Assembly: GCA_045539475.1 (NCBI GenBank) | Contig: JAZQFJ010000085.1 | Location: 22,320 to 86,319, forward strand | Source of the DNA: Eubacteriales bacterium | GTDB taxonomy: Bacteria > Bacillota > Clostridia > Oscillospirales > JAAYXM01 | DNA length: 64,000 bases | Reading direction: 5' to 3' | Shown here: piece after piece, positions 1 to 64,000 of the stretch | Numbering within the stretch: the stretch's first letter is position 1 | How the letters are laid out: each line of letters opens with the position of its first letter | Notes under the pieces: generated by a model | The model's input: the letters and a program-made list of their open reading frames with translations, nothing else | Database searches by the model: none | Told to the model about the DNA's origin: nothing | Made by a program: the position numbers and the translations under genes

Positions 1-134
1 CTTCCGGTTGACTTCAGCTAACTGCTATAATATTACCATAAATTTCCATTCAGGTCAATATCTCTTTTATGTTAAATCGGCAAACAATATTAAAAAAGAT
101 GTGGCCAAAAACAAAGCGTTTTGACCACATACCG

Positions 135-1391
135 TTATATATCATATTCGCGGATGAACTTTTTCCACTTAGGATAAATCATCGCAATAAGAATAAGAGC
201 TATAACACAGAGCACAGCAAGAAGTCCCATAACCACTGTCCAGTTCCACAAATCTGCTACAAGAGCGATTCCGTAGCTCTGAATCACTATTCCCAGTGCG
301 GCACCTGCGTTTACTATTCCGGCAACTTCACCGTTCTTTCCGTATTTTGCAAACCTCATCGAATAGTACTGAGCAAAAAGGCCGGAAGCCGCAGCCATCG
401 CTATTGTCAGAGAAAGGGAAATGATAATGAAGACAACATTGATTTTTCCTACGAGCATGGTGAATAAAAGCATGGGGAGCATCAGGAACGTGAAAAGACG
501 CATACCCTTTATGATATCCGGAATCCGCCTCGGGTAAACAGCCTTTGCTGTAAACATACCAACAAGGCCGGAAAGAATAATAATTATGTTAAGCATATTT
601 CCTATAGCAGGTGATATTTCATCATAGGATTCCATAAGCAGCGTGGGCGCAATATTCTTAAGTCCGAGTTCGATAAGACCACGGATAACTGTGACGGTAA
701 CGAACAGATAGAGTCCGCACTTTTTGAACATAGTTTTACTGCTTGTGTCGAGTGTCTCATTGATCTCAACGTCGCCGTGTATCGGCTTTGCAGGGATGCC
801 GTCATCCGGAACCATTTTTTTCTCGGCACGAGGATAAATGATAAGAAAGCCTATTGCGAAAATGAACAGGAGTATTGCGGAAAGAAGGAAATTGTCCTGC
901 CATCTTTTCATCACTGCTGATAAAATAAACGTAAGACAAAGACCGAAGGTTGAAGCGAAGGTTATGTAATACACTCCGCGAATTCTATGCTCGTGTGCAA
1001 GCTGAGAAGAAACAATTTTAAATATTGCAGGCCACAGCGCAAACTGGAGACAAGCGTTAAGCGTCCATACAACGAGCATTAAATAATAATTCTGATTTAT
1101 ATAGATAACGAGGTTCGCGGTCGCCGCGCCGAGAAGCCCTATTATGATGAGAATATCCGGACGCCAACGGTCGGCAAGGCGTCCGCCGACGATTTGCAAA
1201 GGCGCGTATGCAAGGTAGAAGAGCGCCGTGATAAGTCCGGTCTGGGATTTGGTCATAATCCCTTCGGCTACGATTGAAGCCATGGCTCCGGAGAAGCAGT
1301 TTTTCGTCATGTATACAACCGCGTACATGAGCCACACGTACACAAAAAGCCTGAAACTTGTTTTATGGTCATTAAGGTGTTTTTTGTTCAT
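135..1391 (-). CDS. MFS transporter (organophosphate/sugar-phosphate antiporter-like)
   Basis: ORF 135..1412 is polytopic and hydrophobic, with the MFS loop motif GGRLADRWRP. The track start at 1412 is TTG with no RBS, so I prefer the in-frame ATG at 1391 (MNKKHLN...). Subfamily is from recollection only. Confidence 0.7.
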   Translation of the reverse strand: MNKKHLNDHKTSFRLFVYVWLMYAVVYMTKNCFSGAMASIVAEGIMTKSQTGLITALFYLAYAPLQIVGGRLADRWRPDILIIIGLLGAATANLVIYINQNYYLMLVVWTLNACLQFALWPAIFKIVSSQLAHEHRIRGVYYITFASTFGLCLTFILSAVMKRWQDNFLLSAILLFIFAIGFLIIYPRAEKKMVPDDGIPAKPIHGDVEINETLDTSSKTMFKKCGLYLFVTVTVIRGLIELGLKNIAPTLLMESYDEISPAIGNMLNIIIILSGLVGMFTAKAVYPRRIPDIIKGMRLFTFLMLPMLLFTMLVGKINVVFIIISLSLTIAMAAASGLFAQYYSMRFAKYGKNGEVAGIVNAGAALGIVIQSYGIALVADLWNWTVVMGLLAVLCVIALILIAMIYPKWKKFIREYDI

Positions 1392-1622
1392 TTTCAGGTC
1401 ATCTCTTTTCAAGTTATATCAAATGTTTTCAAGCAAATATTATTATAGGTTATCAATAAAAAAATGTCAATGTACAAATTTGCATTATTTTTGCACTTTA
1501 GTTACAAAAACGGGGAAAGAATATAATCAATATTGAGTGATGTTTTAATAAAATAATGCTTTACACTGCTCCGTAATTATGATAAAATGAATATAATCGA
1601 AATTTGTTTTGAGGTGAAATTA

Positions 1623-3599
1623 ATGAAAACGGTAAAACAGCAGACAATTGATACGATGCGCGTGCTTGCGGCAGAAGCTATCGATAAGGCAAAATCCGGA
1701 CATCCGGGTATTGCTCTCGGTGCTATGCCGATGGCATACACTCTTTGGGCAGAGAAAATGAAGCACAGCCCGAAAAACTCAAAGTGGCAGAACCGCGACC
1801 GCTTTATTCTTTCCTCCGGTCACGGCTCGGCGATGCTTTATTCGCTTCTCCATATGTTTGATTACGGTCTTACGCTTGATGACCTTAAGGCTTTCCGTCA
1901 GGAAGGCAGCAAGACTCCGGGACATCCGGAGTACCGCGAGGTAAACGGCGTTGAGATTACCACAGGTCCGCTTGGACAGGGTATTGCAAACGGTGTCGGT
2001 TTTGCAATGGCAGAGCGCCGTCTTGCATCAATGTTCAACCGCGACGGTATGGATATTGTTGACCACTATACATATGTTCTTTGCGGCGACGGTTGCCTTA
2101 TGGAAGGTATTGCATCTGAGGCAGCTTCCCTTGCAGGAACACTCGGACTTGGAAAGCTTATAGTGCTTTATGATTCAAACTCCATAACAATTGAAGGAAG
2201 CACCGATATTGCATTTACAGAAGATGTGTGTGCACGCTTTGAAGCATATGGCTGGCAGACTCTCTCCGTTGCAGACGGCAACGACACCGATGTTATCGCG
2301 GCTGCGATTGACGAAGCAAAGGCAGAGAAGAACAAGCCGACTCTTATCAAGATTACAACCGAAATCGGTTACGGCGCTCCGAATGCAGGAACAAGCCAGG
2401 TTCACGGTGAGGCTCTCGGTGCAGAAAAGCTTGCAAAGCTTAAAGAAAACCTTGAGATGCCGGCAGAAGAGTTCTTCGTGGCAGACGAGGTTTACGCTCA
2501 TATGAAGGAAATTGTTTCCGAGCTCAACAAGAACGAGGATGAATGGAACAAGATCTTCTCCGATTACGCAAAAAAATATCCGGAGCTTGCAAAAGAATGG
2601 GAAGCTCTTATGTCCGGCGAGCTCGATATGGCAGCTCTTGATTCCGATGAATTCTGGGGCTTTGAAAATAAGGCAAACGCTACGCGTAATCTCTCCGGCG
2701 AGATGATAAACCGCCTTGCAAAGATTATGCCGAGCCTCTTTGGTGGCTCTGCTGACCTTGCACCGTCTAACAAGACAAACATCAAGGAAGGCGGAGATTA
2801 CAGCAAGAACGATTATGCAGGCCGCAACATCCACTTTGGTGTTCGTGAGCATGCAATGGGCGCTATTGCAAACGCAATGGCAGCATACGGCGGCATTCAT
2901 CCGTTTGTTGCAACCTTCTTTGTGTTCTCGGATTACTTAAAGCCGGCTATGCGTCTTTCAGCTCTTATGGAGCTTCCGGTAACATACGTCTTCTCGCATG
3001 ACTCCATCGGTGTCGGCGAGGACGGTCCGACTCATCAGCCGATTGAGCAGCTTGCTGCAATGCGCTCTATCCCGGGATTTGTTGATTTCCGTCCGGCTGA
3101 CGGACATGAAACTGCTGCTGCATGGTACTATGCAGTTACAAACGGCAAGCATCCGGTAGGTATCGCGCTTACACGTCAGAACCTCCCGTACTATGAAGAG
3201 ACAGGTAAGGCTGCACTCAAGGGCGGTTATGTCCTCCGCGACAGCGACAATGCAGAGGTTATCCTTATCGGCTCCGGTTCAGAGCTTGAGCTTTGCTACA
3301 AGGCATATGACGAGCTTAAGGCAGCGGGAATTGCTGCACGCGTTGTTTCTATGCCGTCTGTTGCGCTCTTCGAGATGCAGAGTGAGGAATATCGCGAGAG
3401 CGTTCTTCCGAAGAGCATCCGTGCAAGAGTTTTTGTTGAGGCAGGCTGTGGCTTCGGTCTTGACCGCTATGTAGGTCTTGACGGTGCAAAGATTTGCATG
3501 GAAGGCTTCGGTGCTTCGGCTCCGTATTCAAAGCTCTTCCCGAAGTTCGGCTTTACTGTTGAAAACGTTGTTGCAACAGCAAAAAAGCTTGTAAAGTAA
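1623..3599 (+). CDS. tkt: transketolase
   Basis: SGHPG N-terminal ThDP motif, GDGCLMEG motif, about 660 aa. GAGGTG RBS lies just upstream of ATG 1623; the track ORF starts 36 nt earlier at 1587. Confidence 0.95.
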   Translation: MKTVKQQTIDTMRVLAAEAIDKAKSGHPGIALGAMPMAYTLWAEKMKHSPKNSKWQNRDRFILSSGHGSAMLYSLLHMFDYGLTLDDLKAFRQEGSKTPGHPEYREVNGVEITTGPLGQGIANGVGFAMAERRLASMFNRDGMDIVDHYTYVLCGDGCLMEGIASEAASLAGTLGLGKLIVLYDSNSITIEGSTDIAFTEDVCARFEAYGWQTLSVADGNDTDVIAAAIDEAKAEKNKPTLIKITTEIGYGAPNAGTSQVHGEALGAEKLAKLKENLEMPAEEFFVADEVYAHMKEIVSELNKNEDEWNKIFSDYAKKYPELAKEWEALMSGELDMAALDSDEFWGFENKANATRNLSGEMINRLAKIMPSLFGGSADLAPSNKTNIKEGGDYSKNDYAGRNIHFGVREHAMGAIANAMAAYGGIHPFVATFFVFSDYLKPAMRLSALMELPVTYVFSHDSIGVGEDGPTHQPIEQLAAMRSIPGFVDFRPADGHETAAAWYYAVTNGKHPVGIALTRQNLPYYEETGKAALKGGYVLRDSDNAEVILIGSGSELELCYKAYDELKAAGIAARVVSMPSVALFEMQSEEYRESVLPKSIRARVFVEAGCGFGLDRYVGLDGAKICMEGFGASAPYSKLFPKFGFTVENVVATAKKLVK

Positions 3600-3614
3600 A
3601 CTGAATATCAAAGT

Positions 3615-3649
3615 GCCGGGAACTGCGTTTTAGCAGCTCCCGGTTTTTT
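3615..3649 (+). terminator. rho-independent terminator after tkt
   Basis: Stem GCCGGGAACTGC / GCAGCTCCCGG (one mismatch) followed by a T6 run. Confidence 0.8.
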
Positions 3650-3718
3650 AATTGACAAGCAATGCTTGATATGGTAAAATTTATTTGATTTAAAATCAGA
3701 TGAAAAGAGGTTTTTTAT

Positions 3719-4405
3719 ATGAAACGTTCGAAAATAAATGCCGCTCTGCGAGAGCTTGAAGCAATGTGCGAAAAGCATTGCTGTTATCTGCCGCCCTTCT
3801 GCCATTTTACTCCCGAGGAGTGGAAGGAAAAGGGGCACGAGTATGATGAGGTTCGCGAATGTATGCTCGGCTGGGATATTACCGACTACGGTAAGGGGGA
3901 TTTTGACAAGTTCGGCTTCTCGCTTATAACGATAAGAAACGGTAACCGTAAAATGGCGGAAAAATACCCCAAGGTTTATGCTGAAAAGCTCCTCTATTTA
4001 AAAGAAGGGCAATATGCACCGAATCATTTCCATTGGTATAAAACAGAGGATATAATCAACCGCGGCGGGGGAAATGTTCTTATCCGAGTATATAACAGTC
4101 TTCCCAACGAGGAGATTGATTATGAGACCGATGTGACGGTGTATACGGACGGAAGAGCGTACACCGTTGCGGCGGGCACACAGATTCGTTTGGCTCCGGG
4201 AGAAAGCATATACATACCGCAGTATCTTTATCACGATTTTGAGGTTGAGAAAGGAAGCGGAGCCGTGCTTCTCGGCGAGGTAAGCCAGTGCAATGATGAC
4301 AGCAACGACAACCGTTTTAATCCTCCTGTCGGCCGCTTCCCGGAAATTGAAGAGGATGAGCCACCGTATCGCTTGCTCTGCAATGAGTATCCGAAGGCGA
4401 AATAA
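3719..4405 (+). CDS. D-lyxose/D-mannose isomerase-like cupin protein
   Basis: 228 aa. N-terminus MKRSKINAALRE...LPPF and the cupin core (NHFHWYKTEDIINRGGG...YHDF) match my recollection of the YdaE-type lyxose ketol-isomerase family. Confidence 0.7.
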   Translation: MKRSKINAALRELEAMCEKHCCYLPPFCHFTPEEWKEKGHEYDEVRECMLGWDITDYGKGDFDKFGFSLITIRNGNRKMAEKYPKVYAEKLLYLKEGQYAPNHFHWYKTEDIINRGGGNVLIRVYNSLPNEEIDYETDVTVYTDGRAYTVAAGTQIRLAPGESIYIPQYLYHDFEVEKGSGAVLLGEVSQCNDDSNDNRFNPPVGRFPEIEEDEPPYRLLCNEYPKAK

Positions 4406-4546
4406 TTAAAAAGAAAAAAATAATAGTGGATATCTTGTAGCTTTCATTTTAATTTCGCAAAATTTGCCATGTAAAAATTACAACTTATATAACTCTTTGA
4501 ACGGTTCAAAATACTATTGTACCAAGTTCAAGGAGGTGAATTTGAA

Positions 4547-4789
4547 ATGGCAATCGTTCCGAATGCACAGGATGCACTCAATAAGTTCAAGATGGAAGCT
4601 GCAAGCGAGGTTGGTGTTAACCTCAAGCAGGGTTACAATGGTGACCTCACTTCCCGTCAGGCAGGTTCTATCGGCGGTCAGATGGTTAATGACATTTGTC
4701 CCGAAAGAACTATGAACTTTGACCGCAATTACCGTTGGCTTGACGGACACATTAAAACTGTCGGATACACCTATAGAATAACGGTTTAG
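4547..4789 (+). CDS. alpha/beta-type small acid-soluble spore protein with aberrant C-terminus
   Basis: AAGGAGGTG RBS, then MAIVPNAQDALNKFKMEAASEVGVNL...LTSRQAGSIGGQMV matches the SASP signature. After GGQMV the conserved K-R-hydrophobic helix is replaced by an unrelated 33-aa tail. Confidence 0.8.
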   Translation: MAIVPNAQDALNKFKMEAASEVGVNLKQGYNGDLTSRQAGSIGGQMVNDICPERTMNFDRNYRWLDGHIKTVGYTYRITV

Positions 4790-4793
4790 AGAT

Positions 4794-4833
4794 ACTACGC
4801 ATGGCAATATAATCGCTGTGCGTAGTGTTTTTT
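4794..4833 (+). terminator. terminator after SASP gene
   Basis: Stem ACTACGCA / TGCGTAGT, 17-nt loop, followed by GTTTTTT. Confidence 0.6.
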
Positions 4834-4915
4834 AGAAATTCTAATTTTGTTGTTGTATTTTACTTAAAATTAGTATACAATAATTACAGCAGATAATATA
4901 AGGGAGGTTTTTTAT

Positions 4916-5161
4916 ATGCCAAATATCAGGCCTGTTTCGGATTTAAGAAATTACGCGGAAGTATTAAAAGAAATTTCATTTGATGAGCCGGTGTTTCTCA
5001 CGAAAAACGGCAGAGGTCGTTATGCGATTGTGGATATGGAAGAATATGAAAAAACAAAAGCAATCATTAAACTTATGGGAAAACTGTCTGAAGGAGAAAA
5101 ATCGGTAAAAGAAAACGGTTGGTTATCTAATGACGATGTAAAAGCTGCTTTGGGGGTATAA
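4916..5161 (+). CDS. type II antitoxin, Phd/YefM-like
   Basis: 81 aa. MPNIRPVSDLRNYAEVL...PVFLTKNGRGRYAIVDMEEYE is typical of Phd/YefM. TAATG overlap with the downstream toxin gene. Confidence 0.85.
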   Translation: MPNIRPVSDLRNYAEVLKEISFDEPVFLTKNGRGRYAIVDMEEYEKTKAIIKLMGKLSEGEKSVKENGWLSNDDVKAALGV

Positions 5162-5493
5162 TGATGAAAATACGAGTTACCCCTGCAGCACTGAATGATT
5201 TAAAAGAAATCAGATATTATATTGAAAATGATTTGTCAAATCTCATAGCTGCAAACAATGTGATTAAGCGTATCATTGAGGATTATAGCCGTCTCGGAAT
5301 TTCTCCCCATATGGGACCATCGTTATCAACTAAAGCGCCGTTTGATACAGATTCCCGCTTTATCGTAAGCGGGAATTATCTTGTATTCTACAAAGCTGAT
5401 GATGAGTATGTCTCAATTTATCGTATCTTATATGGTCGCCGTGATTATCTTAAAATTATTTTTGATGATATGGAATTAAACGACGAAGAATAA
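5161..5493 (+). CDS. type II toxin, ParE/RelE family
   Basis: 110 aa. AALNDLKEIRYYI...YLVFYK...VSIYRILYGRRDY is the ParE-type pattern. Translationally coupled to the antitoxin. Confidence 0.85.
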   Translation: MMKIRVTPAALNDLKEIRYYIENDLSNLIAANNVIKRIIEDYSRLGISPHMGPSLSTKAPFDTDSRFIVSGNYLVFYKADDEYVSIYRILYGRRDYLKIIFDDMELNDEE

Positions 5494-5572
5494 AAGAACA
5501 CTTTCGAGGTGCACAAAAAACAATCCAGTATAAATATAATATAATGGTATGAAATAAGTTATACAAGAATAA

Positions 5573-5610
5573 AGAAGCAGGAGCTGTCATCTAAAACAGC
5601 TCCTGCTTCT
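5573..5610. terminator. 15-bp perfect hairpin shared by convergent transcripts
   Basis: AGAAGCAGGAGCTGT / ACAGCTCCTGCTTCT with an 8-nt loop. The T-rich flank is on the minus-strand side. The loop contains the stop codon of the 56-aa minus-strand ORF. Confidence 0.7.
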
Positions 5611-5761
5611 TGCTTGCGCCGCTTGGGTGTGCAGCACAGTTCTTAGCTATCAGTAGTTTCATTTTATTGCGTTCTTCTTCTGTGATAATGCCCTTCTCAA
5701 ATAAGATCCGGTTGAAGTAATTGAGATATACCTGTTTTGCGATATTTGTTGTAGCATCCAT
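5591..5761 (-). CDS. small hypothetical protein (56 aa), MGE-associated
   Basis: Below the ORF-track cutoff. AGGAGG RBS 8 nt upstream of ATG (complement of 5759-5761). Hand translation: MDATTNIAKQVYLNYFNRILFEKGIITEEERNKMKLLIAKNCAAHPSGASKKQELF. Last gene of the primase operon. Confidence 0.55.
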   Translation of the reverse strand: MDATTNIAKQVYLNYFNRILFEKGIITEEERNKMKLLIAKNCAAHPSGASKKQELF

Positions 5762-5810
5762 GCTGCACACCTCCTTTCGTACTATGTATTATGCGCAAGC
5801 ATCGCCTTCT

Positions 5811-6065
5811 TTAATCGCTTTCCGGCTGCTTCATTTCTCGGATATAATATATGTGATTCATATCCAGAGTTTCTGGAACAGTACAGAAATCCGGCAGCAT
5901 CGCTTCTGCTACTTCTTTTGCGTGTAGTGTGGCTTCTTCCTTGGTGTTGAAGCCTTTCGTTCTCAAGCCTTTCATGTATTTCTGACAGGCTTTCACTCTT
6001 GACCATTTGTTACAAACAGCAACACAGTTGTATGCGTTAACTGCATAATAATAGTGATTACGCAT
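5811..6065 (-). CDS. RNase H1 N-terminal hybrid-binding-domain (viroplasmin/Cauli_VI)-like protein
   Basis: 84 aa. YYYAV...W..V...V.G....KGFNTKEEA matches the HBD pattern (YYAV / W / KGF.T.EEA). GGAGGAGG RBS. Confidence 0.55.
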   Translation of the reverse strand: MRNHYYYAVNAYNCVAVCNKWSRVKACQKYMKGLRTKGFNTKEEATLHAKEVAEAMLPDFCTVPETLDMNHIYYIREMKQPESD

Positions 6066-6079
6066 GTTTTACCTCCTCC

Positions 6080-7642
6080 TTATAGAATTTGAGTATCAAA
6101 AATTTCCGGGATAAAGCTGATTCCACGATATCCTCTTAATGCTTTTTTCTTGCCATCTTCATCTTTGATATTGATAATGGTTTTTTTGCAGTCATGTATC
6201 TTGGTTAATATCTCAGACCACTCGCGCGGATCCAGGAAGGAATAACCATTTTCCTCGCAGTATGCCATGTATTTTTCGATTATTTCCTGCGTTGTCAGTT
6301 TGCCATCTGGATTCTGCTGAATGTATTTTTTAGCAAATGGAGAAAATGAGTCAGATGCCATAATTGCGGCCTCTTTGATTCTTACCATAGCCTCTGTCTG
6401 GTTTATCACATTGCCGTCCTCGCGCCAGTATTTTAGCCCTTTGATGGCATAGTGAATAATGTGATACATGTCTCCTAAGAGTTCATCAACATAGTTATCC
6501 TTCCATTCGCTTCTGTCCGCTGTGCGCAATAGAGGATAGATAACCAGACGGTCGTAAAAGGAATCCGTTTCGTTGATGACTTTTATCTTCGGGAAAGTAT
6601 TTGTGGCGAACTTGAGCATAGTGCGAGGTTTCATAGAGAATGAATCGCAAAACTTATACGAAGTTTCTACGCTGTCTCCACCTACAAGAGCCTTGAAACA
6701 TTCAAGTTTCTTCTCGGTTATTCCTTCCATTTCTCCTGTCAGGTTTATGCGTGTGCCGTGTAAAGAGCTAAGCGTGAAGTCACTGGTGTTCAACTGCGAG
6801 AAGGAGAGTGATGAACACATTTCGGGACCTACGACATACCTGTCAACCTCGAGCAGAACCGTTTTTCCGCTATTCGGAGGGCCGAATAAAACCTCGGCAA
6901 TCTTTTTGTCCCTGATGTCACTGTATGTCAGTCCGTGCGACTTTAAATATTCCCTGCGGGTCGCTTTGTCATCGCCGAAAGCAAATTCCAAGTGTCTTTT
7001 GTATGCACCGTTCTTTTGCTGTTCAAGCTTTTTGAAATCTGCATTCAGTTTATACCTGAACACCAGTTTTTCTCGTTCTTTCGGATCGTCAATTATTTCA
7101 TCTGTGACCCAATTATAGGCACAGTCTTTGAAGTTTAAATAATCGGTGTATTTTTCAAAGACATGATGTTCATCCTTTAAATAGCATAGTAACCAGTTGT
7201 ATATCTCCTGTAAGGAGTTTCTGTTTATTGCTGAAGAATAACAAGATGGAATTATCCTTCTCAAAACAGTATTTATGTTTGATGGTTTTATTATTTCTAG
7301 GTAAAAATACCATCTGTTACGGTGATAAATATGTCCGTCGATTTTTCTGAATTCCGGGATGATATCCATTGCTATATCAAAGGGCGTATGCTTTTTCTTG
7401 TTTTCTTCGACAGCTGTCGTATCAACTTTAAACTCGGTGGCGGTTTCTCTTTTCGGAGCAATCTCCGGTTCATCGGGTGGGACTTTGAAAATATTTTCAT
7501 CTTCTTCTACCTCTTTTGGTTTGTTAAGTTCTTTCTTTTTTTCTAAAACTGATTGTCTCCTTTCTTCCAGCTTCTTTTGTCTTCGGTCATATTGTTCGTT
7601 GAAGCTTTTGAGAATTAACTCCATAGATTCTGTTTTTGGCAT
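6080..7642 (-). CDS. P4-family primase C-terminal / SF3 helicase-like NTPase
   Basis: Walker A FGPPNSGKT, followed by a region typical of D5/P4 NTPases. I prefer the ATG at 7642 (AGGAGG RBS) over the track start at 7708, which has no RBS. No obvious primase catalytic domain seen. Confidence 0.7.
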   Translation of the reverse strand: MPKTESMELILKSFNEQYDRRQKKLEERRQSVLEKKKELNKPKEVEEDENIFKVPPDEPEIAPKRETATEFKVDTTAVEENKKKHTPFDIAMDIIPEFRKIDGHIYHRNRWYFYLEIIKPSNINTVLRRIIPSCYSSAINRNSLQEIYNWLLCYLKDEHHVFEKYTDYLNFKDCAYNWVTDEIIDDPKEREKLVFRYKLNADFKKLEQQKNGAYKRHLEFAFGDDKATRREYLKSHGLTYSDIRDKKIAEVLFGPPNSGKTVLLEVDRYVVGPEMCSSLSFSQLNTSDFTLSSLHGTRINLTGEMEGITEKKLECFKALVGGDSVETSYKFCDSFSMKPRTMLKFATNTFPKIKVINETDSFYDRLVIYPLLRTADRSEWKDNYVDELLGDMYHIIHYAIKGLKYWREDGNVINQTEAMVRIKEAAIMASDSFSPFAKKYIQQNPDGKLTTQEIIEKYMAYCEENGYSFLDPREWSEILTKIHDCKKTIINIKDEDGKKKALRGYRGISFIPEIFDTQIL

Positions 7643-7853
7643 TTTAAGTCCTCCTGCAATATTTTTAATTTTTGAGACATACGTCTCTTGATTTTTCAAC
7701 ACGGCCATGTTAAAATATTAGTACATCAGCGAATTCTATTGGCGTTGATGTATGCATATAATACACGAAAAATATGGGGATTTCAATAGGAAAAACGATA
7801 TCTGAGTACACATATATTTTTGAAAACTATTCGTACAATCAGGAGGGGTTAGC

Positions 7854-9137
7854 GTGGATGTAATTAAAACCCAAAACACTTTGCTTTTTAATAATTATGT
7901 TGAAATCAACGAACGGAAAATTTCCATGTGCAGATATGGTGGCGTTTATATATCCGGGCTTACTTTCAATGCAAAATCAAAATTGCCTATATTTTCTAAT
8001 GAAGATATAGGTAACATGATTGCTATGCTTCTTAATTCTGAATATCGCGAGAAATTAAATAAATTAACCATATCAATCCGGGAAGCTACATGTGCCACAA
8101 ACGACTACGAAAAAATTATTAGCAAGTATTCAGAACAGTTAGAATCAATTAGCCCGCTATTAAGACTTTTTTCAGAAAATCTATTTTTAGAGGAGTTTAT
8201 ATTTCAGATTATTGAAAATAAGCGAAGATCTTCAAAGGATTCAATAACGTTTGCTGATTTAAGTGTCAGTATCATAGAGAATGTATCACATTTCACGGAA
8301 TATTTGAACATAGATGCATATATAGAATCGTTTATTTCGGAATATATAAAATCGATGTTCAGTGCAACTATTTCGCCCGTAACAAAATTGTTGAATTCTT
8401 TGGATTTGCTAAAATTCGCATTGACCTCTGATGCTGACAACTCTATCCCGGAGCTGATGATATTAGAGAAAATAGGCTGGATTATCAAATCGTCAAACAT
8501 AGAAATTCTCGATGATTATACGAAGTTCATCCCGAATCTGTTTACTTATAATTCCAGAAAACCTACTTTCTTGAAAGAAAACACAATGTGCAAAAAGGGT
8601 TCTTATACTTATTCATACATTCTCAATCGATTCGAACATTTGGTTTTTGTGCTTTTATATCATACGCTTGCAGGTAAGATGTTGTTGAGGTCATGCGAAT
8701 GTTGCGGGAGGATTTTTATAGCTAAAAGACCCAACAATATATATTGTGACGGTGTGGATCCGGAATCCGGCAAATTATGTGTGAAATACGGCCCACATAA
8801 AGCAAAACAAGAAATGTCAGAAATTGATAAATTATGCGTAAGGATAATGGAAAATCATCGCATATATTTTTCCAGACATCTAAAAGAAGCAAAAGAACTT
8901 GACGCTATCAAAGAGATTTTTAAAGATTGTTCGAAAATGGCTTATGTCAAGGCAAGGTTGGAATTAAAAATTGAAGTAGAAAAATATATAAAGAATGCTA
9001 CTAATCACAATTCAGATAAATCAGGAAACGAGGCATTTCCGAAGATCAAGAAAGCTTTGAGTATTTTATGCAACAAATATAGCAGTACTGAGTATATTGC
9101 TACAAAAATTAATGAAATTATGAAAGAGAGTCGATGA
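7854..9137 (+). CDS. hypothetical MGE protein with C-terminal Zn-ribbon (possibly DUF6076-like)
   Basis: 427 aa. GTG start after AGGAGGGG. Cys cluster CECCGRIFIAKRPNNIYCDG...CVKYG. The family name is unverified recollection. Confidence 0.6.
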   Translation: MDVIKTQNTLLFNNYVEINERKISMCRYGGVYISGLTFNAKSKLPIFSNEDIGNMIAMLLNSEYREKLNKLTISIREATCATNDYEKIISKYSEQLESISPLLRLFSENLFLEEFIFQIIENKRRSSKDSITFADLSVSIIENVSHFTEYLNIDAYIESFISEYIKSMFSATISPVTKLLNSLDLLKFALTSDADNSIPELMILEKIGWIIKSSNIEILDDYTKFIPNLFTYNSRKPTFLKENTMCKKGSYTYSYILNRFEHLVFVLLYHTLAGKMLLRSCECCGRIFIAKRPNNIYCDGVDPESGKLCVKYGPHKAKQEMSEIDKLCVRIMENHRIYFSRHLKEAKELDAIKEIFKDCSKMAYVKARLELKIEVEKYIKNATNHNSDKSGNEAFPKIKKALSILCNKYSSTEYIATKINEIMKESR

Positions 9138-9170
9138 TGTCTGTGAAACATCATCGACTCTCTTTTTCTT
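9125..9170 (+). terminator. rho-independent terminator
   Basis: 15-bp perfect stem AGAGAGTCGATGATG / CATCATCGACTCTCT followed by TTTTCTT. Overlaps the stop codon. Confidence 0.85.
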
Positions 9171-9476
9171 TATAAATCGCATTAAAATATAATATATTAT
9201 TTTCTTTTGCCGAAATACCAATAACACATATAACATTATCTTTACTGTGTGGCACAAAAAATATTTGAAAATAACAACAGAATATAACACATTTAACACA
9301 AATAACAATTAATTTATATTTATATAAGATTTAATAAGTTTTTTTATAAACTTTATAAAGATATATAGCATTATTTAATGTTCATTATTCTGTTATACAT
9401 GTATTATTATCATAAATTTATATCATTATTTGTGCACCACTGCCGGATACGTGTTATATGTGTTAACGCTGTAACT
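9171..9476. other. AT-rich iteron-like tract (candidate replication origin or recombinase/regulator binding array)
   Basis: At least six direct TAACA-core repeats lie between 9221 and 9308. An exact 13-bp inverted pair AACACATATAACA (9223-9235) / TGTTATATGTGTT (9452-9464) is present. No credible ORF. Confidence 0.35.
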
Positions 9477-9551
9477 ATGAGTGGCAGGGGCAGAGCGCTA
9501 CCCGTCATATCCACAATGTGCCTCAAAGTCGCGCAAACGCTGGGATTATAT
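9477..9551 (+). repeat. R1, left copy of the ~75-bp direct repeat
   Basis: Aligns without gaps to 38345-38419. First 19 nt identical, 37/41 over the core, 59/75 overall (hand count). Confidence 0.85.
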
Positions 9552-9591
9552 GAGTTTGCTCTGATTGATTTAAGCGCTTACATAGCCAGTA

Positions 9592-9930
9592 TTATATTTT
9601 CACTCTTATTTCATTGAACATATCAAGCCATTCATGGGTGATGAGAGCATGACCTGCGGGTGTTGGATGAACTCCATCAAACGACCAATATGTCGGGTTG
9701 TTTGGGTTGTAGACAGAATCAAAATTTTCCTGAAGCGGAACAAACGAAAGCCCGAAATTTTCGGCAATACGTTTTGCTGCAACCGCTTTTTCTTCGATAT
9801 CGGCATGGAACTCGGTATAAATAGATTTATGCTTGTCCGTTTCTTCCATCGCTGGTCCGTCAAGGCAGAACGGCTCAAGAATCATTATTTTAATGTCAGG
9901 CAATGCCGTCAGAATCTCTTCAATCAACAT
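9592..9930 (-). pseudogene. SGNH/GDSL hydrolase C-terminal fragment
   Basis: 112 aa containing only the distal SGNH blocks (DGVHPTPAGH catalytic D..H). There is no GDS block, no RBS, and it starts 11 nt after the stop of the upstream gene. Confidence 0.5.
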
Positions 9931-9941
9931 TGAATGGTTTT

Positions 9942-10589
9942 TTAATTTAGGAGTATCAATTCATCATACACAACCGTGTGCTTTTCATCCGGCTCACTGT
10001 GTTCGTGGTTGTGTCCGGAGTACCAGTGCTTGTATGAAACATTATCTTCGATATATTTCTCCAATTCACCGAGTGAGGGGCAGAACGTAGCATCCGGCGG
10101 TGTCTGTTCATATTTGTGCGTAAGTATAAAATCAAACTTGAATTCATTTTCTTTTATTGTTTCATATGCAAGAGAAAGCTCCTTTGACTCCGGCTCTTCG
10201 CCCGGGTAATACAGACCAATCTTATGCCAGCCTTCCGAAGATTTGCATCCACCGAAAACAAAGAAGTTATTTCCTTGTATTTCAAAAGCATTGCCGCGCA
10301 TCAGGTGGACTATATTATCCGACAGGCGATGAACCCTGCCACCGCACCAATCTTCCTCCGGAAAGCTTTTGAGATAATCAAAGTTTTCGTGATTTCCGTC
10401 GACAATGGCTATGTTCTTCTTTATCGAAAGAAAAAAGTCAGTGAATATGCGGTTCTCTTCCGTCTTTTCGAAAGATAATCCTACATCACCGAGTATAATG
10501 AGTAAATCATTATCATCAGCTTTTGAAATATAATCTTCAAGACCTTTAAAATTCCGGTCTCCATGAATATCACTCAGCAGATATATCAT
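9942..10589 (-). CDS. metallophosphoesterase (calcineurin-like)
   Basis: SDIHGD, GDVG and DGNHEN motifs. 215 aa. Confidence 0.85.
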   Translation of the reverse strand: MIYLLSDIHGDRNFKGLEDYISKADDNDLLIILGDVGLSFEKTEENRIFTDFFLSIKKNIAIVDGNHENFDYLKSFPEEDWCGGRVHRLSDNIVHLMRGNAFEIQGNNFFVFGGCKSSEGWHKIGLYYPGEEPESKELSLAYETIKENEFKFDFILTHKYEQTPPDATFCPSLGELEKYIEDNVSYKHWYSGHNHEHSEPDEKHTVVYDELILLN

Positions 10590-11250
10590 CTCGTATCAAC
10601 CGACCTTTTCCGCTTTTTACAAGCTCAACAAATTCTTCACTTGTTTTTATCTCATAATCTGAAATCATTCCGCTTAAAGCATAGTCATTATCTCGGTGAG
10701 CATCGCTTCCGGCTGTTACATAAAGATTATATTCTTTCGCGGTTGCCACAGCCTTTTCGTTGAAGTTTTTGTGACGGGGATTTGAGTTATATGCCTCATA
10801 ACCTTCAACGTTCCGAGGATCGGTTCTTCCGTATCCCTCGCGATATGGGTGAGCTTGAACGACAAGAACTCCGTTTTCTCTCATATATGGAAAAAATTCT
10901 TCTTCAGTGCTTTGACATATATTCGGAAAGTTATAAATTATTTCGGGCGTTATACCGTACAGAAGATAATCTCCCTCAAACTTTTCAAAATGGCATTCCA
11001 CTCCCATGATTACATTTACACCGAGCTTATCGCCCTCTGTCTTTGCATTTCTGTATCCGAGAAAGAAACGGTCTACTGCGTTTTTCCATGAATTGCTGTC
11101 ATATTCGTCAAGATATTTCTGCATAAAATGGTCGGTTACAATAACCGTTTTATATCCTGCCTTATGATAGAATCTTACCATTTGCGCAGCATCTATCTGA
11201 GCACATGGGCTTGATTCCGACGTGTGTAGGTGTGTTTCGATTTTAAACAT
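10570..11250 (-). CDS. PHP-domain phosphoesterase
   Basis: THLHTSESS...QAHPYR...GSDAH motifs. I prefer ATG 11250 (GAGGA RBS) over the GTG at 11265. 20-nt overlap with the downstream gene. Confidence 0.8.
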   Translation of the reverse strand: MFKIETHLHTSESSPCAQIDAAQMVRFYHKAGYKTVIVTDHFMQKYLDEYDSNSWKNAVDRFFLGYRNAKTEGDKLGVNVIMGVECHFEKFEGDYLLYGITPEIIYNFPNICQSTEEEFFPYMRENGVLVVQAHPYREGYGRTDPRNVEGYEAYNSNPRHKNFNEKAVATAKEYNLYVTAGSDAHRDNDYALSGMISDYEIKTSEEFVELVKSGKGRLIRDDISAE

Positions 11251-11297
11251 TTTATCATTCCTCACATTAGTTTGCTTACTATGAATGGTTAGCTTTT

Positions 11298-13175
11298 TTA
11301 CTCAGACAAGAAAACAGTAGCTATTTTTTTGTGAAAATGGACACCAAGAGAAGGTGTTATGTTATCTTCTGCAAGATAGTAAAGCCGTTCCGCTTCAAGT
11401 TCCTCAATTATGTCAATTTCGCCGTTTATATACGCTGTTAGCTTTCTTATTGCCGTTTCAATACGCGCCTTTGTTCCGCCAGTGCGAAGGTCATAAACAT
11501 CAAAGCCGAATGCTTTGTTCTCTGAATTCCAAAGCTTTTCAAACTTATCGCACATATCACGATAATCAACAAGAAGAGTTTTAAGCTCTTCCGTGAGCTT
11601 TTTCAATTCATTAACATCACGATTGTCGTACGCACGTTTTATGTCTATACCGATTTCCGCCTTTTCATAAAGCACTTTTGTGAGGCTTACGTAATAATCA
11701 AACACTTTTTCAAGTCCCGGCTCTGAAATGTTCCGGAGTTCTTCGTGTTTTTTCTTGTAGTATTCTTTGAGTCCGAGTCCTTCAAAGTTTTTGTCGAATA
11801 TGCCACAAAGGATATCTTGATAAATTATTTCGCGTGAAACAGCACTTAATTTGCTTTTTTCTGCAACTGCGGGGATATTGTCGATTTCGAGTGCGAGGAA
11901 ATTATCAAGATTATGCCCTATGCATAGCTTAAACTGCCGTCTTAGATGCTCTGTATCAACCTTTTCGTAGTAGTTGTACTCTGCAAAAAGCTGTATGCCG
12001 CCGAGCATTGTGAGAACGTTCACTTCCGCTCCGTCATCACCCCACATTGTCGTTATTATGGTGTCAAGTCCTTTCTCGTGGCACACATCAAGGGCAGCAC
12101 ATGTTGTATCAAATGTTTTCTGATATCCGGGTCCCATACCGAACCATGTCCACGCACCGCCGACGAAGATGGTGTTTCTCTGCATCTTGAAATGCTTGTC
12201 TATCATAGAGTGATACATTTTCTTATCTGTGTTGTAATAATCCCAATAAGCGAGTGTTATTTCTTCGGGAATTCGCTCATGCATATTCTCGGGGATTTTT
12301 GCATCAAGGTCATAATACCAGCCATTTTTCGAGCCTAAACGGAAGAACATATCACTCCACATGATCGATTCGAATCCATACTTCTTTGAAATCTCACAAA
12401 CACGGGTGAGATGCTTTGATAAAAGCTCAAATCTGTCGCTGTCGCCGTGAAGGTCGTAATACTTGCCGCGCCCTACGAAGTGAGCTTCATCCATGCCAAT
12501 GAGTATTTTGTCCGATGAGTAAGCTGCTTTGACGGATTTAAACATAGCCTCGATAAACTTGTATGTCTTTTCTTCGTCGATAAGAAGAACGTCATCGTCA
12601 TCCCGCATCTCTGCAGCGTAGCTCCAGCGCAGAGTATTTCGCAAATGTGCAAGGGTCTGAATGCAGGGAATCATTTCAATGCCGAGTGCCTTTGCCGCTT
12701 TGTCCATTTCCTGTATTTCTGCTAATGTATATCTGCCGCGCATATATCCAAAATACGGGTATTCTTTTATTTCATATGTATCTTCGGTATAGAGCATAAC
12801 GGTATTCATACCTGCCGATGCCATCTTACCCATAAGCTTGATAACCGTTTCAACTTTTAATACGGCATTTCGTGAGCAATCCAGCATTGCTCCGCAGGCT
12901 TTCATTTTTGGCACTTCTCGTTTGCAGATATCAGTTTCGCCGCTTTCAAGCAGACCTACAAGCGTACAAACAGCACGGAAAAAGTCATTTTTTTCTGCAT
13001 ATGAAATTACGTATTTGCCGTCTTTTCCTTCTATCGAAAGACCACGCACGATTCTTTTTACGGAAACGCTTATATCTCCGGTTTCTCCGAATTTAAAGCC
13101 TCGTGTTTCGGAAACGATTAAAAGACCGTCCCAAAGGTTTTCTATCTCTTTTTTGTTAAAATGCAGTGAAATCAT
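11298..13175 (-). CDS. GH20-like beta-N-acetylhexosaminidase
   Basis: 625 aa. TIM-barrel region AMLDCSRN...MLYTED...CIQTLAHL...IGMDEAH resembles the GH20 catalytic domain with a D-E pair. Confidence 0.7.
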   Translation of the reverse strand: MISLHFNKKEIENLWDGLLIVSETRGFKFGETGDISVSVKRIVRGLSIEGKDGKYVISYAEKNDFFRAVCTLVGLLESGETDICKREVPKMKACGAMLDCSRNAVLKVETVIKLMGKMASAGMNTVMLYTEDTYEIKEYPYFGYMRGRYTLAEIQEMDKAAKALGIEMIPCIQTLAHLRNTLRWSYAAEMRDDDDVLLIDEEKTYKFIEAMFKSVKAAYSSDKILIGMDEAHFVGRGKYYDLHGDSDRFELLSKHLTRVCEISKKYGFESIMWSDMFFRLGSKNGWYYDLDAKIPENMHERIPEEITLAYWDYYNTDKKMYHSMIDKHFKMQRNTIFVGGAWTWFGMGPGYQKTFDTTCAALDVCHEKGLDTIITTMWGDDGAEVNVLTMLGGIQLFAEYNYYEKVDTEHLRRQFKLCIGHNLDNFLALEIDNIPAVAEKSKLSAVSREIIYQDILCGIFDKNFEGLGLKEYYKKKHEELRNISEPGLEKVFDYYVSLTKVLYEKAEIGIDIKRAYDNRDVNELKKLTEELKTLLVDYRDMCDKFEKLWNSENKAFGFDVYDLRTGGTKARIETAIRKLTAYINGEIDIIEELEAERLYYLAEDNITPSLGVHFHKKIATVFLSE

Positions 13176-14637
13176 AGTTTTTCCAATTCCTTTCTCGTGT
13201 GTTTTTTTGCCTATCTGTTTTAAAAACAGGTAAGAGTGAAGTATAGTTTTCTGTGATTACAGTGTCAATTCCGGAATCAAGATGTTTCTTTACGTCTTCC
13301 TGATCTCCTCTATAAAGCATACTGCACTTTATGCCGCTGCTGTGTGCAAGCAAAAGCGCTTCATATGTGTAGGATGACTCATTAAAACAGATTTTTTGAC
13401 AACCAAGGGATTTTGCTGCAGCCACAGCCTGTTTATCGAGTTTTTTCAAGCAAAGGCAAGTTACAAACTGTGGGTGTTTTTCGGAAAAAGTTTTAAGCAC
13501 ATCTTTGCTTTCAGACGAAAAATACACATATTTTTCGCAGTCATACCGATTGATGAGAGAAATAATCTTTTGGATATCTGTTATATTTTCATCTGGGATA
13601 TGTATATTCATAACTGCGTGACAAGAAAATTTTCTGAGAATTTCAGAAAGAAGCCCATCTTCACCCCCGGGTTTTATTTCAAAGGAAATTTCGTTTACAT
13701 CCAGCGCAATGGCAGCGCCGAAATAAGAAAGCATTTCCTCACAGGGAAAATCGGAAGCCGCTTTGGCGCAAAGTCGGGGATAGGACATAACGGCGTCGGG
13801 GAGAGTTATCGCGCTTCCTCCGGGACGGTAGTTCCAAGGACATCTTCCGCGCTCTACGTATTCATAGTGAGCAGCAAATTCGTTGCCAAATCCCGCCGGT
13901 TTATAATATTTTTCTTTCGGGTCAAACTCAACCGTTTCTAATCCTACACGGCTTTTCATATTAAGAAGAACCTCTCCGCAGGGTGAAACAACCATGCTCC
14001 CGCCTCCTGTGCCGGAGTTTTTGTCCATGCTTACAGATGAACGAAGAAGAAATGCGTTGCAGTTATATGCCGCAAAACGAGAAAAAAGCTCGCTTGTATC
14101 ATGCGGGTCGGAGCGCTGGTGAGAACAACCGATAATAATGTCCACATTTTGCCGTGCAATGCATGAGTAAGCCTCATAAAAATAAAAATCATAGCACGTC
14201 AGAAAGGCAAAACGAAGGCCTTCTGCTTCAATTATGTAGGGAGCAGAAGGAGTCAGTGCGTAATCGCACGAAAGTCCGCGGTTTGTCACTTCTCCGCCTG
14301 TGAGATGACGCTTGAAATACTTTCCGAAAAGCTCTCCGCTCCGATCGAAAGCAAAGGTGGTGTTTTTATTTTCTCCTATTCCGTTCACAAAGACAAATGC
14401 ACTACATCGTTTTGCGACCTGTGCCGCCTTTTCGATAAGTGCGGTGTGATAGGTTCTCACGCATTCGCGAAAAGTTTCATTTGAATCCGGCATTACGGGG
14501 ATATCGCCATACTCCGGCATAACAATAATATCGAGGCTTTCGTCGCAAAGGTCAAGCAGAGAAATCTCTGCTTTGAAAAGCTCGGCGGAACGGGAAATAT
14601 CCGTTGAATATTCAGGTTGTATGATTGCTACTTTCAC
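13156..14637 (-). CDS. carbon-nitrogen hydrolase domain fused to a GDPD-like domain
   Basis: The N-terminal ~280 aa are nitrilase-superfamily-like (MPEYG, FLTCYDFYF with Cys). The C-terminal ~200 aa resemble a glycerophosphodiester phosphodiesterase barrel, but the catalytic His is not evident. GTG start overlaps the araC stop by 26 nt. Confidence 0.55.
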   Translation of the reverse strand: MKVAIIQPEYSTDISRSAELFKAEISLLDLCDESLDIIVMPEYGDIPVMPDSNETFRECVRTYHTALIEKAAQVAKRCSAFVFVNGIGENKNTTFAFDRSGELFGKYFKRHLTGGEVTNRGLSCDYALTPSAPYIIEAEGLRFAFLTCYDFYFYEAYSCIARQNVDIIIGCSHQRSDPHDTSELFSRFAAYNCNAFLLRSSVSMDKNSGTGGGSMVVSPCGEVLLNMKSRVGLETVEFDPKEKYYKPAGFGNEFAAHYEYVERGRCPWNYRPGGSAITLPDAVMSYPRLCAKAASDFPCEEMLSYFGAAIALDVNEISFEIKPGGEDGLLSEILRKFSCHAVMNIHIPDENITDIQKIISLINRYDCEKYVYFSSESKDVLKTFSEKHPQFVTCLCLKKLDKQAVAAAKSLGCQKICFNESSYTYEALLLAHSSGIKCSMLYRGDQEDVKKHLDSGIDTVITENYTSLLPVFKTDRQKNTRERNWKNYDFTAF

Positions 14638-15451
14638 TGATAAAAACCTCTTCTTTTCTTTGCTTTTTCAGAAATTCCGTAGGAGACATTCCTGCGTGTT
14701 TTTTGAATACACGTGAGAAGTAATATGGGTTGCAAAAACCTACTTCATTTGCAGTTTGGGAAATGGAAACGAGTTCGCTTCTGAGGAGTTCTTTTGCGCG
14801 CTCGATCTTTTTTGTATTTAAATATTCAACGGGCGATTTGCCGAAATGCTGTTTGAAGATAGCTCGGAAGTACGCTTCTCCAATACCGCACATAGCCGCC
14901 AATTGCTCGATTTTCATATCGCGTTCGCAGTAGTTTTCCTGAATATAAAGAACCGCAGGGTTGAGCAGGTTTGATTTTTTTGACGGCACGTATTCGCGCT
15001 CGGATCCGGTAAGAAGCAACGACAGTATTTCATACAAGTCACGCAGGTTTTTGATTTGATAAAGATGCGGCTTATGAACGAGCCGTTTTTCAATTTTATT
15101 GAATAAAGATATTATCTTGCTGTTGTCGGAAATTTCAAAAAGAAAGAGAGTATCTGCTTCCGATAAAGCCTGAAACTCAATGATGAGGCATTCTCCCTGG
15201 ACAAGACACGAACGGCTGTAAGAAGATCCGCGTGGCAGAATGATAAGATGATTTTTGTCTATTGTATACGAACCAGAGGGAGTCACGTATTCGGTTATGC
15301 CTTCTGCTTTTATAACCAGTGCCCATGTTCTGCGCGAATCGTTTACCGGTCTGTTTTTCGTAACAGGTCCTTCGCCGCTGATGCGTATCGCGGAATATAT
15401 GTCAGAAATTTTAATATCGCTCAGTGTATCGTTTTTTATATCGGTTGTCAT
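14612..15451 (-). CDS. AraC family transcriptional regulator
   Basis: Cupin-like N-terminus plus C-terminal double HTH (FRAIFKQHFGKSPVEYL...ANEVGFCNPYYFSRVFKKHAGMSPTEF). AGGAGG RBS. Confidence 0.9.
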   Translation of the reverse strand: MTTDIKNDTLSDIKISDIYSAIRISGEGPVTKNRPVNDSRRTWALVIKAEGITEYVTPSGSYTIDKNHLIILPRGSSYSRSCLVQGECLIIEFQALSEADTLFLFEISDNSKIISLFNKIEKRLVHKPHLYQIKNLRDLYEILSLLLTGSEREYVPSKKSNLLNPAVLYIQENYCERDMKIEQLAAMCGIGEAYFRAIFKQHFGKSPVEYLNTKKIERAKELLRSELVSISQTANEVGFCNPYYFSRVFKKHAGMSPTEFLKKQRKEEVFISESSNHTT

Positions 15452-15583
15452 AAAGTACCTCCTTTTTGTTTTTGAAAATAATTATGCCGGAAGGTATAGT
15501 CTCAGTATAGAATATTTTAATTTGAAAATCAAGATGGGGAGCAAATAAAGAGTCGCGAATAAGACAAATCCACGAATTGGACA

Positions 15584-15612
15584 TTTACTTTGCTTTATGA
15601 AACGTCTATACT
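15584..15612 (+). promoter_or_regulatory. candidate sigma-A promoter for the EEP/giant-enzyme operon
   Basis: TTTACT, 17-nt spacer, TATACT, about 50 nt upstream of ATG 15664. Pattern match only. Confidence 0.3.
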
Positions 15613-15663
15613 AAAATTAACAAGCGATTACACTTTCTTAACATTTATTTTGCGGAGGCAAAA

Positions 15664-16425
15664 ATGAAGCTTAAACTTATGACTTATAACATATGGGGTG
15701 GAAAATGCTATAAAGAGTATCTCGGCGGAACGCCGGAGGCAGAATGCACGCGCGATACGGCTCCGGTTGCGCAGGTTATAAAAGCGGCCGATGTAGATGT
15801 TGTTTCGCTTAATGAAGTTTTCAACTGTACCGCTTACGGAAACCAGACCGAACAAATTGCGCGCCTTGCCGGTTTTCCGTATTATCACTTTTCGTCTGCG
15901 CTTGAGCGTTCTGTCATAGGTGGATTTTATGGAAATGCAATCATTTCAAAATACCCGATTGTTAAAATTGAAGAAAAAGTGATTGCCGCAGAAACCGGAG
16001 TAAGACTTTCGGAGCAAAGAGTTGTTTTTTGTGCAACGCTTGATTGTAACGGGAAGATGCTTGATGTTATCATAAGTCATTTCGGACTTATCCAAGAAGA
16101 AAAGCAAAGGGCAGCCGATGCGGTGTTGGATTTTGCGAGCAGATCCGGTAACAAATGCGTGTTTATGGGGGATATGAACAGCATTCGTGAGTCGGTCCAC
16201 GCAGAACGGTTAAAGACATCATTTAGTATAGCAAACGAGAAGGATGAGCTTGTGACCTGGCCTGCTGAATATACTCCACCTGAGCGTCAGCACTTTTCTT
16301 CTCCGCTGTGGAACCGTCAGATAGACTTTATTTTTGTCAGTGACGGTATTAGCGTGAACAAAACCGAAGCGATTTATTCGCTTGCATCCGACCACAAGCC
16401 GCTTTGCGCTGATGTCGAGATTTAA
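15664..16425 (+). CDS. endonuclease/exonuclease/phosphatase (EEP) family protein
   Basis: LMTYNIWGG, VVSLNEV, GDMNS and SDHKPL motifs. 253 aa. Confidence 0.85.
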   Translation: MKLKLMTYNIWGGKCYKEYLGGTPEAECTRDTAPVAQVIKAADVDVVSLNEVFNCTAYGNQTEQIARLAGFPYYHFSSALERSVIGGFYGNAIISKYPIVKIEEKVIAAETGVRLSEQRVVFCATLDCNGKMLDVIISHFGLIQEEKQRAADAVLDFASRSGNKCVFMGDMNSIRESVHAERLKTSFSIANEKDELVTWPAEYTPPERQHFSSPLWNRQIDFIFVSDGISVNKTEAIYSLASDHKPLCADVEI

Positions 16426-16451
16426 GAATTTGATGTGAAGGAGAATTTAAA

Positions 16452-19400
16452 ATGAAAATAAGAAAGATCATTAGTATGCTGCTTGCACTCTGTATGCTGA
16501 CAACGCTTCTGCCGTCCGTGGCTTTTGCTGATGGAGAGACAGAGACAACAGTTGACCCGATAGTGGTGGATTTCACGAAAACAACCCTTACCACTAACGT
16601 AAGCGGCAATACGTCTTATGAAGGGCTAACAACTCTCGGTTACGAGATAAACCTCAACAAGAGCACAACAAAAGGCGTTCGCGTAAACTTTGTAGGTAAC
16701 GGACTCAATACTGTTCATGACTGTTACACTACGTATTTTGTTAAGGATAAGGCATGGCCTGTTGCGCCCAAGCTTGACAATTTGATGACTACTATAAACG
16801 TTGAGGTTGCAACTGCAGGTTATTATTCTCCGGAACTGATATACGGAACACACAACTCCTGCGGAGATTTTGCTATATACATAAACGGTCAGTATGCAGG
16901 CGAAATAACCGATGCATGGGATGAAAATGTGACTACGAAAACCGATATGCCGGCTAGAACATTCAATACGGTTTATCTCAAAGAAGGTCCAAACGAAATA
17001 AGCTTTAAGTGCATAGCACATAGAAAGGAAGCTGGTAAGGAAACTCTGAGAGCTCAGTCTTATCTCATTCTTAATAAGCTTACTTTCACTTATTGCGATG
17101 AGACTCTTTCTGCAACTGAGTTTTCCCACACTCTTCCCGCTAGGTCGATGTACTTTGGTCAGACGGCAGATTTCTCCGTTTGTGTAAAAATGAGCGATGG
17201 CTCAACGAAAATTTTCGGTAAATATAATGAAGATGGTTCGGAAATAACAACTCCGTATATTACTCTGTCTGAAACTGACGGAATCGGCGAAATAACCAAT
17301 ATGGTACAAGGGAGCAATACCACAACAGCAACCTTCACTCCCAAGGCTGTAGGTCAAGCTAAGATAATTGCATCTGCGTATATTGGCGAAGAACTATTCG
17401 AAAGAACTATTCTTGTCAATGTTCGTGATGAGCAGCCGTTGGCAAAAGTCATCCTTAACATTGACAAGGATAGCATTCCGGCAACTCGCACAGCTCTTGC
17501 TTCAATCGAATTGTTCGATGACGAGGATGGTCTCTTTACGTCAGAATATGATGTCAAATTTGAAAGTTCAAACCCTGAAGCTGCAACTGTTCTTAAATCG
17601 GAAGAAAACCCAAAAGGCGCCATAATCACAGGTGTGGCAAAGGGCACGGCAACGATAAAGGTAACCGCGAATAAAAAAGGCGAAGATAAGGTAGTAACAG
17701 TTGAAAAACAGATAACCGTTTCTGATCCTCCTGTTATAAAAGAACTCTCTTTGAAATTAGATAAAGAGACTTACAAAATAGGGGAAGAAGGTAGCTTCAC
17801 TCTTAGCGGAACGATGTCCGACGGACTTCCCGCTACTGATGAGGAAGTTGCAAAACTTAATATTACATATGAAAATGACACCGCGGCTGTTATAACCCTT
17901 AATGCCGACGAAAAGAAATTTACAACACTTACCGAAGGTGATGCGGAAATAAGTGCAATAGCAGAGGTTGGCACAAAAAGGATTTTTGCAAGAAAAATTG
18001 TAAGAGTTTTCGCACAGGGAACTTCCGTGATTGCCAATTTCGCAAAGACGCAGCTTGTGGTGGACAAAAGTCTCACCGATTCGGTTACAGAAGGCTTTAA
18101 GATAAACTATGAGAATAGCACAACGCGGGGTGCATACGTTGCTCTCGAAGGTGCAGGTCTTCAGGTTAACCACTGGATTACTCCGGCATCGGCAGGTTAC
18201 GCCTGGCCTGCGTATAAGGATAAGAACCTGATGTTTACAATAAGCGTCGAGGCTGAAAAGGCAGGATATTATTCTTCCGAGCTTATCTACGAAGCCTACA
18301 ACAAAAGTGGAGATTTCATTATATATATAAACGACCAGTTCGCAGGATTCATACAAGCCTATGACGAGACACAGACCAAGGGTGTGCAGCACACTAAAAA
18401 GCTCAATAGTGTTTATTTGGACCGCGGTCCAAACGAAATAAGCTTTAGATGTGCAAAGCATTACAGAAAGGACAGTCTGGGGCGTTTAGACAGCACGTGG
18501 CTCATCCTTGATAAGCTAACGCTCACTCCGTGTGGAGAAGCGCTTTCTGCAAAAAGCTTTTTACATAATCTTCCTGAGAAAATATGTAAAGGGCAGGAGC
18601 TTGATTTTGCACTCTCTGTTAAAATGAGCGACGACTCCACAAAGCTTTTTGGGCAATATAAAGAAGACGGAACGGAGATTACCGAAACTCCCATATCGCT
18701 TGAGGTCGTTTCAGAAAACGGAGTCATAGAAGACATAGAGCAGCTGCAAGATGGAGTAAAAGGGAAGCTTGTTGCACAGGGTTCCGGAACTCTGCAGATA
18801 AAAGCGGTAGCGAATGTCGACGGAAATCTGTTTGAAGATACAATTGAGGTCGAGGTTCTTGATGAAACACTCAATACAACACGTCCTGAAATTTCCGCAA
18901 CGGTATTTAAGGGTGATGTCATAGAACTTAAAACGGTCAACACTCTGACAAACGGAGAAGCTTTGGACCTTCCGGCTTCATATACTGTTTTCTCATCAAG
19001 TAATCCGGACATTGCAAAGATTGATGGCAATATACTTACTGCAGTAGGGGCAGGAACGGTTGCTATCACTGCAACGACAACGCTTGCAGGTGTAACTCAG
19101 ACAGGCTCAATTGAAATAACAATCCTTGATGAAGATGTTAAAACTCTTGATCTTACAGCGGGCGGAAGCCGGCATATCCGATTGACGAATATTGAAGGGG
19201 ACACCGTTCCGATGTTTGTCAAGGGCATTACAAACAAGGGCGCTGAGGTCGAGTTCGCGCCCGGGGATGCGAAAATCACCTATGAAGCACTCAATCCCGA
19301 GGTTGCAACAATAGATGACAATGGTATTATAACGCCCGTTGAACCGGGAAATGCCAAATTCAGGGTTAAAGCGATTTTCCGTGGAAGAGAAATAACGTCT

Positions 19401-22400
19401 GAGGTAACTCTTGCTTGTGCAAAGGCAAAATCCCATTCTACATATTATACCGAGGACAAAAAAGCAAATGCTATTGAAAATATTTCAAAATATTCATGGG
19501 CGAAATCTCAGGCAAAGTCAACTATCGCCACTGCAGATAGATATGTTAGCAGCCTAGATGTTCTGTATGGTTTAATTCCATCAAACGAAATTGCGCGTTC
19601 CTCCACATTGGGAGAATACGGCGATCCGGAAATGTATCGTTGCAAATACTGCGGCTGTGATATTCAAGGCAAATACAGCGCATATGGATGGCTCATGAAT
19701 GCAATAAGCAGACCATGGAAGATTCAGTGCCCCGACTGCAAGCGCCTGTTCCCGTCAAATGATTTCGGAAGCTTCTATGAGCTTGGGCTTAACGAATACG
19801 GTGAGTTCTCGCGCGAGCGTGCGCTCTTGAATCACCATAAGAAATTCGTCTGCAAGGACGGTGAAAGCTGCAATTGCTCCGCACCGTCGATGGACGAGCA
19901 GACGCATTCCGATGGCAAACTCAACGAGGAATTTTATAGCTTCTACGGATACGGAGTGGCCGGCGGATATCTTCACAACGACCTATATGAAGATGTCGCG
20001 GAGGATAAAACCATAAACTGCGGACGCGGTATCATTGAGGAAAACGGAGAAAAGGCAAGCTTCTGGGGCGTTGACGACAGCCTCGGTTACCTTACAGGTT
20101 ATCGCCATAAGGACGCTAAAGGAAATATAGTTGCTTATGAGCGTCACGCCTATATCCCTGTATATGCCCACTACGGACTTTTCCGCAAGGGGGTTGACGG
20201 CGGCGGAATAATTCTTGATGCGATTCGAAACTGCTTCCAGGCATACCTCTATACCGGAGAAAAAAAGTACGGAAGAGTGGTAGCGATACTCGTAGACAGA
20301 ATTGCGGATTTTTATCCGGATTATGACCTTACGGTATTCTATACGCTCTACAAGGATAGCGATGGTAAGAACAGACGTATTTTCGTAAACTCTGATGGCG
20401 GAAATAAAAACGGAAAAATCCTTGGGAATATCTGGGAAGTTGATACGGCAAAGGAATTGTGCGAGGCATACGATGCGGTGTATGAGATGTATGACGATCC
20501 TGAGGTTCTGAGCTTCATTCAGAATAAGGGGATGAGTATGAAATTCCGCCACGCAAAGGAAACTCCGTCTCAAATCAGAACGAGCATTGAAGACGGAATA
20601 CTCAGAACTTCATTTGAAGGTCTTTCAGACGGCTCCCTCGCAGGTAACTTCGGTTATGACCAGCGCACCAATGCTATGGCAGCAGTTGTTCTGGATTCTC
20701 AGCCGGAAACCAAAGATTGGCTTGATTTCCTTATGGCGCCCGGTTGGAAAAGAATGGCAGCGGGTTCGACTGGCGGAAGCATAACCGAAAATCTGTATGA
20801 AAAAATAGACTGGGACGGTCAGGGAGATGAGGCATCAAGTTACAACACAAATTGGCTTGACTATCTGATTGATGCTGCACTTATCCTTGCCGACTATGAG
20901 AACAACGAGGGAATAAATCTGTTTGAGAATCCAAAGTTCGTAAAAATGTTCTATGGCATGCTGGGTGTTACAATGTCGGACTATGGCGCGCAGATAGGAG
21001 ATACCGGTTCGTTTGCGGGCACCGGCCTGTGGCTTTCTAAAAAACAGGCGATGGCGGCTTACAGATATATTAAAGATGACGTATTTCTCCAGGCTCTCTA
21101 TCTTATAAACGGTTATTCCTCAAATGGTATTCATGAAGACATCTTTACAAAGAACCCGGAGCAGATTAAAGAGGATATGGATCGCGTTATACAAGAAAAG
21201 GGAACTCTTTCTCTTGATTCCGAGATGCTTTCCGGCTTTGGTTTTGCCGCGCTTCGTGATGGTAAGCGTTATTCAAAGGAAGATGACACCCGCCATGGTT
21301 TCTGGATGTTCTTCGGTCTTTCCGGTGCAGGTCATGGTCACCGTGATTCTCTCAACCTCGGTATGGATGCGTTTGGTCTAAACTTCTTGCCGCCGCTTGG
21401 CTATCCTACCTCAGCTGACAGTCAGCCCCGCACTCTTCAGTGGGATACGCGCACGCTGTCTCACAACACTGTTATGGTAAACGAAGTAATGCAGAGTCCA
21501 AGTCAGCGAAGGGGAAAGAGTCTCCACTTTGATGTAACCGATAATGTTCAGCTTATGGACGCAGATACACAAGACGTTTACAAAGGAAGCGGTGTTTCCA
21601 TCTACCGTCGTTCCGTAATAATGGTAAAAATTGATGAGGATAATTTCTATGGTGTCGACCTGTTCAGAATAAAGGGCGGATGGAGCCATGAGTTCAGCCT
21701 GCATGCTCAGTCTGATGAAATCGGATACACAAGCGGAGTCGATTTTGTTCCGCAGGTGGGTGAGGATGGCAAATACAAGGGAAATTATGCCGGAATTGAC
21801 GTGGACAGCAACCCAACCGGAGCAGGATACGCAGGACCGGACCCGAATTCCCCGATTCAGGCTTCTTATGAAACGGTATATCCGCGCGGATACACATGGC
21901 TTGAAAATGTGGATCGCGGAATTCCGACTTCGGATAAGATAGAGCTTGAGTTTAATATCAAGGATTTCCGAAAAAAGCTGGCTGACCCAAAGGGACTCTA
22001 CCTTCGCGCAACGATGCTTGGCGTCGGTGAAGATTACGCGGTAAACACTGCAACAGGATATCCACCGAACAGCAAGAACAACGCCGTCGTTCCCGGTATC
22101 CGCTATGCACTTATAAAGCGTAAGCATGAGGATAAGAAGCAGCTTGATACACTTTTCACCACGGTCTACGAGCCGTATCGGAACAAAAGAACGCTCTCTG
22201 ATATATCAGAACTTGTGATGAGTGTATCCGCAGGCGAAAAGGGTGAAAACGACATCGCTCGTTGCGTAAAGGTTGTTCATGCAGACGGCGAACGGATAGA
22301 CTACATCTTCTACGCTACGAATAATAAGGTCACATACACAGTAACCGATGGTGATAAGATATTCACCTTCCGTGGCTTTGTCGGCGTAATAACGATGAAA

Positions 22401-23819
22401 AACGGTGCCGATATTTACAAATATATCTGCGACGGCGATATTCTGAATGAAGCTGTTCCGCAGAAGAAAGCAATAAATGCCCGTGTTACATACTTCACAG
22501 AATCCTCCGAGTTTGAAAACGAAATCCACATAAAGCCGCTCGACCCGGTCAGCGTAGACGAAATTGAATCACTCCAGGGGCGTTATGTATATGTAGAAAA
22601 CGGAAACGTCCGCAACGCAGTGTATAAAATCGAGGGCGCAAAGTCAAACGGTAATGAAATTATCCTGGATATCGGAGACTGTACGCTTATAACCGGACAG
22701 ATCGACCCAAATGCAGAGGATAAGGTGGGCAATTATAAGTACAACATAGCAAAACGCGCAGATTGCGTAATTCCGCTTTCGTGGAGCGAAAACAACGCAC
22801 CGTGGGTGGAAGAAATTCCCGATAAAACTGTATCTGCCGGAAGTGCGCTTACTTTCACAATCAATGGTTTAAGCCCGATTGAGAATATGAGAACATCGCT
22901 CTCTATCCGTACCGCGCCGCGTGGAGTAAGCCTTGATTCCGAGACCGGTGCATTTTCGTGGAAACCGGATGCATCTCAGGTGGGTACACACGTTATCACG
23001 GTTATGGTAACGGATGAAGACGGAAGACAGAATGTAAGAGACTTTAAGATAGAGGTTTATGGCTCAACGATGCCCGATAAAAAAGAACCCGTTGAAACCA
23101 CGCCTGCCGGAGGAGGCGGTGGAGGAGGCGGTGGAGGCGGTGCCGCACCGGACGACGGAAATTCTTCTGATCAAACTGATGTAGGGAACGGCGGTTCCGA
23201 CGTCCCGAACGATGAGGACTCCACCCAATCCGATAATACCGAAAATCCACCCGAGGCCTCGGGTGAAACTGATGATATCAGTTTCACAGACCTTTCTAAC
23301 CACACATGGGCATCTGATGCAATCAACGCTCTCGCCATGGATGGCATAATAAAAGGTACGTCAGCAAATTCATTCAGCCCTGCAAATAACATCACTCGTG
23401 CAGACTTCGCGCTTCTCCTTGTCCGTGCGTTCAATCTTTCAAGCGATAACACGGAGAATTTCGCAGACGTAAGTGCAAACGATTACTTCGCCACCGAGCT
23501 TGCAATAGCACGCAACAACGGAATTGTAGGCGGCATCGGAGAAAATAAATTCGCACCGCGCAACACTATAACACGCCAGGATATGATGGTGATTGTATAC
23601 AGAGCGTTGCGGAACCTTAATGTAGGACTCGGTGATTTCGACGAGCCGAATTATGAGGATTTCGATATGGTTGCGGATTATGCAAAAGATGCCGTCTCCG
23701 CCCTCATCGCCAACGGCATCGTAAACGGTAAATCCGGTCTTATCGCACCTCTTGACTACACCACCCGCGCAGAGGTTGCAGTTCTCATCAAGCGTATACT
23801 TGATTATACGCAAAAATGA
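16452..23819 (+). CDS. giant SLH-anchored multidomain polysaccharide lyase-like enzyme (heparinase II/III-like)
   Basis: 2455 aa. Signal peptide ending VAFA. Two CBM6/35-like modules (aa 33-215 and 523-695), each followed by Ig/Big_2-like repeats. Cys4-type insert (aa 1064-1096). Heparinase II/III-like motif GHGHRDSLNL...LSHNT (aa 1627-1673). He_PIG/cadherin-like Ig (aa 2118-2203). Gly11 linker. Three SLH repeats (aa 2277-2455). Confidence 0.85.
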   Translation: MKIRKIISMLLALCMLTTLLPSVAFADGETETTVDPIVVDFTKTTLTTNVSGNTSYEGLTTLGYEINLNKSTTKGVRVNFVGNGLNTVHDCYTTYFVKDKAWPVAPKLDNLMTTINVEVATAGYYSPELIYGTHNSCGDFAIYINGQYAGEITDAWDENVTTKTDMPARTFNTVYLKEGPNEISFKCIAHRKEAGKETLRAQSYLILNKLTFTYCDETLSATEFSHTLPARSMYFGQTADFSVCVKMSDGSTKIFGKYNEDGSEITTPYITLSETDGIGEITNMVQGSNTTTATFTPKAVGQAKIIASAYIGEELFERTILVNVRDEQPLAKVILNIDKDSIPATRTALASIELFDDEDGLFTSEYDVKFESSNPEAATVLKSEENPKGAIITGVAKGTATIKVTANKKGEDKVVTVEKQITVSDPPVIKELSLKLDKETYKIGEEGSFTLSGTMSDGLPATDEEVAKLNITYENDTAAVITLNADEKKFTTLTEGDAEISAIAEVGTKRIFARKIVRVFAQGTSVIANFAKTQLVVDKSLTDSVTEGFKINYENSTTRGAYVALEGAGLQVNHWITPASAGYAWPAYKDKNLMFTISVEAEKAGYYSSELIYEAYNKSGDFIIYINDQFAGFIQAYDETQTKGVQHTKKLNSVYLDRGPNEISFRCAKHYRKDSLGRLDSTWLILDKLTLTPCGEALSAKSFLHNLPEKICKGQELDFALSVKMSDDSTKLFGQYKEDGTEITETPISLEVVSENGVIEDIEQLQDGVKGKLVAQGSGTLQIKAVANVDGNLFEDTIEVEVLDETLNTTRPEISATVFKGDVIELKTVNTLTNGEALDLPASYTVFSSSNPDIAKIDGNILTAVGAGTVAITATTTLAGVTQTGSIEITILDEDVKTLDLTAGGSRHIRLTNIEGDTVPMFVKGITNKGAEVEFAPGDAKITYEALNPEVATIDDNGIITPVEPGNAKFRVKAIFRGREITSEVTLACAKAKSHSTYYTEDKKANAIENISKYSWAKSQAKSTIATADRYVSSLDVLYGLIPSNEIARSSTLGEYGDPEMYRCKYCGCDIQGKYSAYGWLMNAISRPWKIQCPDCKRLFPSNDFGSFYELGLNEYGEFSRERALLNHHKKFVCKDGESCNCSAPSMDEQTHSDGKLNEEFYSFYGYGVAGGYLHNDLYEDVAEDKTINCGRGIIEENGEKASFWGVDDSLGYLTGYRHKDAKGNIVAYERHAYIPVYAHYGLFRKGVDGGGIILDAIRNCFQAYLYTGEKKYGRVVAILVDRIADFYPDYDLTVFYTLYKDSDGKNRRIFVNSDGGNKNGKILGNIWEVDTAKELCEAYDAVYEMYDDPEVLSFIQNKGMSMKFRHAKETPSQIRTSIEDGILRTSFEGLSDGSLAGNFGYDQRTNAMAAVVLDSQPETKDWLDFLMAPGWKRMAAGSTGGSITENLYEKIDWDGQGDEASSYNTNWLDYLIDAALILADYENNEGINLFENPKFVKMFYGMLGVTMSDYGAQIGDTGSFAGTGLWLSKKQAMAAYRYIKDDVFLQALYLINGYSSNGIHEDIFTKNPEQIKEDMDRVIQEKGTLSLDSEMLSGFGFAALRDGKRYSKEDDTRHGFWMFFGLSGAGHGHRDSLNLGMDAFGLNFLPPLGYPTSADSQPRTLQWDTRTLSHNTVMVNEVMQSPSQRRGKSLHFDVTDNVQLMDADTQDVYKGSGVSIYRRSVIMVKIDEDNFYGVDLFRIKGGWSHEFSLHAQSDEIGYTSGVDFVPQVGEDGKYKGNYAGIDVDSNPTGAGYAGPDPNSPIQASYETVYPRGYTWLENVDRGIPTSDKIELEFNIKDFRKKLADPKGLYLRATMLGVGEDYAVNTATGYPPNSKNNAVVPGIRYALIKRKHEDKKQLDTLFTTVYEPYRNKRTLSDISELVMSVSAGEKGENDIARCVKVVHADGERIDYIFYATNNKVTYTVTDGDKIFTFRGFVGVITMKNGADIYKYICDGDILNEAVPQKKAINARVTYFTESSEFENEIHIKPLDPVSVDEIESLQGRYVYVENGNVRNAVYKIEGAKSNGNEIILDIGDCTLITGQIDPNAEDKVGNYKYNIAKRADCVIPLSWSENNAPWVEEIPDKTVSAGSALTFTINGLSPIENMRTSLSIRTAPRGVSLDSETGAFSWKPDASQVGTHVITVMVTDEDGRQNVRDFKIEVYGSTMPDKKEPVETTPAGGGGGGGGGGGAAPDDGNSSDQTDVGNGGSDVPNDEDSTQSDNTENPPEASGETDDISFTDLSNHTWASDAINALAMDGIIKGTSANSFSPANNITRADFALLLVRAFNLSSDNTENFADVSANDYFATELAIARNNGIVGGIGENKFAPRNTITRQDMMVIVYRALRNLNVGLGDFDEPNYEDFDMVADYAKDAVSALIANGIVNGKSGLIAPLDYTTRAEVAVLIKRILDYTQK
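23109..23141 (+). repeat. in-frame 12-nt tandem repeat encoding Gly11
   Basis: GGAGGAGGCGGT x2, then GGAGGCGGT. Confidence 0.9.
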
Positions 23820-23826
23820 CAGAAAA

Positions 23827-23887
23827 AGAGAGGGGCAAGCTTGAATTTAGTGTTTCGCTCCTGAGTTTTTCCAAGCCCCTCTCTTTT
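23827..23887 (+). terminator. long-loop terminator after the giant gene
   Basis: AGAGAGGGGC / GCCCCTCTCT stems with a 38-nt loop and a short T run. Confidence 0.5.
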
Positions 23888-23926
23888 CTAAATAAATCTT
23901 ATAAAATTACGCGAGGAGAAAACTAA

Positions 23927-25027
23927 ATGAAAAAGGATGTTGTAAAGCTTGGTGTAGTCGGGCTTGGCAGAGGCGGCTATGTTACAGAAACTGTCATCGG
24001 AGAAAAAAATGTACAGCTTCGTGCAATTTGTGATATAAATCCTGAAAAGCTTGAGACGGCAAGAAAAATATTTGAGGATGACCTGAAAGTGTCTGACCTT
24101 CTTTGCTTTACAGACTTTGATGAGTTTCTGGAATCCGATATTGATGCCGTCTACATTGCAACAGATGCCATATACCACGTTCCGTTTGTGGAAAAGGCAA
24201 TGGCAGCCGGAAAGCATGTGCTCAGTGAAATTCCGCCGGTAAACTCCGTTGAAGAGGCAAAACGTCTACGCAAAATCGTTAAGGCGCATCCGGAGCTTAA
24301 GTATATGGCGGGGGAAAACTGCTGTTGGTGGGCGTTTATCGAATCGTGGAAAAAGATGTTCGACGAGGGAAAACTGGGTGATGTTGTCTATGCAGAAGCC
24401 GAGTATCTCCATTCAGAAGATTTCAATAAATTTGTGAAACCTGCCGATGGGCATTGGCGCACCTTCAATCCTGCAATCAAATACTTAACGCACGATTTAG
24501 GCCCGCTTCTTTATATAATGAACGACAGATGCGTCAGCGTTTCTTGCATGGTTCCCGATATTTCGTACAATCCGCATAAAACAATATCTGCCCAGAACGG
24601 TGTGGCGCTTTTCAAAACCGCAAAGGGTGCAGTTATACGTGTGCTGGTTTGTTTTGGTGCGTATGTCGGTGTTGATCATAATTATGAAATCATAGGAACG
24701 CGCGGTACTGTGGAAACGGATAAAACAAAACCGCTTTCAGAAGCGCATTATTTTGCGAGGCTTTCAGATATACCCGGAACAATACAAGAAAAAATAGAAG
24801 TTCCGGTAACAGTGAAATACTCAGAAGAGAAATGTCACCCACGTGACGGACACGGCGGTGCGGATAAAAAGATGCTGATGGCGTTTATAGATTGCATCGT
24901 GAATGACAAGGAACCCCCGATTGATGTTGATCTCGGTATACGTATGGCAATCCCTGGAATAATAGCAGACCTTTCTTCGCAAAGTGGCGGTACCCTTATG
25001 GGAATCCCCGACCCCGATGATTTTTAA
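23927..25027 (+). CDS. Gfo/Idh/MocA family oxidoreductase
   Basis: N-terminal Rossmann motif GVVGLGRGG. 366 aa. Confidence 0.85.
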   Translation: MKKDVVKLGVVGLGRGGYVTETVIGEKNVQLRAICDINPEKLETARKIFEDDLKVSDLLCFTDFDEFLESDIDAVYIATDAIYHVPFVEKAMAAGKHVLSEIPPVNSVEEAKRLRKIVKAHPELKYMAGENCCWWAFIESWKKMFDEGKLGDVVYAEAEYLHSEDFNKFVKPADGHWRTFNPAIKYLTHDLGPLLYIMNDRCVSVSCMVPDISYNPHKTISAQNGVALFKTAKGAVIRVLVCFGAYVGVDHNYEIIGTRGTVETDKTKPLSEAHYFARLSDIPGTIQEKIEVPVTVKYSEEKCHPRDGHGGADKKMLMAFIDCIVNDKEPPIDVDLGIRMAIPGIIADLSSQSGGTLMGIPDPDDF

Positions 25028-25093
25028 GTAATAAATCGGTTAGCACACTTATGTGTTAATATAAAAAACAAACCTAAGGAGGATAAACAAAAA

Positions 25094-26653
25094 ATGAAAA
25101 AAAGACTCTTGGCACTTTTGCTTGCAACGCTTATGCTGCTTACGCTTGCCGCTTGCGGCGGTGAAAAAGCAGTAGAAGAAGTTGCGGGCGAACCTGAACC
25201 CGGCAAAGCACTTCCTGCCGATGCGGTTTTGGACGTTGTAATCGCAAGCCATGCAAGCTGGCCGTACAACGAAAACTGGGAAGTTTGGAAAGCAATTCGC
25301 GAAGGTGTGGGCGGCACGATAAACGTCAACGCTTATCCGGAAACTGATTTTCAGACAAAGTTTACGCTGATTATGGCGGACCCGGAAAATCTCCCCGATG
25401 TTATCGGTTTCCAGAATGTTTCAGCTGCGAACAAGTATTTCGAGCAGGGGGCATTCCTCGCACTTGACGACAATCTCGAATACCTGCCGAACTATGAAAA
25501 GTTCTGGAGCTCGGTATCGCCTGAAGAAAAGGAGAATACATACGATATCCGTCGCGTTTCCGATGGCAAGATATATGCTGCACCGCCACTTGGCAACGAG
25601 CGTCAGATGAACGTTATGTCGTGGCTCTATCGTAAGGATATTTTTGATAAGCACGGTTTGAAGGTGCCGGAAACGATGGATGAGCTTTTTGACGTATGTA
25701 TGCAGCTTAAAGAACTGTATCCCGACAGCTACCCGCTTGGTCTCCGCTCAGTGTTCTCGCGTATCAACACTATAGGCTCAGAGTGGAAACCCTATTTCTG
25801 CTACAGTCCGTATTATGATTTCAATGCCGGGAAGTGGGAGTATGGCGCACGTGAGGATACGATGCTTGAAATCGTTACATATCTTAAAAAGTGCTATGAT
25901 AACGGTCTTGTCGCGAAGGATTATATGACAATGGCAACAAACTCATGGCAGGAGCTTATCACAACCGACCGCGCATTCATCACCTGTGACTATCAGACGC
26001 GTATAGACTTCTTTAACGGTATCGCGCGTGAGCATAACCCCGACTTTAACTTTACTGCGATGAAGCCGCCGAAGGCAAATACGGCAACGGGCGCACACCT
26101 TCTCGCAAAAGAAAACTTTGATAATCAGGGTATGGTAGCTTGCAATACCGGAAACAAAGCATCGCAGATAAATGCACTCAGATATATCGACTGGTTCTAT
26201 TCCGATGAAGGTAGCCTCGCGGTAAGCTGGGGTAAGGAAGGCGTCACCTTTGAGGAGGTCGACGGAAAGAAAAAGTTCATCCTTCCCGATGACGATGCAA
26301 CGGCAAAATCCAATTACGGATTCCAGACAATAGGCACATATCTCCGTCTTGACCCTGCAGCATCCGATGCACTTGTATCAGAGGAGCAGGCGGCAACAAC
26401 AGATATGATTCTGGCTAACCAGACGGATTATTTAAATCCGGTTCGTTGGCTGAAACCGAGCGATGAACAAGCTGATAAAATAGCAGAGCTTAACACCTCT
26501 ATCCTGCCATTTGTCGAAGAGAACTTAAGCAAGTTCCTGCTCGGCACAAAGCCGATGTCTGAATGGGATGCATTCCAGGCTGAGCTTGCAAAGCTTCCGA
26601 TAGATGAGCTTCTCGCCGTATACGACGAGATATATCAAAAGATAGCGCAATAA
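25094..26653 (+). CDS. ABC transporter extracellular solute-binding lipoprotein (carbohydrate type)
   Basis: Lipobox LTLAAC at aa 17-22. 519 aa, with the size and composition of family-1 sugar SBPs. No permease or ATPase genes are present in the locus. Confidence 0.8.
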   Translation: MKKRLLALLLATLMLLTLAACGGEKAVEEVAGEPEPGKALPADAVLDVVIASHASWPYNENWEVWKAIREGVGGTINVNAYPETDFQTKFTLIMADPENLPDVIGFQNVSAANKYFEQGAFLALDDNLEYLPNYEKFWSSVSPEEKENTYDIRRVSDGKIYAAPPLGNERQMNVMSWLYRKDIFDKHGLKVPETMDELFDVCMQLKELYPDSYPLGLRSVFSRINTIGSEWKPYFCYSPYYDFNAGKWEYGAREDTMLEIVTYLKKCYDNGLVAKDYMTMATNSWQELITTDRAFITCDYQTRIDFFNGIAREHNPDFNFTAMKPPKANTATGAHLLAKENFDNQGMVACNTGNKASQINALRYIDWFYSDEGSLAVSWGKEGVTFEEVDGKKKFILPDDDATAKSNYGFQTIGTYLRLDPAASDALVSEEQAATTDMILANQTDYLNPVRWLKPSDEQADKIAELNTSILPFVEENLSKFLLGTKPMSEWDAFQAELAKLPIDELLAVYDEIYQKIAQ

Positions 26654-26692
26654 GAGCTGCGAAAATTATAAGAAAATAAGGAGAGATATACA

Positions 26693-29413
26693 ATGAAAAA
26701 ACTAATCAGCATTTTCCTTATCCTCTGCATGATGGCAACGCTTCTGCCAACAGTCGCTTTTGCGGAAGATGGTGATACGGAAAACGTTGTTCCGATAGTG
26801 GTGGATTTTACAAAAACAACCCTTCCAACCGGCTCAGCTGCGAACACGTCTTATGAGGGAATAGTAACCCCCGGCTACGAGATAAACACCGACAAAAGTA
26901 CAACAAAAGGTGTTCGTGTAAACTTTGTTGGTAACGGTCTTAACACTATTCATGATCAAGGTTATGGTTCGCTGTCTGCAAAGAAAACCTGGCCTGGGGA
27001 AAAAGATAGTGAATATGTAAAAAACCTTATGCTAACTATAAACGTTGAGGTGGCAACTGCAGGTTATTATTCTCCGGAATTGATATATGGAACTAACTGC
27101 TACTGCGGAGATTTTGCAATATACATAAACGATCAGTATGCAGGTGAAATAACCGATGCATACAATGCGGACTCAACTGCTAAAGCAGAAGCGGATCCTA
27201 TGACGCTCAATACTATTTACCTCAAAGAAGGCAAGAACGAAATAAGCTTCAAGTGCACACTGCACAGAGGAACAAGAACCCAGTCTTATCTTCTTCTCAA
27301 CAAGCTGACGTTCACGCCTTGTGAAGAAACATTTGTCCCGGTTACGTTCACTACCTCGGCTTTTCCTGAAAGAGTAGTTGCAGGCGAGGCTGTAAACTTT
27401 GAAATTTCGGCAGATATTGATGAAAGCCAGACGAAAATTTCCGGTACATATAGCACATACAACGAAGACGGCTCAAATATGGAAACAAACCTCACCGTAG
27501 CATCGGAAAACGGCACCTTTGAGATAAACGAACAGAGCGCAAGTGTTGTAAAGGGTACATTCACTGCTACGAAAGGTGGCGCGGCAACAATAACTGCAAC
27601 GGCAAATGTTAATGGAAAGACCTATACACAGACCATCGAAACCACGGCTGTTGCGCCGATAGTAGCTACTTTTTCAAAGAACAATGCTGTATCTGGAGCA
27701 ACCAAGTACAACTACGATGCGCTTGCAGGAAGAAATTACACGGTTGTTGAGACGAAAAGCCGAGAAAAGGCGAATTTCATGATGAACAACGGTGATTATT
27801 TCCAGACGGAAATGTATTACATAGGATCCACCGGTTTAGCGTGGCCGCAACCAGGTAAGTCCGGAGAACACGGATTGTTGTTCACAATAAGCATTAATGT
27901 TGATGTGCCCGGAAATTATTCGCCTGAGTTTTTATACAAAGCTACAAACATAGGAGGAGACTTTACAGCATATATAAACGACTATGCCGCAGGTGAAATT
28001 AAGGGTTACGAAGCCGGAAATGCAACTGGAGTAAATAAGGAGACAACATTCAATACGGTTTATCTTAATGAGGGACCAAACGAGATAAGTTTCCGACTCA
28101 CAGGAACTTATCGAAGAGAAAATACGAATAAATATGAAGGAACATGGTTCTATCCACAAATACTCACCTTCACTCCTGTTGATGCAGTACCCACTCCGGT
28201 TGGCTTTACCACCACGCTTACAGAGGCAAAGGCAGGTGAGCCGGTTGAGTTTACTGTCAAGCCTGTCATGAGTGATGACTCGGATATGTATTTCGGCATA
28301 TATGATGATGCGGGTACTAAAATCACCGACAAGCCTATTTCCCTTACCACAAACGGCGGCACAATAACAAACCTCACAAGAACAACAGAGGGCGTAAGTG
28401 GTACCTTCACCGCAACAGAGGCAGGAACCGCAAAAATCACCGCCTCTACAACCATCAACGGAGCACCATGCACAGATACCTTCGACGTAATCGTCACCTC
28501 CGATGAGGATGAAGAAGTAACCCTTCCGGCAACAATCACAATGTCAGTGACAGGCACTGCGGGACAGGTTACTGTAGATGAAACTGTACAGAATAGCGCA
28601 ACGGCTACATACAACAGAAACGTAGGTGATTCCGTAACCGTAGAAGCAAAAGACATTGACGGCAAAATCTTCCGCGGTTGGCTTCGCGGCGGCGAAAATG
28701 GCACGGTAGTATGGCTTGATAATAAATATACATTTACGGCTGCAACAAATGTTGCGCTCTATGCAAAGTATACCGATGCACCGGTTGAAAACACAGAAGC
28801 AAAAGAGTATTATGATTGGAACGGCGAATTCCTCGCATATGACTCGTATGACAGCGCAAATCTTTCAAAATACGGCTTTAAGTTCGATAAATGGCTCTCT
28901 AATGTGGTTGAAAACATTACAAGATATGTGGCGGATTATGTAGCAGCTGATAAAAAGTATACCATAACAAAACCAGACGGCTCAAAGCTTGAGAATGTTG
29001 CACATGAAAGCTCGGTAACATTGACGAACCAGACTGCTGTTTCGTGGTATGTCAATGGCAGCCTCGTGGCTTACGGCGAAAACTACACCTTCTATGCAAC
29101 AGAAGATGCAATAGTAACAATTGACAATAAGGTGCAGGAAGGTCCGATTGTAAACCTTACTAACCCTGACGGAGATACCTACATCCTTGAATACAACGCA
29201 AACGGCAAAACTGTCATCGAAAAGGGTATTATCTTCGGTGAGGGTACACCATCAGTCACAAGCTGTTCTTATAAGGTCATTTCCCAGAGGAATGATGCTT
29301 TCGGAAAGCTTATGGCAGAAAATGACGGAAATTGTGCAAAAGTCCGCGGATATATAATCTATAAAGACGGAAATACCCACAGAGTGGTATATGCCGACAT
29401 AGCAGCACAGTAA
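26693..29413 (+). CDS. secreted multidomain CBM-like/Ig-like protein, paralogue of the giant enzyme N-terminus
   Basis: 906 aa. Signal peptide. CBM-like modules at aa 33-209 and 322-495. Ig-like spacers. The C-terminal FRGW...LYAKY repeat resembles Listeria-Bacteroides (InlB B) repeats. No SLH or sortase signal. Confidence 0.8.
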   Translation: MKKLISIFLILCMMATLLPTVAFAEDGDTENVVPIVVDFTKTTLPTGSAANTSYEGIVTPGYEINTDKSTTKGVRVNFVGNGLNTIHDQGYGSLSAKKTWPGEKDSEYVKNLMLTINVEVATAGYYSPELIYGTNCYCGDFAIYINDQYAGEITDAYNADSTAKAEADPMTLNTIYLKEGKNEISFKCTLHRGTRTQSYLLLNKLTFTPCEETFVPVTFTTSAFPERVVAGEAVNFEISADIDESQTKISGTYSTYNEDGSNMETNLTVASENGTFEINEQSASVVKGTFTATKGGAATITATANVNGKTYTQTIETTAVAPIVATFSKNNAVSGATKYNYDALAGRNYTVVETKSREKANFMMNNGDYFQTEMYYIGSTGLAWPQPGKSGEHGLLFTISINVDVPGNYSPEFLYKATNIGGDFTAYINDYAAGEIKGYEAGNATGVNKETTFNTVYLNEGPNEISFRLTGTYRRENTNKYEGTWFYPQILTFTPVDAVPTPVGFTTTLTEAKAGEPVEFTVKPVMSDDSDMYFGIYDDAGTKITDKPISLTTNGGTITNLTRTTEGVSGTFTATEAGTAKITASTTINGAPCTDTFDVIVTSDEDEEVTLPATITMSVTGTAGQVTVDETVQNSATATYNRNVGDSVTVEAKDIDGKIFRGWLRGGENGTVVWLDNKYTFTAATNVALYAKYTDAPVENTEAKEYYDWNGEFLAYDSYDSANLSKYGFKFDKWLSNVVENITRYVADYVAADKKYTITKPDGSKLENVAHESSVTLTNQTAVSWYVNGSLVAYGENYTFYATEDAIVTIDNKVQEGPIVNLTNPDGDTYILEYNANGKTVIEKGIIFGEGTPSVTSCSYKVISQRNDAFGKLMAENDGNCAKVRGYIIYKDGNTHRVVYADIAAQ

Positions 29414-29423
29414 TATATACGAA

Positions 29424-29461
29424 AAATGCGGCGGGGCATTATCACGCCTCGCCGCATTTTT
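29424..29461 (+). terminator. rho-independent terminator
   Basis: AAATGCGGCGGGGC / GCCTCGCCGCATTT (one mismatch) followed by a T run. Confidence 0.8.
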
Positions 29462-29489
29462 CATAACAGAAGTTAACGGGTGAAGAATC

Positions 29490-30440
29490 ATGATTAAAGT
29501 TGGTCTTATAGGTTGCGGAAAGATAAGCGCAGACCACATTTCCTCTTTTGAAAAGCTGGAGGATGCAAAAATAGTCGCAGCGTGTGACTTAAACGAAGAA
29601 AATCTTTCCGTGGTTGTTGAAAAAACAGGCGCAAAAGCATATACAGATTATAAAGAAATGCTTGAGGTAGAAAAGTTTGACCTTGCGGTTATAACCTTGC
29701 CGCATTTTCTACATTGTGAGGCAACGTGCACCGCGGCAGAACACGGTGTTAATGTGTTTATCGAAAAGCCGATGGGAATGAATGTTTCCGAATGCGAAAA
29801 GATGATTGATGTATGCGAGAAAAACAATGTTATGCTGTGGGTGGGAGACCCTCAGCGTTATCACGGCGGAAATATTGTCGCAAAAGAGCTTATAAACTCG
29901 GGAGAGTATGGCTCTCTTATTGCAATCTCTGAAACTCGCTGTACAAACTATTTCGCGGACTGGCGTCCGAAATGGTTTTTAAATAAGAAAACAAGCGGTG
30001 GCGGGATTCTTATGAATCTCGGTGCCCATACGATAGATAGAATAAAATACCTTACCGACAGTGACATTTGTGATCTCCATGGTAAAATACATATCCGCGA
30101 CGGCTATGACGTAGAAGATACGGCACAGGTGTTCGGCGTTACCGAAAGCGGAGTTTCAGTTACAATGAACCTTGCGGGAAATGCCGAAAGCGGACATTAC
30201 GCAACGTATCTCTACCTCACGGGCGGAGAAATCCGCATAACTTCATATTGCTCGCGCGTTTCTGCGTGCAAGGCGGGCGGAGTGTTTAAGTATTTTGACG
30301 TACCGCAGACACCTGTCATGCATGCACAGATTGCAGATGTAGTACGCACCCTGAAATCCGGTAAAAAACCGACGGTCAGCGGGGAATACGGGAAAGAAAT
30401 AATTCGTGTAGTTGAGCATGTTTATGATATGAATGTATAG
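29490..30440 (+). CDS. Gfo/Idh/MocA family oxidoreductase
   Basis: GLIGCGKIS Rossmann motif. 316 aa. Confidence 0.85.
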   Translation: MIKVGLIGCGKISADHISSFEKLEDAKIVAACDLNEENLSVVVEKTGAKAYTDYKEMLEVEKFDLAVITLPHFLHCEATCTAAEHGVNVFIEKPMGMNVSECEKMIDVCEKNNVMLWVGDPQRYHGGNIVAKELINSGEYGSLIAISETRCTNYFADWRPKWFLNKKTSGGGILMNLGAHTIDRIKYLTDSDICDLHGKIHIRDGYDVEDTAQVFGVTESGVSVTMNLAGNAESGHYATYLYLTGGEIRITSYCSRVSACKAGGVFKYFDVPQTPVMHAQIADVVRTLKSGKKPTVSGEYGKEIIRVVEHVYDMNV

Positions 30441-30494
30441 TGTGAAAAAGAAGAGCTGTAATAATTAACAACGAACACAGAGAGGAAATCAAAC

Positions 30495-32477
30495 ATGACA
30501 GCATTAACCTTTGAAAAAATGACTATTCCCTCGGCAAATTTTGGGGGAGTGAGTTCACTTCCGATACTCGGGCTGAAACTTTCAGGACGAGATTTTGTAA
30601 AATTCAATTTCCCTGAAAATGAGGGGCTTTATATGAATTACGGAAAGGTTTATTGTGCGTTTCCGTATAGGGCTCAGGATATGTATGATCGCGCACTTAA
30701 TGAAAAGGAATATGAGACGGCAGTGCTCGAAAATGACAATCTCAGAGCAGTGTTTTTTCCGTCATTGGGAGGAAAGTTGTGGTCACTTATCGATAAAAAA
30801 ACAGGACGCGAACTTCTTTTTAAAAATAATGTTGTCCGTCCTTGCAACCTTGCTGTAAGAAATGCATGGACATCGGGTGGCGTTGAGTGGAATATGGGTT
30901 TCTTGGGGCACAGCCCGATGACATGCTCTCCGATAAACACAGCAAGAACTGCCCTTGCAGACGGAACTCCTGTGCTTCGTTTTTATTGGTTTGAACGCAT
31001 CCGCGCGTGCATTGCGCAAATGGATATTTTTCTTCCTGAAAAGTCCGAGGTTTTATATGTCAGAACACGCTTGACAAACCCGAATAATGATACTGTACCA
31101 ATGTATTGGTGGAGCAATATCGCAACGGTTCAGGAGCGTGGTTCTCGAGTTATAGTACCGGCTACAGAGGCATATGTTTCAAAAAAAGGAATCTATTGCA
31201 AAGAAGAAATTCCGATGTATAATGGAGTGGACGTTACATACCCGTTGAACAGCTCAACCGCCCACGACTATTTTTGGAAAACGCAGGATGATAAGCTTAA
31301 ATACATTTGCCAGCTTGATGCTGATGGCTACGGACTTGCAACAACATCAACCGACATATTGCGAGGCAGAAAACTTTTTGTATGGGGAGACACACAGGGT
31401 GGCAGGCGTTGGCAGAATTTCCTGACGCGCGACGGAGAAAGCGGAAGCTATAATGAGATTCAAGTAGGGCTTGCAAGAACACAGCTTGAAAGTCTGCCCA
31501 TGCCACCGCGCACTGTCTGGGAATGGGTGGAAACATACGGAGCAATGCAGGCAGATAAGGAGAAAGTGCATGGCGACTGGGCAGATGCACGGGCAGAAGT
31601 AGAAGCAATTTTTGCAGAGAAGATAACAAAGGAAAAACTCAATAAAATTCTTGAAGAAACGCAAGAGATGGCAAAAAAGTGTGCTGAAACGGTAACTTTA
31701 CACGATGGCTGGGCAAGACTTGAGGAAATGCGAAGGAAAAAAACAACAGAAGGTGACCTTATGTGTCCGCATCTTGATTTCGCGGAAACGCAGGAAGAAC
31801 AGAGCGTTTGGTTAAAGCTTTTGAATGAGGGAACCGTGGGAAGCCATACTCCTGATGCCGTTCCTGTTTCCTATCAGATTCAGTCAGAATGGCTTGAATT
31901 GCTCGAGAACGCAATAGAGGATAAAGACAGGAATAATTGGTATGCATACTATCTCCTTGGAACAGCAGAAGCGGCAAAGAAAAATTGCAAAAAAGCAAAA
32001 ACATATCTTGAAAAATCATTAGAACTCACAGATTCAACTTGGGCGAATTATGCTCTTGCAACTGTCTTTGAACAGGAGGGCGATTTGGAAAGCTATGAAA
32101 AATATATGCTTAAAGCCTATGAAATGAGAAACTATGATATTTCGCTTGCAAAAGAGGTGTTTCGTTGTGTTCATAATGCAGGAAAGCCTGAAAAGAATAT
32201 AGAACTGTTTGAATGTGCGGCAGAAAACGTAAAGGCAAATACGCGCTGTTTAATTTATTATGCCTATGCGCTTGCACGTTGCGGAAGAATTGATGAGGCG
32301 GAAAAAATTATTGCAGATGAGAGAAATTGCATAGTAATTCCTGATATAAAAGAGGGCGAAACGATTACAACAGAGATTTGGGATTACATGAACGAAAGGC
32401 GTGCAGAGAGCGGACTTGAGATGCTTGAAATTCCACATGAGCTTGATTTTCGTATGTCTTATAATATCGCAAAATGA
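30495..32477 (+). CDS. uncharacterised protein with C-terminal TPR-like repeats (possibly DUF5107-like)
   Basis: 660 aa. No signal peptide. The C-terminal third is helical-repeat-like (YYLLGTAEAAKKN...YALATVFEQEGDLESYEKY). The family name is from memory only. Confidence 0.6.
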   Translation: MTALTFEKMTIPSANFGGVSSLPILGLKLSGRDFVKFNFPENEGLYMNYGKVYCAFPYRAQDMYDRALNEKEYETAVLENDNLRAVFFPSLGGKLWSLIDKKTGRELLFKNNVVRPCNLAVRNAWTSGGVEWNMGFLGHSPMTCSPINTARTALADGTPVLRFYWFERIRACIAQMDIFLPEKSEVLYVRTRLTNPNNDTVPMYWWSNIATVQERGSRVIVPATEAYVSKKGIYCKEEIPMYNGVDVTYPLNSSTAHDYFWKTQDDKLKYICQLDADGYGLATTSTDILRGRKLFVWGDTQGGRRWQNFLTRDGESGSYNEIQVGLARTQLESLPMPPRTVWEWVETYGAMQADKEKVHGDWADARAEVEAIFAEKITKEKLNKILEETQEMAKKCAETVTLHDGWARLEEMRRKKTTEGDLMCPHLDFAETQEEQSVWLKLLNEGTVGSHTPDAVPVSYQIQSEWLELLENAIEDKDRNNWYAYYLLGTAEAAKKNCKKAKTYLEKSLELTDSTWANYALATVFEQEGDLESYEKYMLKAYEMRNYDISLAKEVFRCVHNAGKPEKNIELFECAAENVKANTRCLIYYAYALARCGRIDEAEKIIADERNCIVIPDIKEGETITTEIWDYMNERRAESGLEMLEIPHELDFRMSYNIAK

Positions 32478-32499
32478 TACAATTGGAGGTGTCAGTTTT

Positions 32500-33171
32500 T
32501 TGACAGAAATATATTTTATCCGTCATGCGGAATCCACCGGTAATATGACAGGTTGCGCCTATGGTTGGTATGATGGCCTCGTAGCACCGAATGGATATGA
32601 ACAGATTAAGCGTCTTGAAAAAAGATTTGAAAATATAAAAGTGGATGCGGTGTATTCAAGCGACCTTATAAGAGCTGTAAAAACCGCCGAGGCAATACAT
32701 AAGCCAAAAGGTCTTGCTCTGAATAAAGATACGGGGCTTCGTGAAATGAATCTCGGTGCATGGGAGAACAAAAAGTGGGAAGAGCTTCCGTCTGCTTTTC
32801 CGGAAGAGCATAAGCTCTGGACAAGCGACCCGTTAAACTTCAGTGTTGAAGGCAGTGAAACTTACCGCGAGGTATATGACCGTATGCGCCGGACTTTTGA
32901 CAGAATCGTTGCCGAAAACGACGGAAAAACCGTCGCGATTGTAGCTCACGGCGTTGCACTTCGTATACTTATGTACGGCATTCTGAACAACGGTGACCTT
33001 TCGGGCATTGCCGGGTTTGGATGGGGAGACAACACATGTGTAAGTCACTTTACGGCAGATGGCGGAAAGCTGAAATCTGTTTTTGTAAATGATAATTCCC
33101 ATCTTAAGGATATGCCCGGATTTAAGAAAAGCACGACATGGGGAAGTACAAGAGAAAGCGTGTTGCTTTAG
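32500..33171 (+). CDS. histidine phosphatase family protein (phosphoglycerate mutase-like)
   Basis: IYFIRHAESTGN catalytic RHG-type motif and a distal AHG. TTG start at 32500, 8 nt after GGAGGTG. The track ORF extends upstream to 32401 inside the previous gene. Confidence 0.8.
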   Translation: MTEIYFIRHAESTGNMTGCAYGWYDGLVAPNGYEQIKRLEKRFENIKVDAVYSSDLIRAVKTAEAIHKPKGLALNKDTGLREMNLGAWENKKWEELPSAFPEEHKLWTSDPLNFSVEGSETYREVYDRMRRTFDRIVAENDGKTVAIVAHGVALRILMYGILNNGDLSGIAGFGWGDNTCVSHFTADGGKLKSVFVNDNSHLKDMPGFKKSTTWGSTRESVLL

Positions 33172-33202
33172 ATGGATAAGAGGGAATTGGAGGTAAATGT
33201 AT

Positions 33203-35248
33203 ATGAAAAGCAAAGTAAATGATATTTTATCAAAGCTTACACTTGATGAAAAAATCTCACTTCTGACGGGTGGAGATTATATGGCAACGGTCGGGCTTGA
33301 ACGTTTCGGTCTCAAACCTAAAAGAATGGCAGATGGACCTCACGGTGTGCGTAAAGATTCGGCAACCGGAGCCAACTCGCGTGAAGAAGCGGAAAGTAAC
33401 TGCACAGCTTTTCCAAATCTTTGCCTTGCTGCGGCAACATGGGATAAAGAGCTTATACATAAAATGGGCGTGGCGCTTGCGAAAGACTGTATCCACAACG
33501 ATGTTGATATGCTTTTAGGACCGGGTGTGAACATAAAGCGGCACGCCCTCTGTGGAAGGAATTTTGAGTATTTCTCGGAAGACCCCGTTCTCGCGGGAGA
33601 AATGGCGGCTGCATACATAAACGGACTCCAAGGCCTCGGGGTTGCGGCATCGCTTAAGCACTATGCCGCTAACAATCAGGAAAAATACCGCCTTACAACA
33701 AGTGTGGATGCAGATATGCGGACGCTTATGGAAATTTATCTCAAGGCGTTTGAAATCGCAATTAAAAAGTCATCTCCGGCAACCGTTATGTGTGCGTACA
33801 ACAAGATTCATTCCGTCTGGTGTTCCGAAAACAAGTTTTTGCTTACCGAAGTTCTTCGCGATTCATGGGGATATAACGGTGTTGTAGTCTCTGACTGGGG
33901 GGCTGTGCATAATTCGGCGAAGGCTGTTTCGGCAGGTCTTGATTTGCGTATGCCAAAGGGAAAAGATTTTGTAAAGGATATAAAAGAAGCTCTTGAGAAT
34001 GGCGTAATAACGGAAGAAGAAATCGAAATCTCGGCAAAAAGAATGATAGAGCTTTTGATGATGATTCCTGAAACTAATATAAGCTATGACAGAGATGAAC
34101 AGCATAAGGTTTGCCGTGAGGTTGCAGCAGAAGGAATGGTGCTTCTCAAAAACCGTGATAACACATTGCCGATAACACCTGATAAGTATAAAAAGGTTGC
34201 TATCATAGGTGAATTTGCAAAATCACCGCTGATATTTGGGCAGGGAAGTGCCGAGGTTCATGTTTCCGATGATTATATCGATTCACCGATTGATGAGCTT
34301 CGTAAGCTTTGCGGAGATGAAATTGAGTTTAAATATATGGAGCTTTACAAGAAAGATGCATTTTTAAAGGAAATGCTTTGGTTAAAGCATCCGGAATTCG
34401 CGAAGTTCATTGCAGACACAGATCTTGTCATTATGTTTGTGGGTGCAATGGAATCCGAGGATACTGAGAAGCTTGATCGAAGGTGCGCAGAGCTTAATCA
34501 GAACTACGAAATGTTTATCAACTTTGCACTTATGGATAATAAAAAGGTTGTTGTTGTTAATCAGTCCGGTTCTGCAATGACCTTTGACAGATGGACGAAC
34601 GACGTTGACGCCGTCGTTCAAATGTGGCTCGGCGGCGAAAGTGCAGGCGGCGCAATAGCAGATGTTTTGTGCGGCATCGTTAACCCGTCGGGAAAGCTTT
34701 CCGAAACATTTCCGAAGAAAATAAGAGCTGATATCGAGTTTCCGGGAAATGACCTTACCGTAGAGTATAACGAGCGTATCTTTGTTGGATACAGATATTA
34801 TGATATGCATCCGGAAGAAATCGTATATCCTTTCGGCTATGGACTGTCATATACCACATTTGAGTACAGCAATATAGAAGTTTCGGAAAAGGATAATTCT
34901 CTGGAAATCACATTTGACATAAAAAATACAGGCGATATAGACGGCGCTGAAGTTGCGCAGGTGTATGTCGGGGACCCTGTATCTACGGTCAAGCGTCCGG
35001 TGAAGGAATTAAAAGCATTTGAAAAAGTTTTCCTGAAAGCCGGCGAAAGAAAATCAGTAGCGCTTAATGTGGATATAAAGGATATAGGCTATTATAATGT
35101 AATTTTAAAAAACTGGATAACAGAACCGGGAAAATATGTAATATATGTCGGTTCATCCTCAAGAGACATCCGCCTTAAAAAGTCAATTATTCTCCGAAAT
35201 GATGTTCCTTATACAATCGCGCCGACCGGCGAGGATATGATAGGATAA
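33203..35248 (+). CDS. GH3 beta-glucosidase/beta-hexosaminidase-type glycoside hydrolase
   Basis: LKHYAANNQE and VVSDWGA (nucleophile Asp) motifs, plus a C-terminal FnIII-like domain. ATG 33203 has better RBS spacing than 33197. Confidence 0.9.
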   Translation: MKSKVNDILSKLTLDEKISLLTGGDYMATVGLERFGLKPKRMADGPHGVRKDSATGANSREEAESNCTAFPNLCLAAATWDKELIHKMGVALAKDCIHNDVDMLLGPGVNIKRHALCGRNFEYFSEDPVLAGEMAAAYINGLQGLGVAASLKHYAANNQEKYRLTTSVDADMRTLMEIYLKAFEIAIKKSSPATVMCAYNKIHSVWCSENKFLLTEVLRDSWGYNGVVVSDWGAVHNSAKAVSAGLDLRMPKGKDFVKDIKEALENGVITEEEIEISAKRMIELLMMIPETNISYDRDEQHKVCREVAAEGMVLLKNRDNTLPITPDKYKKVAIIGEFAKSPLIFGQGSAEVHVSDDYIDSPIDELRKLCGDEIEFKYMELYKKDAFLKEMLWLKHPEFAKFIADTDLVIMFVGAMESEDTEKLDRRCAELNQNYEMFINFALMDNKKVVVVNQSGSAMTFDRWTNDVDAVVQMWLGGESAGGAIADVLCGIVNPSGKLSETFPKKIRADIEFPGNDLTVEYNERIFVGYRYYDMHPEEIVYPFGYGLSYTTFEYSNIEVSEKDNSLEITFDIKNTGDIDGAEVAQVYVGDPVSTVKRPVKELKAFEKVFLKAGERKSVALNVDIKDIGYYNVILKNWITEPGKYVIYVGSSSRDIRLKKSIILRNDVPYTIAPTGEDMIG

Positions 35249-35281
35249 AAAGTTGTTTCTTGTTAAGAAAGGAAAAGAAAA

Positions 35282-37156
35282 ATGAAGCTCGAAAATATGT
35301 TTTTTGAAGTCAGATATGTTGATGCAAAGGGAGAAGCTTTTGAGATTTCTTCAAAATCACAAATAAATTCAGAAACCGATAAGTATGCAAAAAAGTATGC
35401 TGAAAAAGTGATTTCCGGCTGCTCGTCCGATGGTGAACTTGTAAGTGTAAATCTTAACTTGTCCGTGCCTGAAAGCATCCGTGAAAAGCTTGGTGAGCAT
35501 TTTTGCGATAACGAAGAGTGCTATGCAGTAGAAATCACGACGGATGAGGTAAATCTTTATGCATTGTCGGATAACGGACTTACTTACGCCGTATCAACGC
35601 TTCTTCAGCTTATTGAAAGCGGAAATGTTCGTGAAATGCTTCTGTTTGACTATCCTGATAAGAAGGTGCGCGGATATCGTGTATATACTCCGGGGCGTGA
35701 GAGCTTTGAAGCCTTCCGCAATGTAGTTGATATGCTTGTATACTATAAGTATAATGCAATAATGCTTGAAGTTGGTGGTGCGATGGAATATAAACGCCAT
35801 CCCGAGATAAACGAAAAATGGGTGGAGTTCTGCAAGGAAGTAAACAAAACTCCGTATGAGGCAGAGCGAATCCAGAAAAAGACGCATCCCGAGTGGCAGA
35901 AGAACTCAATTCATGCAGATAATGGCAATGGATCATTTATAACGCAGGCTGAAATGCGCGAGCTTATAGCATATTGCCGCGAGCGCGGGCTTCGCGTCAT
36001 GCCGGAGGTTCCGTCGCTTTCTCACTGTGATTATATCGTTATGGCGCATCCTGACATCAAAGAGCGCGCTGAGGATACATATCCCGATACATACTGCCCG
36101 TCAAATCCGAAGTCATACGAGCTTGTATTTGATATTCTCGATGAGGTAATCGACGTTTTTGAGCCGGAGTATGTAAACATCGGCCACGATGAATGTTACA
36201 CTCTCGCAAAATGCCCTCTTTGCCGAGATAAGGACCCGGTGGATTTGTACGTTGGAGATATCGAAAAGATAAATAATTACCTGAAAGCTAAAGGCATAAA
36301 AAGTATTATGTGGGCAGAAAAATTCTTTGATAATATCTATCTGCCTGAACCGGATGGTTCAATCCACGGTTACGGCGGAACAGGAGATCCGGCGTGGGAT
36401 GTACCGAGGTGTATCGACTGTGTCGGAAAGGTACCGAAAGATATATTGCTGTTCCATTGGTATTGGTCACTTTGTACGGGAAAGGAAGAAAAGGATATCC
36501 GTGACCTCGGATATAAGATGCTTTTCGGGAATTTCCAGGCTACATCGCTTAAGAACTATCGTGAAAGAAGTAATGACATAGAAGGTGCCTTTATCAGCAA
36601 CTGGGGGTCGTTTGAACCGCAGTATATGCAGCGTAATGCGCAGAACTACAACCTGACGTCAACTGCATATATTCTTTGGAACAGTGAATATGATTCGGAT
36701 ATGATGGATATGGTTGTTGATAAGGTAAAGGATGAGCTTTATCGAAGACACAAAAAAACACTCGGTAATGATATTATCGAGCTTGTCCATACGACGGACC
36801 ATAACAGACCGTACAAGGTATTCTATGACGGTTTCTATATTGTTCCTGAGGATTGGGAAATCGGAAAGCATATTGTTACATATACCGACGGAACAACGGC
36901 AGAGCTTCCTGTAATATTTGGGTATAATATTCGCTCAAGCTCGGAAAAAATCAGTGTAGACAGCGGCTCAACCGAAGCAAAATCAACAGCGTATGTAGAA
37001 ACTTTGGGTGCATCTATTCCTGTTGTCATTGACAGAAAAGCATATTACAAAACAGCATATAAAAACCCCTATCCGGAAAAAACAATAGAAAAAATAGAGT
37101 GCATTGCATATGACGGCATAAACATAGAAGCAAGCTATGATCTTGCCGTGAAATGA
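35282..37156 (+). CDS. GH20-like glycoside hydrolase
   Basis: 624 aa. TIM-barrel region YNAIMLEVGG...PEVPSLSHCDY...NIGHDECY resembles the GH20 catalytic core. Confidence 0.6.
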   Translation: MKLENMFFEVRYVDAKGEAFEISSKSQINSETDKYAKKYAEKVISGCSSDGELVSVNLNLSVPESIREKLGEHFCDNEECYAVEITTDEVNLYALSDNGLTYAVSTLLQLIESGNVREMLLFDYPDKKVRGYRVYTPGRESFEAFRNVVDMLVYYKYNAIMLEVGGAMEYKRHPEINEKWVEFCKEVNKTPYEAERIQKKTHPEWQKNSIHADNGNGSFITQAEMRELIAYCRERGLRVMPEVPSLSHCDYIVMAHPDIKERAEDTYPDTYCPSNPKSYELVFDILDEVIDVFEPEYVNIGHDECYTLAKCPLCRDKDPVDLYVGDIEKINNYLKAKGIKSIMWAEKFFDNIYLPEPDGSIHGYGGTGDPAWDVPRCIDCVGKVPKDILLFHWYWSLCTGKEEKDIRDLGYKMLFGNFQATSLKNYRERSNDIEGAFISNWGSFEPQYMQRNAQNYNLTSTAYILWNSEYDSDMMDMVVDKVKDELYRRHKKTLGNDIIELVHTTDHNRPYKVFYDGFYIVPEDWEIGKHIVTYTDGTTAELPVIFGYNIRSSSEKISVDSGSTEAKSTAYVETLGASIPVVIDRKAYYKTAYKNPYPEKTIEKIECIAYDGINIEASYDLAVK

Positions 37157-37167
37157 GGAAAAAAGAA

Positions 37168-38058
37168 ATGCTCGTCAAGAAAATTGATATTCACGTCCAC
37201 ACAACCTTTTGGGCAGATGATATGCAGCGCTTTAATGGCGCGAGATTTGCTACTCCGGAAGAGCTTTGCGAGATATATGACCGTATGGGAATAGAACTCG
37301 GTGTACTTTTGCCGGCAGTAAACCCCGAAGCAGCTTTTCACAACAACACAAACCGCGATTGTTGTGAAATTGCGGAAAGGTATCCTGAAAGATTTGTGTG
37401 GTTCTGTAACATAGACCCTCGCATGGGAAAGAATTCACCCGATACAGATTTCACACATTTTTTGGAATACTATAAGGCTCAGGGGGCAAAAGGTGTGGGA
37501 GAGGTTACTGCAAATATGTATTTTGATGACCCGATGGTTGAAAATCTCTTTTCTCACGCGGAAAAGGCAGGACTTCCGGTAACGTTTCATATAGGAAATC
37601 CGGGCAACGACATTGGGCTTATTGATGAAGTGGGGCTTCCGCGCCTTGAAAAAGCGTTGCAGAAATTTCCGAAGCTTATTTTTCTCGGTCATTCACAGAA
37701 ATTCTGGGCAGAGATAAGCGGTGAAGTAGGAAATCGTGACGGCTATCCCAAAGGTGAAGTTCTTCCGGGTGGAAGGCTTATTGAGCTTATGAGAAAATAT
37801 CCAAATCTTCATGGCGATTTGTCATCGGGGAGCGGGCAAAATGCAATTATGCGCGATCCGGCCTTCGGTTATAAGTTCTTGGATGAGTTTCAAGACAGGC
37901 TCTACTTCGGCACGGATATTTGTACGCCCAATCAATGGGAGCGTCTTGTGCTTTCGGAATTCCTCGACAATGCGGTTGAAAACAGCCATATCTCGCAGGA
38001 GTGCTACAACAAGGTGTGCCGTGAAAATGCAATAAGACTTCTTAAACTAGATGATTAA
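37168..38058 (+). CDS. amidohydrolase family (Amidohydro_2-like) metal-dependent hydrolase
   Basis: IDIHVHT metal-binding motif. GAGGA RBS precedes ATG 37168. An alternative ATGA-overlap start exists at 37153. Confidence 0.75.
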   Translation: MLVKKIDIHVHTTFWADDMQRFNGARFATPEELCEIYDRMGIELGVLLPAVNPEAAFHNNTNRDCCEIAERYPERFVWFCNIDPRMGKNSPDTDFTHFLEYYKAQGAKGVGEVTANMYFDDPMVENLFSHAEKAGLPVTFHIGNPGNDIGLIDEVGLPRLEKALQKFPKLIFLGHSQKFWAEISGEVGNRDGYPKGEVLPGGRLIELMRKYPNLHGDLSSGSGQNAIMRDPAFGYKFLDEFQDRLYFGTDICTPNQWERLVLSEFLDNAVENSHISQECYNKVCRENAIRLLKLDD

Positions 38059-38184
38059 GATAAGATTATGGCGAATGTGATTGAATTTGCTGTGAATTTT
38101 GCTTGTGCTGAGCAGGCAATACGCCTATAATCTTTACAAAATTGCGACAGACAGCAGAATAGTCATCGTATCCGCAGAACAAAA

Positions 38185-38215
38185 AACAGAGGTTATTTTA
38201 TCCCCTCTGTTTTTA
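38185..38215 (+). terminator. terminator of the glycan operon
   Basis: AACAGAGG / CCTCTGTT stem followed by a T run. Confidence 0.65.
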
Positions 38216-38298
38216 TCCGTTCACAGGCTTTTTTTAATTATTTTTCGTAGGATCTACTTGGTTACTCAAACTTTTATTATAGAGCCCAAAAACAAAAA

Positions 38299-38324
38299 CC
38301 ACAGTGAAATTTCACTGTGGTTTT
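38299..38324 (+). terminator. orphan canonical terminator with no upstream ORF
   Basis: CCACAGTGAA / TTCACTGTGG perfect 10-bp stem, 2-nt loop, then TTTT. Lies 11 nt upstream of the R2 palindrome. Confidence 0.6.
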
Positions 38325-38335
38325 GCATACCCAAC

Positions 38336-38419
38336 ATTGTGGATATGAGTGGCAGGGGCAGAGTGACACCCGACATATCCACAATATAGCGCAAATGCGC
38401 TTGAATGCTGGATTTATAT
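38336..38419 (+). repeat. R2, right copy of the direct repeat, embedded in a 50-bp palindrome
   Basis: 12-bp perfect arms ATTGTGGATATG (38336-38347) / CATATCCACAAT (38374-38385) with a 26-nt spacer. 38345-38419 aligns to R1. The right end overlaps the Fic stop codon. Confidence 0.85.
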
Positions 38420-39139
38420 CAATTTCAAATATTCATCTAACTGCTGTTCTTCAAGCTCAGCAATGAAGTTTGCAAACGGTTCTAAATTCTTATTAACTGC
38501 GTATTCTTCCAAAGCATTGTAGTAGTCGAGCCTTTTTTCTTTGTCAACAGAAATTGGTAAGAACCCTAGGGTCATCAACTGGTAATTCATAAGCAGTCTG
38601 CTTGTGCGACCATTTCCGTCTATGAATGGATGAATACGAACAAACTCTGCATGTGTCCACGCTGCAAGCTCTATCGAATTAAGTTCGGTTTTGTGTTTTA
38701 AATCCTCATAAAAAGCCTTAATCTGTATATACATTTCGTTCCCGCTCGGCGGAGTAAATCCTGCACCGCTTATGCGGACTTCTTGATTTCTGTATATGCC
38801 ACCGACAATAATGTTTTCTGTAAGTATTGCATGTAAATCCTTAACGATGTTTTCGTCAAGAGGTTTATCCTCTGCAATACATTTTTTTACATATCCATAC
38901 GCCTTTTTATGGTTTATAACCTCGTAAATCTCGCGCAGTTCTTTACCTCCGATGGATACACCGTCTTCAAGAACAACCTTCGTTTCCATAAGAGTAAGGG
39001 TGTTTCCTTCGATTGCGGTAGAGTTATGCGTGAAGCGCAATTCGAAATCTTTTTCGTAAGACGAAAGAGTAACAGAATCTATTTTTGCTTTGTTGTTTTC
39101 ATATTTGATTTTCTTTGCTAAGATTCTTTCAAAATCCAT
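38414..39139 (-). CDS. Fic family protein (class II, N-terminal inhibitory motif)
   Basis: HPFIDGNGRTSR Fic motif. STAIEGN matches the [ST]xxxE[GN] inhibitory helix. AAGGAG RBS. Confidence 0.9.
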   Translation of the reverse strand: MDFERILAKKIKYENNKAKIDSVTLSSYEKDFELRFTHNSTAIEGNTLTLMETKVVLEDGVSIGGKELREIYEVINHKKAYGYVKKCIAEDKPLDENIVKDLHAILTENIIVGGIYRNQEVRISGAGFTPPSGNEMYIQIKAFYEDLKHKTELNSIELAAWTHAEFVRIHPFIDGNGRTSRLLMNYQLMTLGFLPISVDKEKRLDYYNALEEYAVNKNLEPFANFIAELEEQQLDEYLKLI

Positions 39140-39266
39140 TTTCTATACTCCTTCCTGTAAATTTTATATATCTTATTATATCATATTACAATAGATATCT
39201 CAACATTTTTCAAAAGCACAAAAAGCATTTTCCTTAATTTGTTTTATATATTATCCTTTTATAGAC

Positions 39267-39290
39267 GAGTATCTGCACATGCAGATGCTC
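39267..39290. promoter_or_regulatory. operator-like palindrome upstream of the Mor-like operon
   Basis: GAGTATCTGCA CA TGCAGATGCTC, with 7-bp perfect core arms at 39271-39277 and 39280-39286. A TG-adjacent TATAAT is present at about 39370. Confidence 0.3.
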
Positions 39291-39397
39291 AATTTTTATG
39301 CCGAAATTTGCAATGTAAATTTCAATGAATTTTGCAAATGGTAATTTCAAAGAAAAAAGTCTAAAATTGTATAATATAAGCGGGAGGTGAAAGACAA

Positions 39398-39640
39398 ATG
39401 GAAGCAAAAGATTTTGCAGATATTTATAAAGAAATTGCCGTTGCAGCAGGTGCAGAAACAGCTGTTGCCATACATAAATTGTTTAAAGGTCAGCAGATTT
39501 TGTTTCCTCAGAAGCTGTATAAAAAAGAATTCATTTATGGCTACATCAGACAAAATTACAACGGCAAAAATGTTCGTGAGCTGTCGCAGATGTTTGGTTA
39601 TTCAGACAGAAGAGTGCGGCAAATCCTAAATCTGAAATAA
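39398..39640 (+). CDS. Mor transcription-activator-family-like small HTH protein
   Basis: 80 aa. ...IAVAAGAETAVAIHKLFKGQQILFP... and a C-terminal HTH (VRELSQMFGYSDRRVRQIL). GGGAGGTG RBS. Confidence 0.6.
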   Translation: MEAKDFADIYKEIAVAAGAETAVAIHKLFKGQQILFPQKLYKKEFIYGYIRQNYNGKNVRELSQMFGYSDRRVRQILNLK

Positions 39641-39656
39641 GAAGGAGTTTTTAATT

Positions 39657-39869
39657 ATGAAGCAGGCGGTAAATTTAAAGAACTTTAAAAAGTGTGCTTT
39701 TTGCAAATATTGGTACGACCCGACAAATGAGCATATTGCCCCTAAAGCACCAAACATCAATGTTTGGACGTATGAAACCAGTGCAAGGTGTAAGTGTATA
39801 AAGAGAAATCTGACCATGAGCTCTACAAATGCATGTGCACATTATGAATGCAAGGTGCCTATAAACTAA
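39657..39869 (+). CDS. small Cys-rich hypothetical protein
   Basis: 70 aa. CAFCKYW...CKC...C.HYEC. AAGGAG RBS. Confidence 0.55.
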   Translation: MKQAVNLKNFKKCAFCKYWYDPTNEHIAPKAPNINVWTYETSARCKCIKRNLTMSSTNACAHYECKVPIN

Positions 39870-39893
39870 GCGAAAACAAAGAGAGGTCTGAAA

Positions 39894-40802
39894 ATGGACA
39901 ATAAACAGATTGAGAAGATCAACATAATAAAGTCGTATCTGCCGAAGTGTATATCAATCTACGATGCGCATGTGTACGGCAATATACCCAAAGATAAGTT
40001 CCTTAATGCCTGCAATTCCTATGCCGGTAAGGTTGGATACAACGAAACAATTGGTTTGATTGACGAAACGGTGTTTGGTAGTGGGAAAAAGGGGTTTTTA
40101 TTTACCTTTGATGGGTATTACTACGACGGTTGTGGTTCAATAAAATTGTATAAAAATAATACGAAATTTAATGGCTTAGGATCGTCGTATAATTTAGCGA
40201 TGATGAATGAAATGTTGCAAAAACTGTATGAGGTCGAGGTCAGAAAATCAAAGCTCGAAAATTTTCTTGATACAACTCTCGAAATAGGTCAGGCGATTCT
40301 TGAGAATATTGATGATGTTGATAACATTATTGAATATGTCGCTGATGAGCTTTCGGGTGATGCCTATGCATTCAATTTTTCGGAAACAGAAGACCTTAAG
40401 GAAAACCTGCAACAGATTTCAGATAACATTCGCAAGGCAAACGATTTTCTCGAAAAGATGGATAAAGCAGCTGAAAGGGCAAAAGAGGTGCTCGGAAAAC
40501 AAAATGAAGATGCGGCTATAGGTGTATTCTTTGTATATCTTGAAAAAGCAGATTCCGGCCTTGCGGAAGAAATGGACGAGATGTTTGAACTTTTAATAAC
40601 CAACATGGAACTTGACTTGGATTATGAAGTAAAATTCGCGGATATTATCGACGAAGTAAAAGAAGCTTTTGATAATCTGGAAGTGTCGCAAATTGCACTT
40701 GCAAAAATAGCAATTACGGCTTTTATAGCGAATTTAAAGCTCATAAAATTAAAAGGCTCTGTGCTGTCGCAGTGTGTTGATACACTAATTGAAAATGTAT
40801 AG
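39894..40802 (+). CDS. hypothetical protein (PH/GRAM-like N-terminus, acidic coiled-coil C-terminus)
   Basis: 302 aa. N-terminal DETVFGSGKKGFLFTFDGYYY resembles bacterial PH-like modules. No catalytic motif recognised. Confidence 0.55.
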   Translation: MDNKQIEKINIIKSYLPKCISIYDAHVYGNIPKDKFLNACNSYAGKVGYNETIGLIDETVFGSGKKGFLFTFDGYYYDGCGSIKLYKNNTKFNGLGSSYNLAMMNEMLQKLYEVEVRKSKLENFLDTTLEIGQAILENIDDVDNIIEYVADELSGDAYAFNFSETEDLKENLQQISDNIRKANDFLEKMDKAAERAKEVLGKQNEDAAIGVFFVYLEKADSGLAEEMDEMFELLITNMELDLDYEVKFADIIDEVKEAFDNLEVSQIALAKIAITAFIANLKLIKLKGSVLSQCVDTLIENV

Positions 40803-40810
40803 TTTGTAGT

Positions 40811-40850
40811 AAAAGCTACCCTGTGCTGAAATAAACACAGGGTAGCTTTT
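40811..40850. terminator. bidirectional terminator
   Basis: 15-bp perfect stem AAAAGCTACCCTGTG / CACAGGGTAGCTTTT with A/T runs on both sides. Confidence 0.85.
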
Positions 40851-41023
40851 TATAAATACTTCAAATATTCAATGACTGAATCACGGGTAACGCGCCATCT
40901 TCGACCTATCTTAAAACCTTCCAATTCTCCGCTGTGAAGTAGGTCGAGTAAAGTATTTTTGCCGACTTTTAATAAGTCTTTACATTCATTGAATGTCATG
41001 ATTTCGGGGATATTTTTAAACAT
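40850..41023 (-). CDS. excisionase-type (MerR-like) HTH DNA-binding protein
   Basis: Below the track cutoff. AAGGAG RBS. Hand translation: MFKNIPEIMTFNECKDLLKVGKNTLLDLLHSGELEGFKIGRRWRVTRDSVIEYLKYL. The (G)xxW(R/K)(V/I) pattern is typical of Xis/AlpA-type HTH proteins. Confidence 0.7.
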   Translation of the reverse strand: MFKNIPEIMTFNECKDLLKVGKNTLLDLLHSGELEGFKIGRRWRVTRDSVIEYLKYL

Positions 41024-41165
41024 AAAATCCCGCTCCTTCCTTTTATTTTTTGTTTTATATTAGTGTTCATAAGATTATATAAGTTTATATTCTCCCGTGC
41101 AAACAAAAACTTTTTAAGTTATATATTATACATTTATAAAGGTCTTGAAAGGAGGAATATAAACT

Positions 41166-41447
41166 TTGTTTGACAACTGTAAATTTGTAAGCTGTGGTGT
41201 TGCAAATGAAATACCGCCGCTTCTGCAGCTCTTTATGTGGGAGCTCATCAGACAAATGCCTGTGGATAAAGATTATCTGCAGGTGTTTTCTTTATCTTCT
41301 GATAACGGAAAACAGAAGATAAAACATCATCAGGAAGTGCCTGAATACAGCAAAGAGTACGTTATAAACATGAAGCCTGTTACAAATACGATCTATGTAA
41401 TAGACGATGAAACGCACTCTACTATGCTGCTGGCAGAAGAATACTGA
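41166..41447 (+). CDS. hypothetical protein (possibly DUF960-like)
   Basis: 93 aa. TTG start 9 nt after AGGAGG. The family name is weak recollection. Confidence 0.45.
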   Translation: MFDNCKFVSCGVANEIPPLLQLFMWELIRQMPVDKDYLQVFSLSSDNGKQKIKHHQEVPEYSKEYVINMKPVTNTIYVIDDETHSTMLLAEEY

Positions 41448-41461
41448 AAGGAAAGGATATC

Positions 41462-42568
41462 ATGAACAAAAATGTAGTGTGCTCTGTATGCGGAGCGAAA
41501 TTGACAGAAGAAGCCGCAATGGAATTTGGCGGGCAGATTATGTGTGAAACTTGTTTTAATGAAAAAACAGTTTTATGCGATAACTGCAACAAAAGAATTT
41601 GGAGGGATGATGCCGAAGAAGATTCAAATTACACACTCTGTTGCCATTGTTACGAATACAGCTTTGTCTCATGCGAACGCTGTGGGAGACTGATTCATAA
41701 TGACGATGCCTTGTATGAAGAGGGCGAAGATTACCCATATTGTCGGGACTGCTTTGAAAAGCTGAATGACAATGCAATAAAAAATTACAGTTATAAGCCT
41801 GAGCCGATTTTCTACGGTTCAGGCAATTTGTTTTATGGGATTGAATTGGAAATAGACAAAGGCGGCGAAGATGATTCAAATGCTCAAAAATTACTTGATA
41901 TTGCAAATAGAAACGGCGAAAAAATCTATTGCAAGCACGACGGCAGTATCAATGACGGTTTTGAAATTGTATCTCATCCCATGAGTCTTGACTATCACAT
42001 CAACAATATGAATTGGATTGAGATTTTTGAAAAGGCGACGGCTATGGGTTATCGTTCTCATAATACAGCCACCTGCGGCTTACATATCCACTGCTCCCGC
42101 TCGGCGTTCGGAAAAACTTACGAAGCGCAGGAACAAGCTATCGGAAGAGTGGTATTCTTTGTGGAAAAGCACTGGAACGAGCTTGTCAAACTCAGCAGGC
42201 GCACAACAGAGAACCTCAACAGATGGGCAGCTAAATATGCCACAATTTCCGAGACAACCGGAGAAACGTACAAAAAGGCAAAAGACAAGCATATGGGAAG
42301 ATATGTGGCAGTAAATCTCGAAAACTACAACACGATAGAGTTTCGTATGTTCCGCGGAACTCTTTGTTACAAAACTTTTATAGCCACCTTGCAGTTGGCT
42401 GACGAAATATGTTATCAGGCGATTAACCTGTCTGACAGAGAAATAGAAGAGCTGTCATGGTCTGAGTTCACAGCAAGGATTTTACCGAAAAAGCATGAGC
42501 TTATCGAGTATCTGAAAGCCAAGAGACTTTATGTAAACGATGTAATAACAGAAAGCGAGGAGATGTAA
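41462..42568 (+). CDS. amidoligase family enzyme (Amidoligase_2, GCS2/glutamine-synthetase-like) with N-terminal triple Zn-ribbon
   Basis: Six CxxC pairs lie in aa 7-97. The core GIELEIDKGG...KHDGSINDGFEIVSHPM...CGLHIH...IEFRMFRGT matches the amidoligase signature as I recall it. Confidence 0.75.
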   Translation: MNKNVVCSVCGAKLTEEAAMEFGGQIMCETCFNEKTVLCDNCNKRIWRDDAEEDSNYTLCCHCYEYSFVSCERCGRLIHNDDALYEEGEDYPYCRDCFEKLNDNAIKNYSYKPEPIFYGSGNLFYGIELEIDKGGEDDSNAQKLLDIANRNGEKIYCKHDGSINDGFEIVSHPMSLDYHINNMNWIEIFEKATAMGYRSHNTATCGLHIHCSRSAFGKTYEAQEQAIGRVVFFVEKHWNELVKLSRRTTENLNRWAAKYATISETTGETYKKAKDKHMGRYVAVNLENYNTIEFRMFRGTLCYKTFIATLQLADEICYQAINLSDREIEELSWSEFTARILPKKHELIEYLKAKRLYVNDVITESEEM

Positions 42569-43501
42569 ATGTGCGGATTGTTCGGTTTTTCAAAATACAG
42601 CAAAGATGAAATTAAAAATCTTTCAGTGCTGACAAACTCTTTGGCTGAGCAATCAGCAGTAAGAGGCACAGATGCCACCGGAATTGCTTTTACAGGCTCC
42701 GGTGGCATTAATGTTATTAAAGACAGTAAATCGGCTTACAGAATGGATTTCAAGCATTCTGATAACATTACGGCATTGATAGGTCATACACGTCACAGTA
42801 CGCAAGGAAGCGAAAAGCGAAATATCAACAATCACCCGTTCTGTTCAAAACACGGCGATTCGCGCTTTGCTCTTGCTCATAACGGAGTGTTGACCAATGA
42901 TAAAGAGCTTCGCAGAAAGCTTAAGTTACCCAAAACGAAGATTGAAACCGATAGCTACATAGCAGTACAGCTTATAGAAAGCCAAAAACACCTGAACTTC
43001 GACAGCATCAGATATATGGCGGAAAAGACGGAAGGAAGTTTTTCATATTCCATACTTGACGAAAAGAATAATATCTATCTTGTCAAAGGTGACAGCCCGC
43101 TGACTGTACTTCATTTTCCGTTGCTAAAAATGTATGTGTATGCATCCACGGATGAGATACTGTACAAGGCATTGATTGATGTTCCTCTGCTGTTTGGTGC
43201 GCTGAAAAACGGAGAGTTTGAAGAAATAAGCATATCAGAGGGGGAGATATTAAAAATCAAACCGGACGGGGCTACAGAGCGAGATAACTTTGAATATAGC
43301 TATTACTCCGGCAGAGGATGGTGGAATTACGGCTTTGTTTCATCTGAGAGAATAAGTAAGCCAAGAAATGATTATGTAGATGACCTAAAATCCGTTGCGT
43401 CATATTATGGCTACTCTCCCGATTTTGTGGATGAACTTATAACAGCCGGAATCTCGTTGGATGAAATCGAAGAGTATATGTACTGCGGTTGTGAAATTTA
43501 A
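42569..43501 (+). CDS. class II (Ntn) glutamine amidotransferase-like protein
   Basis: Starts MCGLFG (Cys2 nucleophile); HTRHSTQGS...NHPF...AHNG blocks present. The ATG immediately abuts the amidoligase stop (TAAATG). Confidence 0.8.
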   Translation: MCGLFGFSKYSKDEIKNLSVLTNSLAEQSAVRGTDATGIAFTGSGGINVIKDSKSAYRMDFKHSDNITALIGHTRHSTQGSEKRNINNHPFCSKHGDSRFALAHNGVLTNDKELRRKLKLPKTKIETDSYIAVQLIESQKHLNFDSIRYMAEKTEGSFSYSILDEKNNIYLVKGDSPLTVLHFPLLKMYVYASTDEILYKALIDVPLLFGALKNGEFEEISISEGEILKIKPDGATERDNFEYSYYSGRGWWNYGFVSSERISKPRNDYVDDLKSVASYYGYSPDFVDELITAGISLDEIEEYMYCGCEI

Positions 43502-43520
43502 AATGCAAGGAGGAAAAATC

Positions 43521-43604
43521 GTGAAGTTCGCCAGATTTATAGTAAATGCGATCGACCTTATTTTCGATGTAATTACAGAGGTCTACATTAAGCGGAAGCA
43601 TTAG
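43521..43604 (+). CDS. candidate 27-aa peptide ORF
   Basis: AGGAGG RBS 7 nt upstream of GTG. Translation VKFARFIVNAIDLIFDVITEVYIKRKH is amphipathic/hydrophobic with a basic tail. No homology evidence. Confidence 0.25.
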   Translation: MKFARFIVNAIDLIFDVITEVYIKRKH

Positions 43605-43750
43605 CATCCTTAAAGGTGTACCTTTATGAACTCATAAAATATTGAAAAAATAAGGCGAAAAAGTGTCCTTTAAGGTTTGCAGTGAATTTGTGGAAATATC
43701 CATAAACTTAACGACCTTTTTGGACACTTTCTTTTTTGGGAGGAAAGGCA

Positions 43751-44359
43751 ATGGACAACAAAGTTTTTTATTATGCAAGAGTATCAAGCAAAGAACAGAA
43801 TCTCGACCGACAAATTGAGGCATTTAAAAAGCTTGGCGCTGATGAACGTGAAATAATTTGCGATAAAGAGAGCGGGAAGGATTTGGAGCGAAAAGGATAT
43901 CAGGCATTAAAAAATGCGATGCTCCGCAGCGGTGATATTCTTGTAGTAAAATCCCTTGACAGGCTGTCAAGAAACAAATCGGACATCAAGAACGAGCTTC
44001 AATATTTCAAGGATAACAATATCAGACTAAAGGTAATAGATTTACCAACTACAATGATGGACTTGCCCGAAGGTCAAGAATGGGTTTTCGAAATGGTGAA
44101 CAATATTCTGATTGAGGTATTAGGTACAATCGCCGAACAGGAGCGGCAGACAATCCGACAGAGGCAACGCGAAGGTATAGATGCTGCTAAAGCTGCGGGA
44201 AAATACCTCGGTAGACCGAGAGTTACCCTGCCGGATAATTGGGATGAAATCGTTTCAGAGTGGCGGGATAAAAAAATCACCGCGAGAAAAGCTATGGAAT
44301 TGGCAGGTGTTAGTAAGACAAGTTTTTACAAGCTTGTCGGGGCAGAAGAAAAGAGTTGA
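43751..44359 (+). CDS. small serine recombinase (resolvase/invertase family)
   Basis: YYARVSSKEQNLDRQ catalytic Ser region and a C-terminal HTH (AMELAGVSKTSFYKL). GGGAGG RBS precedes ATG 43751; the track ORF starts at 43736. Confidence 0.9.
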   Translation: MDNKVFYYARVSSKEQNLDRQIEAFKKLGADEREIICDKESGKDLERKGYQALKNAMLRSGDILVVKSLDRLSRNKSDIKNELQYFKDNNIRLKVIDLPTTMMDLPEGQEWVFEMVNNILIEVLGTIAEQERQTIRQRQREGIDAAKAAGKYLGRPRVTLPDNWDEIVSEWRDKKITARKAMELAGVSKTSFYKLVGAEEKS

Positions 44360-44379
44360 CTGTGAAGAGTCAACTCTTT
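44350..44379. terminator. bidirectional terminator between the resolvase gene and hsdR
   Basis: AAAGAGTTGAC / GTCAACTCTTT stem overlapping the resolvase stop codon. Confidence 0.7.
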
Positions 44380-44388
44380 TGGGGGGCA

Positions 44389-47300
44389 TCATGCCACAGC
44401 ATTCGTATTAATTTTTTCAATAACCTTACGGATTCCTGCCCAGACGGAAAGGTCGGTGAATATTTCAACAACGCTTCCGCGGTCTGTGAACGGAGCTTCT
44501 TGCAGGACTGATAAATCCTTCATCATTCCGTTCTGAATGATATATTCAATTATCTGATTGACAAAGTAAATCTGCCTTGCATCAAGGTTTGCGTTGCCGA
44601 GAAATTCCGAAAAAGCTTCTTTGGCGGCGTTCGTATCAAGACCTACGATTTCGCGGACAAATTCCCCAAGCGGTTTCTCACCGTATTCTGCGGCATATTC
44701 CTCTTTTGTGCCGACTTCGCTCCAGAGAATTTTCTCGAGCTCTGATATATCATCCTTTGTAGGCGGGACATTGCTTTTTAACTTTGCAATTGCGCTGTTG
44801 TCCGGATGTTGTCTTACGTAATACTCCGCTTTTGCACGGTAATTTTTAAGATCATCACTATCAAGTTCAGACTCTTTCCACTCTGTTGAAAGAATGTCAT
44901 CACCAAAGTTGGTGTCGTATCTCAAAATATTATGAGGGATATACTTCATCAGATTACGGAGCGATTCGCGGATATGTTCAAATTCATTGATTCCGCAATT
45001 ATCCAGATAATCCGTATGCAAAATTTTATTGATGAGCTCAGATTTTGCTGCTATTTCAGGGATGTTTGCAACGCTTGCGATGCCACTTACTTTTTTAAAC
45101 AAATCGCTTTTGTGTCTGCCATATCCTTTTCCTGCAAGATACGCAAGCTCGATGCCATACATAAGTGCATCAAAACGTACAGCACTTGCCTCGTCATCGT
45201 CCGGTATAATCAAAGGCGCAAGCTCTTCGCAGATAATGAGTGTGTCCTCGTATGTAAGCGATACATAATTTTCCTCATTTGCGTATAGTTCCACATACTT
45301 TAAGTGCTGTTTTACTGCGAAATTATCCTTATTAAGCTCGCGAACCTTTGCTACCATTTCGGAAACCAAGCTTTTGCGGAATGCTATTAAATCTTCCGTC
45401 TGATAAGCAATATCCTGAAGCTTGAAGATGATTTGTGACTTTAAGTTGAATATCGCGCCCTGAAGCGCCATCTGATTTGCCGTAGGCTTTCCTGAGCTCA
45501 TTCTGAAAAACTCAAAGTTTCCGCAGAAGTCGAAAATATAGAACTTTCCTTTATCTTCTCCGTCCAGAAGCCCGGGGCAAAGACGTGTTCCACGCCCTAT
45601 CATCTGCCAGAACTTCGCCTTGCTCATAACCTTCTTGAAGAAAACGAGATTCAAAACCTCCGGCACGTCAATACCGGTATCAAGCATATCAACAGATATT
45701 GCAATCTGCGGAAGCTTTTTCGGTTCGGAAAACTCATCAATCAGGCTTTGGGCATAATTGATTTTGTTGTCAATTACTTTTGCAAAACCGTTAAGATGCG
45801 GATATTCAGAATTGAAAACCTCAAGTATCTTTTCGGCATGGAGATGATTTTTAGCAAATATAATGGTTTTTCCGAGCTTTTCGCCGTACTCAATTTTAAT
45901 TCCGTCTGTCATAAGGACATTCAGCACTTGACGAATTGTGTCACGGTTAAAAATCCACTCATTGAGCGCAGAAGAGCTTATTCTTTCGGGAATTTCTCCC
46001 TCTTCGTCCTCGAATAAGTTTTCGTATTCTTCTTTTTCTTCCTCTGTTAAATCCTCGTAGGTGATACCCTGCTCAATAAACTTGAGTTTCGATTCCACGG
46101 ACATATAATCGACCAGATAACCGTCTTTAACAGCCTCAGCAAGCTCGTAGCCATATGTAGGCACACCGCTTTCAAGCTCGAAAATCTCGTAGGTGTTTTT
46201 ATCTATCTCGTCCTTCGGTGTTGCCGTAAGACCAACAAGAGGCGCATCAAAATAGTTAAAGATATCTCTGTATTTATTATAAATAGAGCGGTGAGCTTCA
46301 TCACAGATTAAAAGGTCAAAATGGCCGCTTGTGAAAAGCTTTCCTTCATCGTCTCTTACTTCATCTATGCAGTTATACATAGTCTGATACGTCGAGAAAA
46401 CGCAGTGTGCTGCGAAGTTATCCTTCTCCTCGCAGAGGTTTGTAACCGATAAATCGGGTAGCAGATTTACAAAGGAACGCTTCGCCTGAGTTACGAGCGA
46501 TGTTCTATCCGCGAGGAAGAGAATATTCTTTACCCAACCGTGCTCTAAAAGCACTTTGCAGAGAGCGATTACCGTTCTTGTTTTACCTGAACCCGTTGCC
46601 ATAACAAGAAGTGCTTTTCTGCGGTTTTTGACATCTAATGCATCACAAACTGCTTTGATAGCACCTTCCTGATAATATCTTCCGGCAATGTTTTTGTCGA
46701 CAATCACATTTTTAAGGCTTGTCCTCATTCTGCGGAGGTTGAACATCTTCTCTAAATCACGCTTTGAATAAATTGTTGCAACGCGTCTCTCGGGATACTG
46801 GCCGTCGTCAATTCTTATTTCAAAACCGTTGGTGAGGAAGATTGCCGGACGTCTGCCATACTGCTTTTCGAGTATATCCGCATAGAGCTTTGCCTGCTGC
46901 CTGCCTTTGGATACATCGGTGCAGGTGCGTTTTGCTTCAATAACCGCGAGTGGCTTATGGGTATCATCGTATAAAACATAATCAGCAAAGCCTACCTCGG
47001 ATTTATTAGGCATACCGGGGAGCTCTACTTCGTTTATCCAGTTTTTGCCCTCAATCCAGCCTGCTTCAGAAAGCTGTGTGTCGATATATATTTTTCTTGT
47101 CTTGAACTCAGATAAATCAAGCGGCTTCGGAACATAAGTCTGCTGCTGTGTCGCGCGGCGCGCGGTGAGCTCGTCCTTCAAGGCTTGATTTTCTGCAATA
47201 AGTTCTTCCAGATCAACCGTCTTTTCAGTAACGAACGACAATGCTTCTTCAGTTGTAAGGTCAAGAAGCGATTTATCAAATTCAGTCTGCTTATACTCTC

Positions 47301-47679
47301 TTGAATAACAACAGGCTACAAAGTCCAAAAAGTAGAATAAATTTTCAACGCATAGCTCGGCTTGCTCTTTTGATATTCTTCTTCCGGAATGTGCTGCATC
47401 ATTTCCCCTGCGACGGATATAATTTATGCGGAAAAGCAAATCGTTTCCCACTATATCTCTGAAGGCTTCGTTTTCGGTGAGCGACTGCAGGCGGTCATCA
47501 TACGGCATTTCCAAATCCTTATCAACGGAATACATCCATTTTACGGCAAACTCCATCGCCCGACGGCAGTTAAGCACACACGCCGACGGGTCAATATGTA
47601 AAATCCTCTCCGCAGAAATCGCGACATCGGAAAACGCAGCAAATTCCGGATCCAGTTTTAAGAAATCAAAGTTTGTCAT
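44389..47679 (-). CDS. hsdR: type I restriction enzyme R subunit
   Basis: 1096 aa. N-terminal DUF4145-like domain. MATGSGKT Walker A and DEAH box (LICDEAH). C-terminal region resembles the EcoEI R C-terminal domain. Confidence 0.9.
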   Translation of the reverse strand: MTNFDFLKLDPEFAAFSDVAISAERILHIDPSACVLNCRRAMEFAVKWMYSVDKDLEMPYDDRLQSLTENEAFRDIVGNDLLFRINYIRRRGNDAAHSGRRISKEQAELCVENLFYFLDFVACCYSREYKQTEFDKSLLDLTTEEALSFVTEKTVDLEELIAENQALKDELTARRATQQQTYVPKPLDLSEFKTRKIYIDTQLSEAGWIEGKNWINEVELPGMPNKSEVGFADYVLYDDTHKPLAVIEAKRTCTDVSKGRQQAKLYADILEKQYGRRPAIFLTNGFEIRIDDGQYPERRVATIYSKRDLEKMFNLRRMRTSLKNVIVDKNIAGRYYQEGAIKAVCDALDVKNRRKALLVMATGSGKTRTVIALCKVLLEHGWVKNILFLADRTSLVTQAKRSFVNLLPDLSVTNLCEEKDNFAAHCVFSTYQTMYNCIDEVRDDEGKLFTSGHFDLLICDEAHRSIYNKYRDIFNYFDAPLVGLTATPKDEIDKNTYEIFELESGVPTYGYELAEAVKDGYLVDYMSVESKLKFIEQGITYEDLTEEEKEEYENLFEDEEGEIPERISSSALNEWIFNRDTIRQVLNVLMTDGIKIEYGEKLGKTIIFAKNHLHAEKILEVFNSEYPHLNGFAKVIDNKINYAQSLIDEFSEPKKLPQIAISVDMLDTGIDVPEVLNLVFFKKVMSKAKFWQMIGRGTRLCPGLLDGEDKGKFYIFDFCGNFEFFRMSSGKPTANQMALQGAIFNLKSQIIFKLQDIAYQTEDLIAFRKSLVSEMVAKVRELNKDNFAVKQHLKYVELYANEENYVSLTYEDTLIICEELAPLIIPDDDEASAVRFDALMYGIELAYLAGKGYGRHKSDLFKKVSGIASVANIPEIAAKSELINKILHTDYLDNCGINEFEHIRESLRNLMKYIPHNILRYDTNFGDDILSTEWKESELDSDDLKNYRAKAEYYVRQHPDNSAIAKLKSNVPPTKDDISELEKILWSEVGTKEEYAAEYGEKPLGEFVREIVGLDTNAAKEAFSEFLGNANLDARQIYFVNQIIEYIIQNGMMKDLSVLQEAPFTDRGSVVEIFTDLSVWAGIRKVIEKINTNAVA

Positions 47680-47703
47680 TGTGGGTCACCTTCTGATTTG
47701 TAT

Positions 47704-48696
47704 TCATATGGAAACTATCTTTATTTGAATATCTTCGATCACATTATTAGGAGCAAATTTGTGTGCATCGGAAAGTCTTTTTAAATATTTTTCTATTAAC
47801 ATATCATATTCATTGAAATTAACATTATCAAAAAACGTCTTGTATAATTCACTCCCTACACTTGTTAACAAATATGCATCTACTGTAAATTTAACATCAG
47901 ATTCACTGTTGTTTCTTATTTCTACTTTTTTATCATAACTATATACACTCTCGCTTTCGGTAGGTTTCAAGTCAAAACCTACTGAAATAAGTCTGTCATA
48001 CGTTAGAAGTCCTGTATCTCGCAATGTTAGTATGTCTGGGAATGTTATTCCTGCTTCATTCAAAATATCCTTAGGCGTTTCTTCGTCGATTAAAAAATAG
48101 TCTTGAAAGCTTTTACTATTATCTCCTACGCAGTGCAACACATATGGCGCGATTTTTTGAAAAATCACAACTTCTTTATGTGTCAATTTTCTCAAAGTAT
48201 CTAATGTTCTTATTGATACACTTCCGGGCTGTTTTATTTCTCCTGCCAAAAGTTTACCCCATAATATCTGCATTTTTTCATCGCTCACATTGGCTATGAA
48301 GTTAAAAAAAGAACTTATCCAGTCTTCATTCACTGGCTCGTTACTTACTTCTTCAATTTTTTCTAAAGTGGCATATGCATTTGCTATTGCAGATTCAATG
48401 TTCTGCTGCTTTTTCATTTCTTGAAACATAAATCTATTTTCTGCTCTTCTTAGCAAATCCACTCCTTCTGATGTAATTGTAACGCCCATATCATCATACT
48501 TTATCGGTAGTTGATAATTATCACATATTCCATCGCTGATTAGTTTAATTCCAGAGGCTTTTGCTTTGGCTATTCTCTTTATGTGCGTGGGCTCGTATAT
48601 TCTCCCAAGACCGCATGATACAGTTTCGATCAATTTAGTCAACGGCTGTGATAATCCTAAAACATCTGAAATTTCTATTGCTTTAATGTCACTCAT
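47704..48696 (-). CDS. uncharacterised protein nested in the R-M operon (DUF2806-like by recollection)
   Basis: 330 aa. The central block DWISSFFNFIANVSDEKMQILWGKLLAGEIKQPGSVSIRTLDTLRKLTHKEV resembles the DUF2806 signature as I remember it. No catalytic motif recognised. Confidence 0.6.
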   Translation of the reverse strand: MSDIKAIEISDVLGLSQPLTKLIETVSCGLGRIYEPTHIKRIAKAKASGIKLISDGICDNYQLPIKYDDMGVTITSEGVDLLRRAENRFMFQEMKKQQNIESAIANAYATLEKIEEVSNEPVNEDWISSFFNFIANVSDEKMQILWGKLLAGEIKQPGSVSIRTLDTLRKLTHKEVVIFQKIAPYVLHCVGDNSKSFQDYFLIDEETPKDILNEAGITFPDILTLRDTGLLTYDRLISVGFDLKPTESESVYSYDKKVEIRNNSESDVKFTVDAYLLTSVGSELYKTFFDNVNFNEYDMLIEKYLKRLSDAHKFAPNNVIEDIQIKIVSI

Positions 48697-48714
48697 ATCT
48701 AATTTTACGTCCTC

Positions 48715-49827
48715 TCACCCAAAATATTTTTGCATTAGTGCTTTTTTGAGAAGTTCTAATTTCTCAAGGCTTTTTTGTATTTCCAATTTTGATTTGTCGG
48801 TCTGTTCGACAAAGTTGGCGAACTGATTTTGAAGTTCGATTGGTGGAACAGGCAAATTAAATCCAGATAACTGTTCCTTATTTACTTTAGGCATATTTGC
48901 TCGTCTGCTAAAAGGCAGAATATAATCCAAAAAGAACTCAGAACGCATTACATACCCAAGATAAATTCTCAAACAAATATTCTCTTTTGGCAGGATTGGA
49001 TATGCATCTGCTGAACACAGCCCTTCAAAATCAGGCATAGCGACTTTGTTTAGACTAGGACGAATTTTGCTATAAATTATGTGCTTATCTGTAAATAGAT
49101 ACTTGCCACTAATAACACCATCTTCTGCAATTGTTCTATATCCAAATAGCTTTCCTGTATTCTTTTCAATACTGTCTATACCTATGTGAGGATAGTTCGC
49201 ATATTTTTCATAATCATTCACCATTACAGTATCTATATCAGCAACTTCAAGTAAATTTTTAATTTCCCATTCAAAAGGATTCGTTTTCAAATCACCAAAC
49301 AGTTCGACAAATCGTGCTTTGACAAGCTCGTCCAGTTTTGAAAGTTGTTGTTTGCGCTTTACTATAAGTTCATCCAAATTATGCAACGAGTTCGCAATTA
49401 CATTCTGCGTTTCATATGTAGTTATCGGAATCTCTACTTTATTTAATTCCTTTGCAGATAGATGCTTCACTGTAACAAACGGTGTCTTATCTTCGATGGC
49501 TTTTAAAGCTGTTGGCATATAGTAAAAAATATAATTTTTGCAAATTTCGTTATGTGGAATGAGTTTGCATACTCGTTGATTAAGTACCGCTTCTCCACCT
49601 TTCCATAAGGCAATATTAAACTCTCCGTCCATCCCTATCAATATATCACCATCATGGACAATATAATTGTCAGGACATTCTTCTGTTGTGTATGTTTCTG
49701 AATATCCCCTAACAACGTCTCTTATCCTTACAAGGGGTTTTCCTTTTGTATCTGAAAATAAATTTGAATCAAAAGCGTAACCATATTGTATATCGCAAAT
49801 ATCAGTAAGCAATACTTTCTCCATCAC
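48715..49827 (-). CDS. hsdS: type I restriction-modification S subunit
   Basis: 370 aa with two target-recognition domains separated by conserved helical spacers (...LDELIVKRKQQLSKLDELVKARFVELFG... and ...SLEKLELLKKALMQKYF). Confidence 0.9.
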   Translation of the reverse strand: MMEKVLLTDICDIQYGYAFDSNLFSDTKGKPLVRIRDVVRGYSETYTTEECPDNYIVHDGDILIGMDGEFNIALWKGGEAVLNQRVCKLIPHNEICKNYIFYYMPTALKAIEDKTPFVTVKHLSAKELNKVEIPITTYETQNVIANSLHNLDELIVKRKQQLSKLDELVKARFVELFGDLKTNPFEWEIKNLLEVADIDTVMVNDYEKYANYPHIGIDSIEKNTGKLFGYRTIAEDGVISGKYLFTDKHIIYSKIRPSLNKVAMPDFEGLCSADAYPILPKENICLRIYLGYVMRSEFFLDYILPFSRRANMPKVNKEQLSGFNLPVPPIELQNQFANFVEQTDKSKLEIQKSLEKLELLKKALMQKYFG

Positions 49828-50864
49828 AGCATTTCCTCCGGCAAGATAAATCTGTCGAAATCGCTTTTATATAATCTGTCCTGAACTACTCTATACTTTT
49901 CAAACTCGCTGAGTGCGTGCATATGGGCAAGCTCTGCAGATACTTTTCCCGCATCTTGCAGAATTTCTCTGTCCCACACCTTCAAAAATCCGTTCAGGCG
50001 CTCTTCCCAGTCCGCCATAGTCATCGGTATATGCCTTTGTGCCTGCATTTCTGCCATATCCAGGTATGCCGATACAATCCTTTCAAGCTGGTCAAGCTCG
50101 TTTTCGGTGAGATAATTCTTAGCAACAATTACGTCGTATTTATGGATTTTGCTTTGCGGGGAACCGTCCCAACTTGTAAGTCCCATGTTTGTTTTTTCGG
50201 CATCGGCTCTGTGATATATAACCTCTGCGGCAGTCTGACCGTGTATACTGTAGTGTAATTTGTTTTGAACAGCAGCAAAGAATCTTTTTGTTGCGCTTGC
50301 TGATGGGTCATAATCAAGAGCGGTAGCATAAATGTCAGTGATTTTTTGATAAAACTTACGCTCGGACAAGCGAATTTCACGGATTTTTTCGAGCTGTTTT
50401 TCGAAGTATTCTTTAGTAAGAACAGAACCACCGTTTTTAAGGCGTTCGTCATCCATTACCCAGCCTTGAATAGTGTAATCCTTTACAATTGCGTTTGCCC
50501 ATTTGCGGAACTGCACGGCTCTTTCATTATTCACTTTGAACCCTACAGCAATAATCGCCTGAAGACTATAGTGGTCTGTTTTTCTCGATACTTCTCTTGT
50601 TCCTTCTTTTTGAACTATTAAGTATTTCTTAATAGTTGAATCCGGATCAAGCTCTTGATCTTCATATATTTTTTTCAAATGCTGATTTACAGCTGAAACA
50701 GATACATCGTATAATGTAGCCATCATTTTTTGTGTTAGCCAAATGTTCTCATCCTCGTAACGCATTTCGATGCTTTTTTCATCATCGCCCGTTGAGGCGA
50801 TAAAGGTAAGATATTCAGCCGCAGAAGAGCGAATTGTTATTTCTTTCTTTTTCTTATTAGTCAT
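49824..50864 (-). CDS. RhuM-family protein nested between hsdM and hsdS
   Basis: 346 aa. LTQKMMATLYDVSVSAVNQHLKKIY...AVGFKVNNERAVQFRKWA matches RhuM-type proteins. ATGA overlap with hsdS and 8-nt overlap with hsdM. Confidence 0.75.
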   Translation of the reverse strand: MTNKKKKEITIRSSAAEYLTFIASTGDDEKSIEMRYEDENIWLTQKMMATLYDVSVSAVNQHLKKIYEDQELDPDSTIKKYLIVQKEGTREVSRKTDHYSLQAIIAVGFKVNNERAVQFRKWANAIVKDYTIQGWVMDDERLKNGGSVLTKEYFEKQLEKIREIRLSERKFYQKITDIYATALDYDPSASATKRFFAAVQNKLHYSIHGQTAAEVIYHRADAEKTNMGLTSWDGSPQSKIHKYDVIVAKNYLTENELDQLERIVSAYLDMAEMQAQRHIPMTMADWEERLNGFLKVWDREILQDAGKVSAELAHMHALSEFEKYRVVQDRLYKSDFDRFILPEEML

Positions 50865-52359
50865 TTAGCATTTCCTCCAATTCTGCAAGTCTTGATGTTA
50901 TTTCCATTTCAAGCTCATGGAGATCTGCCATAATTTCAGCGGTTGAAGGATATTCTACTGGGATATATTCCACCTCTTTATATTTATTTATAGAGAGATC
51001 GTAGTCGTTATTTACAATATCGTCTTTATCCACAAAGAAAGACTGTTCGGTCTTTGCTCTGCCTTCTTCTTCATCAAGATTATGGAATCTTTCAATGATA
51101 TCAGGAATATCATTTTCGGCTACCGGCATTCTCTTATCGTCAAGGCTATATCCGTCTGCTTTCATATCGTAGAACCATACTTTATCTGTTCCACCGTGGC
51201 CTGTTTTTGTAAATATAAGTATAGCGGTGGAAACTCCGGCATACGGCTTAAACACACCGGAGGGCATGGATACAACAGCCTCAAGGCGATTATTTTCAAT
51301 AATTTCTTTTCTTATTGCCTTGTGTGCAGTTGATGAGCCGAAGAGCACACCGTCAGGAACGATGCAGGCGCATCTGCCGCCGATGTTGAGCATACGAAGG
51401 AACAGTGCAAGGAACAGAAGCTCTGTCTTTTTCGTCTTGCACATTTTTAATAAATCAGCCGAAACTATATCATAGTCAAGGCTACCCTTAAAAGGCGGAT
51501 TTGCAAGGATGAGAGAATACTTGTTCCTGTCCGCGTTCTGGTCGGAAAGACTGTCGCGGTATTCGATAAAGGGACTGTCTATCCCGTGAGTCATCATATT
51601 CATGGCACCGATACGGAGCATGGTTCTGTCCATATCGTAACCGAAGAACAGTGAATTCATATAGTGGTCTTTTTTCTGCTTGTTGAAGAAAATCTCTTCT
51701 TTATAATTCTCCTTTAAATATTCACCGGCAGATACCAGGAAGCCGCTTGTGCCACACGCGGGATCGCAGATAACATCGTCCGGTTTTGGCTGCATCATGG
51801 CAACTATCATTTTTATGATATGGCGCGGTGTGCGAAACTGACCGTTGAGTCCGGACTGTGCAATTTTATTGAGGAGATATTCGTACACATCACCGCGCAC
51901 ATCGGCATCGGAGGAGCTTTTCATAAGCTCATAAATATCATCGAGGCTTGTTACGACCTTGTCGAGCAAAAGGGGAGTGGGGAGCTTGAAGATTGCATCA
52001 TCCATATATTTTGAGTATGCGCTGTCTTTATCTGCGTGGAGGTTCTTAATAAACGGGAAAACCCATTCCTGCATAACTGTGTACATTTTGCCTGCGGGGA
52101 AATCGCGGAAGGTTGACCACTTAAGCTGATTTCCGTCGATTTTACGCTCTCCGATTGAAACCTCATCCGCAAAGATGCTTTTATGCGGAAGTCCGAGCAT
52201 GGCGCTTTCCTTTGCTCTGAGGTTATCGGTATCGTCAAGGTCGTGTATAAACATTAAATATGTAATCTGCTCGATAACATCAAGGGGGTTAACAAGTCCC
52301 CCTGATGCAAATACATCCCAAAGACCGTCAATTTTATTTTTAAGTTCACCTGTAATCAT
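50857..52359 (-). CDS. hsdM: type I restriction-modification M subunit (N6-adenine methyltransferase)
   Basis: DPACGTSGF (motif I) and NPPF (motif IV). 500 aa. Confidence 0.95.
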   Translation of the reverse strand: MITGELKNKIDGLWDVFASGGLVNPLDVIEQITYLMFIHDLDDTDNLRAKESAMLGLPHKSIFADEVSIGERKIDGNQLKWSTFRDFPAGKMYTVMQEWVFPFIKNLHADKDSAYSKYMDDAIFKLPTPLLLDKVVTSLDDIYELMKSSSDADVRGDVYEYLLNKIAQSGLNGQFRTPRHIIKMIVAMMQPKPDDVICDPACGTSGFLVSAGEYLKENYKEEIFFNKQKKDHYMNSLFFGYDMDRTMLRIGAMNMMTHGIDSPFIEYRDSLSDQNADRNKYSLILANPPFKGSLDYDIVSADLLKMCKTKKTELLFLALFLRMLNIGGRCACIVPDGVLFGSSTAHKAIRKEIIENNRLEAVVSMPSGVFKPYAGVSTAILIFTKTGHGGTDKVWFYDMKADGYSLDDKRMPVAENDIPDIIERFHNLDEEEGRAKTEQSFFVDKDDIVNNDYDLSINKYKEVEYIPVEYPSTAEIMADLHELEMEITSRLAELEEMLND

Positions 52360-52469
52360 TTTTTACTCGTCCTCTCTGTTCCAGATGTAGGAAGTGTATC
52401 TTCCGCCGCTTCTCATAATTCGGCTTCGAGTTTTCGGATGTTTATCATGAGTTTTTTCTAAAGTATTAT

Positions 52470-53387
52470 TTACCCCAATATTTCCAAATACTGTTGCATT
52501 CTTTCCTCAACATACCCTGCAACTAGTTCAATCATAGCCTCCGCATTATCGTTCTTATAGAACTCATCAAATGCATCGTAATACTGTTTTCTGTCTGCAA
52601 ATTTCACATTGATTGCCGGGTAACCGTTTTGAATAAGGTCGAGGTTTAAAAGCAATCTTCCGCAGCGGCCGTTGCCGTCGATAAACGGATGTATCCCTTC
52701 AAATTCAAGATGAAATCTTGCGATTCTTTCGATGGGGTGCATTTTTCTTTTTCGCTTTTCATTTGTATTGATTAGTTCTGTGATTTTGGGCTCAATCAGA
52801 TACGGTTGAACAGGCTCTGTATATGCTCCCATAATGGTTACGGGAATTTTGCGAAAAACGCCTTTATCATCAGGTCTGTTCATAAGCACAAGTGAATGTA
52901 TATTTTTAATCACGCTTTCGGTGATTTTCGTATCTTTTGCAATATCTTCAACATAGAGGAATGCATCTCTGTGTCCAACTGCCTCAAGGTGGTCTTTAAG
53001 TGGTTTCTGATCGATTGTCATCCCCTCAAGTACCATTGCAGTTTCTTTTAAAGTGAGTGTGTTTCCTTCGATTGCGTTGGAGTTATAGGTGAAGTCCACC
53101 ATGAATTGCTCGCGCAATCTCTCTGCTTCTCCTTTTGTCAGCGGCCTTTTGCTGTCAAGCAGTGCTTTTAATTCGTCTATTCTGGAAAAAAGAGGAACAA
53201 GAGCTTCCGGAATTTCTGTTTTGTTCTTGATGCGCATATCGGTTGGTTTTTTTGCATTTTCAGGAATAAAATAGAGCTTTCCCTTTTGAATAACACCGTC
53301 TATTCTGTTTTGGGCGCACAAAATACGGACTCTTCTCGGAGAGAGCCCCCATTTTTCTGCTGCTTGTGATACCTTGATATATTCCAT
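52470..53387 (-). CDS. Fic family protein with N-terminal HTH
   Basis: HPFIDGNGRCGR Fic motif and SNAIEGN inhibitory motif. The N-terminal HTH is VSQAAEKWGLSPRRVRILC. AAGAGG RBS supports ATG 53387 over the track start at 53414. Confidence 0.85.
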   Translation of the reverse strand: MEYIKVSQAAEKWGLSPRRVRILCAQNRIDGVIQKGKLYFIPENAKKPTDMRIKNKTEIPEALVPLFSRIDELKALLDSKRPLTKGEAERLREQFMVDFTYNSNAIEGNTLTLKETAMVLEGMTIDQKPLKDHLEAVGHRDAFLYVEDIAKDTKITESVIKNIHSLVLMNRPDDKGVFRKIPVTIMGAYTEPVQPYLIEPKITELINTNEKRKRKMHPIERIARFHLEFEGIHPFIDGNGRCGRLLLNLDLIQNGYPAINVKFADRKQYYDAFDEFYKNDNAEAMIELVAGYVEERMQQYLEILG

Positions 53388-53418
53388 AATATTACCTCTT
53401 TTACTTTTGCTCATTTAT

Positions 53419-53447
53419 ATTATAATGCTTTTTGGGAATAAAATCAA
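53419..53447 (-). promoter_or_regulatory. candidate sigma-A promoter of the HTH-Fic gene
   Basis: On the minus strand: TTGATT (53442-53447), 17-nt spacer, TATAAT (53419-53424). Overlaps one arm of an inverted repeat. Confidence 0.4.
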
Positions 53448-53570
53448 CTTTTTTCTTGGTTTCGTTTTGTATTATTCCCCAAAATTATATAAAAACTATT
53501 TGTATTTCAACTTCGTTTATGTTATAATTAGTTTATAAATGATGATACAACGAACTTTTGGGGTGATTAT

Positions 53571-55241
53571 ATGAATATACATGAAATCCGGCAGGAGATG
53601 AAATTAAAATCTATTTATGAAATACCTATGCGTGTTACTTTTTATGCACGTGTGTCGTCTGAGAAGGATGAGCAGTTAAACTCGCTCGACAATCAGATTT
53701 CCTACTACACCAATCTTATAAAGGAAAACAAGAATTGGGAGTATGTACAAGGATACATTGACGAAGGATTATCGGGAATTTCTACTGCAAAGAGAGAAAA
53801 CTTTCACAACATGATAAATGATGCACAAGCCGGAAGGTTTGACCTTGTTATCACTAAAGAAATCTCCCGTTTTGCAAGAAATACGCTCGACAGCATCAAG
53901 TACACCCGAGACCTTCTTGGGTATGGAGTCGGTGTATTTTTTCAGAATGATAATATAAATACGCTTGATGAGGATTCGGAGCTGAGACTTACCATTATGT
54001 CGGGCATTGCTCAGGATGAGCTGAGAAAGCTATCATCACGAATTAAATTCGGTCATCAGCAAGCGATAAAGAACCATGTTGTACTTGGTAACAGCAGAAT
54101 TTTCGGGTATGACAAAAAGGATAAAAAGCTCGTTATAAACGAAGAAGAGGCGAAAATGGTTCGCGAGCTTTTTGAGCTTTATGCAACCGATGAATACAGT
54201 ATGAAGCAGATTGAAAATCTGTTTTGGGGAAAAGGGTATCGCAACCGCAACGGTAACAAAATTGCCCACTCCACTATGGCGAACACCATATCCAACCCAA
54301 AATACAAAGGGTATTATGTCGGGAACAAGGTTAAGGTTGTGGATATGTTTACAAAAAAACAGCATTTTCTCCCGCCTGAGGAATGGGTTATGTTCAAGGA
54401 TGAAACAGGAGAGCTTGTTCCTGCAATTGTGTCGGAGGAGCTTTGGGAAAAGGCGAATAAGGTTTTGGCGAAGCGGAGCAAGGATGTCAAGGATAGGCAG
54501 AATCAATGCAATCACGCAAATCTTTTGACCGGAAAGCTATATTGCACACATTGCGGGGCGGCGTATTACCGCCGTGACAGCGTTGACAAGACAGGTAGAA
54601 AGAACAGCAAATGGGTTTGCAGCGGCAAAATAAAAAACGGTGCAGAGTCCTGCCCGTCATTTCCTATATATGAAGAAGAGATAAAGCCGGTTTTGTTTGA
54701 TGTGTTCCGCGAAACCTCGAATGTTGCCGAGGATCTGGTGGAGTCTTATATTGAGATGTACCGGTCGCTTGAAAGCGACAAAAGCGATGTAAAAAAAGCG
54801 GAAGAGCTTAAGAAAAAAATTGAGCTTGAAACAAAGAAAAAAGCAAAACTGCTTGATTATAATGTGAACGGCGATATCAGCGACAGCGAATTTCTCCAAA
54901 TGAACAAACGCTGTAAGGAGCTTATTGAGCAGTATGAGCTTGAGCTTTATCAGCTTCACGAAAGGCAAAGCTCAAAAGAGGATTTTAAAAAGCATATCGA
55001 ATCCATCCGTGCGGTTTTGAAGGCAGCAGAGCGGGATGCAGAGCGAGGAATCATCACAAAGGAATTTGTGAATCAGTATATTGATAAAATCTTTGTCACG
55101 CCGGAAGGGGATGAAATGCGGCTTGAAGTAAAGATTTTCACGGGCGAGGTCTGTGAAAAATATCTCTCACATCTCAGAAGTCGTTCGGGTCAAATGATTA
55201 AGAAGATGATCGAGTCTTACGAGCAGAACTTAAGCAAGTAG
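53571..55241 (+). CDS. large serine recombinase
   Basis: YARVSSEKDEQLNSLDNQ catalytic region, recombinase domain, Zn-ribbon (CTHCGAAY...WVCSGK...C) and a C-terminal coiled coil. 556 aa. Confidence 0.95.
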   Translation: MNIHEIRQEMKLKSIYEIPMRVTFYARVSSEKDEQLNSLDNQISYYTNLIKENKNWEYVQGYIDEGLSGISTAKRENFHNMINDAQAGRFDLVITKEISRFARNTLDSIKYTRDLLGYGVGVFFQNDNINTLDEDSELRLTIMSGIAQDELRKLSSRIKFGHQQAIKNHVVLGNSRIFGYDKKDKKLVINEEEAKMVRELFELYATDEYSMKQIENLFWGKGYRNRNGNKIAHSTMANTISNPKYKGYYVGNKVKVVDMFTKKQHFLPPEEWVMFKDETGELVPAIVSEELWEKANKVLAKRSKDVKDRQNQCNHANLLTGKLYCTHCGAAYYRRDSVDKTGRKNSKWVCSGKIKNGAESCPSFPIYEEEIKPVLFDVFRETSNVAEDLVESYIEMYRSLESDKSDVKKAEELKKKIELETKKKAKLLDYNVNGDISDSEFLQMNKRCKELIEQYELELYQLHERQSSKEDFKKHIESIRAVLKAAERDAERGIITKEFVNQYIDKIFVTPEGDEMRLEVKIFTGEVCEKYLSHLRSRSGQMIKKMIESYEQNLSK

Positions 55242-55269
55242 TGATATTTCTTCTACAAAGAAATACAGC

Positions 55270-55317
55270 GAGGCTGTTGCATTTTGGTTTGTTTTAAAAC
55301 CGACTTGCAACAGCCTC
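55270..55317. other. 48-bp palindrome at the right edge of the island (terminator and/or att-like site)
   Basis: 12-bp perfect arms GAGGCTGTTGCA / TGCAACAGCCTC with a 24-nt spacer, located between the recombinase stop and the stop of the convergent envelope gene. Confidence 0.5.
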
Positions 55318-55331
55318 AACTAATTTAATAT

Positions 55332-56912
55332 TTATGCCTTATCGTGTTTGCGTTTTCTAATGTATCCGAGATAGATTACCGCCGCCGAGAATCCCCAGAA
55401 ATAAGCATTCATATAAGGAACTTCGAAAATGTTCTCGAAAAACGAATGGGAGAGGACACCAAGCTGTCCTGCAACAATTCCGCTTGCAAGAACGGAAAGC
55501 TTGTTTTTGCGCGTTTTAAAAATGCTTCTGCAGGACCACAGGAGATTTCGGAGAAGCAACCATACATACGAAACAAGCCCTAAAAGACCCATTTCAGTAA
55601 GCGTTTTCAAGTAATAGTTGTCCATATAATAATATTTGAGATTATCAATCTCCTGGTTCTGCATTGCAATTGCGCCGCCGTAACGCCCGAGACCGAAGCC
55701 GAAAAGCTTGTTCGGTCGCCAGAGTGAGAGCCCGATTTCCCAGCGCTCTCCGCGTCCGCCGGTGGCATTTGCCTCGGCGAAGTCCGAAGTGAAGAGAAAG
55801 CCGATTCTGTTTGAAATTTCCGGAACACAGAATATAATTGCTAAAATTGCCGCGCCGGCAATGAGAAGAAGCTTGCGGTCGACGAGGAGCGAGAAGACAA
55901 CAACCGCAACGGTCAGCCCAAACCACGCTCCGCGTGAGAAAGTGAAGAGCGTTGCAAGGCAGAGTATGCCGACGATTCCCCAAAGCGCACATTTAGCCCA
56001 AAGCTTTTTTACATAATACGCACAAGCTGCGAGCATCGGTGCGGTCATAACGAGAAATGCGCCCATAACGTTTGGGCTTCCGAAGATGGAGTAAACGCGG
56101 GTACGAACTCCGACCTCTGCCTGCGCAACCCATTGTGTGGGCATCGGTGCTTTTGTGATATATTGGTAGATGCCGTGAAAAGCAATAACCGTTGCCATCG
56201 CGCACATTGTAAAATAAAGCGTTCTGAAGTCATCATCGTTTTCAATAAGACGCGTGAGGACATAGAACCACAGCATAAACTGGCATACGGCACGCCAACC
56301 GCCGATTGCAGGACCCATTTTAGGAGAAACAACTGCAACAAGAAGAATGCCTACCGATACAAAAAACAGAAGTGGCATATCAACCGGTGTCACGCGCGGT
56401 TTGATTAGCTCTGACGATGTCATAATTCTGTACAGAATATATCCGATGCAGAAAATCATAAAAGCCTCATCCCATATCGAAGAGAGAAAACCGATTTTAA
56501 GCACATCGCGTACGATAACGTCAATCGGGAGATAAAGCGCGAATACGGATATGAGAAATTTTCTCATTCCCAGCTTTTTGAAAAATGAACAGATTGTGCT
56601 GTTGCAGATTATGCGGGAAGAAAAAACAGCTCTGCACGCACGAAGAAATATGCTTTCTTCAAAAGCGGGGAGAAGCTTTGCTCCAAAGCCGAAGAGAGCC
56701 TTGTTAAAACCGTAAAAAAGCTTATAAAGCTTTGAAAATACAATCTTTGGTGTTGCGGAGAAAAAAGTGTGGAATATACGCCGCGTTACCGAATCGTGAT
56801 AACAGCACTTGCAAAACGCGGTTATTTTACCGGGGATGCTCCCTTGAAAGGCGAGTGCGAAAACTGCACACAACCGCGCAATGAAGCAATTCTTAAGCAT
56901 ATTATCCATCAA
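55332..56912 (-). CDS. O-antigen ligase/polymerase-like (Wzy_C) membrane protein
   Basis: 526 aa, polytopic. The FSRGAW loop motif is typical of O-antigen ligase family proteins. Confidence 0.75.
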   Translation of the reverse strand: MMDNMLKNCFIARLCAVFALAFQGSIPGKITAFCKCCYHDSVTRRIFHTFFSATPKIVFSKLYKLFYGFNKALFGFGAKLLPAFEESIFLRACRAVFSSRIICNSTICSFFKKLGMRKFLISVFALYLPIDVIVRDVLKIGFLSSIWDEAFMIFCIGYILYRIMTSSELIKPRVTPVDMPLLFFVSVGILLVAVVSPKMGPAIGGWRAVCQFMLWFYVLTRLIENDDDFRTLYFTMCAMATVIAFHGIYQYITKAPMPTQWVAQAEVGVRTRVYSIFGSPNVMGAFLVMTAPMLAACAYYVKKLWAKCALWGIVGILCLATLFTFSRGAWFGLTVAVVVFSLLVDRKLLLIAGAAILAIIFCVPEISNRIGFLFTSDFAEANATGGRGERWEIGLSLWRPNKLFGFGLGRYGGAIAMQNQEIDNLKYYYMDNYYLKTLTEMGLLGLVSYVWLLLRNLLWSCRSIFKTRKNKLSVLASGIVAGQLGVLSHSFFENIFEVPYMNAYFWGFSAAVIYLGYIRKRKHDKA

Positions 56913-57402
56913 ATTCTACCTTCTCGATAATTGCGTTCACTTCTATTGTCTGGGTTTTGAAGATGAAGCCACGGCCGATACGGATTTCCTGAGTGCCTAT
57001 TTTCAGGATCGGATCGTTTTTCGACTGCTTTGCGTGTATTTTTATAAGAAGATCGGATTTCTGCGGGTCCTCTGCGGTGATAAACTTTCCTTCATCGCTT
57101 GTTGCTGCTGCAAGATACGGAACACTTTCTACCGATACAACCTCGGCATCAACATAGTCACTGCCCATGATAAGGCGCTCGCCCGGCTGAAGCTTTAATA
57201 CCTCTTCTTCGAGATAGTCCATTGCACCACGCACGCGCATAGTGACCGTCATATCGGATTTGGGAGCGATTACATCGCTTGCCGCGGGCGCTGCAAGCTT
57301 ATATACAGCAGCGACAGCAACAATAGCGATACACAGGAGAATTACGAGGTCTATGACGTTTATAACGCCAAAAAGCTTTCCTTTTTCGTTTACGATTTTC
57401 AT
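56902..57402 (-). CDS. DUF4330-like single-pass membrane protein
   Basis: N-terminus GKLFGVINVIDLVILLCIAIV matches my recollection of DUF4330. 166 aa. Confidence 0.6.
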   Translation of the reverse strand: MKIVNEKGKLFGVINVIDLVILLCIAIVAVAAVYKLAAPAASDVIAPKSDMTVTMRVRGAMDYLEEEVLKLQPGERLIMGSDYVDAEVVSVESVPYLAAATSDEGKFITAEDPQKSDLLIKIHAKQSKNDPILKIGTQEIRIGRGFIFKTQTIEVNAIIEKVEFDG

Positions 57403-57518
57403 AATTTAATTTTCCTTTCGTTTTATATTACTTGACCGATTACGAGTTATATTATATAATAATTGTAAAGATATAACAACTGTTTTTTTGTAAATTTTTC
57501 AAAAAAGAGGGAATTCAT

Positions 57519-59741
57519 TTGAAAATACTGCATATGATAGGCGGCGGCGATGTGGGTGGCGCAAAAACGCACGTTCTTTCGCTTGTTGCGAAGCTTGCGG
57601 AAGAAAACGAGGTTCTTCTGGTCAGCTTCCGCGAAGGAGAGTTTGCAGACGATGCGAGGAAGATGGGGATAAATACTCTTGTCATAAAGAGCGCAAATCC
57701 GCTGCGCGACGTCAGAAAACTTCGGCAAACAATAAAAGACGGCAATTTTGATATTATCCATTGCCACGGTGCAAAAGCAAATGTTATGGCAACGCTTATA
57801 AAACGCCATATCCGCGTGCCGGTTATAACTACCGTTCACAGCGATTACAGGCTTGACTATATGGGCAATATTATAAAGCTTCTTACTAACGGCTTGCTAA
57901 ATACCGTGGCGCTTCGCGCACTTGACGGATATATCGGGGTTACGGATGCGTTTGTGGATCTTCTTATTGAGCGCGGATTTGACCCGCACAAGCTTTATAC
58001 CCTCAATAACGGCATTGATTTTAAAACCCCGCCTGCTCCAAAGGTATCAAAGGCAGAGTATCTTGCGCAGTTCGGAATACAGCTTGCCGAAAATACGGTT
58101 GTTTGCGGCATTGCGGCACGCTTTCATCCGGTAAAGGATATTGCAACTGCTGTTCGGGCGGTTGCGTCTGTTCGTGAAAGCTGTCCGGAGCTGTATCTTC
58201 TCCTCGGCGGAGACGGAGAACAGGCGGAAATGCTGAAAAGCCTTGTTTCGGAGCTTGGTCTTTCTGACAGAGTTATTTTCGTTGGATGGATAGAGGATAT
58301 GGATTCATTCCTTAATGCGGTGGACATAAGCGTTATTTCGTCTGTGAGCGAAGGATTTCCGTACAGCATCTTAGAGTCTGCCCGTGCAAAATGCACAATG
58401 GTTTCGACTCCTGTCGGCGCGATGCCGGAGGTGATTGATAACGGTATTAATGGTTTACTTTTTGATATCGGAGATGTTCAGGGGCTTGCACAGCATCTGG
58501 AAATGCTGTATAACGACCGCGATGCCTGCCGTGAATATGCGGACAAGCTTTATGAAAAAGCAAGCACAAAATATTCCTTTGAGGCAATGGTTTCGGCACA
58601 GCTTTCCATATACGAACGTGCGCTTGAGATGTATTCGCATAAAAAGAAGAAACGCACGCAAGTCACTGTGTGCGGCTCATACGGAAGAGGAAATGCGGGG
58701 GATGACGCGATACTGAAAGCGGTTATCCGTGAAATACGCGAGGTCAGCCCGGCTTCGGAAATATGCGTGATGTCAAAAAATCCTGCCGAGACGAAAAAGA
58801 GATACCGTGTCCGCTCAATATACACATTTAATATACTTAAAATGCTCCGCGCTTTTTCGCGCTCGCATTTGTATATAAACGGCGGAGGAAGCCTTATTCA
58901 GGACTCAACCTCAAGCCGCTCGCTGTACTTTTATCTTCTCACTCTTATGTCAGCACGTATTTGCGGTTGTAAAGTGATGATGTACGGTTGTGGCATAGGA
59001 CCGGTGAAAAGAAAGAAAAACCGCGCTCTTGCCGCGAGGGTTATTGACAAGAATGTTGATTGTATAACGCTTCGCGATCCGGATTCCTTTGAAGAGCTTC
59101 GGGACATGAGGGTTTCACGTCCTGAAATGAAGCTTGCGGCAGATCCGACGCTTGGAATTGCTCCGGCAAGTGATCTGGAAATTAGCGCAGCTCTCAGTGC
59201 AGAAGGGATCGCGGAGAATGAAAAATACCTTTGCCTTTGTATGCGTAATTGGAAAAATATTGATGCTGTGCTTAATGAAATAGCCGTTGCGGCGGATTAT
59301 GCCGCGGAAAAGCACGGACTGAAGATTGCCCTCATCCCGATGGAACGCAAAAAGGATTTGCCGATTGCAGAGCGGCTGGCAGAAAAAATTTCGGCACCGT
59401 CGGTTATTGTGAGGGGAGAATATGACGTCCATTCCGTTATCGGCATATTGTCGAAAATGCACGTTATAATGGCAATGCGGCTTCATGCGCTTGTTTTCGG
59501 AGCGGGACAAGGCGTGCCGACAATCGGCATTGCATATGACCATAAGGTGACAGGGTTTATGAACTATATCGGCAGAGAAATGTGCGTGCAGTATGAGGAG
59601 TGCAATGCGGAAATCCTGAAAGCCTTCATTGACCGTACAGCAGATGATGCAGAATATAATGATGCAATGAAACGCGCGTGCATTACACTTCGCGAAAACG
59701 AAAAGCAAAACACGGAAGAGCTGAGAAAATTTTTCAAATAA
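57519..59741 (+). CDS. GT4 glycosyltransferase fused to polysaccharide pyruvyl transferase (CsaB-like)
   Basis: 740 aa. The N-terminal half is GT4-like (GGDG...SEGFPYSILESARA...). The C-terminal half starts VTVCGSYGRGNAGDDAIL, typical of CsaB/PS_pyruv_trans. TTG start 6 nt after AGAGGGA. Confidence 0.8.
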   Translation: MKILHMIGGGDVGGAKTHVLSLVAKLAEENEVLLVSFREGEFADDARKMGINTLVIKSANPLRDVRKLRQTIKDGNFDIIHCHGAKANVMATLIKRHIRVPVITTVHSDYRLDYMGNIIKLLTNGLLNTVALRALDGYIGVTDAFVDLLIERGFDPHKLYTLNNGIDFKTPPAPKVSKAEYLAQFGIQLAENTVVCGIAARFHPVKDIATAVRAVASVRESCPELYLLLGGDGEQAEMLKSLVSELGLSDRVIFVGWIEDMDSFLNAVDISVISSVSEGFPYSILESARAKCTMVSTPVGAMPEVIDNGINGLLFDIGDVQGLAQHLEMLYNDRDACREYADKLYEKASTKYSFEAMVSAQLSIYERALEMYSHKKKKRTQVTVCGSYGRGNAGDDAILKAVIREIREVSPASEICVMSKNPAETKKRYRVRSIYTFNILKMLRAFSRSHLYINGGGSLIQDSTSSRSLYFYLLTLMSARICGCKVMMYGCGIGPVKRKKNRALAARVIDKNVDCITLRDPDSFEELRDMRVSRPEMKLAADPTLGIAPASDLEISAALSAEGIAENEKYLCLCMRNWKNIDAVLNEIAVAADYAAEKHGLKIALIPMERKKDLPIAERLAEKISAPSVIVRGEYDVHSVIGILSKMHVIMAMRLHALVFGAGQGVPTIGIAYDHKVTGFMNYIGREMCVQYEECNAEILKAFIDRTADDAEYNDAMKRACITLRENEKQNTEELRKFFK

Positions 59742-59757
59742 AAGAGGTAAAGTTGAA

Positions 59758-60912
59758 ATGAACAAAATAGTATGTCTTTCCACAAGCTGTTATCATCCGT
59801 TTCCGACGAGAAAGCAGCACGTGATGAACAGGATTTCAGCAGAGGAAATTCTGTATTTTGACCCGCCGGTCACATACCTTGCACCGTTAAAGGACAAGAC
59901 GGCATGGAAACGGCTTTTTATGTACCGCAAACCGGGAGAGGTGGGTGTAAGGGATAATCTCACCGTATATGCTACGCCGCCGATGCTCCCGTTTTTCAAC
60001 AAAAACAGATTTATAAACAAGATAAATCAGCGTCGAATGGCTCGGTTTGTGAGAAAGAAGATGAAGCTTCACGGCTTTGAAAATCCTATTTTATGGTGCT
60101 ATTCCCCGACGTCTGCCGATGCGGCACCGTATATCCCGCACAGCGCGCTTGTATATGACTGCGTTGACCGCCACAGCGCATACAAGGGGCTTATCAACGA
60201 AGATGTTGTAAACAGTCTTGAAAAGGATTTGTGCGAACAGGCTAATACCGTGTTTTCAACGGCGATCGGACTGCACGACACGCTTTCACAGTATAATGAG
60301 AATGCGGTAATGCTTCCGAATGGAGTAAACTTTGAGCACTTTAACCGTGCGGCAAATGAGACTTTTGAAGTTCCGGCTGATATGAAGGAGATAAAGCGTC
60401 CGATAATGGGTTTCGTCGGTATGCTTCAGGAATGTATTGACTATGACAAGATAGAGTATATCGCAAAAACGCGTCCGGAGTGGTCTGTGGTGCTTGTCGG
60501 GAAACCCTTGCCGGGAGTAAATCTTGATTATCTTAAGCAGTATGAGAACATACATTTCCTCGGACTTAAAAAATATGACGAGCTTCCTGCGTACATACAG
60601 AACTTTGATGTGTGCCTTAACGTGTTCCGTGACGGAAACCTCTCGCGCGATGTAAGCCCGCTTAAGTTCTACGAATATCTTGCAACCGGAAAGGCAGTTG
60701 TCAGCACACCGCAGCCGGAGCAGGTTCTTGGCTATGCCGATGCAGTTTACATTGCATACGGTGAAGAGGACTTTGTGAAGAAATGCGAGGAGGCGCTCGC
60801 GGAACCGGACGATGTAAAGCAAAATATGCGCATTGATTACGCGCGTGCATGTTCGTGGGATGCGAGAGTCCGTCAAATGGAAGAAATTCTGGAAAAGAAC
60901 GGTGTGAAATAA
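59758..60912 (+). CDS. glycosyltransferase (GT1/GT4-like, TuaH-type)
   Basis: 384 aa. N-terminus IVCLSTSCYHPFPTRKQHVMNRIS is typical of this GT group. The C-terminal nucleotide-sugar-binding fold contains FYEYLATGKAVVST. Confidence 0.7.
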   Translation: MNKIVCLSTSCYHPFPTRKQHVMNRISAEEILYFDPPVTYLAPLKDKTAWKRLFMYRKPGEVGVRDNLTVYATPPMLPFFNKNRFINKINQRRMARFVRKKMKLHGFENPILWCYSPTSADAAPYIPHSALVYDCVDRHSAYKGLINEDVVNSLEKDLCEQANTVFSTAIGLHDTLSQYNENAVMLPNGVNFEHFNRAANETFEVPADMKEIKRPIMGFVGMLQECIDYDKIEYIAKTRPEWSVVLVGKPLPGVNLDYLKQYENIHFLGLKKYDELPAYIQNFDVCLNVFRDGNLSRDVSPLKFYEYLATGKAVVSTPQPEQVLGYADAVYIAYGEEDFVKKCEEALAEPDDVKQNMRIDYARACSWDARVRQMEEILEKNGVK

Positions 60913-60929
60913 GAAAGGGGAAATAAATT

Positions 60930-61751
60930 ATGAATTCGTTTAACACAATGGCATATTCTGTGAATTGGGCGGCAATTCTTGCCGTAGTGCTGCCGATAAT
61001 TAAGGTGGCTGCAATTTTGGTTATAGGTCATTTCCTCATTGCATATGCGGTTAAGCTGATAAAGCGTTGGTTCGACAAATCCAAGCTTGATCCGTCGCTT
61101 ATATCCTTTTTGACGAAGGCAATAAGAATTATTCTGTATGTTCTTCTTGCTGTTTCCGCTCTTGGAAGCATCGGCATTTCCACAACGGGAATTATTGCTG
61201 CGCTTTCTGCTGCGGGGCTTGCCATTGCCGTTGCTCTGAAGGATTCGCTTTCAAATGTTGCCGGAGGAATTCTTCTTCTCGTTGCGCCACGTTTTTCGAC
61301 GGGAGACTTTATCGAAGCGGGCGGGGACTCCGGAACGGTTGTAAAGGTTGATCTTCTTCATACTCTTGTACGTACACCCGATAACCGTCAGATAAGCATT
61401 CCGAACGGTGTTCTTATAAACAGCCATATCACAAACTACTCACGTGAGGCAGTGCGCCGTGTTGATATAATATTCCAGATTGCATATGAGTCCGACGCTG
61501 AGAAGGCAAAGGAAATTGCACTGCAGACTATTCACGCTCATTCCTGCACGCTTACCGAGCCGGAAGCGCCTATGGCAAGAGTTTCGGGATATGGCGACAG
61601 CTCTGTGAATGTTGCAACGCGCACATGGTGCAACAGCGCAGACTACTGGACACTGTATTTTGACCTCACCGAGCAGGTTCGTGCGGCATTTGAAGCAAAC
61701 GGAATAAGCATTCCGTACAACCAGCTCGATGTACATATAAAAGAAAGATAG
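60930..61751 (+). CDS. mechanosensitive ion channel (MscS family)
   Basis: Three N-terminal TM helices followed by FSTGDFIEAGGDSGTVVKVDLLHTLVRTPDNRQISIPNG. 273 aa. Confidence 0.9.
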   Translation: MNSFNTMAYSVNWAAILAVVLPIIKVAAILVIGHFLIAYAVKLIKRWFDKSKLDPSLISFLTKAIRIILYVLLAVSALGSIGISTTGIIAALSAAGLAIAVALKDSLSNVAGGILLLVAPRFSTGDFIEAGGDSGTVVKVDLLHTLVRTPDNRQISIPNGVLINSHITNYSREAVRRVDIIFQIAYESDAEKAKEIALQTIHAHSCTLTEPEAPMARVSGYGDSSVNVATRTWCNSADYWTLYFDLTEQVRAAFEANGISIPYNQLDVHIKER

Positions 61752-61775
61752 AATACGAATAAAACAGAAGAAAAT

Positions 61776-61807
61776 GCTCACGGCAAATTCATGCCGCGAG
61801 CTTTTTT
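61776..61807. terminator. terminator between the mscS-like gene and araC
   Basis: GCTCACGGCA / TGCCGCGAGC (one mismatch) followed by T6. Confidence 0.7.
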
Positions 61808-61813
61808 ATCGTG

Positions 61814-62857
61814 CTATTTAAATTTCCGGTGAGGATCAATTACTCCGATTGAGTTGTTGTGGAATATTTCGATTTCTTCATTTTTCATAACATTGAGCCA
61901 ACTGAGCTCTGACATATAACGCTGAAAGAAAGCTTCTCCATGGGTACGGCTGCGCTCAAGCAAATACGCACGAAGCTCGAGAGGTGAGAGACCGGTTGCG
62001 TTTTTTATAACATGGCGCATATGGCTGACATCGTAAAAGCCGCATTCCGCTGCAATATCTGCAAGAGAAAGAGTGCTGTAACGCATAAGGTTGACTACCC
62101 TCAACATTCGTGTGTTGTTATAAAAACTATGAAAGGTTTGTCCTGTGCATTCTCTGAATTTCCCTCCGAAAGACCTTTGTGACATAAAAGAAACTTTTGA
62201 TATTTCGGAAAGCGTGAGCTCGCGTGTTGCGTTTTCGTTTATAAATTCTGTTGCGTTTTTTATAATCTCAAGTTGCTCTTTTGCGCGCAGAAGCTTAATG
62301 GAAGAGAGTTTCTCCGGCGTGTTTCGCAGCATAAGCTCAAAAATTTTGGAAATATTATTGTAAATTTTATCGAGGTTCATATCAAGCTTTTGGGAACGTT
62401 CGGAATAGATTTCTTCGAAAAGAATATCTGCACATTCCTTCTCTTTGCCGGAAAGGGAAACATAAGGAGAAAGCAAAAACTTGTCAAAGACAGATGACAT
62501 ATAGCTCAATGGTTGGTATGGCATTATGTTTTTGTCTTGAAGATCTTCAAAAATATCTATAGATATGATTCGCGCGTTTTCAAGGTTAAGATCAGATGAA
62601 TCTACGGAATGGATAGTAAAAGGATGTATCAACAAAAGGCTTCCTGGTGTCTGGATGATTTTTTCACCATTTACTATTTGGGTATATGTACCGGAAACTG
62701 TATACCAAAGCTGGGTGAAATCATGCCAATGAGGGCCATCAATAAGCAAGCGGTCAAGCACGCTTATGGAAAACGGCAACACACGGCTTGTTATTAACTT
62801 TTTTTTCAGTGCGGGTCTTGCTGTGTTTCCGGGAATAGATGACGGTAGTATGTTCAC
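61814..62857 (-). CDS. AraC family transcriptional regulator
   Basis: C-terminal double HTH (ISKVSFMSQRSFGGKFRECTGQTF...IAAECGFYDVSHMRHVIKNATGLSPLELR). GTG start after AGGGAG. Confidence 0.85.
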   Translation of the reverse strand: MNILPSSIPGNTARPALKKKLITSRVLPFSISVLDRLLIDGPHWHDFTQLWYTVSGTYTQIVNGEKIIQTPGSLLLIHPFTIHSVDSSDLNLENARIISIDIFEDLQDKNIMPYQPLSYMSSVFDKFLLSPYVSLSGKEKECADILFEEIYSERSQKLDMNLDKIYNNISKIFELMLRNTPEKLSSIKLLRAKEQLEIIKNATEFINENATRELTLSEISKVSFMSQRSFGGKFRECTGQTFHSFYNNTRMLRVVNLMRYSTLSLADIAAECGFYDVSHMRHVIKNATGLSPLELRAYLLERSRTHGEAFFQRYMSELSWLNVMKNEEIEIFHNNSIGVIDPHRKFK

Positions 62858-63104
62858 GCTTGCTCACTCCCTTCTTTTTATTTAATTATACCCCGAAGTG
62901 TAACGTGGTGTCAAGAGTGAAAACCAAGAGAGGGATTCTGGAAAAGCTTGCGGGAATTTACCTTTGCTTTTCTTTGCGGAAATGTTACAATAATGGTGTT
63001 CAATACGGCGACTTTGCCGTGTGTAAAGCTTGCGCTTTTTCCTGAAAACAGGATAAAACCGTGGGATTAAATATTAAAAAATGTATTTTAGGAGGAAAAA
63101 CAAA

Positions 63105-64000
63105 ATGAAAAAGATTATTTCAATTATCCTTGCGGCGGCGATGATGCTCTCTCTCATCCCGTCAGTCTTCGCAGCGGGAGAGACAGATGAGCCGATTAAA
63201 ATTGTGTATAATTTTGCGGGCGGGATTACTAATAGAACGACATTCGGGACAGCCAAAGGCGAGAACTGGACGGTTGCCGGTTTTAAAGACAGCACAACCG
63301 ACACCACAATGACCACGGCAGTAGGTAGTGGCAAAAAAATTAGTAGAAACTCCACTTATAATGCTATTCGAGTTTCAGCTACAGAAGAAGGAAAATACTC
63401 GGTAGCATTTGAATTAACTCTGGATAAAACAGCCAGATATTCATTAACAGTAAAGGCTGTAGCAGCAAGCGGGTTATCAGAAAGCGGACCGTATGTAGAC
63501 GCATATTTGTTTGAAAAAAGTACAGTGTCAAGTATTGAAGAAGGTATAACTGATCAAAACAAGTTTTCTTCAAGCAAATTTACGCAAGTAGGCGAAGAAG
63601 AAGAACTATCCTTTGACAAAGAAAAATACCTTACTGCGGGAGACTATTATTTTGTTTACAGTCCTATGATAACCAGTGGATCAGGCGGTTGGGTAACATT
63701 ACTTTCTTTAACTCTTTCGGAAGAAGATGCAATCCTTACAGGCGAATTCATTCAGGAAGATGATGAGCAAACGCTTGCTACATATGCTAAACCCACTGCA
63801 ATCGGAGTTATCAAAGACGGAACATTGGTAGATGTTACTCCTGTAGGCGCTAATGCTTATACTCTCACAGCACCGGAAACCAACGAAACCGGCAACGAGT
63901 TCCTTTACTGGGCATTGGGACTTACCGGAAACAAGAGAATACTTTCGTTTGAAAGAACTCTTGGAAATTACGTTCCGGCAGGAGAGGGCAGAAACTACCT
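63105..64000 (+). CDS. secreted CBM-like protein, third paralogue (3'-truncated by window end)
   Basis: Absent from the ORF track because it has no stop in the window. AGGAGG RBS. My translation, MKKIISIILAAAMMLSLIPSVFAAGETDEPIKIVYNF..., stays open to position 64000. The signal peptide and module layout parallel those of the 16452 and 26693 genes. Confidence 0.75.
   Translation, partial: MKKIISIILAAAMMLSLIPSVFAAGETDEPIKIVYNFAGGITNRTTFGTAKGENWTVAGFKDSTTDTTMTTAVGSGKKISRNSTYNAIRVSATEEGKYSVAFELTLDKTARYSLTVKAVAASGLSESGPYVDAYLFEKSTVSSIEEGITDQNKFSSSKFTQVGEEEELSFDKEKYLTAGDYYFVYSPMITSGSGGWVTLLSLTLSEEDAILTGEFIQEDDEQTLATYAKPTAIGVIKDGTLVDVTPVGANAYTLTAPETNETGNEFLYWALGLTGNKRILSFERTLGNYVPAGEGRNY

Follow-up and report, generated by a model that had tools for sequence, protein, structure and literature searches.

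A glycan-utilisation locus of 28.8 kb, carried by an uncultured, spore-forming bacterium of the class Clostridia, is bracketed by two diverged copies of a short direct repeat (R1 and R2), which raises the question of whether the locus was inserted, or can still be excised, by recombination between them. All coordinates given here refer to the window, the whole stretch of 64,000 nucleotides that was analysed. Aligned without gaps, R1 (9477-9551) and R2 (38345-38419) agree at 59 of 75 positions, at 37 of the first 41 and throughout the leading 19 nt (ATGAGTGGCAGGGGCAGAG); both copies lie in direct orientation on the plus strand with a spacing of 28,868 bp, and in all of these counts the original prediction was reproduced. 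The ungapped similarity is, however, wider than 75 nt and spans a unit of 93 nt (70/93, 75% identity):

9465-9557, plus strand: R1, the left copy of the 93-nt unit, with its 41-nt core at 9477-9517 and a degenerate left hairpin arm (7/12)
38333-38425, plus strand: R2, the right copy of the 93-nt unit, with its 41-nt core at 38345-38385

The similarity of the two copies is far above chance, as the best 93-nt ungapped match between shuffled intergenic regions reached at most 48 identities, compared with the 70 observed. With up to three mismatches allowed, the 19-mer occurs at only two sites in the 64-kb window, R1 and R2, where none is expected (100 shuffles). Identity is unevenly distributed along the unit, amounting to 37/41 in the core and 33/52 elsewhere (Fisher p = 0.003): no mismatch falls in the 19-nt block, four fall in the following 22 nt and the flanks are ∼60% identical. 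Extending the repeat deeper into the neighbouring Fic gene yields no significant similarity (p = 0.09 and 0.52), and neither does a leftward extension.

Each copy is set between a pair of convergent genes, one belonging to the glycan block and the other to the DNA that surrounds it:

7854-9137, plus strand: DUF6076 gene, the last gene of the left arm
9558-38332: the glycan-utilisation cargo, 28.8 kb, with a GC content of 0.40-0.48 compared with 0.33-0.39 in the flanking arms
9592-9930, minus strand: GDSL-lipase-like ORF, the first cargo gene beside R1, holding only the C-terminal half of the domain
37153-38058, plus strand: amidohydrolase gene, the last cargo gene beside R2
38414-39139, minus strand: Fic-family gene (241 aa), with a promoter-like site at 39203-39175

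R1 lies between DUF6076 (plus) and the GDSL-lipase-like fragment (minus), 35-127 nt downstream of the latter on the minus strand, and R2 between the amidohydrolase (plus) and Fic (minus). The convergent setting is thus as originally described, but the copies are not both strictly intergenic, as R2 runs with its final 6-12 nt into the stop codon and closing three codons of Fic. Within R2, positions 38414-38425 encode the C-terminal K-L-I and the stop of Fic (minus strand), the sole coding sequence inside the unit. Fic itself is intact at R2, and R1 retains just this stop and three codons, which are identical at 10 of 12 positions between the copies and readable in both. The cargo encodes two GH20 and one GH3 enzymes, a protein of 2455 aa that bears S-layer homology (SLH) as well as heparinase-like domains, a solute-binding protein, GFO/IDH oxidoreductases, an AraC regulator and the amidohydrolase. 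Homologues of one cargo gene are annotated as Oscillospiraceae or Clostridiales.

Both R copies sit exactly at the borders between the AT-rich surroundings and the GC-richer cargo: the GC content rises from ∼0.33-0.34 to 0.40-0.48 at R1, drops just past R2 and is down to ∼0.34 by 39-40 kb. Relatives of Fic (83-95% amino acid identity; nine contigs with five downstream contexts) lose similarity to the window at 38413-38423, and relatives of the amidohydrolase (up to 87.6% nucleotide identity) lose it at 38052-38058, at the stop codon of that gene; R is absent from all nine of the former and all four of the latter. Because the two sets of relatives diverge at the respective stop codons, R2 lies at a true module joint. 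On the left, the similarity of a DUF6076 relative continues via an AT-rich spacer to at least 9329, and the DUF6076 relatives consist of only two short contigs, both of which stop before R1; searches with DUF6076 in IMG/VR and plasmids were empty, and IMG/VR held a single Fic match, 37% identical. In a different sample, a cargo contig of 98.9% identity crosses the cargo edge and reaches 9538 within R1, demonstrating that the joint between R1 and the cargo is present in a second sample. The GC steps and the ends of the relatives' similarity together support the proposed placement of R at the compositional and homology edges of the glycan block.

In the original prediction these edges belonged to two mobile modules. 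The modules proved instead to be the left and right arms of one element of ∼50.5 kb, which carries a large serine recombinase and splits a gene for a small acid-soluble spore protein (SASP):

4547-4687, plus strand: 5′ part of the SASP gene (alpha/beta-type), forming the left junction, with the junction repeat GGTCAGATGGTT at 4676-4687
43736-44359, plus strand: small serine resolvase (207 aa) in the right arm
53571-55241, plus strand: gene for the large serine recombinase, at the element's right end, with the junction repeat GGTCAAATGATT at 55188-55199

The large serine recombinase contains Resolvase, Recombinase and Zn_ribbon_recom domains, and the final ∼17 codons of its gene (55188-55241) constitute the 3′ part of SASP. 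Rejoining the two SASP halves (4547-4687 and 55188-55241) yields a full-length protein that covers Pfam positions 4-59 of 59 and scores 103 bits, compared with 79 bits for the truncated form. No recombination directionality factor was identified in the element. Intervening elements in sporulation genes that are excised by large serine recombinases have been described, namely skin in sigK, SPbeta in spsM and gin in gerE (PMC5025042, PMC4191935, PMC5595907). The enclosing element, but not R, resembles these in having a large serine recombinase at one end and in splitting a sporulation-related gene that can be rejoined in frame, and differs from them in its target, an alpha/beta-type SASP gene, and in a cargo that includes the 28.8-kb glycan-utilisation locus. 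Unlike the junctions of skin, SPbeta and gin, both R copies are internal to their element and unrelated in sequence to its own junctions. They also differ from the attachment sites of large serine recombinases, which lie at the element ends and share a short core, in being internal, 93 nt long and of their own sequence.

The two copies differ in structure, as only R2 is associated with a perfect hairpin and a terminator:

38295-38324, minus strand: intrinsic terminator with a 13-bp stem followed by a T run, ending the Fic transcript just past R2
38336-38385: palindrome in R2, with arms ATTGTGGATATG and CATATCCACAAT and a 26-nt loop holding most of the conserved 19-mer

The 50-bp palindrome with its perfect 12-nt arms is present around R2 as predicted, and R1 keeps the right arm at 12 of 12 positions. 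The left arm of R1 is degenerate, as a break of similarity inside this arm would have it, but the break is not sharp, with 7 of the leftward 12 nt still matching. Folding of the R2 region gives z = –5 to –6 on either strand, compared with z = 0.1 to 0.3, and hence no excess structure, for R1. On the minus strand the Fic stop codon is followed by a small hairpin, the 12-bp hairpin and the terminator (fold z = –5.9), and R2 forms a structured 3′ untranslated region of Fic of ∼120 nt. R1 has no counterpart of this terminator, nor does it keep the small hairpin in register.

Such a structure makes it possible, though in our judgement rather unlikely, that R is a functional non-coding element present in two copies, either a 3′ untranslated RNA element of two minus-strand units or a protein-binding DNA site. 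The architecture of R2 fits this idea, as do the position of both copies just 3′ of minus-strand genes and the 41-nt core, which is significantly better conserved than the flanks on both sides. Additionally, the invariant C-rich 19 nt (CUCUGCCCCUGCCACUCAU) are displayed in the R2 hairpin loop, reminiscent of the C-rich seeds found in small RNAs of Firmicutes. The best predicted duplex between the R2 loop and a ribosome-binding region in the window reaches –25 kcal/mol (z about –3); however, a single duplex of z = –3 among 48 start regions is weak and not convincing. R1 has moreover lost the hairpin and has neither a terminator nor excess structure (z = 0.1), and the small hairpins of the two copies are out of register. 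Rfam 15 yielded no RNA family match to R at gathering thresholds, and at E up to 10 the best match was Spot 42, with R2 only and at 25.8 bits compared with a threshold of 80. There is also no promoter-like site directly upstream of R on either strand, and the element is missing from the Fic relatives.

The palindrome likewise invites the comparison with sites of recombination. If R1 and R2 were active site-specific recombination sites, res-like for the 207-aa resolvase or for an enzyme encoded elsewhere, they would permit excision or exchange of the cassette. Like the res sites of the Tn3 family and of the Sin/beta type, they are direct repeats on one molecule and have arm motifs of 12 nt, and the same element encodes a small serine resolvase; the resolvase, which would be the candidate enzyme, lies 5.3 kb away, and the 41-nt core, including the arm motif, is conserved at 90% identity. 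The arm 12-mer turns up again towards either end of the element, as an intact copy at 5027 and in a one-mismatch version at 54336, but both of these additional sites lie within coding sequence and are only marginally above chance. Unlike res sites, the R copies do not adjoin the resolvase gene but lie 5.3 kb and 34 kb from it, no R-like motif is found near that gene, and the arm 12-mer is absent from 43.5-44.4 kb around it even with one mismatch allowed. A crossover site for a serine recombinase would be expected to show dyad symmetry, which R1 does not have. No arrangement of multiple subsites was recognised, and R is absent from relatives that share this resolvase module. Finally, a Pfam search of all ORFs of at least 90 aa revealed no integrase, transposase or recombinase gene beside either copy or in the segment that they bracket. 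Taken together, an active role in site-specific recombination appears improbable, and recombination between R1 and R2 would today probably excise the cargo inefficiently, with only 19 nt identical.

The original prediction offered as its alternative that the copies descend, as relics, from the 3′ end of a coding gene on the plus strand, and one plus-strand frame does read alike in both. The count behind this proposal, nine of 16 mismatches on the third codon position of that frame, was confirmed, but such a bias does not reach significance (p = 0.05 for a single position and ∼0.15 over three). The absence of a start codon holds for R1, in which a stop codon lies four codons upstream, but not for R2, which has, in that frame, a non-conserved ORF of 49 codons starting with GTG. 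With stop codons in both copies, no significant bias and no homologue, the proposal fails, and we consider it the least probable of all the readings discussed here; R has no coding capacity. A phmmer search with the 33-aa plus-strand peptide against 1.84 billion representative proteins returned only a spurious FG-GAP/VCBS-type repeat protein, matched via its own repeats.

If R were instead a dispersed intergenic repeat (REP- or MITE-like) of the host or of the mobile pool, its presence at the edges would reflect a recombination hot spot or coincidence. Like REP and MITE palindromic repeats, R is short, non-coding and located between convergent genes, with a perfect 12-bp inverted repeat in R2, and its copies are diverged, as in old repeat families. 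In contrast to such repeats, however, it has only two copies in the 64 kb, one of which is without the inverted repeat, and shows no target-site duplication. An exact search with the 19-mer across 185,579 GTDB species representatives, JGI metagenomes and IMG/VR returned only chance matches, in GC-rich genomes, and lends no support to a repeat at many unrelated loci, the outcome that the original prediction had named as its refutation. A degenerate core pattern retrieved only a phage terminase gene from IMG/VR, BLASTN with both copies found nothing credible in plasmid and phage collections, and ∼120 kb of related contigs held no further copy. These searches revealed no third copy, no donor molecule and no empty site. 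Two random copies at both edges of the cargo in the same orientation would, furthermore, be a coincidence, and we regard a dispersed repeat as unlikely.

Three of the eight chance database matches of the 19-mer are 3′ ends of tRNA-Trp genes. The core in fact holds TGGCAGGGGCAGAG, which matches exactly, in reverse complement, the final 14 nt of tRNA-Trp genes, CCA included; the final 11-12 nt of this stretch (TGCCCCTGCCA) are also how tRNA-Trp usually ends in Firmicutes. R might accordingly be a decayed attachment-site remnant from a tRNA-Trp 3′ end, the fossil of an older island whose integrase was lost. Like the attL and attR sites of Campbell-type islands at the 3′ end of a gene, R1 and R2 are two direct copies around a foreign, compositionally distinct block, consist of an identical 19-nt core followed on one side by diverged similarity, and overlap a gene 3′ end. 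Unlike them, they have no integrase beside either copy or in the block and no tRNA or tmRNA, the gene whose end is duplicated (Fic) belongs to the backbone of a mobile element, and the similarity is weakly two-sided rather than one-sided. ARAGORN found neither tRNA nor tmRNA in the window, Rfam found no tRNA even at E up to 10, nothing T-arm-like precedes the 14-mer and no tyrosine integrase is present. The related contigs contained no tRNA-Trp gene for comparison. The match was, moreover, seen post hoc and has a rough chance probability of ∼0.01, and this origin strikes us as very improbable.

The same complementarity could hint at the origin of a different kind of site. It is conceivable, but a long shot, that the 41-nt core is the crossover site of a cargo-exchange system that swaps metabolic blocks of ∼30 kb in large-serine-recombinase elements of gut or rumen Clostridia, the candidate recombinase being either the small serine resolvase that belongs to the Fic-to-resolvase module or one encoded elsewhere.

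The explanation that we tentatively prefer is that R1 and R2 are passive hybrid joints, formed when two diverged copies of a sequence at a module boundary crossed over once. In such a model a non-coding sequence of ∼90 nt would have sat directly 3′ of Fic in the backbone, the ∼50.5-kb large-serine-recombinase element that is itself integrated in the SASP gene, while a second DNA molecule would have carried the glycan block beside a diverged relative (∼75% identical) of this sequence. One Campbell-type crossover in the 19-nt identity inside the 41-nt core, the longest shared block, would then have placed the 28.8-kb block into the backbone, leaving one hybrid copy at each edge in the same orientation. 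Because the unit includes the Fic stop and three codons in both copies, both parental copies would derive from Fic-adjacent DNA. A mismatch-free block of 19 nt amid diverged flanks fits a crossover between previously diverged copies, and the location of both copies exactly at the borders of backbone and cargo also counts for hybrid joints.

Against this model, we infer the crossover from two sequences only, as we do the donor copy and the present inactivity of R, and the recipient copy has no parallel beside Fic in the nine contigs of Fic relatives. A conserved 41-nt core with decaying flanks would, furthermore, fit selection on a functional core equally well. If R1 and R2 are indeed hybrid joints, they are probably passive now, R2 serving as the 3′ untranslated region of Fic and R1 being an unstructured relic. 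Any movement, if there is movement at all, would be that of the whole 50.5 kb via the large serine recombinase at the SASP junctions, and not via R.

By itself R is a minor feature, with two copies, no linked enzyme and no sign of activity, and its main value is as a marker with which to find empty-site and donor forms in other genomes. However, should this view of the joints be right, they preserve a record of the loading of a large polysaccharide-degradation locus onto a mobile element, which is inserted in a spore-protein gene of its spore-forming host, and would provide a concrete example of how glycan-utilisation capacity is made horizontally transferable in anaerobic Firmicutes.

The original prediction placed the two copies of the diverged direct repeat, R1 (9477-9551) and R2 (38345-38419), between two mobile modules, but these prove to be the two arms of one element, with both R copies inside it. 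An alpha/beta-type gene for a small acid-soluble spore protein (SASP) breaks off at 4687, after ...SIGGQMV; the end that it lacks, ...KKMIESYEQNLSK-stop, supplies in frame the final codons (55188-55241) of the ORF for the large serine recombinase. Rejoined, the two halves encode a SASP of full length (103 bits, Pfam positions 4-59 of 59), and the junction repeats of the element are GGTCAGATGGTT and GGTCAAATGATT. Because the split gene rejoins at full length, the intervening ~50.5 kb (~4688-55199) is a single recombinase-bounded insertion, an intervening element of the kind represented by skin, SPbeta and gin (PMC5025042, PMC4191935, PMC5595907). Its cargo is a 28.8-kb glycan-utilisation locus; it also has two Fic genes, a ParE/Phd pair and a type I restriction-modification system, and the arms on either side of the cargo form its backbone.

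Features of the element and of the SASP gene that it splits
4547-4687: 5′ part of the alpha/beta-type SASP gene (Pfam positions 4-48 of 59)
up to 9137, left of R1: Phd/ParE toxin-antitoxin pair, DUF5906 primase-like gene, DUF6076 gene
9558-38332: cargo, 28.8 kb, with two GH20, one GH3, a 2455-aa S-layer homology (SLH)/heparinase-like protein, solute-binding protein, oxidoreductases, AraC regulator and amidohydrolase
9592-9930, minus strand: GDSL-lipase-like ORF adjoining R1, C-terminal domain half only (model positions 92-178 of 178)
from 38414, right of R2: Fic, Mor-like, HTH_17, DUF960, amidoligase and glutamine amidotransferase, then small resolvase, type I restriction-modification system, second Fic and large serine recombinase
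47704-48696, minus strand: DUF2806 gene, between hsdR and hsdS
49824-50864, minus strand: RhuM-family gene, within the type I restriction-modification system, between hsdS and hsdM
53571-55241: large serine recombinase ORF, bounding the element on the right

A 54%-identical large serine recombinase is encoded on the human faecal 'Bacteriophage sp.' contig MT837325.1 (4348-6039, minus strand) and its C-terminal tail is likewise SASP-like (...KKMIKAYEESMK-stop), which suggests a clade of recombinases with SASP genes as targets. The source of the window is a spore-forming Firmicute; SLH domains are encoded alongside the SASP gene, and the homologues of one cargo gene are annotated as Oscillospiraceae or Clostridiales. 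Within the cargo, the 2455-aa ORF and a 906-aa ORF without a Pfam match are paralogous surface proteins that have diverged N-terminal segments in common (16457-17268 versus 26692-27268, 72-86% nucleotide identity; repeat families D1, D3, D5 and D10).

The placing of R at the cargo boundaries was borne out, as both copies sit exactly at the transitions between AT-rich backbone (GC ~0.33-0.39) and GC-richer cargo (0.40-0.48). A recount also reproduced the gap-free alignment with 59/75 identical positions, the 19-nt identical start with 37/41 over the first 41 nt, the spacing of 28,868 bp and the 50-bp palindrome in R2 (38336-38385), of whose perfect 12-nt arms R1 has only the right one. The ungapped similarity extends slightly beyond this, to 93 nt (9465-9557 versus 38333-38425, 70/93 identical), and is far above chance: matches of this length in shuffled intergenic regions reach at most 48/93, and the 19-mer at up to three mismatches has two sites in the window versus 0 expected. 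The break of similarity reported within the left arm is not sharp, because the adjoining 12 nt on the left keep 7/12 identity. Identity is nonetheless uneven, at 90% in the 41-nt core and ~60% in both flanks (Fisher p = 0.003), with 0 mismatches in 19 nt, 4 in the following 22 and then flanks ~40% divergent. The palindrome arm, ATTGTGGATATG, has a further exact copy within the Phd antitoxin gene (5027-5038, plus strand) and one with a single mismatch within the large serine recombinase gene (54336-54347, plus strand). These extra sites lie near the two ends of the element; the total is five matches versus 0.45 expected, an excess that is only marginal once the three in R are set aside.

Read on the minus strand, R2 starts inside the last three codons of Fic and continues into a small hairpin and then a 12-bp hairpin, flanked by the following signals:

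Minus-strand transcription signals around R2
39203-39175, minus strand: strong promoter-like site, upstream of Fic
38324-38295, minus strand: canonical terminator, directly beyond the R2 hairpins

With these signals, R2 amounts to a ~120-nt structured 3′ untranslated region of Fic; its fold z-score is –5.9. R1, positioned 35-127 nt downstream of the cargo's minus-strand operon, has no hairpin, terminator or excess structure (fold z = 0.1). Both R1 (AAACTCATATAA) and the end of Fic (AAATTGATATAA) read K-L-I-stop and are identical at 10/12 positions; the R unit therefore takes in the very end of a Fic-type ORF, and extension of the repeat deeper into Fic is not significant. Among the start regions of 48 genes in the window, the best predicted RNA duplex with the minus-strand R2 loop is that of the DUF2806 gene (–25 kcal/mol, z ~–3), which is probably a chance pairing.

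Close relatives of the Fic protein number in the thousands; we compared nine contigs representing five downstream contexts (Fic 83-95% identical in protein, 78-88% in DNA). In all nine, similarity to the window ends at the Fic stop codon (38413-38423), the downstream sequence differs each time and R is never present there. Relatives of the amidohydrolase, the last cargo gene (up to 87.6% nucleotide identity), likewise diverge at that gene's stop codon, with R absent beside it. R2 therefore sits at a genuine boundary between modules and is part of neither neighbour's conserved sequence. A conserved functional core, be it a protein-binding site or an RNA element whose loop is rich in C, would account for the decay of similarity on both sides, but given the lack of structure in R1 and of R in these relatives we consider it unlikely.

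On the R1 side, similarity to relatives of DUF6076 extends across the spacer as far as the contig reaches, at least to 9329. A contig from a second sample (98.9% identical) spans 9538-10831, so that the joint of R1 and cargo is also present beyond this genome. Two contigs of Logan run ERR11553668 (L005 and L022, 97-99% identical to the window) break at 9538, within R1, and at 9137, where a 19-bp hairpin accompanies the DUF6076 stop codon; these breaks could be due to low coverage of AT-rich DNA or to strain variation. The truncated GDSL-lipase-like form is also found in this second sample (L005). The block of Fic, DUF960, amidoligase, glutamine amidotransferase and small resolvase (38414-44359) recurs with varied neighbours in several unrelated metagenome contigs (L010, L012 and L014), and may be a self-contained sub-module or small mobile unit.

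That R belongs to a dispersed repeat family of the host seems quite unlikely; the 19-mer had no relevant match among 185,579 species representatives or in JGI metagenomes and IMG/VR, collections that do not include the source genome, and blastn of R against plasmids and phages returned nothing. Identification as a known RNA or tRNA was rejected. A fossil tRNA-Trp attachment site is very improbable: the core contains TGGCAGGGGCAGAG (9482-9495 and 38350-38363), which in reverse complement matches exactly the 14 nt, CCA included, that end tRNA-Trp genes, but no tRNA-like structure surrounds it. The match was spotted because three of eight chance database matches were tRNA-Trp 3′ ends. The plus-strand coding relic that had been offered as an alternative is nearly refuted, as R1 has a stop four codons upstream and no start codon, the excess of third-position mismatches is not significant after correction (~0.15), and a search of 1.84 billion representative proteins with the 33-aa peptide yielded nothing but a spurious match to a repeat protein of FG-GAP/VCBS type.

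R is also no attachment site for the large serine recombinase, as the junctions of that enzyme sit in the SASP gene, and a site beside the small resolvase was likewise rejected. No recombinase was found in the cargo (9558-38332). Active recombination sites would agree with the direct orientation and common core, yet lack a linked enzyme, and we regard them as improbable.

The reading we favour, tentatively, is that R1 and R2 arose by a single crossover between diverged Fic-adjacent non-coding copies on two molecules, one on the element backbone and one on a donor with the glycan block. Crossover within the longest identical stretch would have inserted the glycan block and left two hybrid copies in direct orientation. 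The gradient of divergence from 0/19 through 4/22 to ~40% in the flanks would fit a crossover of already diverged sequences, and would fit less well with in-situ decay of an exact duplication. Excision by R1 × R2 recombination is possible in principle but probably rare, since the identical stretch is just 19 bases long and a dedicated enzyme is lacking; the present mobile unit would be the whole 50.5-kb element. R is thus a two-copy diverged non-coding junction repeat, putatively passive, nested in an element of known kind. Its placement at the cargo boundaries is informative and R itself is of modest interest; the element that splits the SASP gene and carries the glycan-utilisation locus is arguably of greater interest.

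Follow-up and report, generated by a model that had tools for sequence, protein, structure and literature searches.

Why does a glycan locus of an uncultured goat-gut bacterium combine so many phosphoesterase folds with glycosidases, and do these enzymes cut a phosphate-bridged polymer, as the earlier note on this DNA had suggested? The window (the whole stretch of DNA analyzed, 64,000 nt) comes from goat gut metagenome-assembled genomes (MAGs). Pfam and NCBIfam searches recovered all 17 genes of the locus, with the positions and folds previously described:

9592-9930, minus strand: truncated GDSL-like esterase remnant (112 aa), matching only profile positions 92-178 of 178
9942-10589, minus strand: metallophosphoesterase, MPE (215 aa; Metallophos, E 5.6e-12), predicted cytoplasmic
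10570-11250, minus strand: PHP-domain metallohydrolase (226 aa; PHP and PHP_C), predicted cytoplasmic
11298-13175, minus strand: GH20a, GH20C/GcnA-type beta-N-acetylhexosaminidase (625 aa; Glyco_H_20C_C, E 3.7e-49), predicted cytoplasmic
13156-14637, minus strand: C-N hydrolase (nitrilase-superfamily amidase; CN_hydrolase match) with a GDPD-derived TIM-barrel domain
14612-15451, minus strand: AraC-family regulator; a 212-nt intergenic region separates it from the divergent EEP operon
15664-16425, plus strand: EEP-fold phosphoesterase (253 aa; Exo_endo_phos, E 8.7e-21), predicted cytoplasmic
16452-23819, plus strand: giant enzyme, exported (2455 aa), with Hepar_II_III_C and three SLH domains
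23927-25027, plus strand: Gfo/Idh/MocA oxidoreductase A, GfoA (366 aa; GFO_IDH_MocA)
25094-26653, plus strand: lipoprotein solute-binding protein, SBP (519 aa)
26693-29413, plus strand: p906, secreted (906 aa), paralogous to the binding modules at the N terminus of the giant enzyme
29490-30440, plus strand: Gfo/Idh/MocA oxidoreductase B, GfoB (316 aa; GFO_IDH_MocA)
30495-32477, plus strand: DUF5107 and TPR protein (660 aa)
32500-33171, plus strand: histidine phosphatase, HisPhos (223 aa; His_Phos_1, E 6.7e-50), predicted cytoplasmic
33197-35248, plus strand: GH3 exo-glycosidase, BglX/arabinopyranosidase-like
35282-37156, plus strand: GH20b, GH20 hexosaminidase with a GH20b N-domain (624 aa; GHDEC), predicted cytoplasmic
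37153-38058, plus strand: Amidohydro_2 metal hydrolase (301 aa), overlapping GH20b by 4 nt

The glycan-related inventory (two GH20, GH3, the Hepar_II_III_C giant, two GFO_IDH_MocA and Amidohydro_2) was thereby confirmed. Genes on the same strand abut or overlap (gaps of -26 to +107 nt), and a search of the locus for internal terminators found no strong one. The locus reads best as a mosaic catabolic locus of ruminant-gut Oscillospiraceae, with AraC as its probable regulator. The catalytic motifs of both GH20 genes are intact, including the catalytic pair in GMDEA of GH20a. A NagZ-like assignment of GH3 was rejected. The top match of GfoB was a UDP-GlcNAc 3-dehydrogenase model, below cut-off. 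The GDSL remnant lacks the block bearing the catalytic Ser, and the 11 nt between it and the MPE gene upstream leave no space for an N-terminal half.

The locus encodes four intact phosphoesterase folds, not five. MPE retains DIHGD, GDVG, GNHE and GHNH. The PHP protein, whose gene overlaps that of MPE by 20 nt and which appears in public collections as the 226-aa form starting at ATG 11250, has HLH, AHP and GSDAH; HisPhos has RHAES and AHG, and its best model was CobC-like, below cut-off. In EEP, the first gene of the long plus-strand operon, N9, E51, D170, N172, D243 and H244 are invariant. Its predicted model (pLDDT 95.8) falls in the Tdp2/BT3783 branch, the close solved structures including the mannosyl-6-phosphatase BT3783 (TMq 0.72-0.73), although this likeness of fold is no more than moderate, with Tdp2 and sphingomyelinases scoring just as high. 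That branch contains a proven sugar phosphatase of a glycan locus (PMC4978465).

The fifth fold was present but did not hold up as an enzyme. The C-N hydrolase protein keeps an invariant triad (E42, K109, C148); its C-terminal half matched a glycerophosphodiesterase model weakly (E 6e-5), and homologs at about 45-50% identity bear PF03009 GDPD. Compared with the active site of GlpQ (PMC7086022), the GDPD-like domain has neither the catalytic His-Arg nor the His-bearing insertion, and one metal (Ca) ligand is missing. The domain is degenerate, its catalytic residues lost, and the count of five superfamilies therefore falls to four.

Where would these enzymes act? Export signals were predicted in three proteins only, namely the giant enzyme, its 906-aa paralog and the lipoprotein SBP. 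No signal peptide was found among the phosphoesterases of the locus. Depolymerising a phosphate-bridged polymer outside the cell is beyond them. The giant enzyme comprises a signal peptide, two binding/Ig modules of ~500 aa, Big domains, a catalytic module of ~1100 aa (aa 1010-2110) with a lyase fold and an invariant 4-Cys ribbon, He_PIG, a Gly/acidic linker and the SLH domains. The p906 protein had no Pfam match and is 53% identical to module 1 of the giant enzyme (E 8e-92). The model of the catalytic module (pLDDT 85.8) best matched PL17 Alg17c (E 1.6e-24, TMt 0.69-0.71), followed by PL40, PL39, PL15, PL12, PL33 and PL21, and the family profile matched PL17 at E 1e-10. On this modeling, the fold of the module is that of polysaccharide lyases, with PL17, PL40 and PL15 as the nearest families. 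In place of His202 of the Alg17c Asn201-His202 pair, the giant family appears to have Phe391 of its invariant GNFG, a correspondence drawn from the Alg17c H202L and Y258A mutant entries and a non-significant alignment segment. GH88/GH105 and KduI/KduD genes, for unsaturated uronates, are absent from the locus, an unexpected gap should the giant enzyme be a lyase.

These localizations bear on the proposal that five phosphoesterases cut the backbone of a HexNAc polymer joined by phosphodiester bridges (for example a teichoic-acid-like wall polymer, a phosphoglycan or a phosphorylated capsule). Several phosphoesterase folds are indeed co-conserved with two GH20 genes, the organism is of Gram-positive type and lives amid abundant microbial cell-wall debris, and the GDSL remnant, together with a beta-lactamase-fold esterase in the related locus L080, would be compatible with the stripping of ester-linked decorations, for example D-alanyl groups. 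However, GDPD, the domain most specific for glycerophosphodiester/teichoic-acid cleavage, is the one without catalytic residues by reference to GlpQ, an exolytic enzyme (PMC7086022). The sole exported catalyst has a uronate-lyase-type fold, and Pfam/NCBIfam scans of the locus found no glycerol or ribitol catabolic genes and no phosphate-uptake (Pst-type) genes. The GlpQ teichoicase works on the wall polymer outside the cell, unlike any phosphoesterase here. A teichoic-acid-type substrate is not specifically supported, and we consider a phosphodiester backbone improbable; the earlier interpretation as a whole is partly supported.

The analysis established the folds, intact motifs, predicted localization and conserved gene linkage; the substrates and reactions proposed for all the enzymes are inferred. 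Our preferred reading, held tentatively and with slightly less than even confidence, is a surface depolymerase coupled to cytoplasmic phosphate- and amide-stripping enzymes and GH20/GH3 trimming, within a mosaic, two-unit, AraC-controlled locus. The exported Unit A would consist of the SLH-anchored giant enzyme, p906 and the SBP. With its (alpha/alpha)-toroid and beta-sandwich polysaccharide-lyase fold, the giant enzyme would break down, on the cell surface, an acidic heteroglycan that contains HexNAc, and the oligosaccharides would pass to an ABC importer encoded elsewhere. This import is an assumption, because the locus contains no permease or ATPase genes and no permease was found across the window. 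The recurrent, cytoplasmic Unit B would have as its nucleus the C-N hydrolase with its dead GDPD and the GH20C-type hexosaminidase, as a rule joined by AraC and the divergent EEP, and as variable satellites GfoB, the MPE-PHP pair, DUF5107-HisPhos and GH20b. EEP, MPE, PHP and HisPhos would take phosphate mono- or diester decorations off the imported oligosaccharides, and the C-N hydrolase an amide-linked substituent. Once the decorations are gone, the exo-acting GH20 and GH3 would trim the chain, and the Gfo enzymes and Amidohydro_2 would process the sugars set free. One giant surface lyase-like enzyme is thus found together with recurring N-acetylhexosaminidases inside the cell and with four phosphate-ester hydrolases that are intact. 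This combination points to a so far uncharacterised pathway by which a phosphate-decorated amino-sugar glycan would be consumed.

Is the linkage conserved? Co-conservation of phosphoesterases with glycosidases in relatives, whose absence would have refuted the interpretation by the earlier note's own criterion, was found in the L080 operon and in EEP-linked loci. In L080, from a diverged relative, one operon without a giant enzyme holds orthologs of seven window genes: EEP (61% identity), MPE (55%), HisPhos (85%), C-N hydrolase (72%), GH20b (57%), DUF5107 (45%) and GfoB (79%), together with a PHP gene not orthologous to that of the window. L080 also contains the beta-lactamase-fold esterase gene and an AP_endonuc_2 gene, CbiR-like below cut-off. 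EEP is linked to AraC, C-N hydrolase and GH20a in L001 and L171, the loci orthologous to that of the window, and in L084/85; in L168 (MPE-PHP-GH20a-AraC/EEP-giant), which has no C-N hydrolase gene, it is linked to AraC and GH20a. The divergent AraC/EEP pair is kept in L001, L168, L171 and L084-87. GH20a orthologs are 72-92% identical in L001, L171, L084/85, L173 and L168. The C-N hydrolase gene adjoins GH20a in five arrangements, usually with EEP, and the two are joined in frame in L085. GfoB orthologs (75-89%) occur in L079, L080 and L173; GfoA is 93% identical in L001 and absent from L079. Nearer DUF5107 relatives than that of L080 adjoin GH20C-type genes without phosphoesterases, and Amidohydro_2 homologs (45-57%) adjoin five paralogous giant genes. 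All relatives with the module are close, being gut Oscillospiraceae-like metagenome contigs, and shared ancestry therefore inflates the apparent co-conservation.

The L080 arrangement raises the alternative that Unit B forms a pathway of its own, which would serve not what the giant enzyme releases but a small phosphorylated, N-acylated amino-sugar glycoconjugate (for example lipid-A-like beta-1,6-GlcN disaccharide phosphates, wall-polymer linkage units or inositol-phosphate glycolipids), the giant enzyme having been inserted secondarily. GfoB directly follows EEP in L080, whereas the giant enzyme, GfoA, SBP and p906 separate them in the window. Moreover, L084/85 (GH20a-C-N hydrolase-AraC/EEP plus another GH20) and L173 (GfoB/C-N hydrolase-GH20a) carry the nucleus without a giant gene, and amidase, esterase-type genes, several phosphatases and beta-hexosaminidases could form a set for complete breakdown of a conjugate. 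Against this, EEP lies immediately upstream of the giant gene in the window, where the earlier note had pointed this out and the gap is 26 nt, and likewise in L001, L171, L168 and L079; these are the five loci whose EEP orthologs are closest. The locus also has no lipid-handling or transporter genes, and the argument draws purely on gene content. We regard an autonomous Unit B as rather unlikely, on a par with a phosphodiester backbone, and retain the coupling of surface depolymerisation to intracellular stripping.

How specific is the association? None of the other 23 large window ORFs scanned matched MPE, PHP, GDPD, EEP or HisPhos. In related MAGs, each genome carries at least 12-15 members of the giant-enzyme family. 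When the window phosphoesterases, five folds pooled post hoc in the earlier note, were searched with phmmer against 2707 ORFs (1.09 Mb) from 78 giant-family loci, the matches outside the ortholog locus, counted at the level of sequence and not of superfamily, were 0 MPE, 0 EEP, 0 HisPhos, 3 weak PHP and 1 weak C-N hydrolase. The 76 sister loci are essentially without such phosphoesterases; GH20C-type genes lie alongside 6 of them, in keeping with a HexNAc theme. Of the 78 family loci, 15 have an SBP homolog after the giant gene. The closeness of phosphoesterases to glycosidases is not random.

These counts also weigh on the possibility that the phosphoesterases are unrelated cytoplasmic housekeeping enzymes (nucleotide, cofactor or general sugar-phosphate turnover), brought close to glycosidases because these loci are hot spots of recombination among genomes that are closely related. 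The locus is flanked by mobile/defence DNA and bracketed by a direct repeat:

9477-9517, plus strand: 41-nt direct repeat, left copy
38345-38385, plus strand: 41-nt direct repeat, right copy, in a hairpin between Amidohydro_2 and a convergent Fic gene

Over 42 nt the copies share 90.5% identity (blastn), and the window contains no further match (0 expected in shuffles); a 17-nt core is absent from 175 comparison loci. Hitch-hiking would also agree with the CobC-like and CbiR-like matches noted above and with the housekeeping contexts of EEP homologs at 31% identity or less. Yet the linkage outlasts extensive reordering at 45-79% protein identity (L080, L084, L173), the PHP fold recurs through non-orthologous replacement, and phosphoesterase genes abut or overlap their glycosidase neighbours in operons. 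In addition, the 76 sister loci, which share these genomes and are just as mosaic, gathered no such genes, and PADLOC assigned no defence system except Fic. We consider hitch-hiking unlikely, if less so than the two alternatives above.

Exchange nevertheless seems to have left traces, which speak for hitch-hiking, in MPE-PHP and HisPhos, segments of far higher nucleotide identity than their neighbours. MPE-PHP is present in L168 (MPE 100%, PHP 99% protein identity) and missing from both L001 and L171; the window and L168 share 98.65% identity in this pair, compared with 82-89% for the rest of the locus. Being patchy and near-identical, the pair behaves as an exchangeable cassette. The homology between the window and L168 ends exactly at the GDSL remnant. 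The L080 HisPhos, with 86% nucleotide identity and a DUF5107 remnant upstream, looks like a recent exchange.

The open reading frame (ORF) map and the Pfam and NCBIfam scans recovered every gene that the earlier note had named in this locus. The reverse-strand genes were packed tightly or overlapped, and the gaps on the forward strand ranged from -4 to +107 nt. Promoter and terminator scans found no strong internal terminators in the locus and were otherwise uninformative.

Genes of the glycan locus (ORF map, Pfam and NCBIfam)
9592-9930, reverse strand: GDSL remnant of 112 aa
9942-10589, reverse strand: metallophosphoesterase (MPE)
10570-11250, reverse strand: PHP-domain phosphoesterase (PHP)
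11298-13175, reverse strand: first GH20 enzyme (GH20a)
13156-14637, reverse strand: C-N hydrolase fused to a GDPD-like domain (CNhyd)
14612-15451, reverse strand: AraC regulator
15664-16425, forward strand: EEP-family phosphoesterase (EEP)
16452-23819, forward strand: the giant, 2455 aa, with Hepar_II_III_C and three SLH domains (Pfam)
Then on the forward strand, in order: Gfo/Idh/MocA oxidoreductase A (GfoA); solute-binding lipoprotein (SBP, 25094-26653); secreted 906-aa protein without a Pfam match (p906); Gfo/Idh/MocA oxidoreductase B (GfoB); DUF5107-TPR protein
32500-33171, forward strand: histidine phosphatase, His_Phos_1 (HisPhos)
Then GH3; second GH20 enzyme (GH20b, 35282-37156, forward strand); Amidohydro_2, ending at 38058

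We examined the catalytic domains one by one. First, MPE passed the PF00149 profile (46.9 bits vs. a cut-off of 21.5), and its metal-binding motifs DIHGD, GDVG, GNHE and GHNH were all readable in the translation. In addition, the PHP gene scored 29.4 bits against PF02811 (cut-off 26.4) and 29.2 bits against PHP_C (cut-off 21.3) and held the metal-ligand motifs HLH, AHP and GSDAH; no NCBIfam model matched it above its cut-off. EEP matched PF03372 at 75.1 bits, and its catalytic set (N9, E51, D170, N172, D243 and H244) was invariant in an alignment of 32 sequences. Finally, HisPhos matched PF00300 at 169.9 bits and carried IRHAES and AHG motifs; since its best NCBIfam model, CobC, scored 135.6 bits, below the cut-off of 162.9, no specific function was assigned. 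GH20a combined a GH20 catalytic domain (37.3 bits) with Glyco_H_20C_C (167.7 bits), and GH20b combined a GH20 catalytic domain (64.5 bits) with a GH20b N-domain; the Asp-Glu pairs lie in GMDEA and GHDEC, respectively. None of the 23 other large window ORFs scanned had such a phosphoesterase domain. PDB sequence searches returned no match for MPE, PHP or p906 and a best match of only E 0.05 for EEP, and the DUF5107 protein matched an unannotated TPR protein (5cd6).

The fifth phosphoesterase superfamily claimed by the earlier note, the GDPD-like domain of CNhyd, did not hold up. Its GDPD homology is evidenced by a profile match (E 6e-5) and by homologs carrying PF03009, within a fusion family of at least 2760 matches. 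In alignment A4, PF03009 and the canonical C-AHRG-F, APENS, EIEFDLW and DGE.VS.HD segments are found in relatives sharing 45-50% identity. In the window CNhyd and its nine closest relatives, CA-KAAS and NEISFEIK replace the canonical motifs, and a deletion of approximately 35-60 residues takes out the HD segment. The catalytic residues of B. subtilis GlpQ are His43, Arg44 and His85, the last on the small GDPD insertion domain, and its calcium ligands are Glu70, Asp72 and Glu152 (PMC7086022). By this comparison, both histidines are missing, the arginine is changed to lysine, and one metal ligand and the insertion domain are lost, so that the window domain lacks the catalytic residues of PF03009. 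The nitrilase-type triad E42, K109 and C148 is invariant in CNhyd. The most fitting interpretation of the protein is an amidase carrying a degenerate TIM-barrel appendage. The locus therefore counts four intact phosphoesterase folds and one relic. CNhyd, an intact amidase with a dead GDPD domain, neatly illustrates what a pseudo-enzyme domain is and why annotation at the fold level overcounts activities. In teichoic-acid turnover by B. subtilis GlpQ (a GDPD) and PhoD, the common ground with our locus is a GDPD-family domain and a Gram-positive cell-wall-polymer context (PMC7086022); unlike GlpQ, the window domain has lost its catalytic residues, is cytoplasmic and is fused to an amidase.

The earlier note had let its reading hang on whether the phosphoesterases are conserved together with the glycosidases in relatives. 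We compared the window with related genome and metagenome loci, and the linkage was kept across reordered gene orders.

Gene orders in related loci (identity to the window; blocks separated by semicolons)
L001 and L171/172, orthologous loci (66-93%): GH20a-CNhyd-AraC; EEP-giant; MPE-PHP absent; past the giant, L001 continues with an AP_endonuc_2-like ORF, GfoA and SBP
L168 (EEP 79%): Fic-MPE-PHP-GH20a (split)-AraC; EEP-giant; CNhyd deleted
L079 (EEP 75-77%): EEP-giant-SBP-p906-like-GfoB
L084/85 (EEP 62%): GH20a-CNhyd-AraC; EEP; another GH20; no giant
L173 (CNhyd 62%): GfoB; CNhyd-GH20a
L080, one operon, no giant: AP_endonuc_2 - EEP (61%) - GfoB (79%) - AP_endonuc_2 - non-orthologous PHP - MPE (55%) - DUF5107 (45%) - GH20b (57%) - HisPhos (85%) - beta-lactamase-fold esterase - CNhyd (72%)

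The L080 operon, whose PHP is not orthologous to that of the window (BLASTP E 0.016), is the most telling case. Linkage thus survives extensive reordering. As a control set, we used the best 78 of 496 giant-family loci (1.09 Mb, 2707 ORFs). With the ortholog locus L001 set aside, these loci contained no MPE, EEP or HisPhos homologs and only three weak PHP matches and one weak CNhyd match. Distant EEP homologs (at most 31% identity) lay in unrelated contexts without the module. In 80 metagenome loci with DUF5107 relatives at 37-57% identity, phosphoesterases were absent, indicating that DUF5107 is a broad family and a poor module marker; three closer DUF5107 loci (L089, L094 and L112) had GH20C-type neighbours. 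The broad CN_hydrolase-GDPD family was rejected as a marker as well, because it occurs alongside Beta_elim_lyase and uronate catabolism rather than GH20/EEP; module membership is limited to the subclade with 62% identity or more. The association of the phosphoesterases with the glycosidases is genuine, although limited to a narrow clade of gut Clostridia. CNhyd-GH20a with AraC/EEP forms its stable nucleus, and GfoB, MPE-PHP, DUF5107-HisPhos and GH20b are recurrent satellites.

Two further arrangements were recorded in these loci. At L085 62-3487, CNhyd and a GH20C-type gene form a single in-frame ORF of 1141 aa. The sister contig L084 has them as two genes; the long ORF is possibly a gene fusion, which would support functional coupling, or else an artefact of assembly or sequencing. 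At L171 11621-13543 (a SIG480-like ortholog locus), ORFs of 323 and 308 aa lie downstream of GH20a, where the window has MPE-PHP; no Pfam match was recorded for them and no NCBIfam model matched.

The blastn comparisons revealed marked jumps in identity. In L168 4781-7412, the equivalent of window 38374-39221 (Fic, 95%) abuts that of window 9938-11642 (MPE-PHP, 98.65%), and the rest of that locus is 82-89% identical to the window. The L168 block is circularly permuted relative to the window, and MPE-PHP(-Fic) looks recently exchanged. Likewise, identity to L080 reaches 86% in the HisPhos segment, vs. 66-76% in its neighbours. At L080 9027-9173, a 49-aa remnant of a DUF5107 C-terminus (73% identity) precedes HisPhos (9198-9869), even though a complete copy of DUF5107 is found 2 kb further upstream; the remnant marks the transfer of a DUF5107-HisPhos segment. 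A 41-nt direct repeat (ATGAGTGGCAGGGGCAGAG..CATATCCACAAT) at 9477-9517 and 38345-38385 (90.5% identity over 42 nt, blastn) brackets the glycan locus almost exactly. The right copy forms one part of a hairpin, and the window has no further copy. The 17-nt core of the repeat was missing from the 175 related loci fetched up to that point, and Rfam and tRNA scans found nothing at the repeat or that would mark an integration site. Possible explanations for the repeat are an att-like site of a 28.8-kb mobile block, a scar left by recombination, or a join made in assembly. Both flanks (4400-9500 and 38400-55300) are low-GC (34-41%) mobile and defence DNA. They encode ParE, DUF5906, DUF6076, a Fic protein (PADLOC PDC-S04/SoFic-like), a BnzA-like ORF, Amidoligase_2 with GATase, a resolvase, a type I restriction-modification system whose hsdS and hsdM flank a RhuM gene, a second Fic and a large serine recombinase. 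Given the identity jumps, the remnant, the repeats and the mobile flanks, we conclude that cassettes have been exchanged among related genomes, which tempers, but does not cancel, the argument from co-conservation.

A role of MPE, PHP and Fic in anti-phage defence was not supported, as PADLOC matched only the neighbouring Fic; among the phosphoesterase genes, MPE gave a weak PDC-S10 match (E 2e-5) and PHP, EEP, HisPhos and CNhyd gave none. Two metabolic readings were also rejected. Cobamide remodelling, to which sub-threshold CobC- and CbiR-like matches point, leaves the two GH20 enzymes, GH3 and the giant unexplained. The CbiR-like match is to an AP_endonuc_2 gene at L080 2670-3503, which resembles the CbiR phosphodiesterase at 46.7 bits vs. 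a cut-off of 105; this match and that of HisPhos to CobC are probably generic fold matches. Inositol catabolism, to which sub-threshold IolG-like matches point, was rejected because no other iol genes are present.

Among the locus proteins, export signals were found only in the giant, p906 and SBP (a lipoprotein signal). All phosphoesterases, both GH20 enzymes, GH3, the Gfo enzymes, DUF5107 and Amidohydro_2 begin directly at the catalytic domain. Lacking export signals, the phosphoesterases are confined to acting on imported or intracellular molecules. The giant has a visible N-terminal signal peptide and, as expected of an SLH-anchored surface protein, three SLH domains (E 5.8e-30); it also matches the SLH region of the S-layer protein Sap. 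SBP homologs come after the giant gene in 15 of the best 78 of 496 family loci. The window ORFs scanned include neither a permease (BPD_transp_1) nor an ABC ATPase, so SBP has no transport partner there. The locus resembles a Gram-positive PUL in its AraC regulator, SBP lipoprotein, exported depolymerase and clustered cytoplasmic exo-glycosidases. It differs in the missing permease and ATPase, the unusual phosphoesterase complement, the mobile and defence flanks and the 41-nt repeats.

We modelled the giant's catalytic module (residues 1010-2110) with AlphaFold from 35 homologs (pLDDT 85.8). The model has the (alpha/alpha)-toroid plus beta-sandwich fold of polysaccharide lyases, in line with its Hepar_II_III_C domain. 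Its closest fold is the PL17 alginate lyase Alg17c (4OJZ; E 1.6e-24, TMt 0.69-0.71), followed by PL40 ulvan lyase and then PL39, PL15, PL12, PL33 and PL21, all at 16% identity or less. The two-domain fold is thus common to the giant and to Alg17c, Uly1040 (9VTK), Dp0100 (6JPN), Atu3025 (3A0O), HepC (4MMH), BtPL33HA (8R70) and heparinase II (2FUQ), as is the GHGHxD...HNT segment of Hepar_II_III_C, over which the family profile matches PL17 at E 1e-10. An invariant E451...Y455-N456 aligns with DGYYNEGPYYQRY of a PL17 lyase in a non-significant alignment segment, and the candidate neutralising Asn precedes an invariant Phe (N390-F391) rather than His. The catalytic Tyr is plausibly conserved as Y455, but Asn-His reads Asn-Phe; lyase chemistry is therefore predicted as likely, not established. 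Unlike the characterised lyases, the module has an extra invariant 4-Cys ribbon near its N-terminus (C55, C58, C84 and C87 in module numbering) and a further C-terminal beta domain, and it is embedded in a 2455-aa SLH-anchored protein with at least 12-15 paralogs per genome. The genome scan confirmed 496 loci of this family, which has expanded greatly in Oscillospiraceae/Eubacteriales MAGs from the goat and human gut; in the best 78 of these loci, we counted 12 paralogs in SIG480, 12 in RGIG3057 and 15 in T1900044574. The approximately 1100-aa lyase-fold module appears to be a large uncharacterised family, which probably shapes the diet of these organisms. One locus from the goat-cecum Oscillospiraceae MAG RGIG1800 (L002) matches the window at 99%.

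p906 is a paralog of the two N-terminal modules of approximately 500 aa in the giant (53% identity, E 8e-92). A module of approximately 270-300 aa (VDFTKTTL...GYEIN...TINVEVATAGYYSPELIYG...GDFAIYIN) occurs twice in the giant (16452-19478) and twice in p906 (26693-29413). It has no Pfam match and is a candidate new family of carbohydrate-binding modules.

To our knowledge, phosphorylated microbial and host glycans are a poorly mapped class of gut nutrients, with few dedicated enzymes known besides the Bacteroides mannan phosphatases. Among the latter, BT3783 and BT2630 are EEP-family sugar phosphatases of yeast-mannan PULs in Bacteroides thetaiotaomicron (PMC4978465; PDB 3MPR/4C1R). They offer a parallel: an EEP-fold, Mg-dependent phosphatase in a glycan locus dephosphorylates the glycan so that exo-glycosidases can proceed (PMC4978465). 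The AF2 model of the window EEP (pLDDT 95.8) matched EEP structures at E 1e-17 to 1e-13; superposed on BT3783 it gave TMq 0.72-0.73 at 14-16% identity, scores similar to those of Tdp2 and sphingomyelinases. The construct used for recombinant BT3783 spans residues 27-314, described as mature protein (PMC4978465), from which we infer that a signal peptide is removed; the window EEP has none. The host also differs, being a Gram-positive-type Clostridia member with SLH/ABC logic in contrast to the Sus-type PUL of B. thetaiotaomicron. GH20 and GH3 stand in place of mannosidases, and four phosphoesterase folds in place of one. GH20a shares its domain set (Glyco_H_20C_C, GcnA_N) and the lack of a signal peptide with the cytoplasmic streptococcal enzymes S. 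pneumoniae GH20C and S. gordonii GcnA; unlike these, it adjoins CNhyd (fused to it in L085) and is linked to EEP. Literature searches returned nothing relevant on DUF5107, PULs with EEP and GH20, Oscillospiraceae SLH heparinases, or teichoic acid with GH20 and GDPD.

The interpretation in the earlier note, a phosphodiester-linked HexNAc polymer as substrate, for example a teichoic-acid-like one, is partly supported. The phosphoesterases appear to be functionally linked to the hexosaminidases, but the specific phosphodiester-bridged, teichoic-acid-like model is weakened by the dead GDPD domain, the cytoplasmic location of all phosphoesterases and the lyase fold of the exported enzyme. The locus is probably a variant of the Gram-positive glycan-utilisation locus, built from uncharacterised families. 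In the mechanism we propose, the SLH-anchored giant and its binding-module paralog p906 would attack an acidic, HexNAc-containing heteroglycan, and SBP would supply an importer whose genes lie elsewhere. Inside the cell, EEP, MPE, PHP and HisPhos would strip phosphate mono- or diester decorations and the CNhyd amidase would take off an amide-linked group, leaving an oligosaccharide that exo-acting GH20 and GH3 can trim. The released sugars would be processed by the Gfo enzymes and Amidohydro_2. The locus contains no genes for handling unsaturated uronates.

A bolder reading, which we consider unlikely, is that the nucleus (the amidase with its dead GDPD domain, the GH20C-type enzyme and EEP) and its satellites (Gfo, MPE, PHP, HisPhos, DUF5107 and GH20b) form an undescribed catabolic pathway for phosphorylated, N-acylated amino-sugar conjugates from the envelopes of other microbes, plugged here into one SLH-anchored lyase-fold depolymerase. 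Proposed example substrates are wall-polymer linkage units, phospho-substituted capsule fragments and lipid-A-like GlcN disaccharide phosphates. If true, the lyase-fold family may enable these gut Oscillospiraceae to live as specialists on the surface glycans of microbes. A genuine coupling would define a testable enzyme set, made up of four phosphoesterase folds, one amidase and two GH20 enzymes, for a phosphate-decorated amino-sugar glycan in abundant but uncultured Clostridia of the ruminant and human gut.

A separate group of genes in the window touches on the anchoring of the giant. At 55332-60912, a Wzy_C ligase-like gene precedes a 740-aa fusion of a GT4 and a polysaccharide pyruvyl transferase (CsaB-like; 57519-59741), after which comes another glycosyltransferase. 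These genes probably serve pyruvylation of a secondary cell-wall polymer, the ligand to which SLH domains like the giant's bind.
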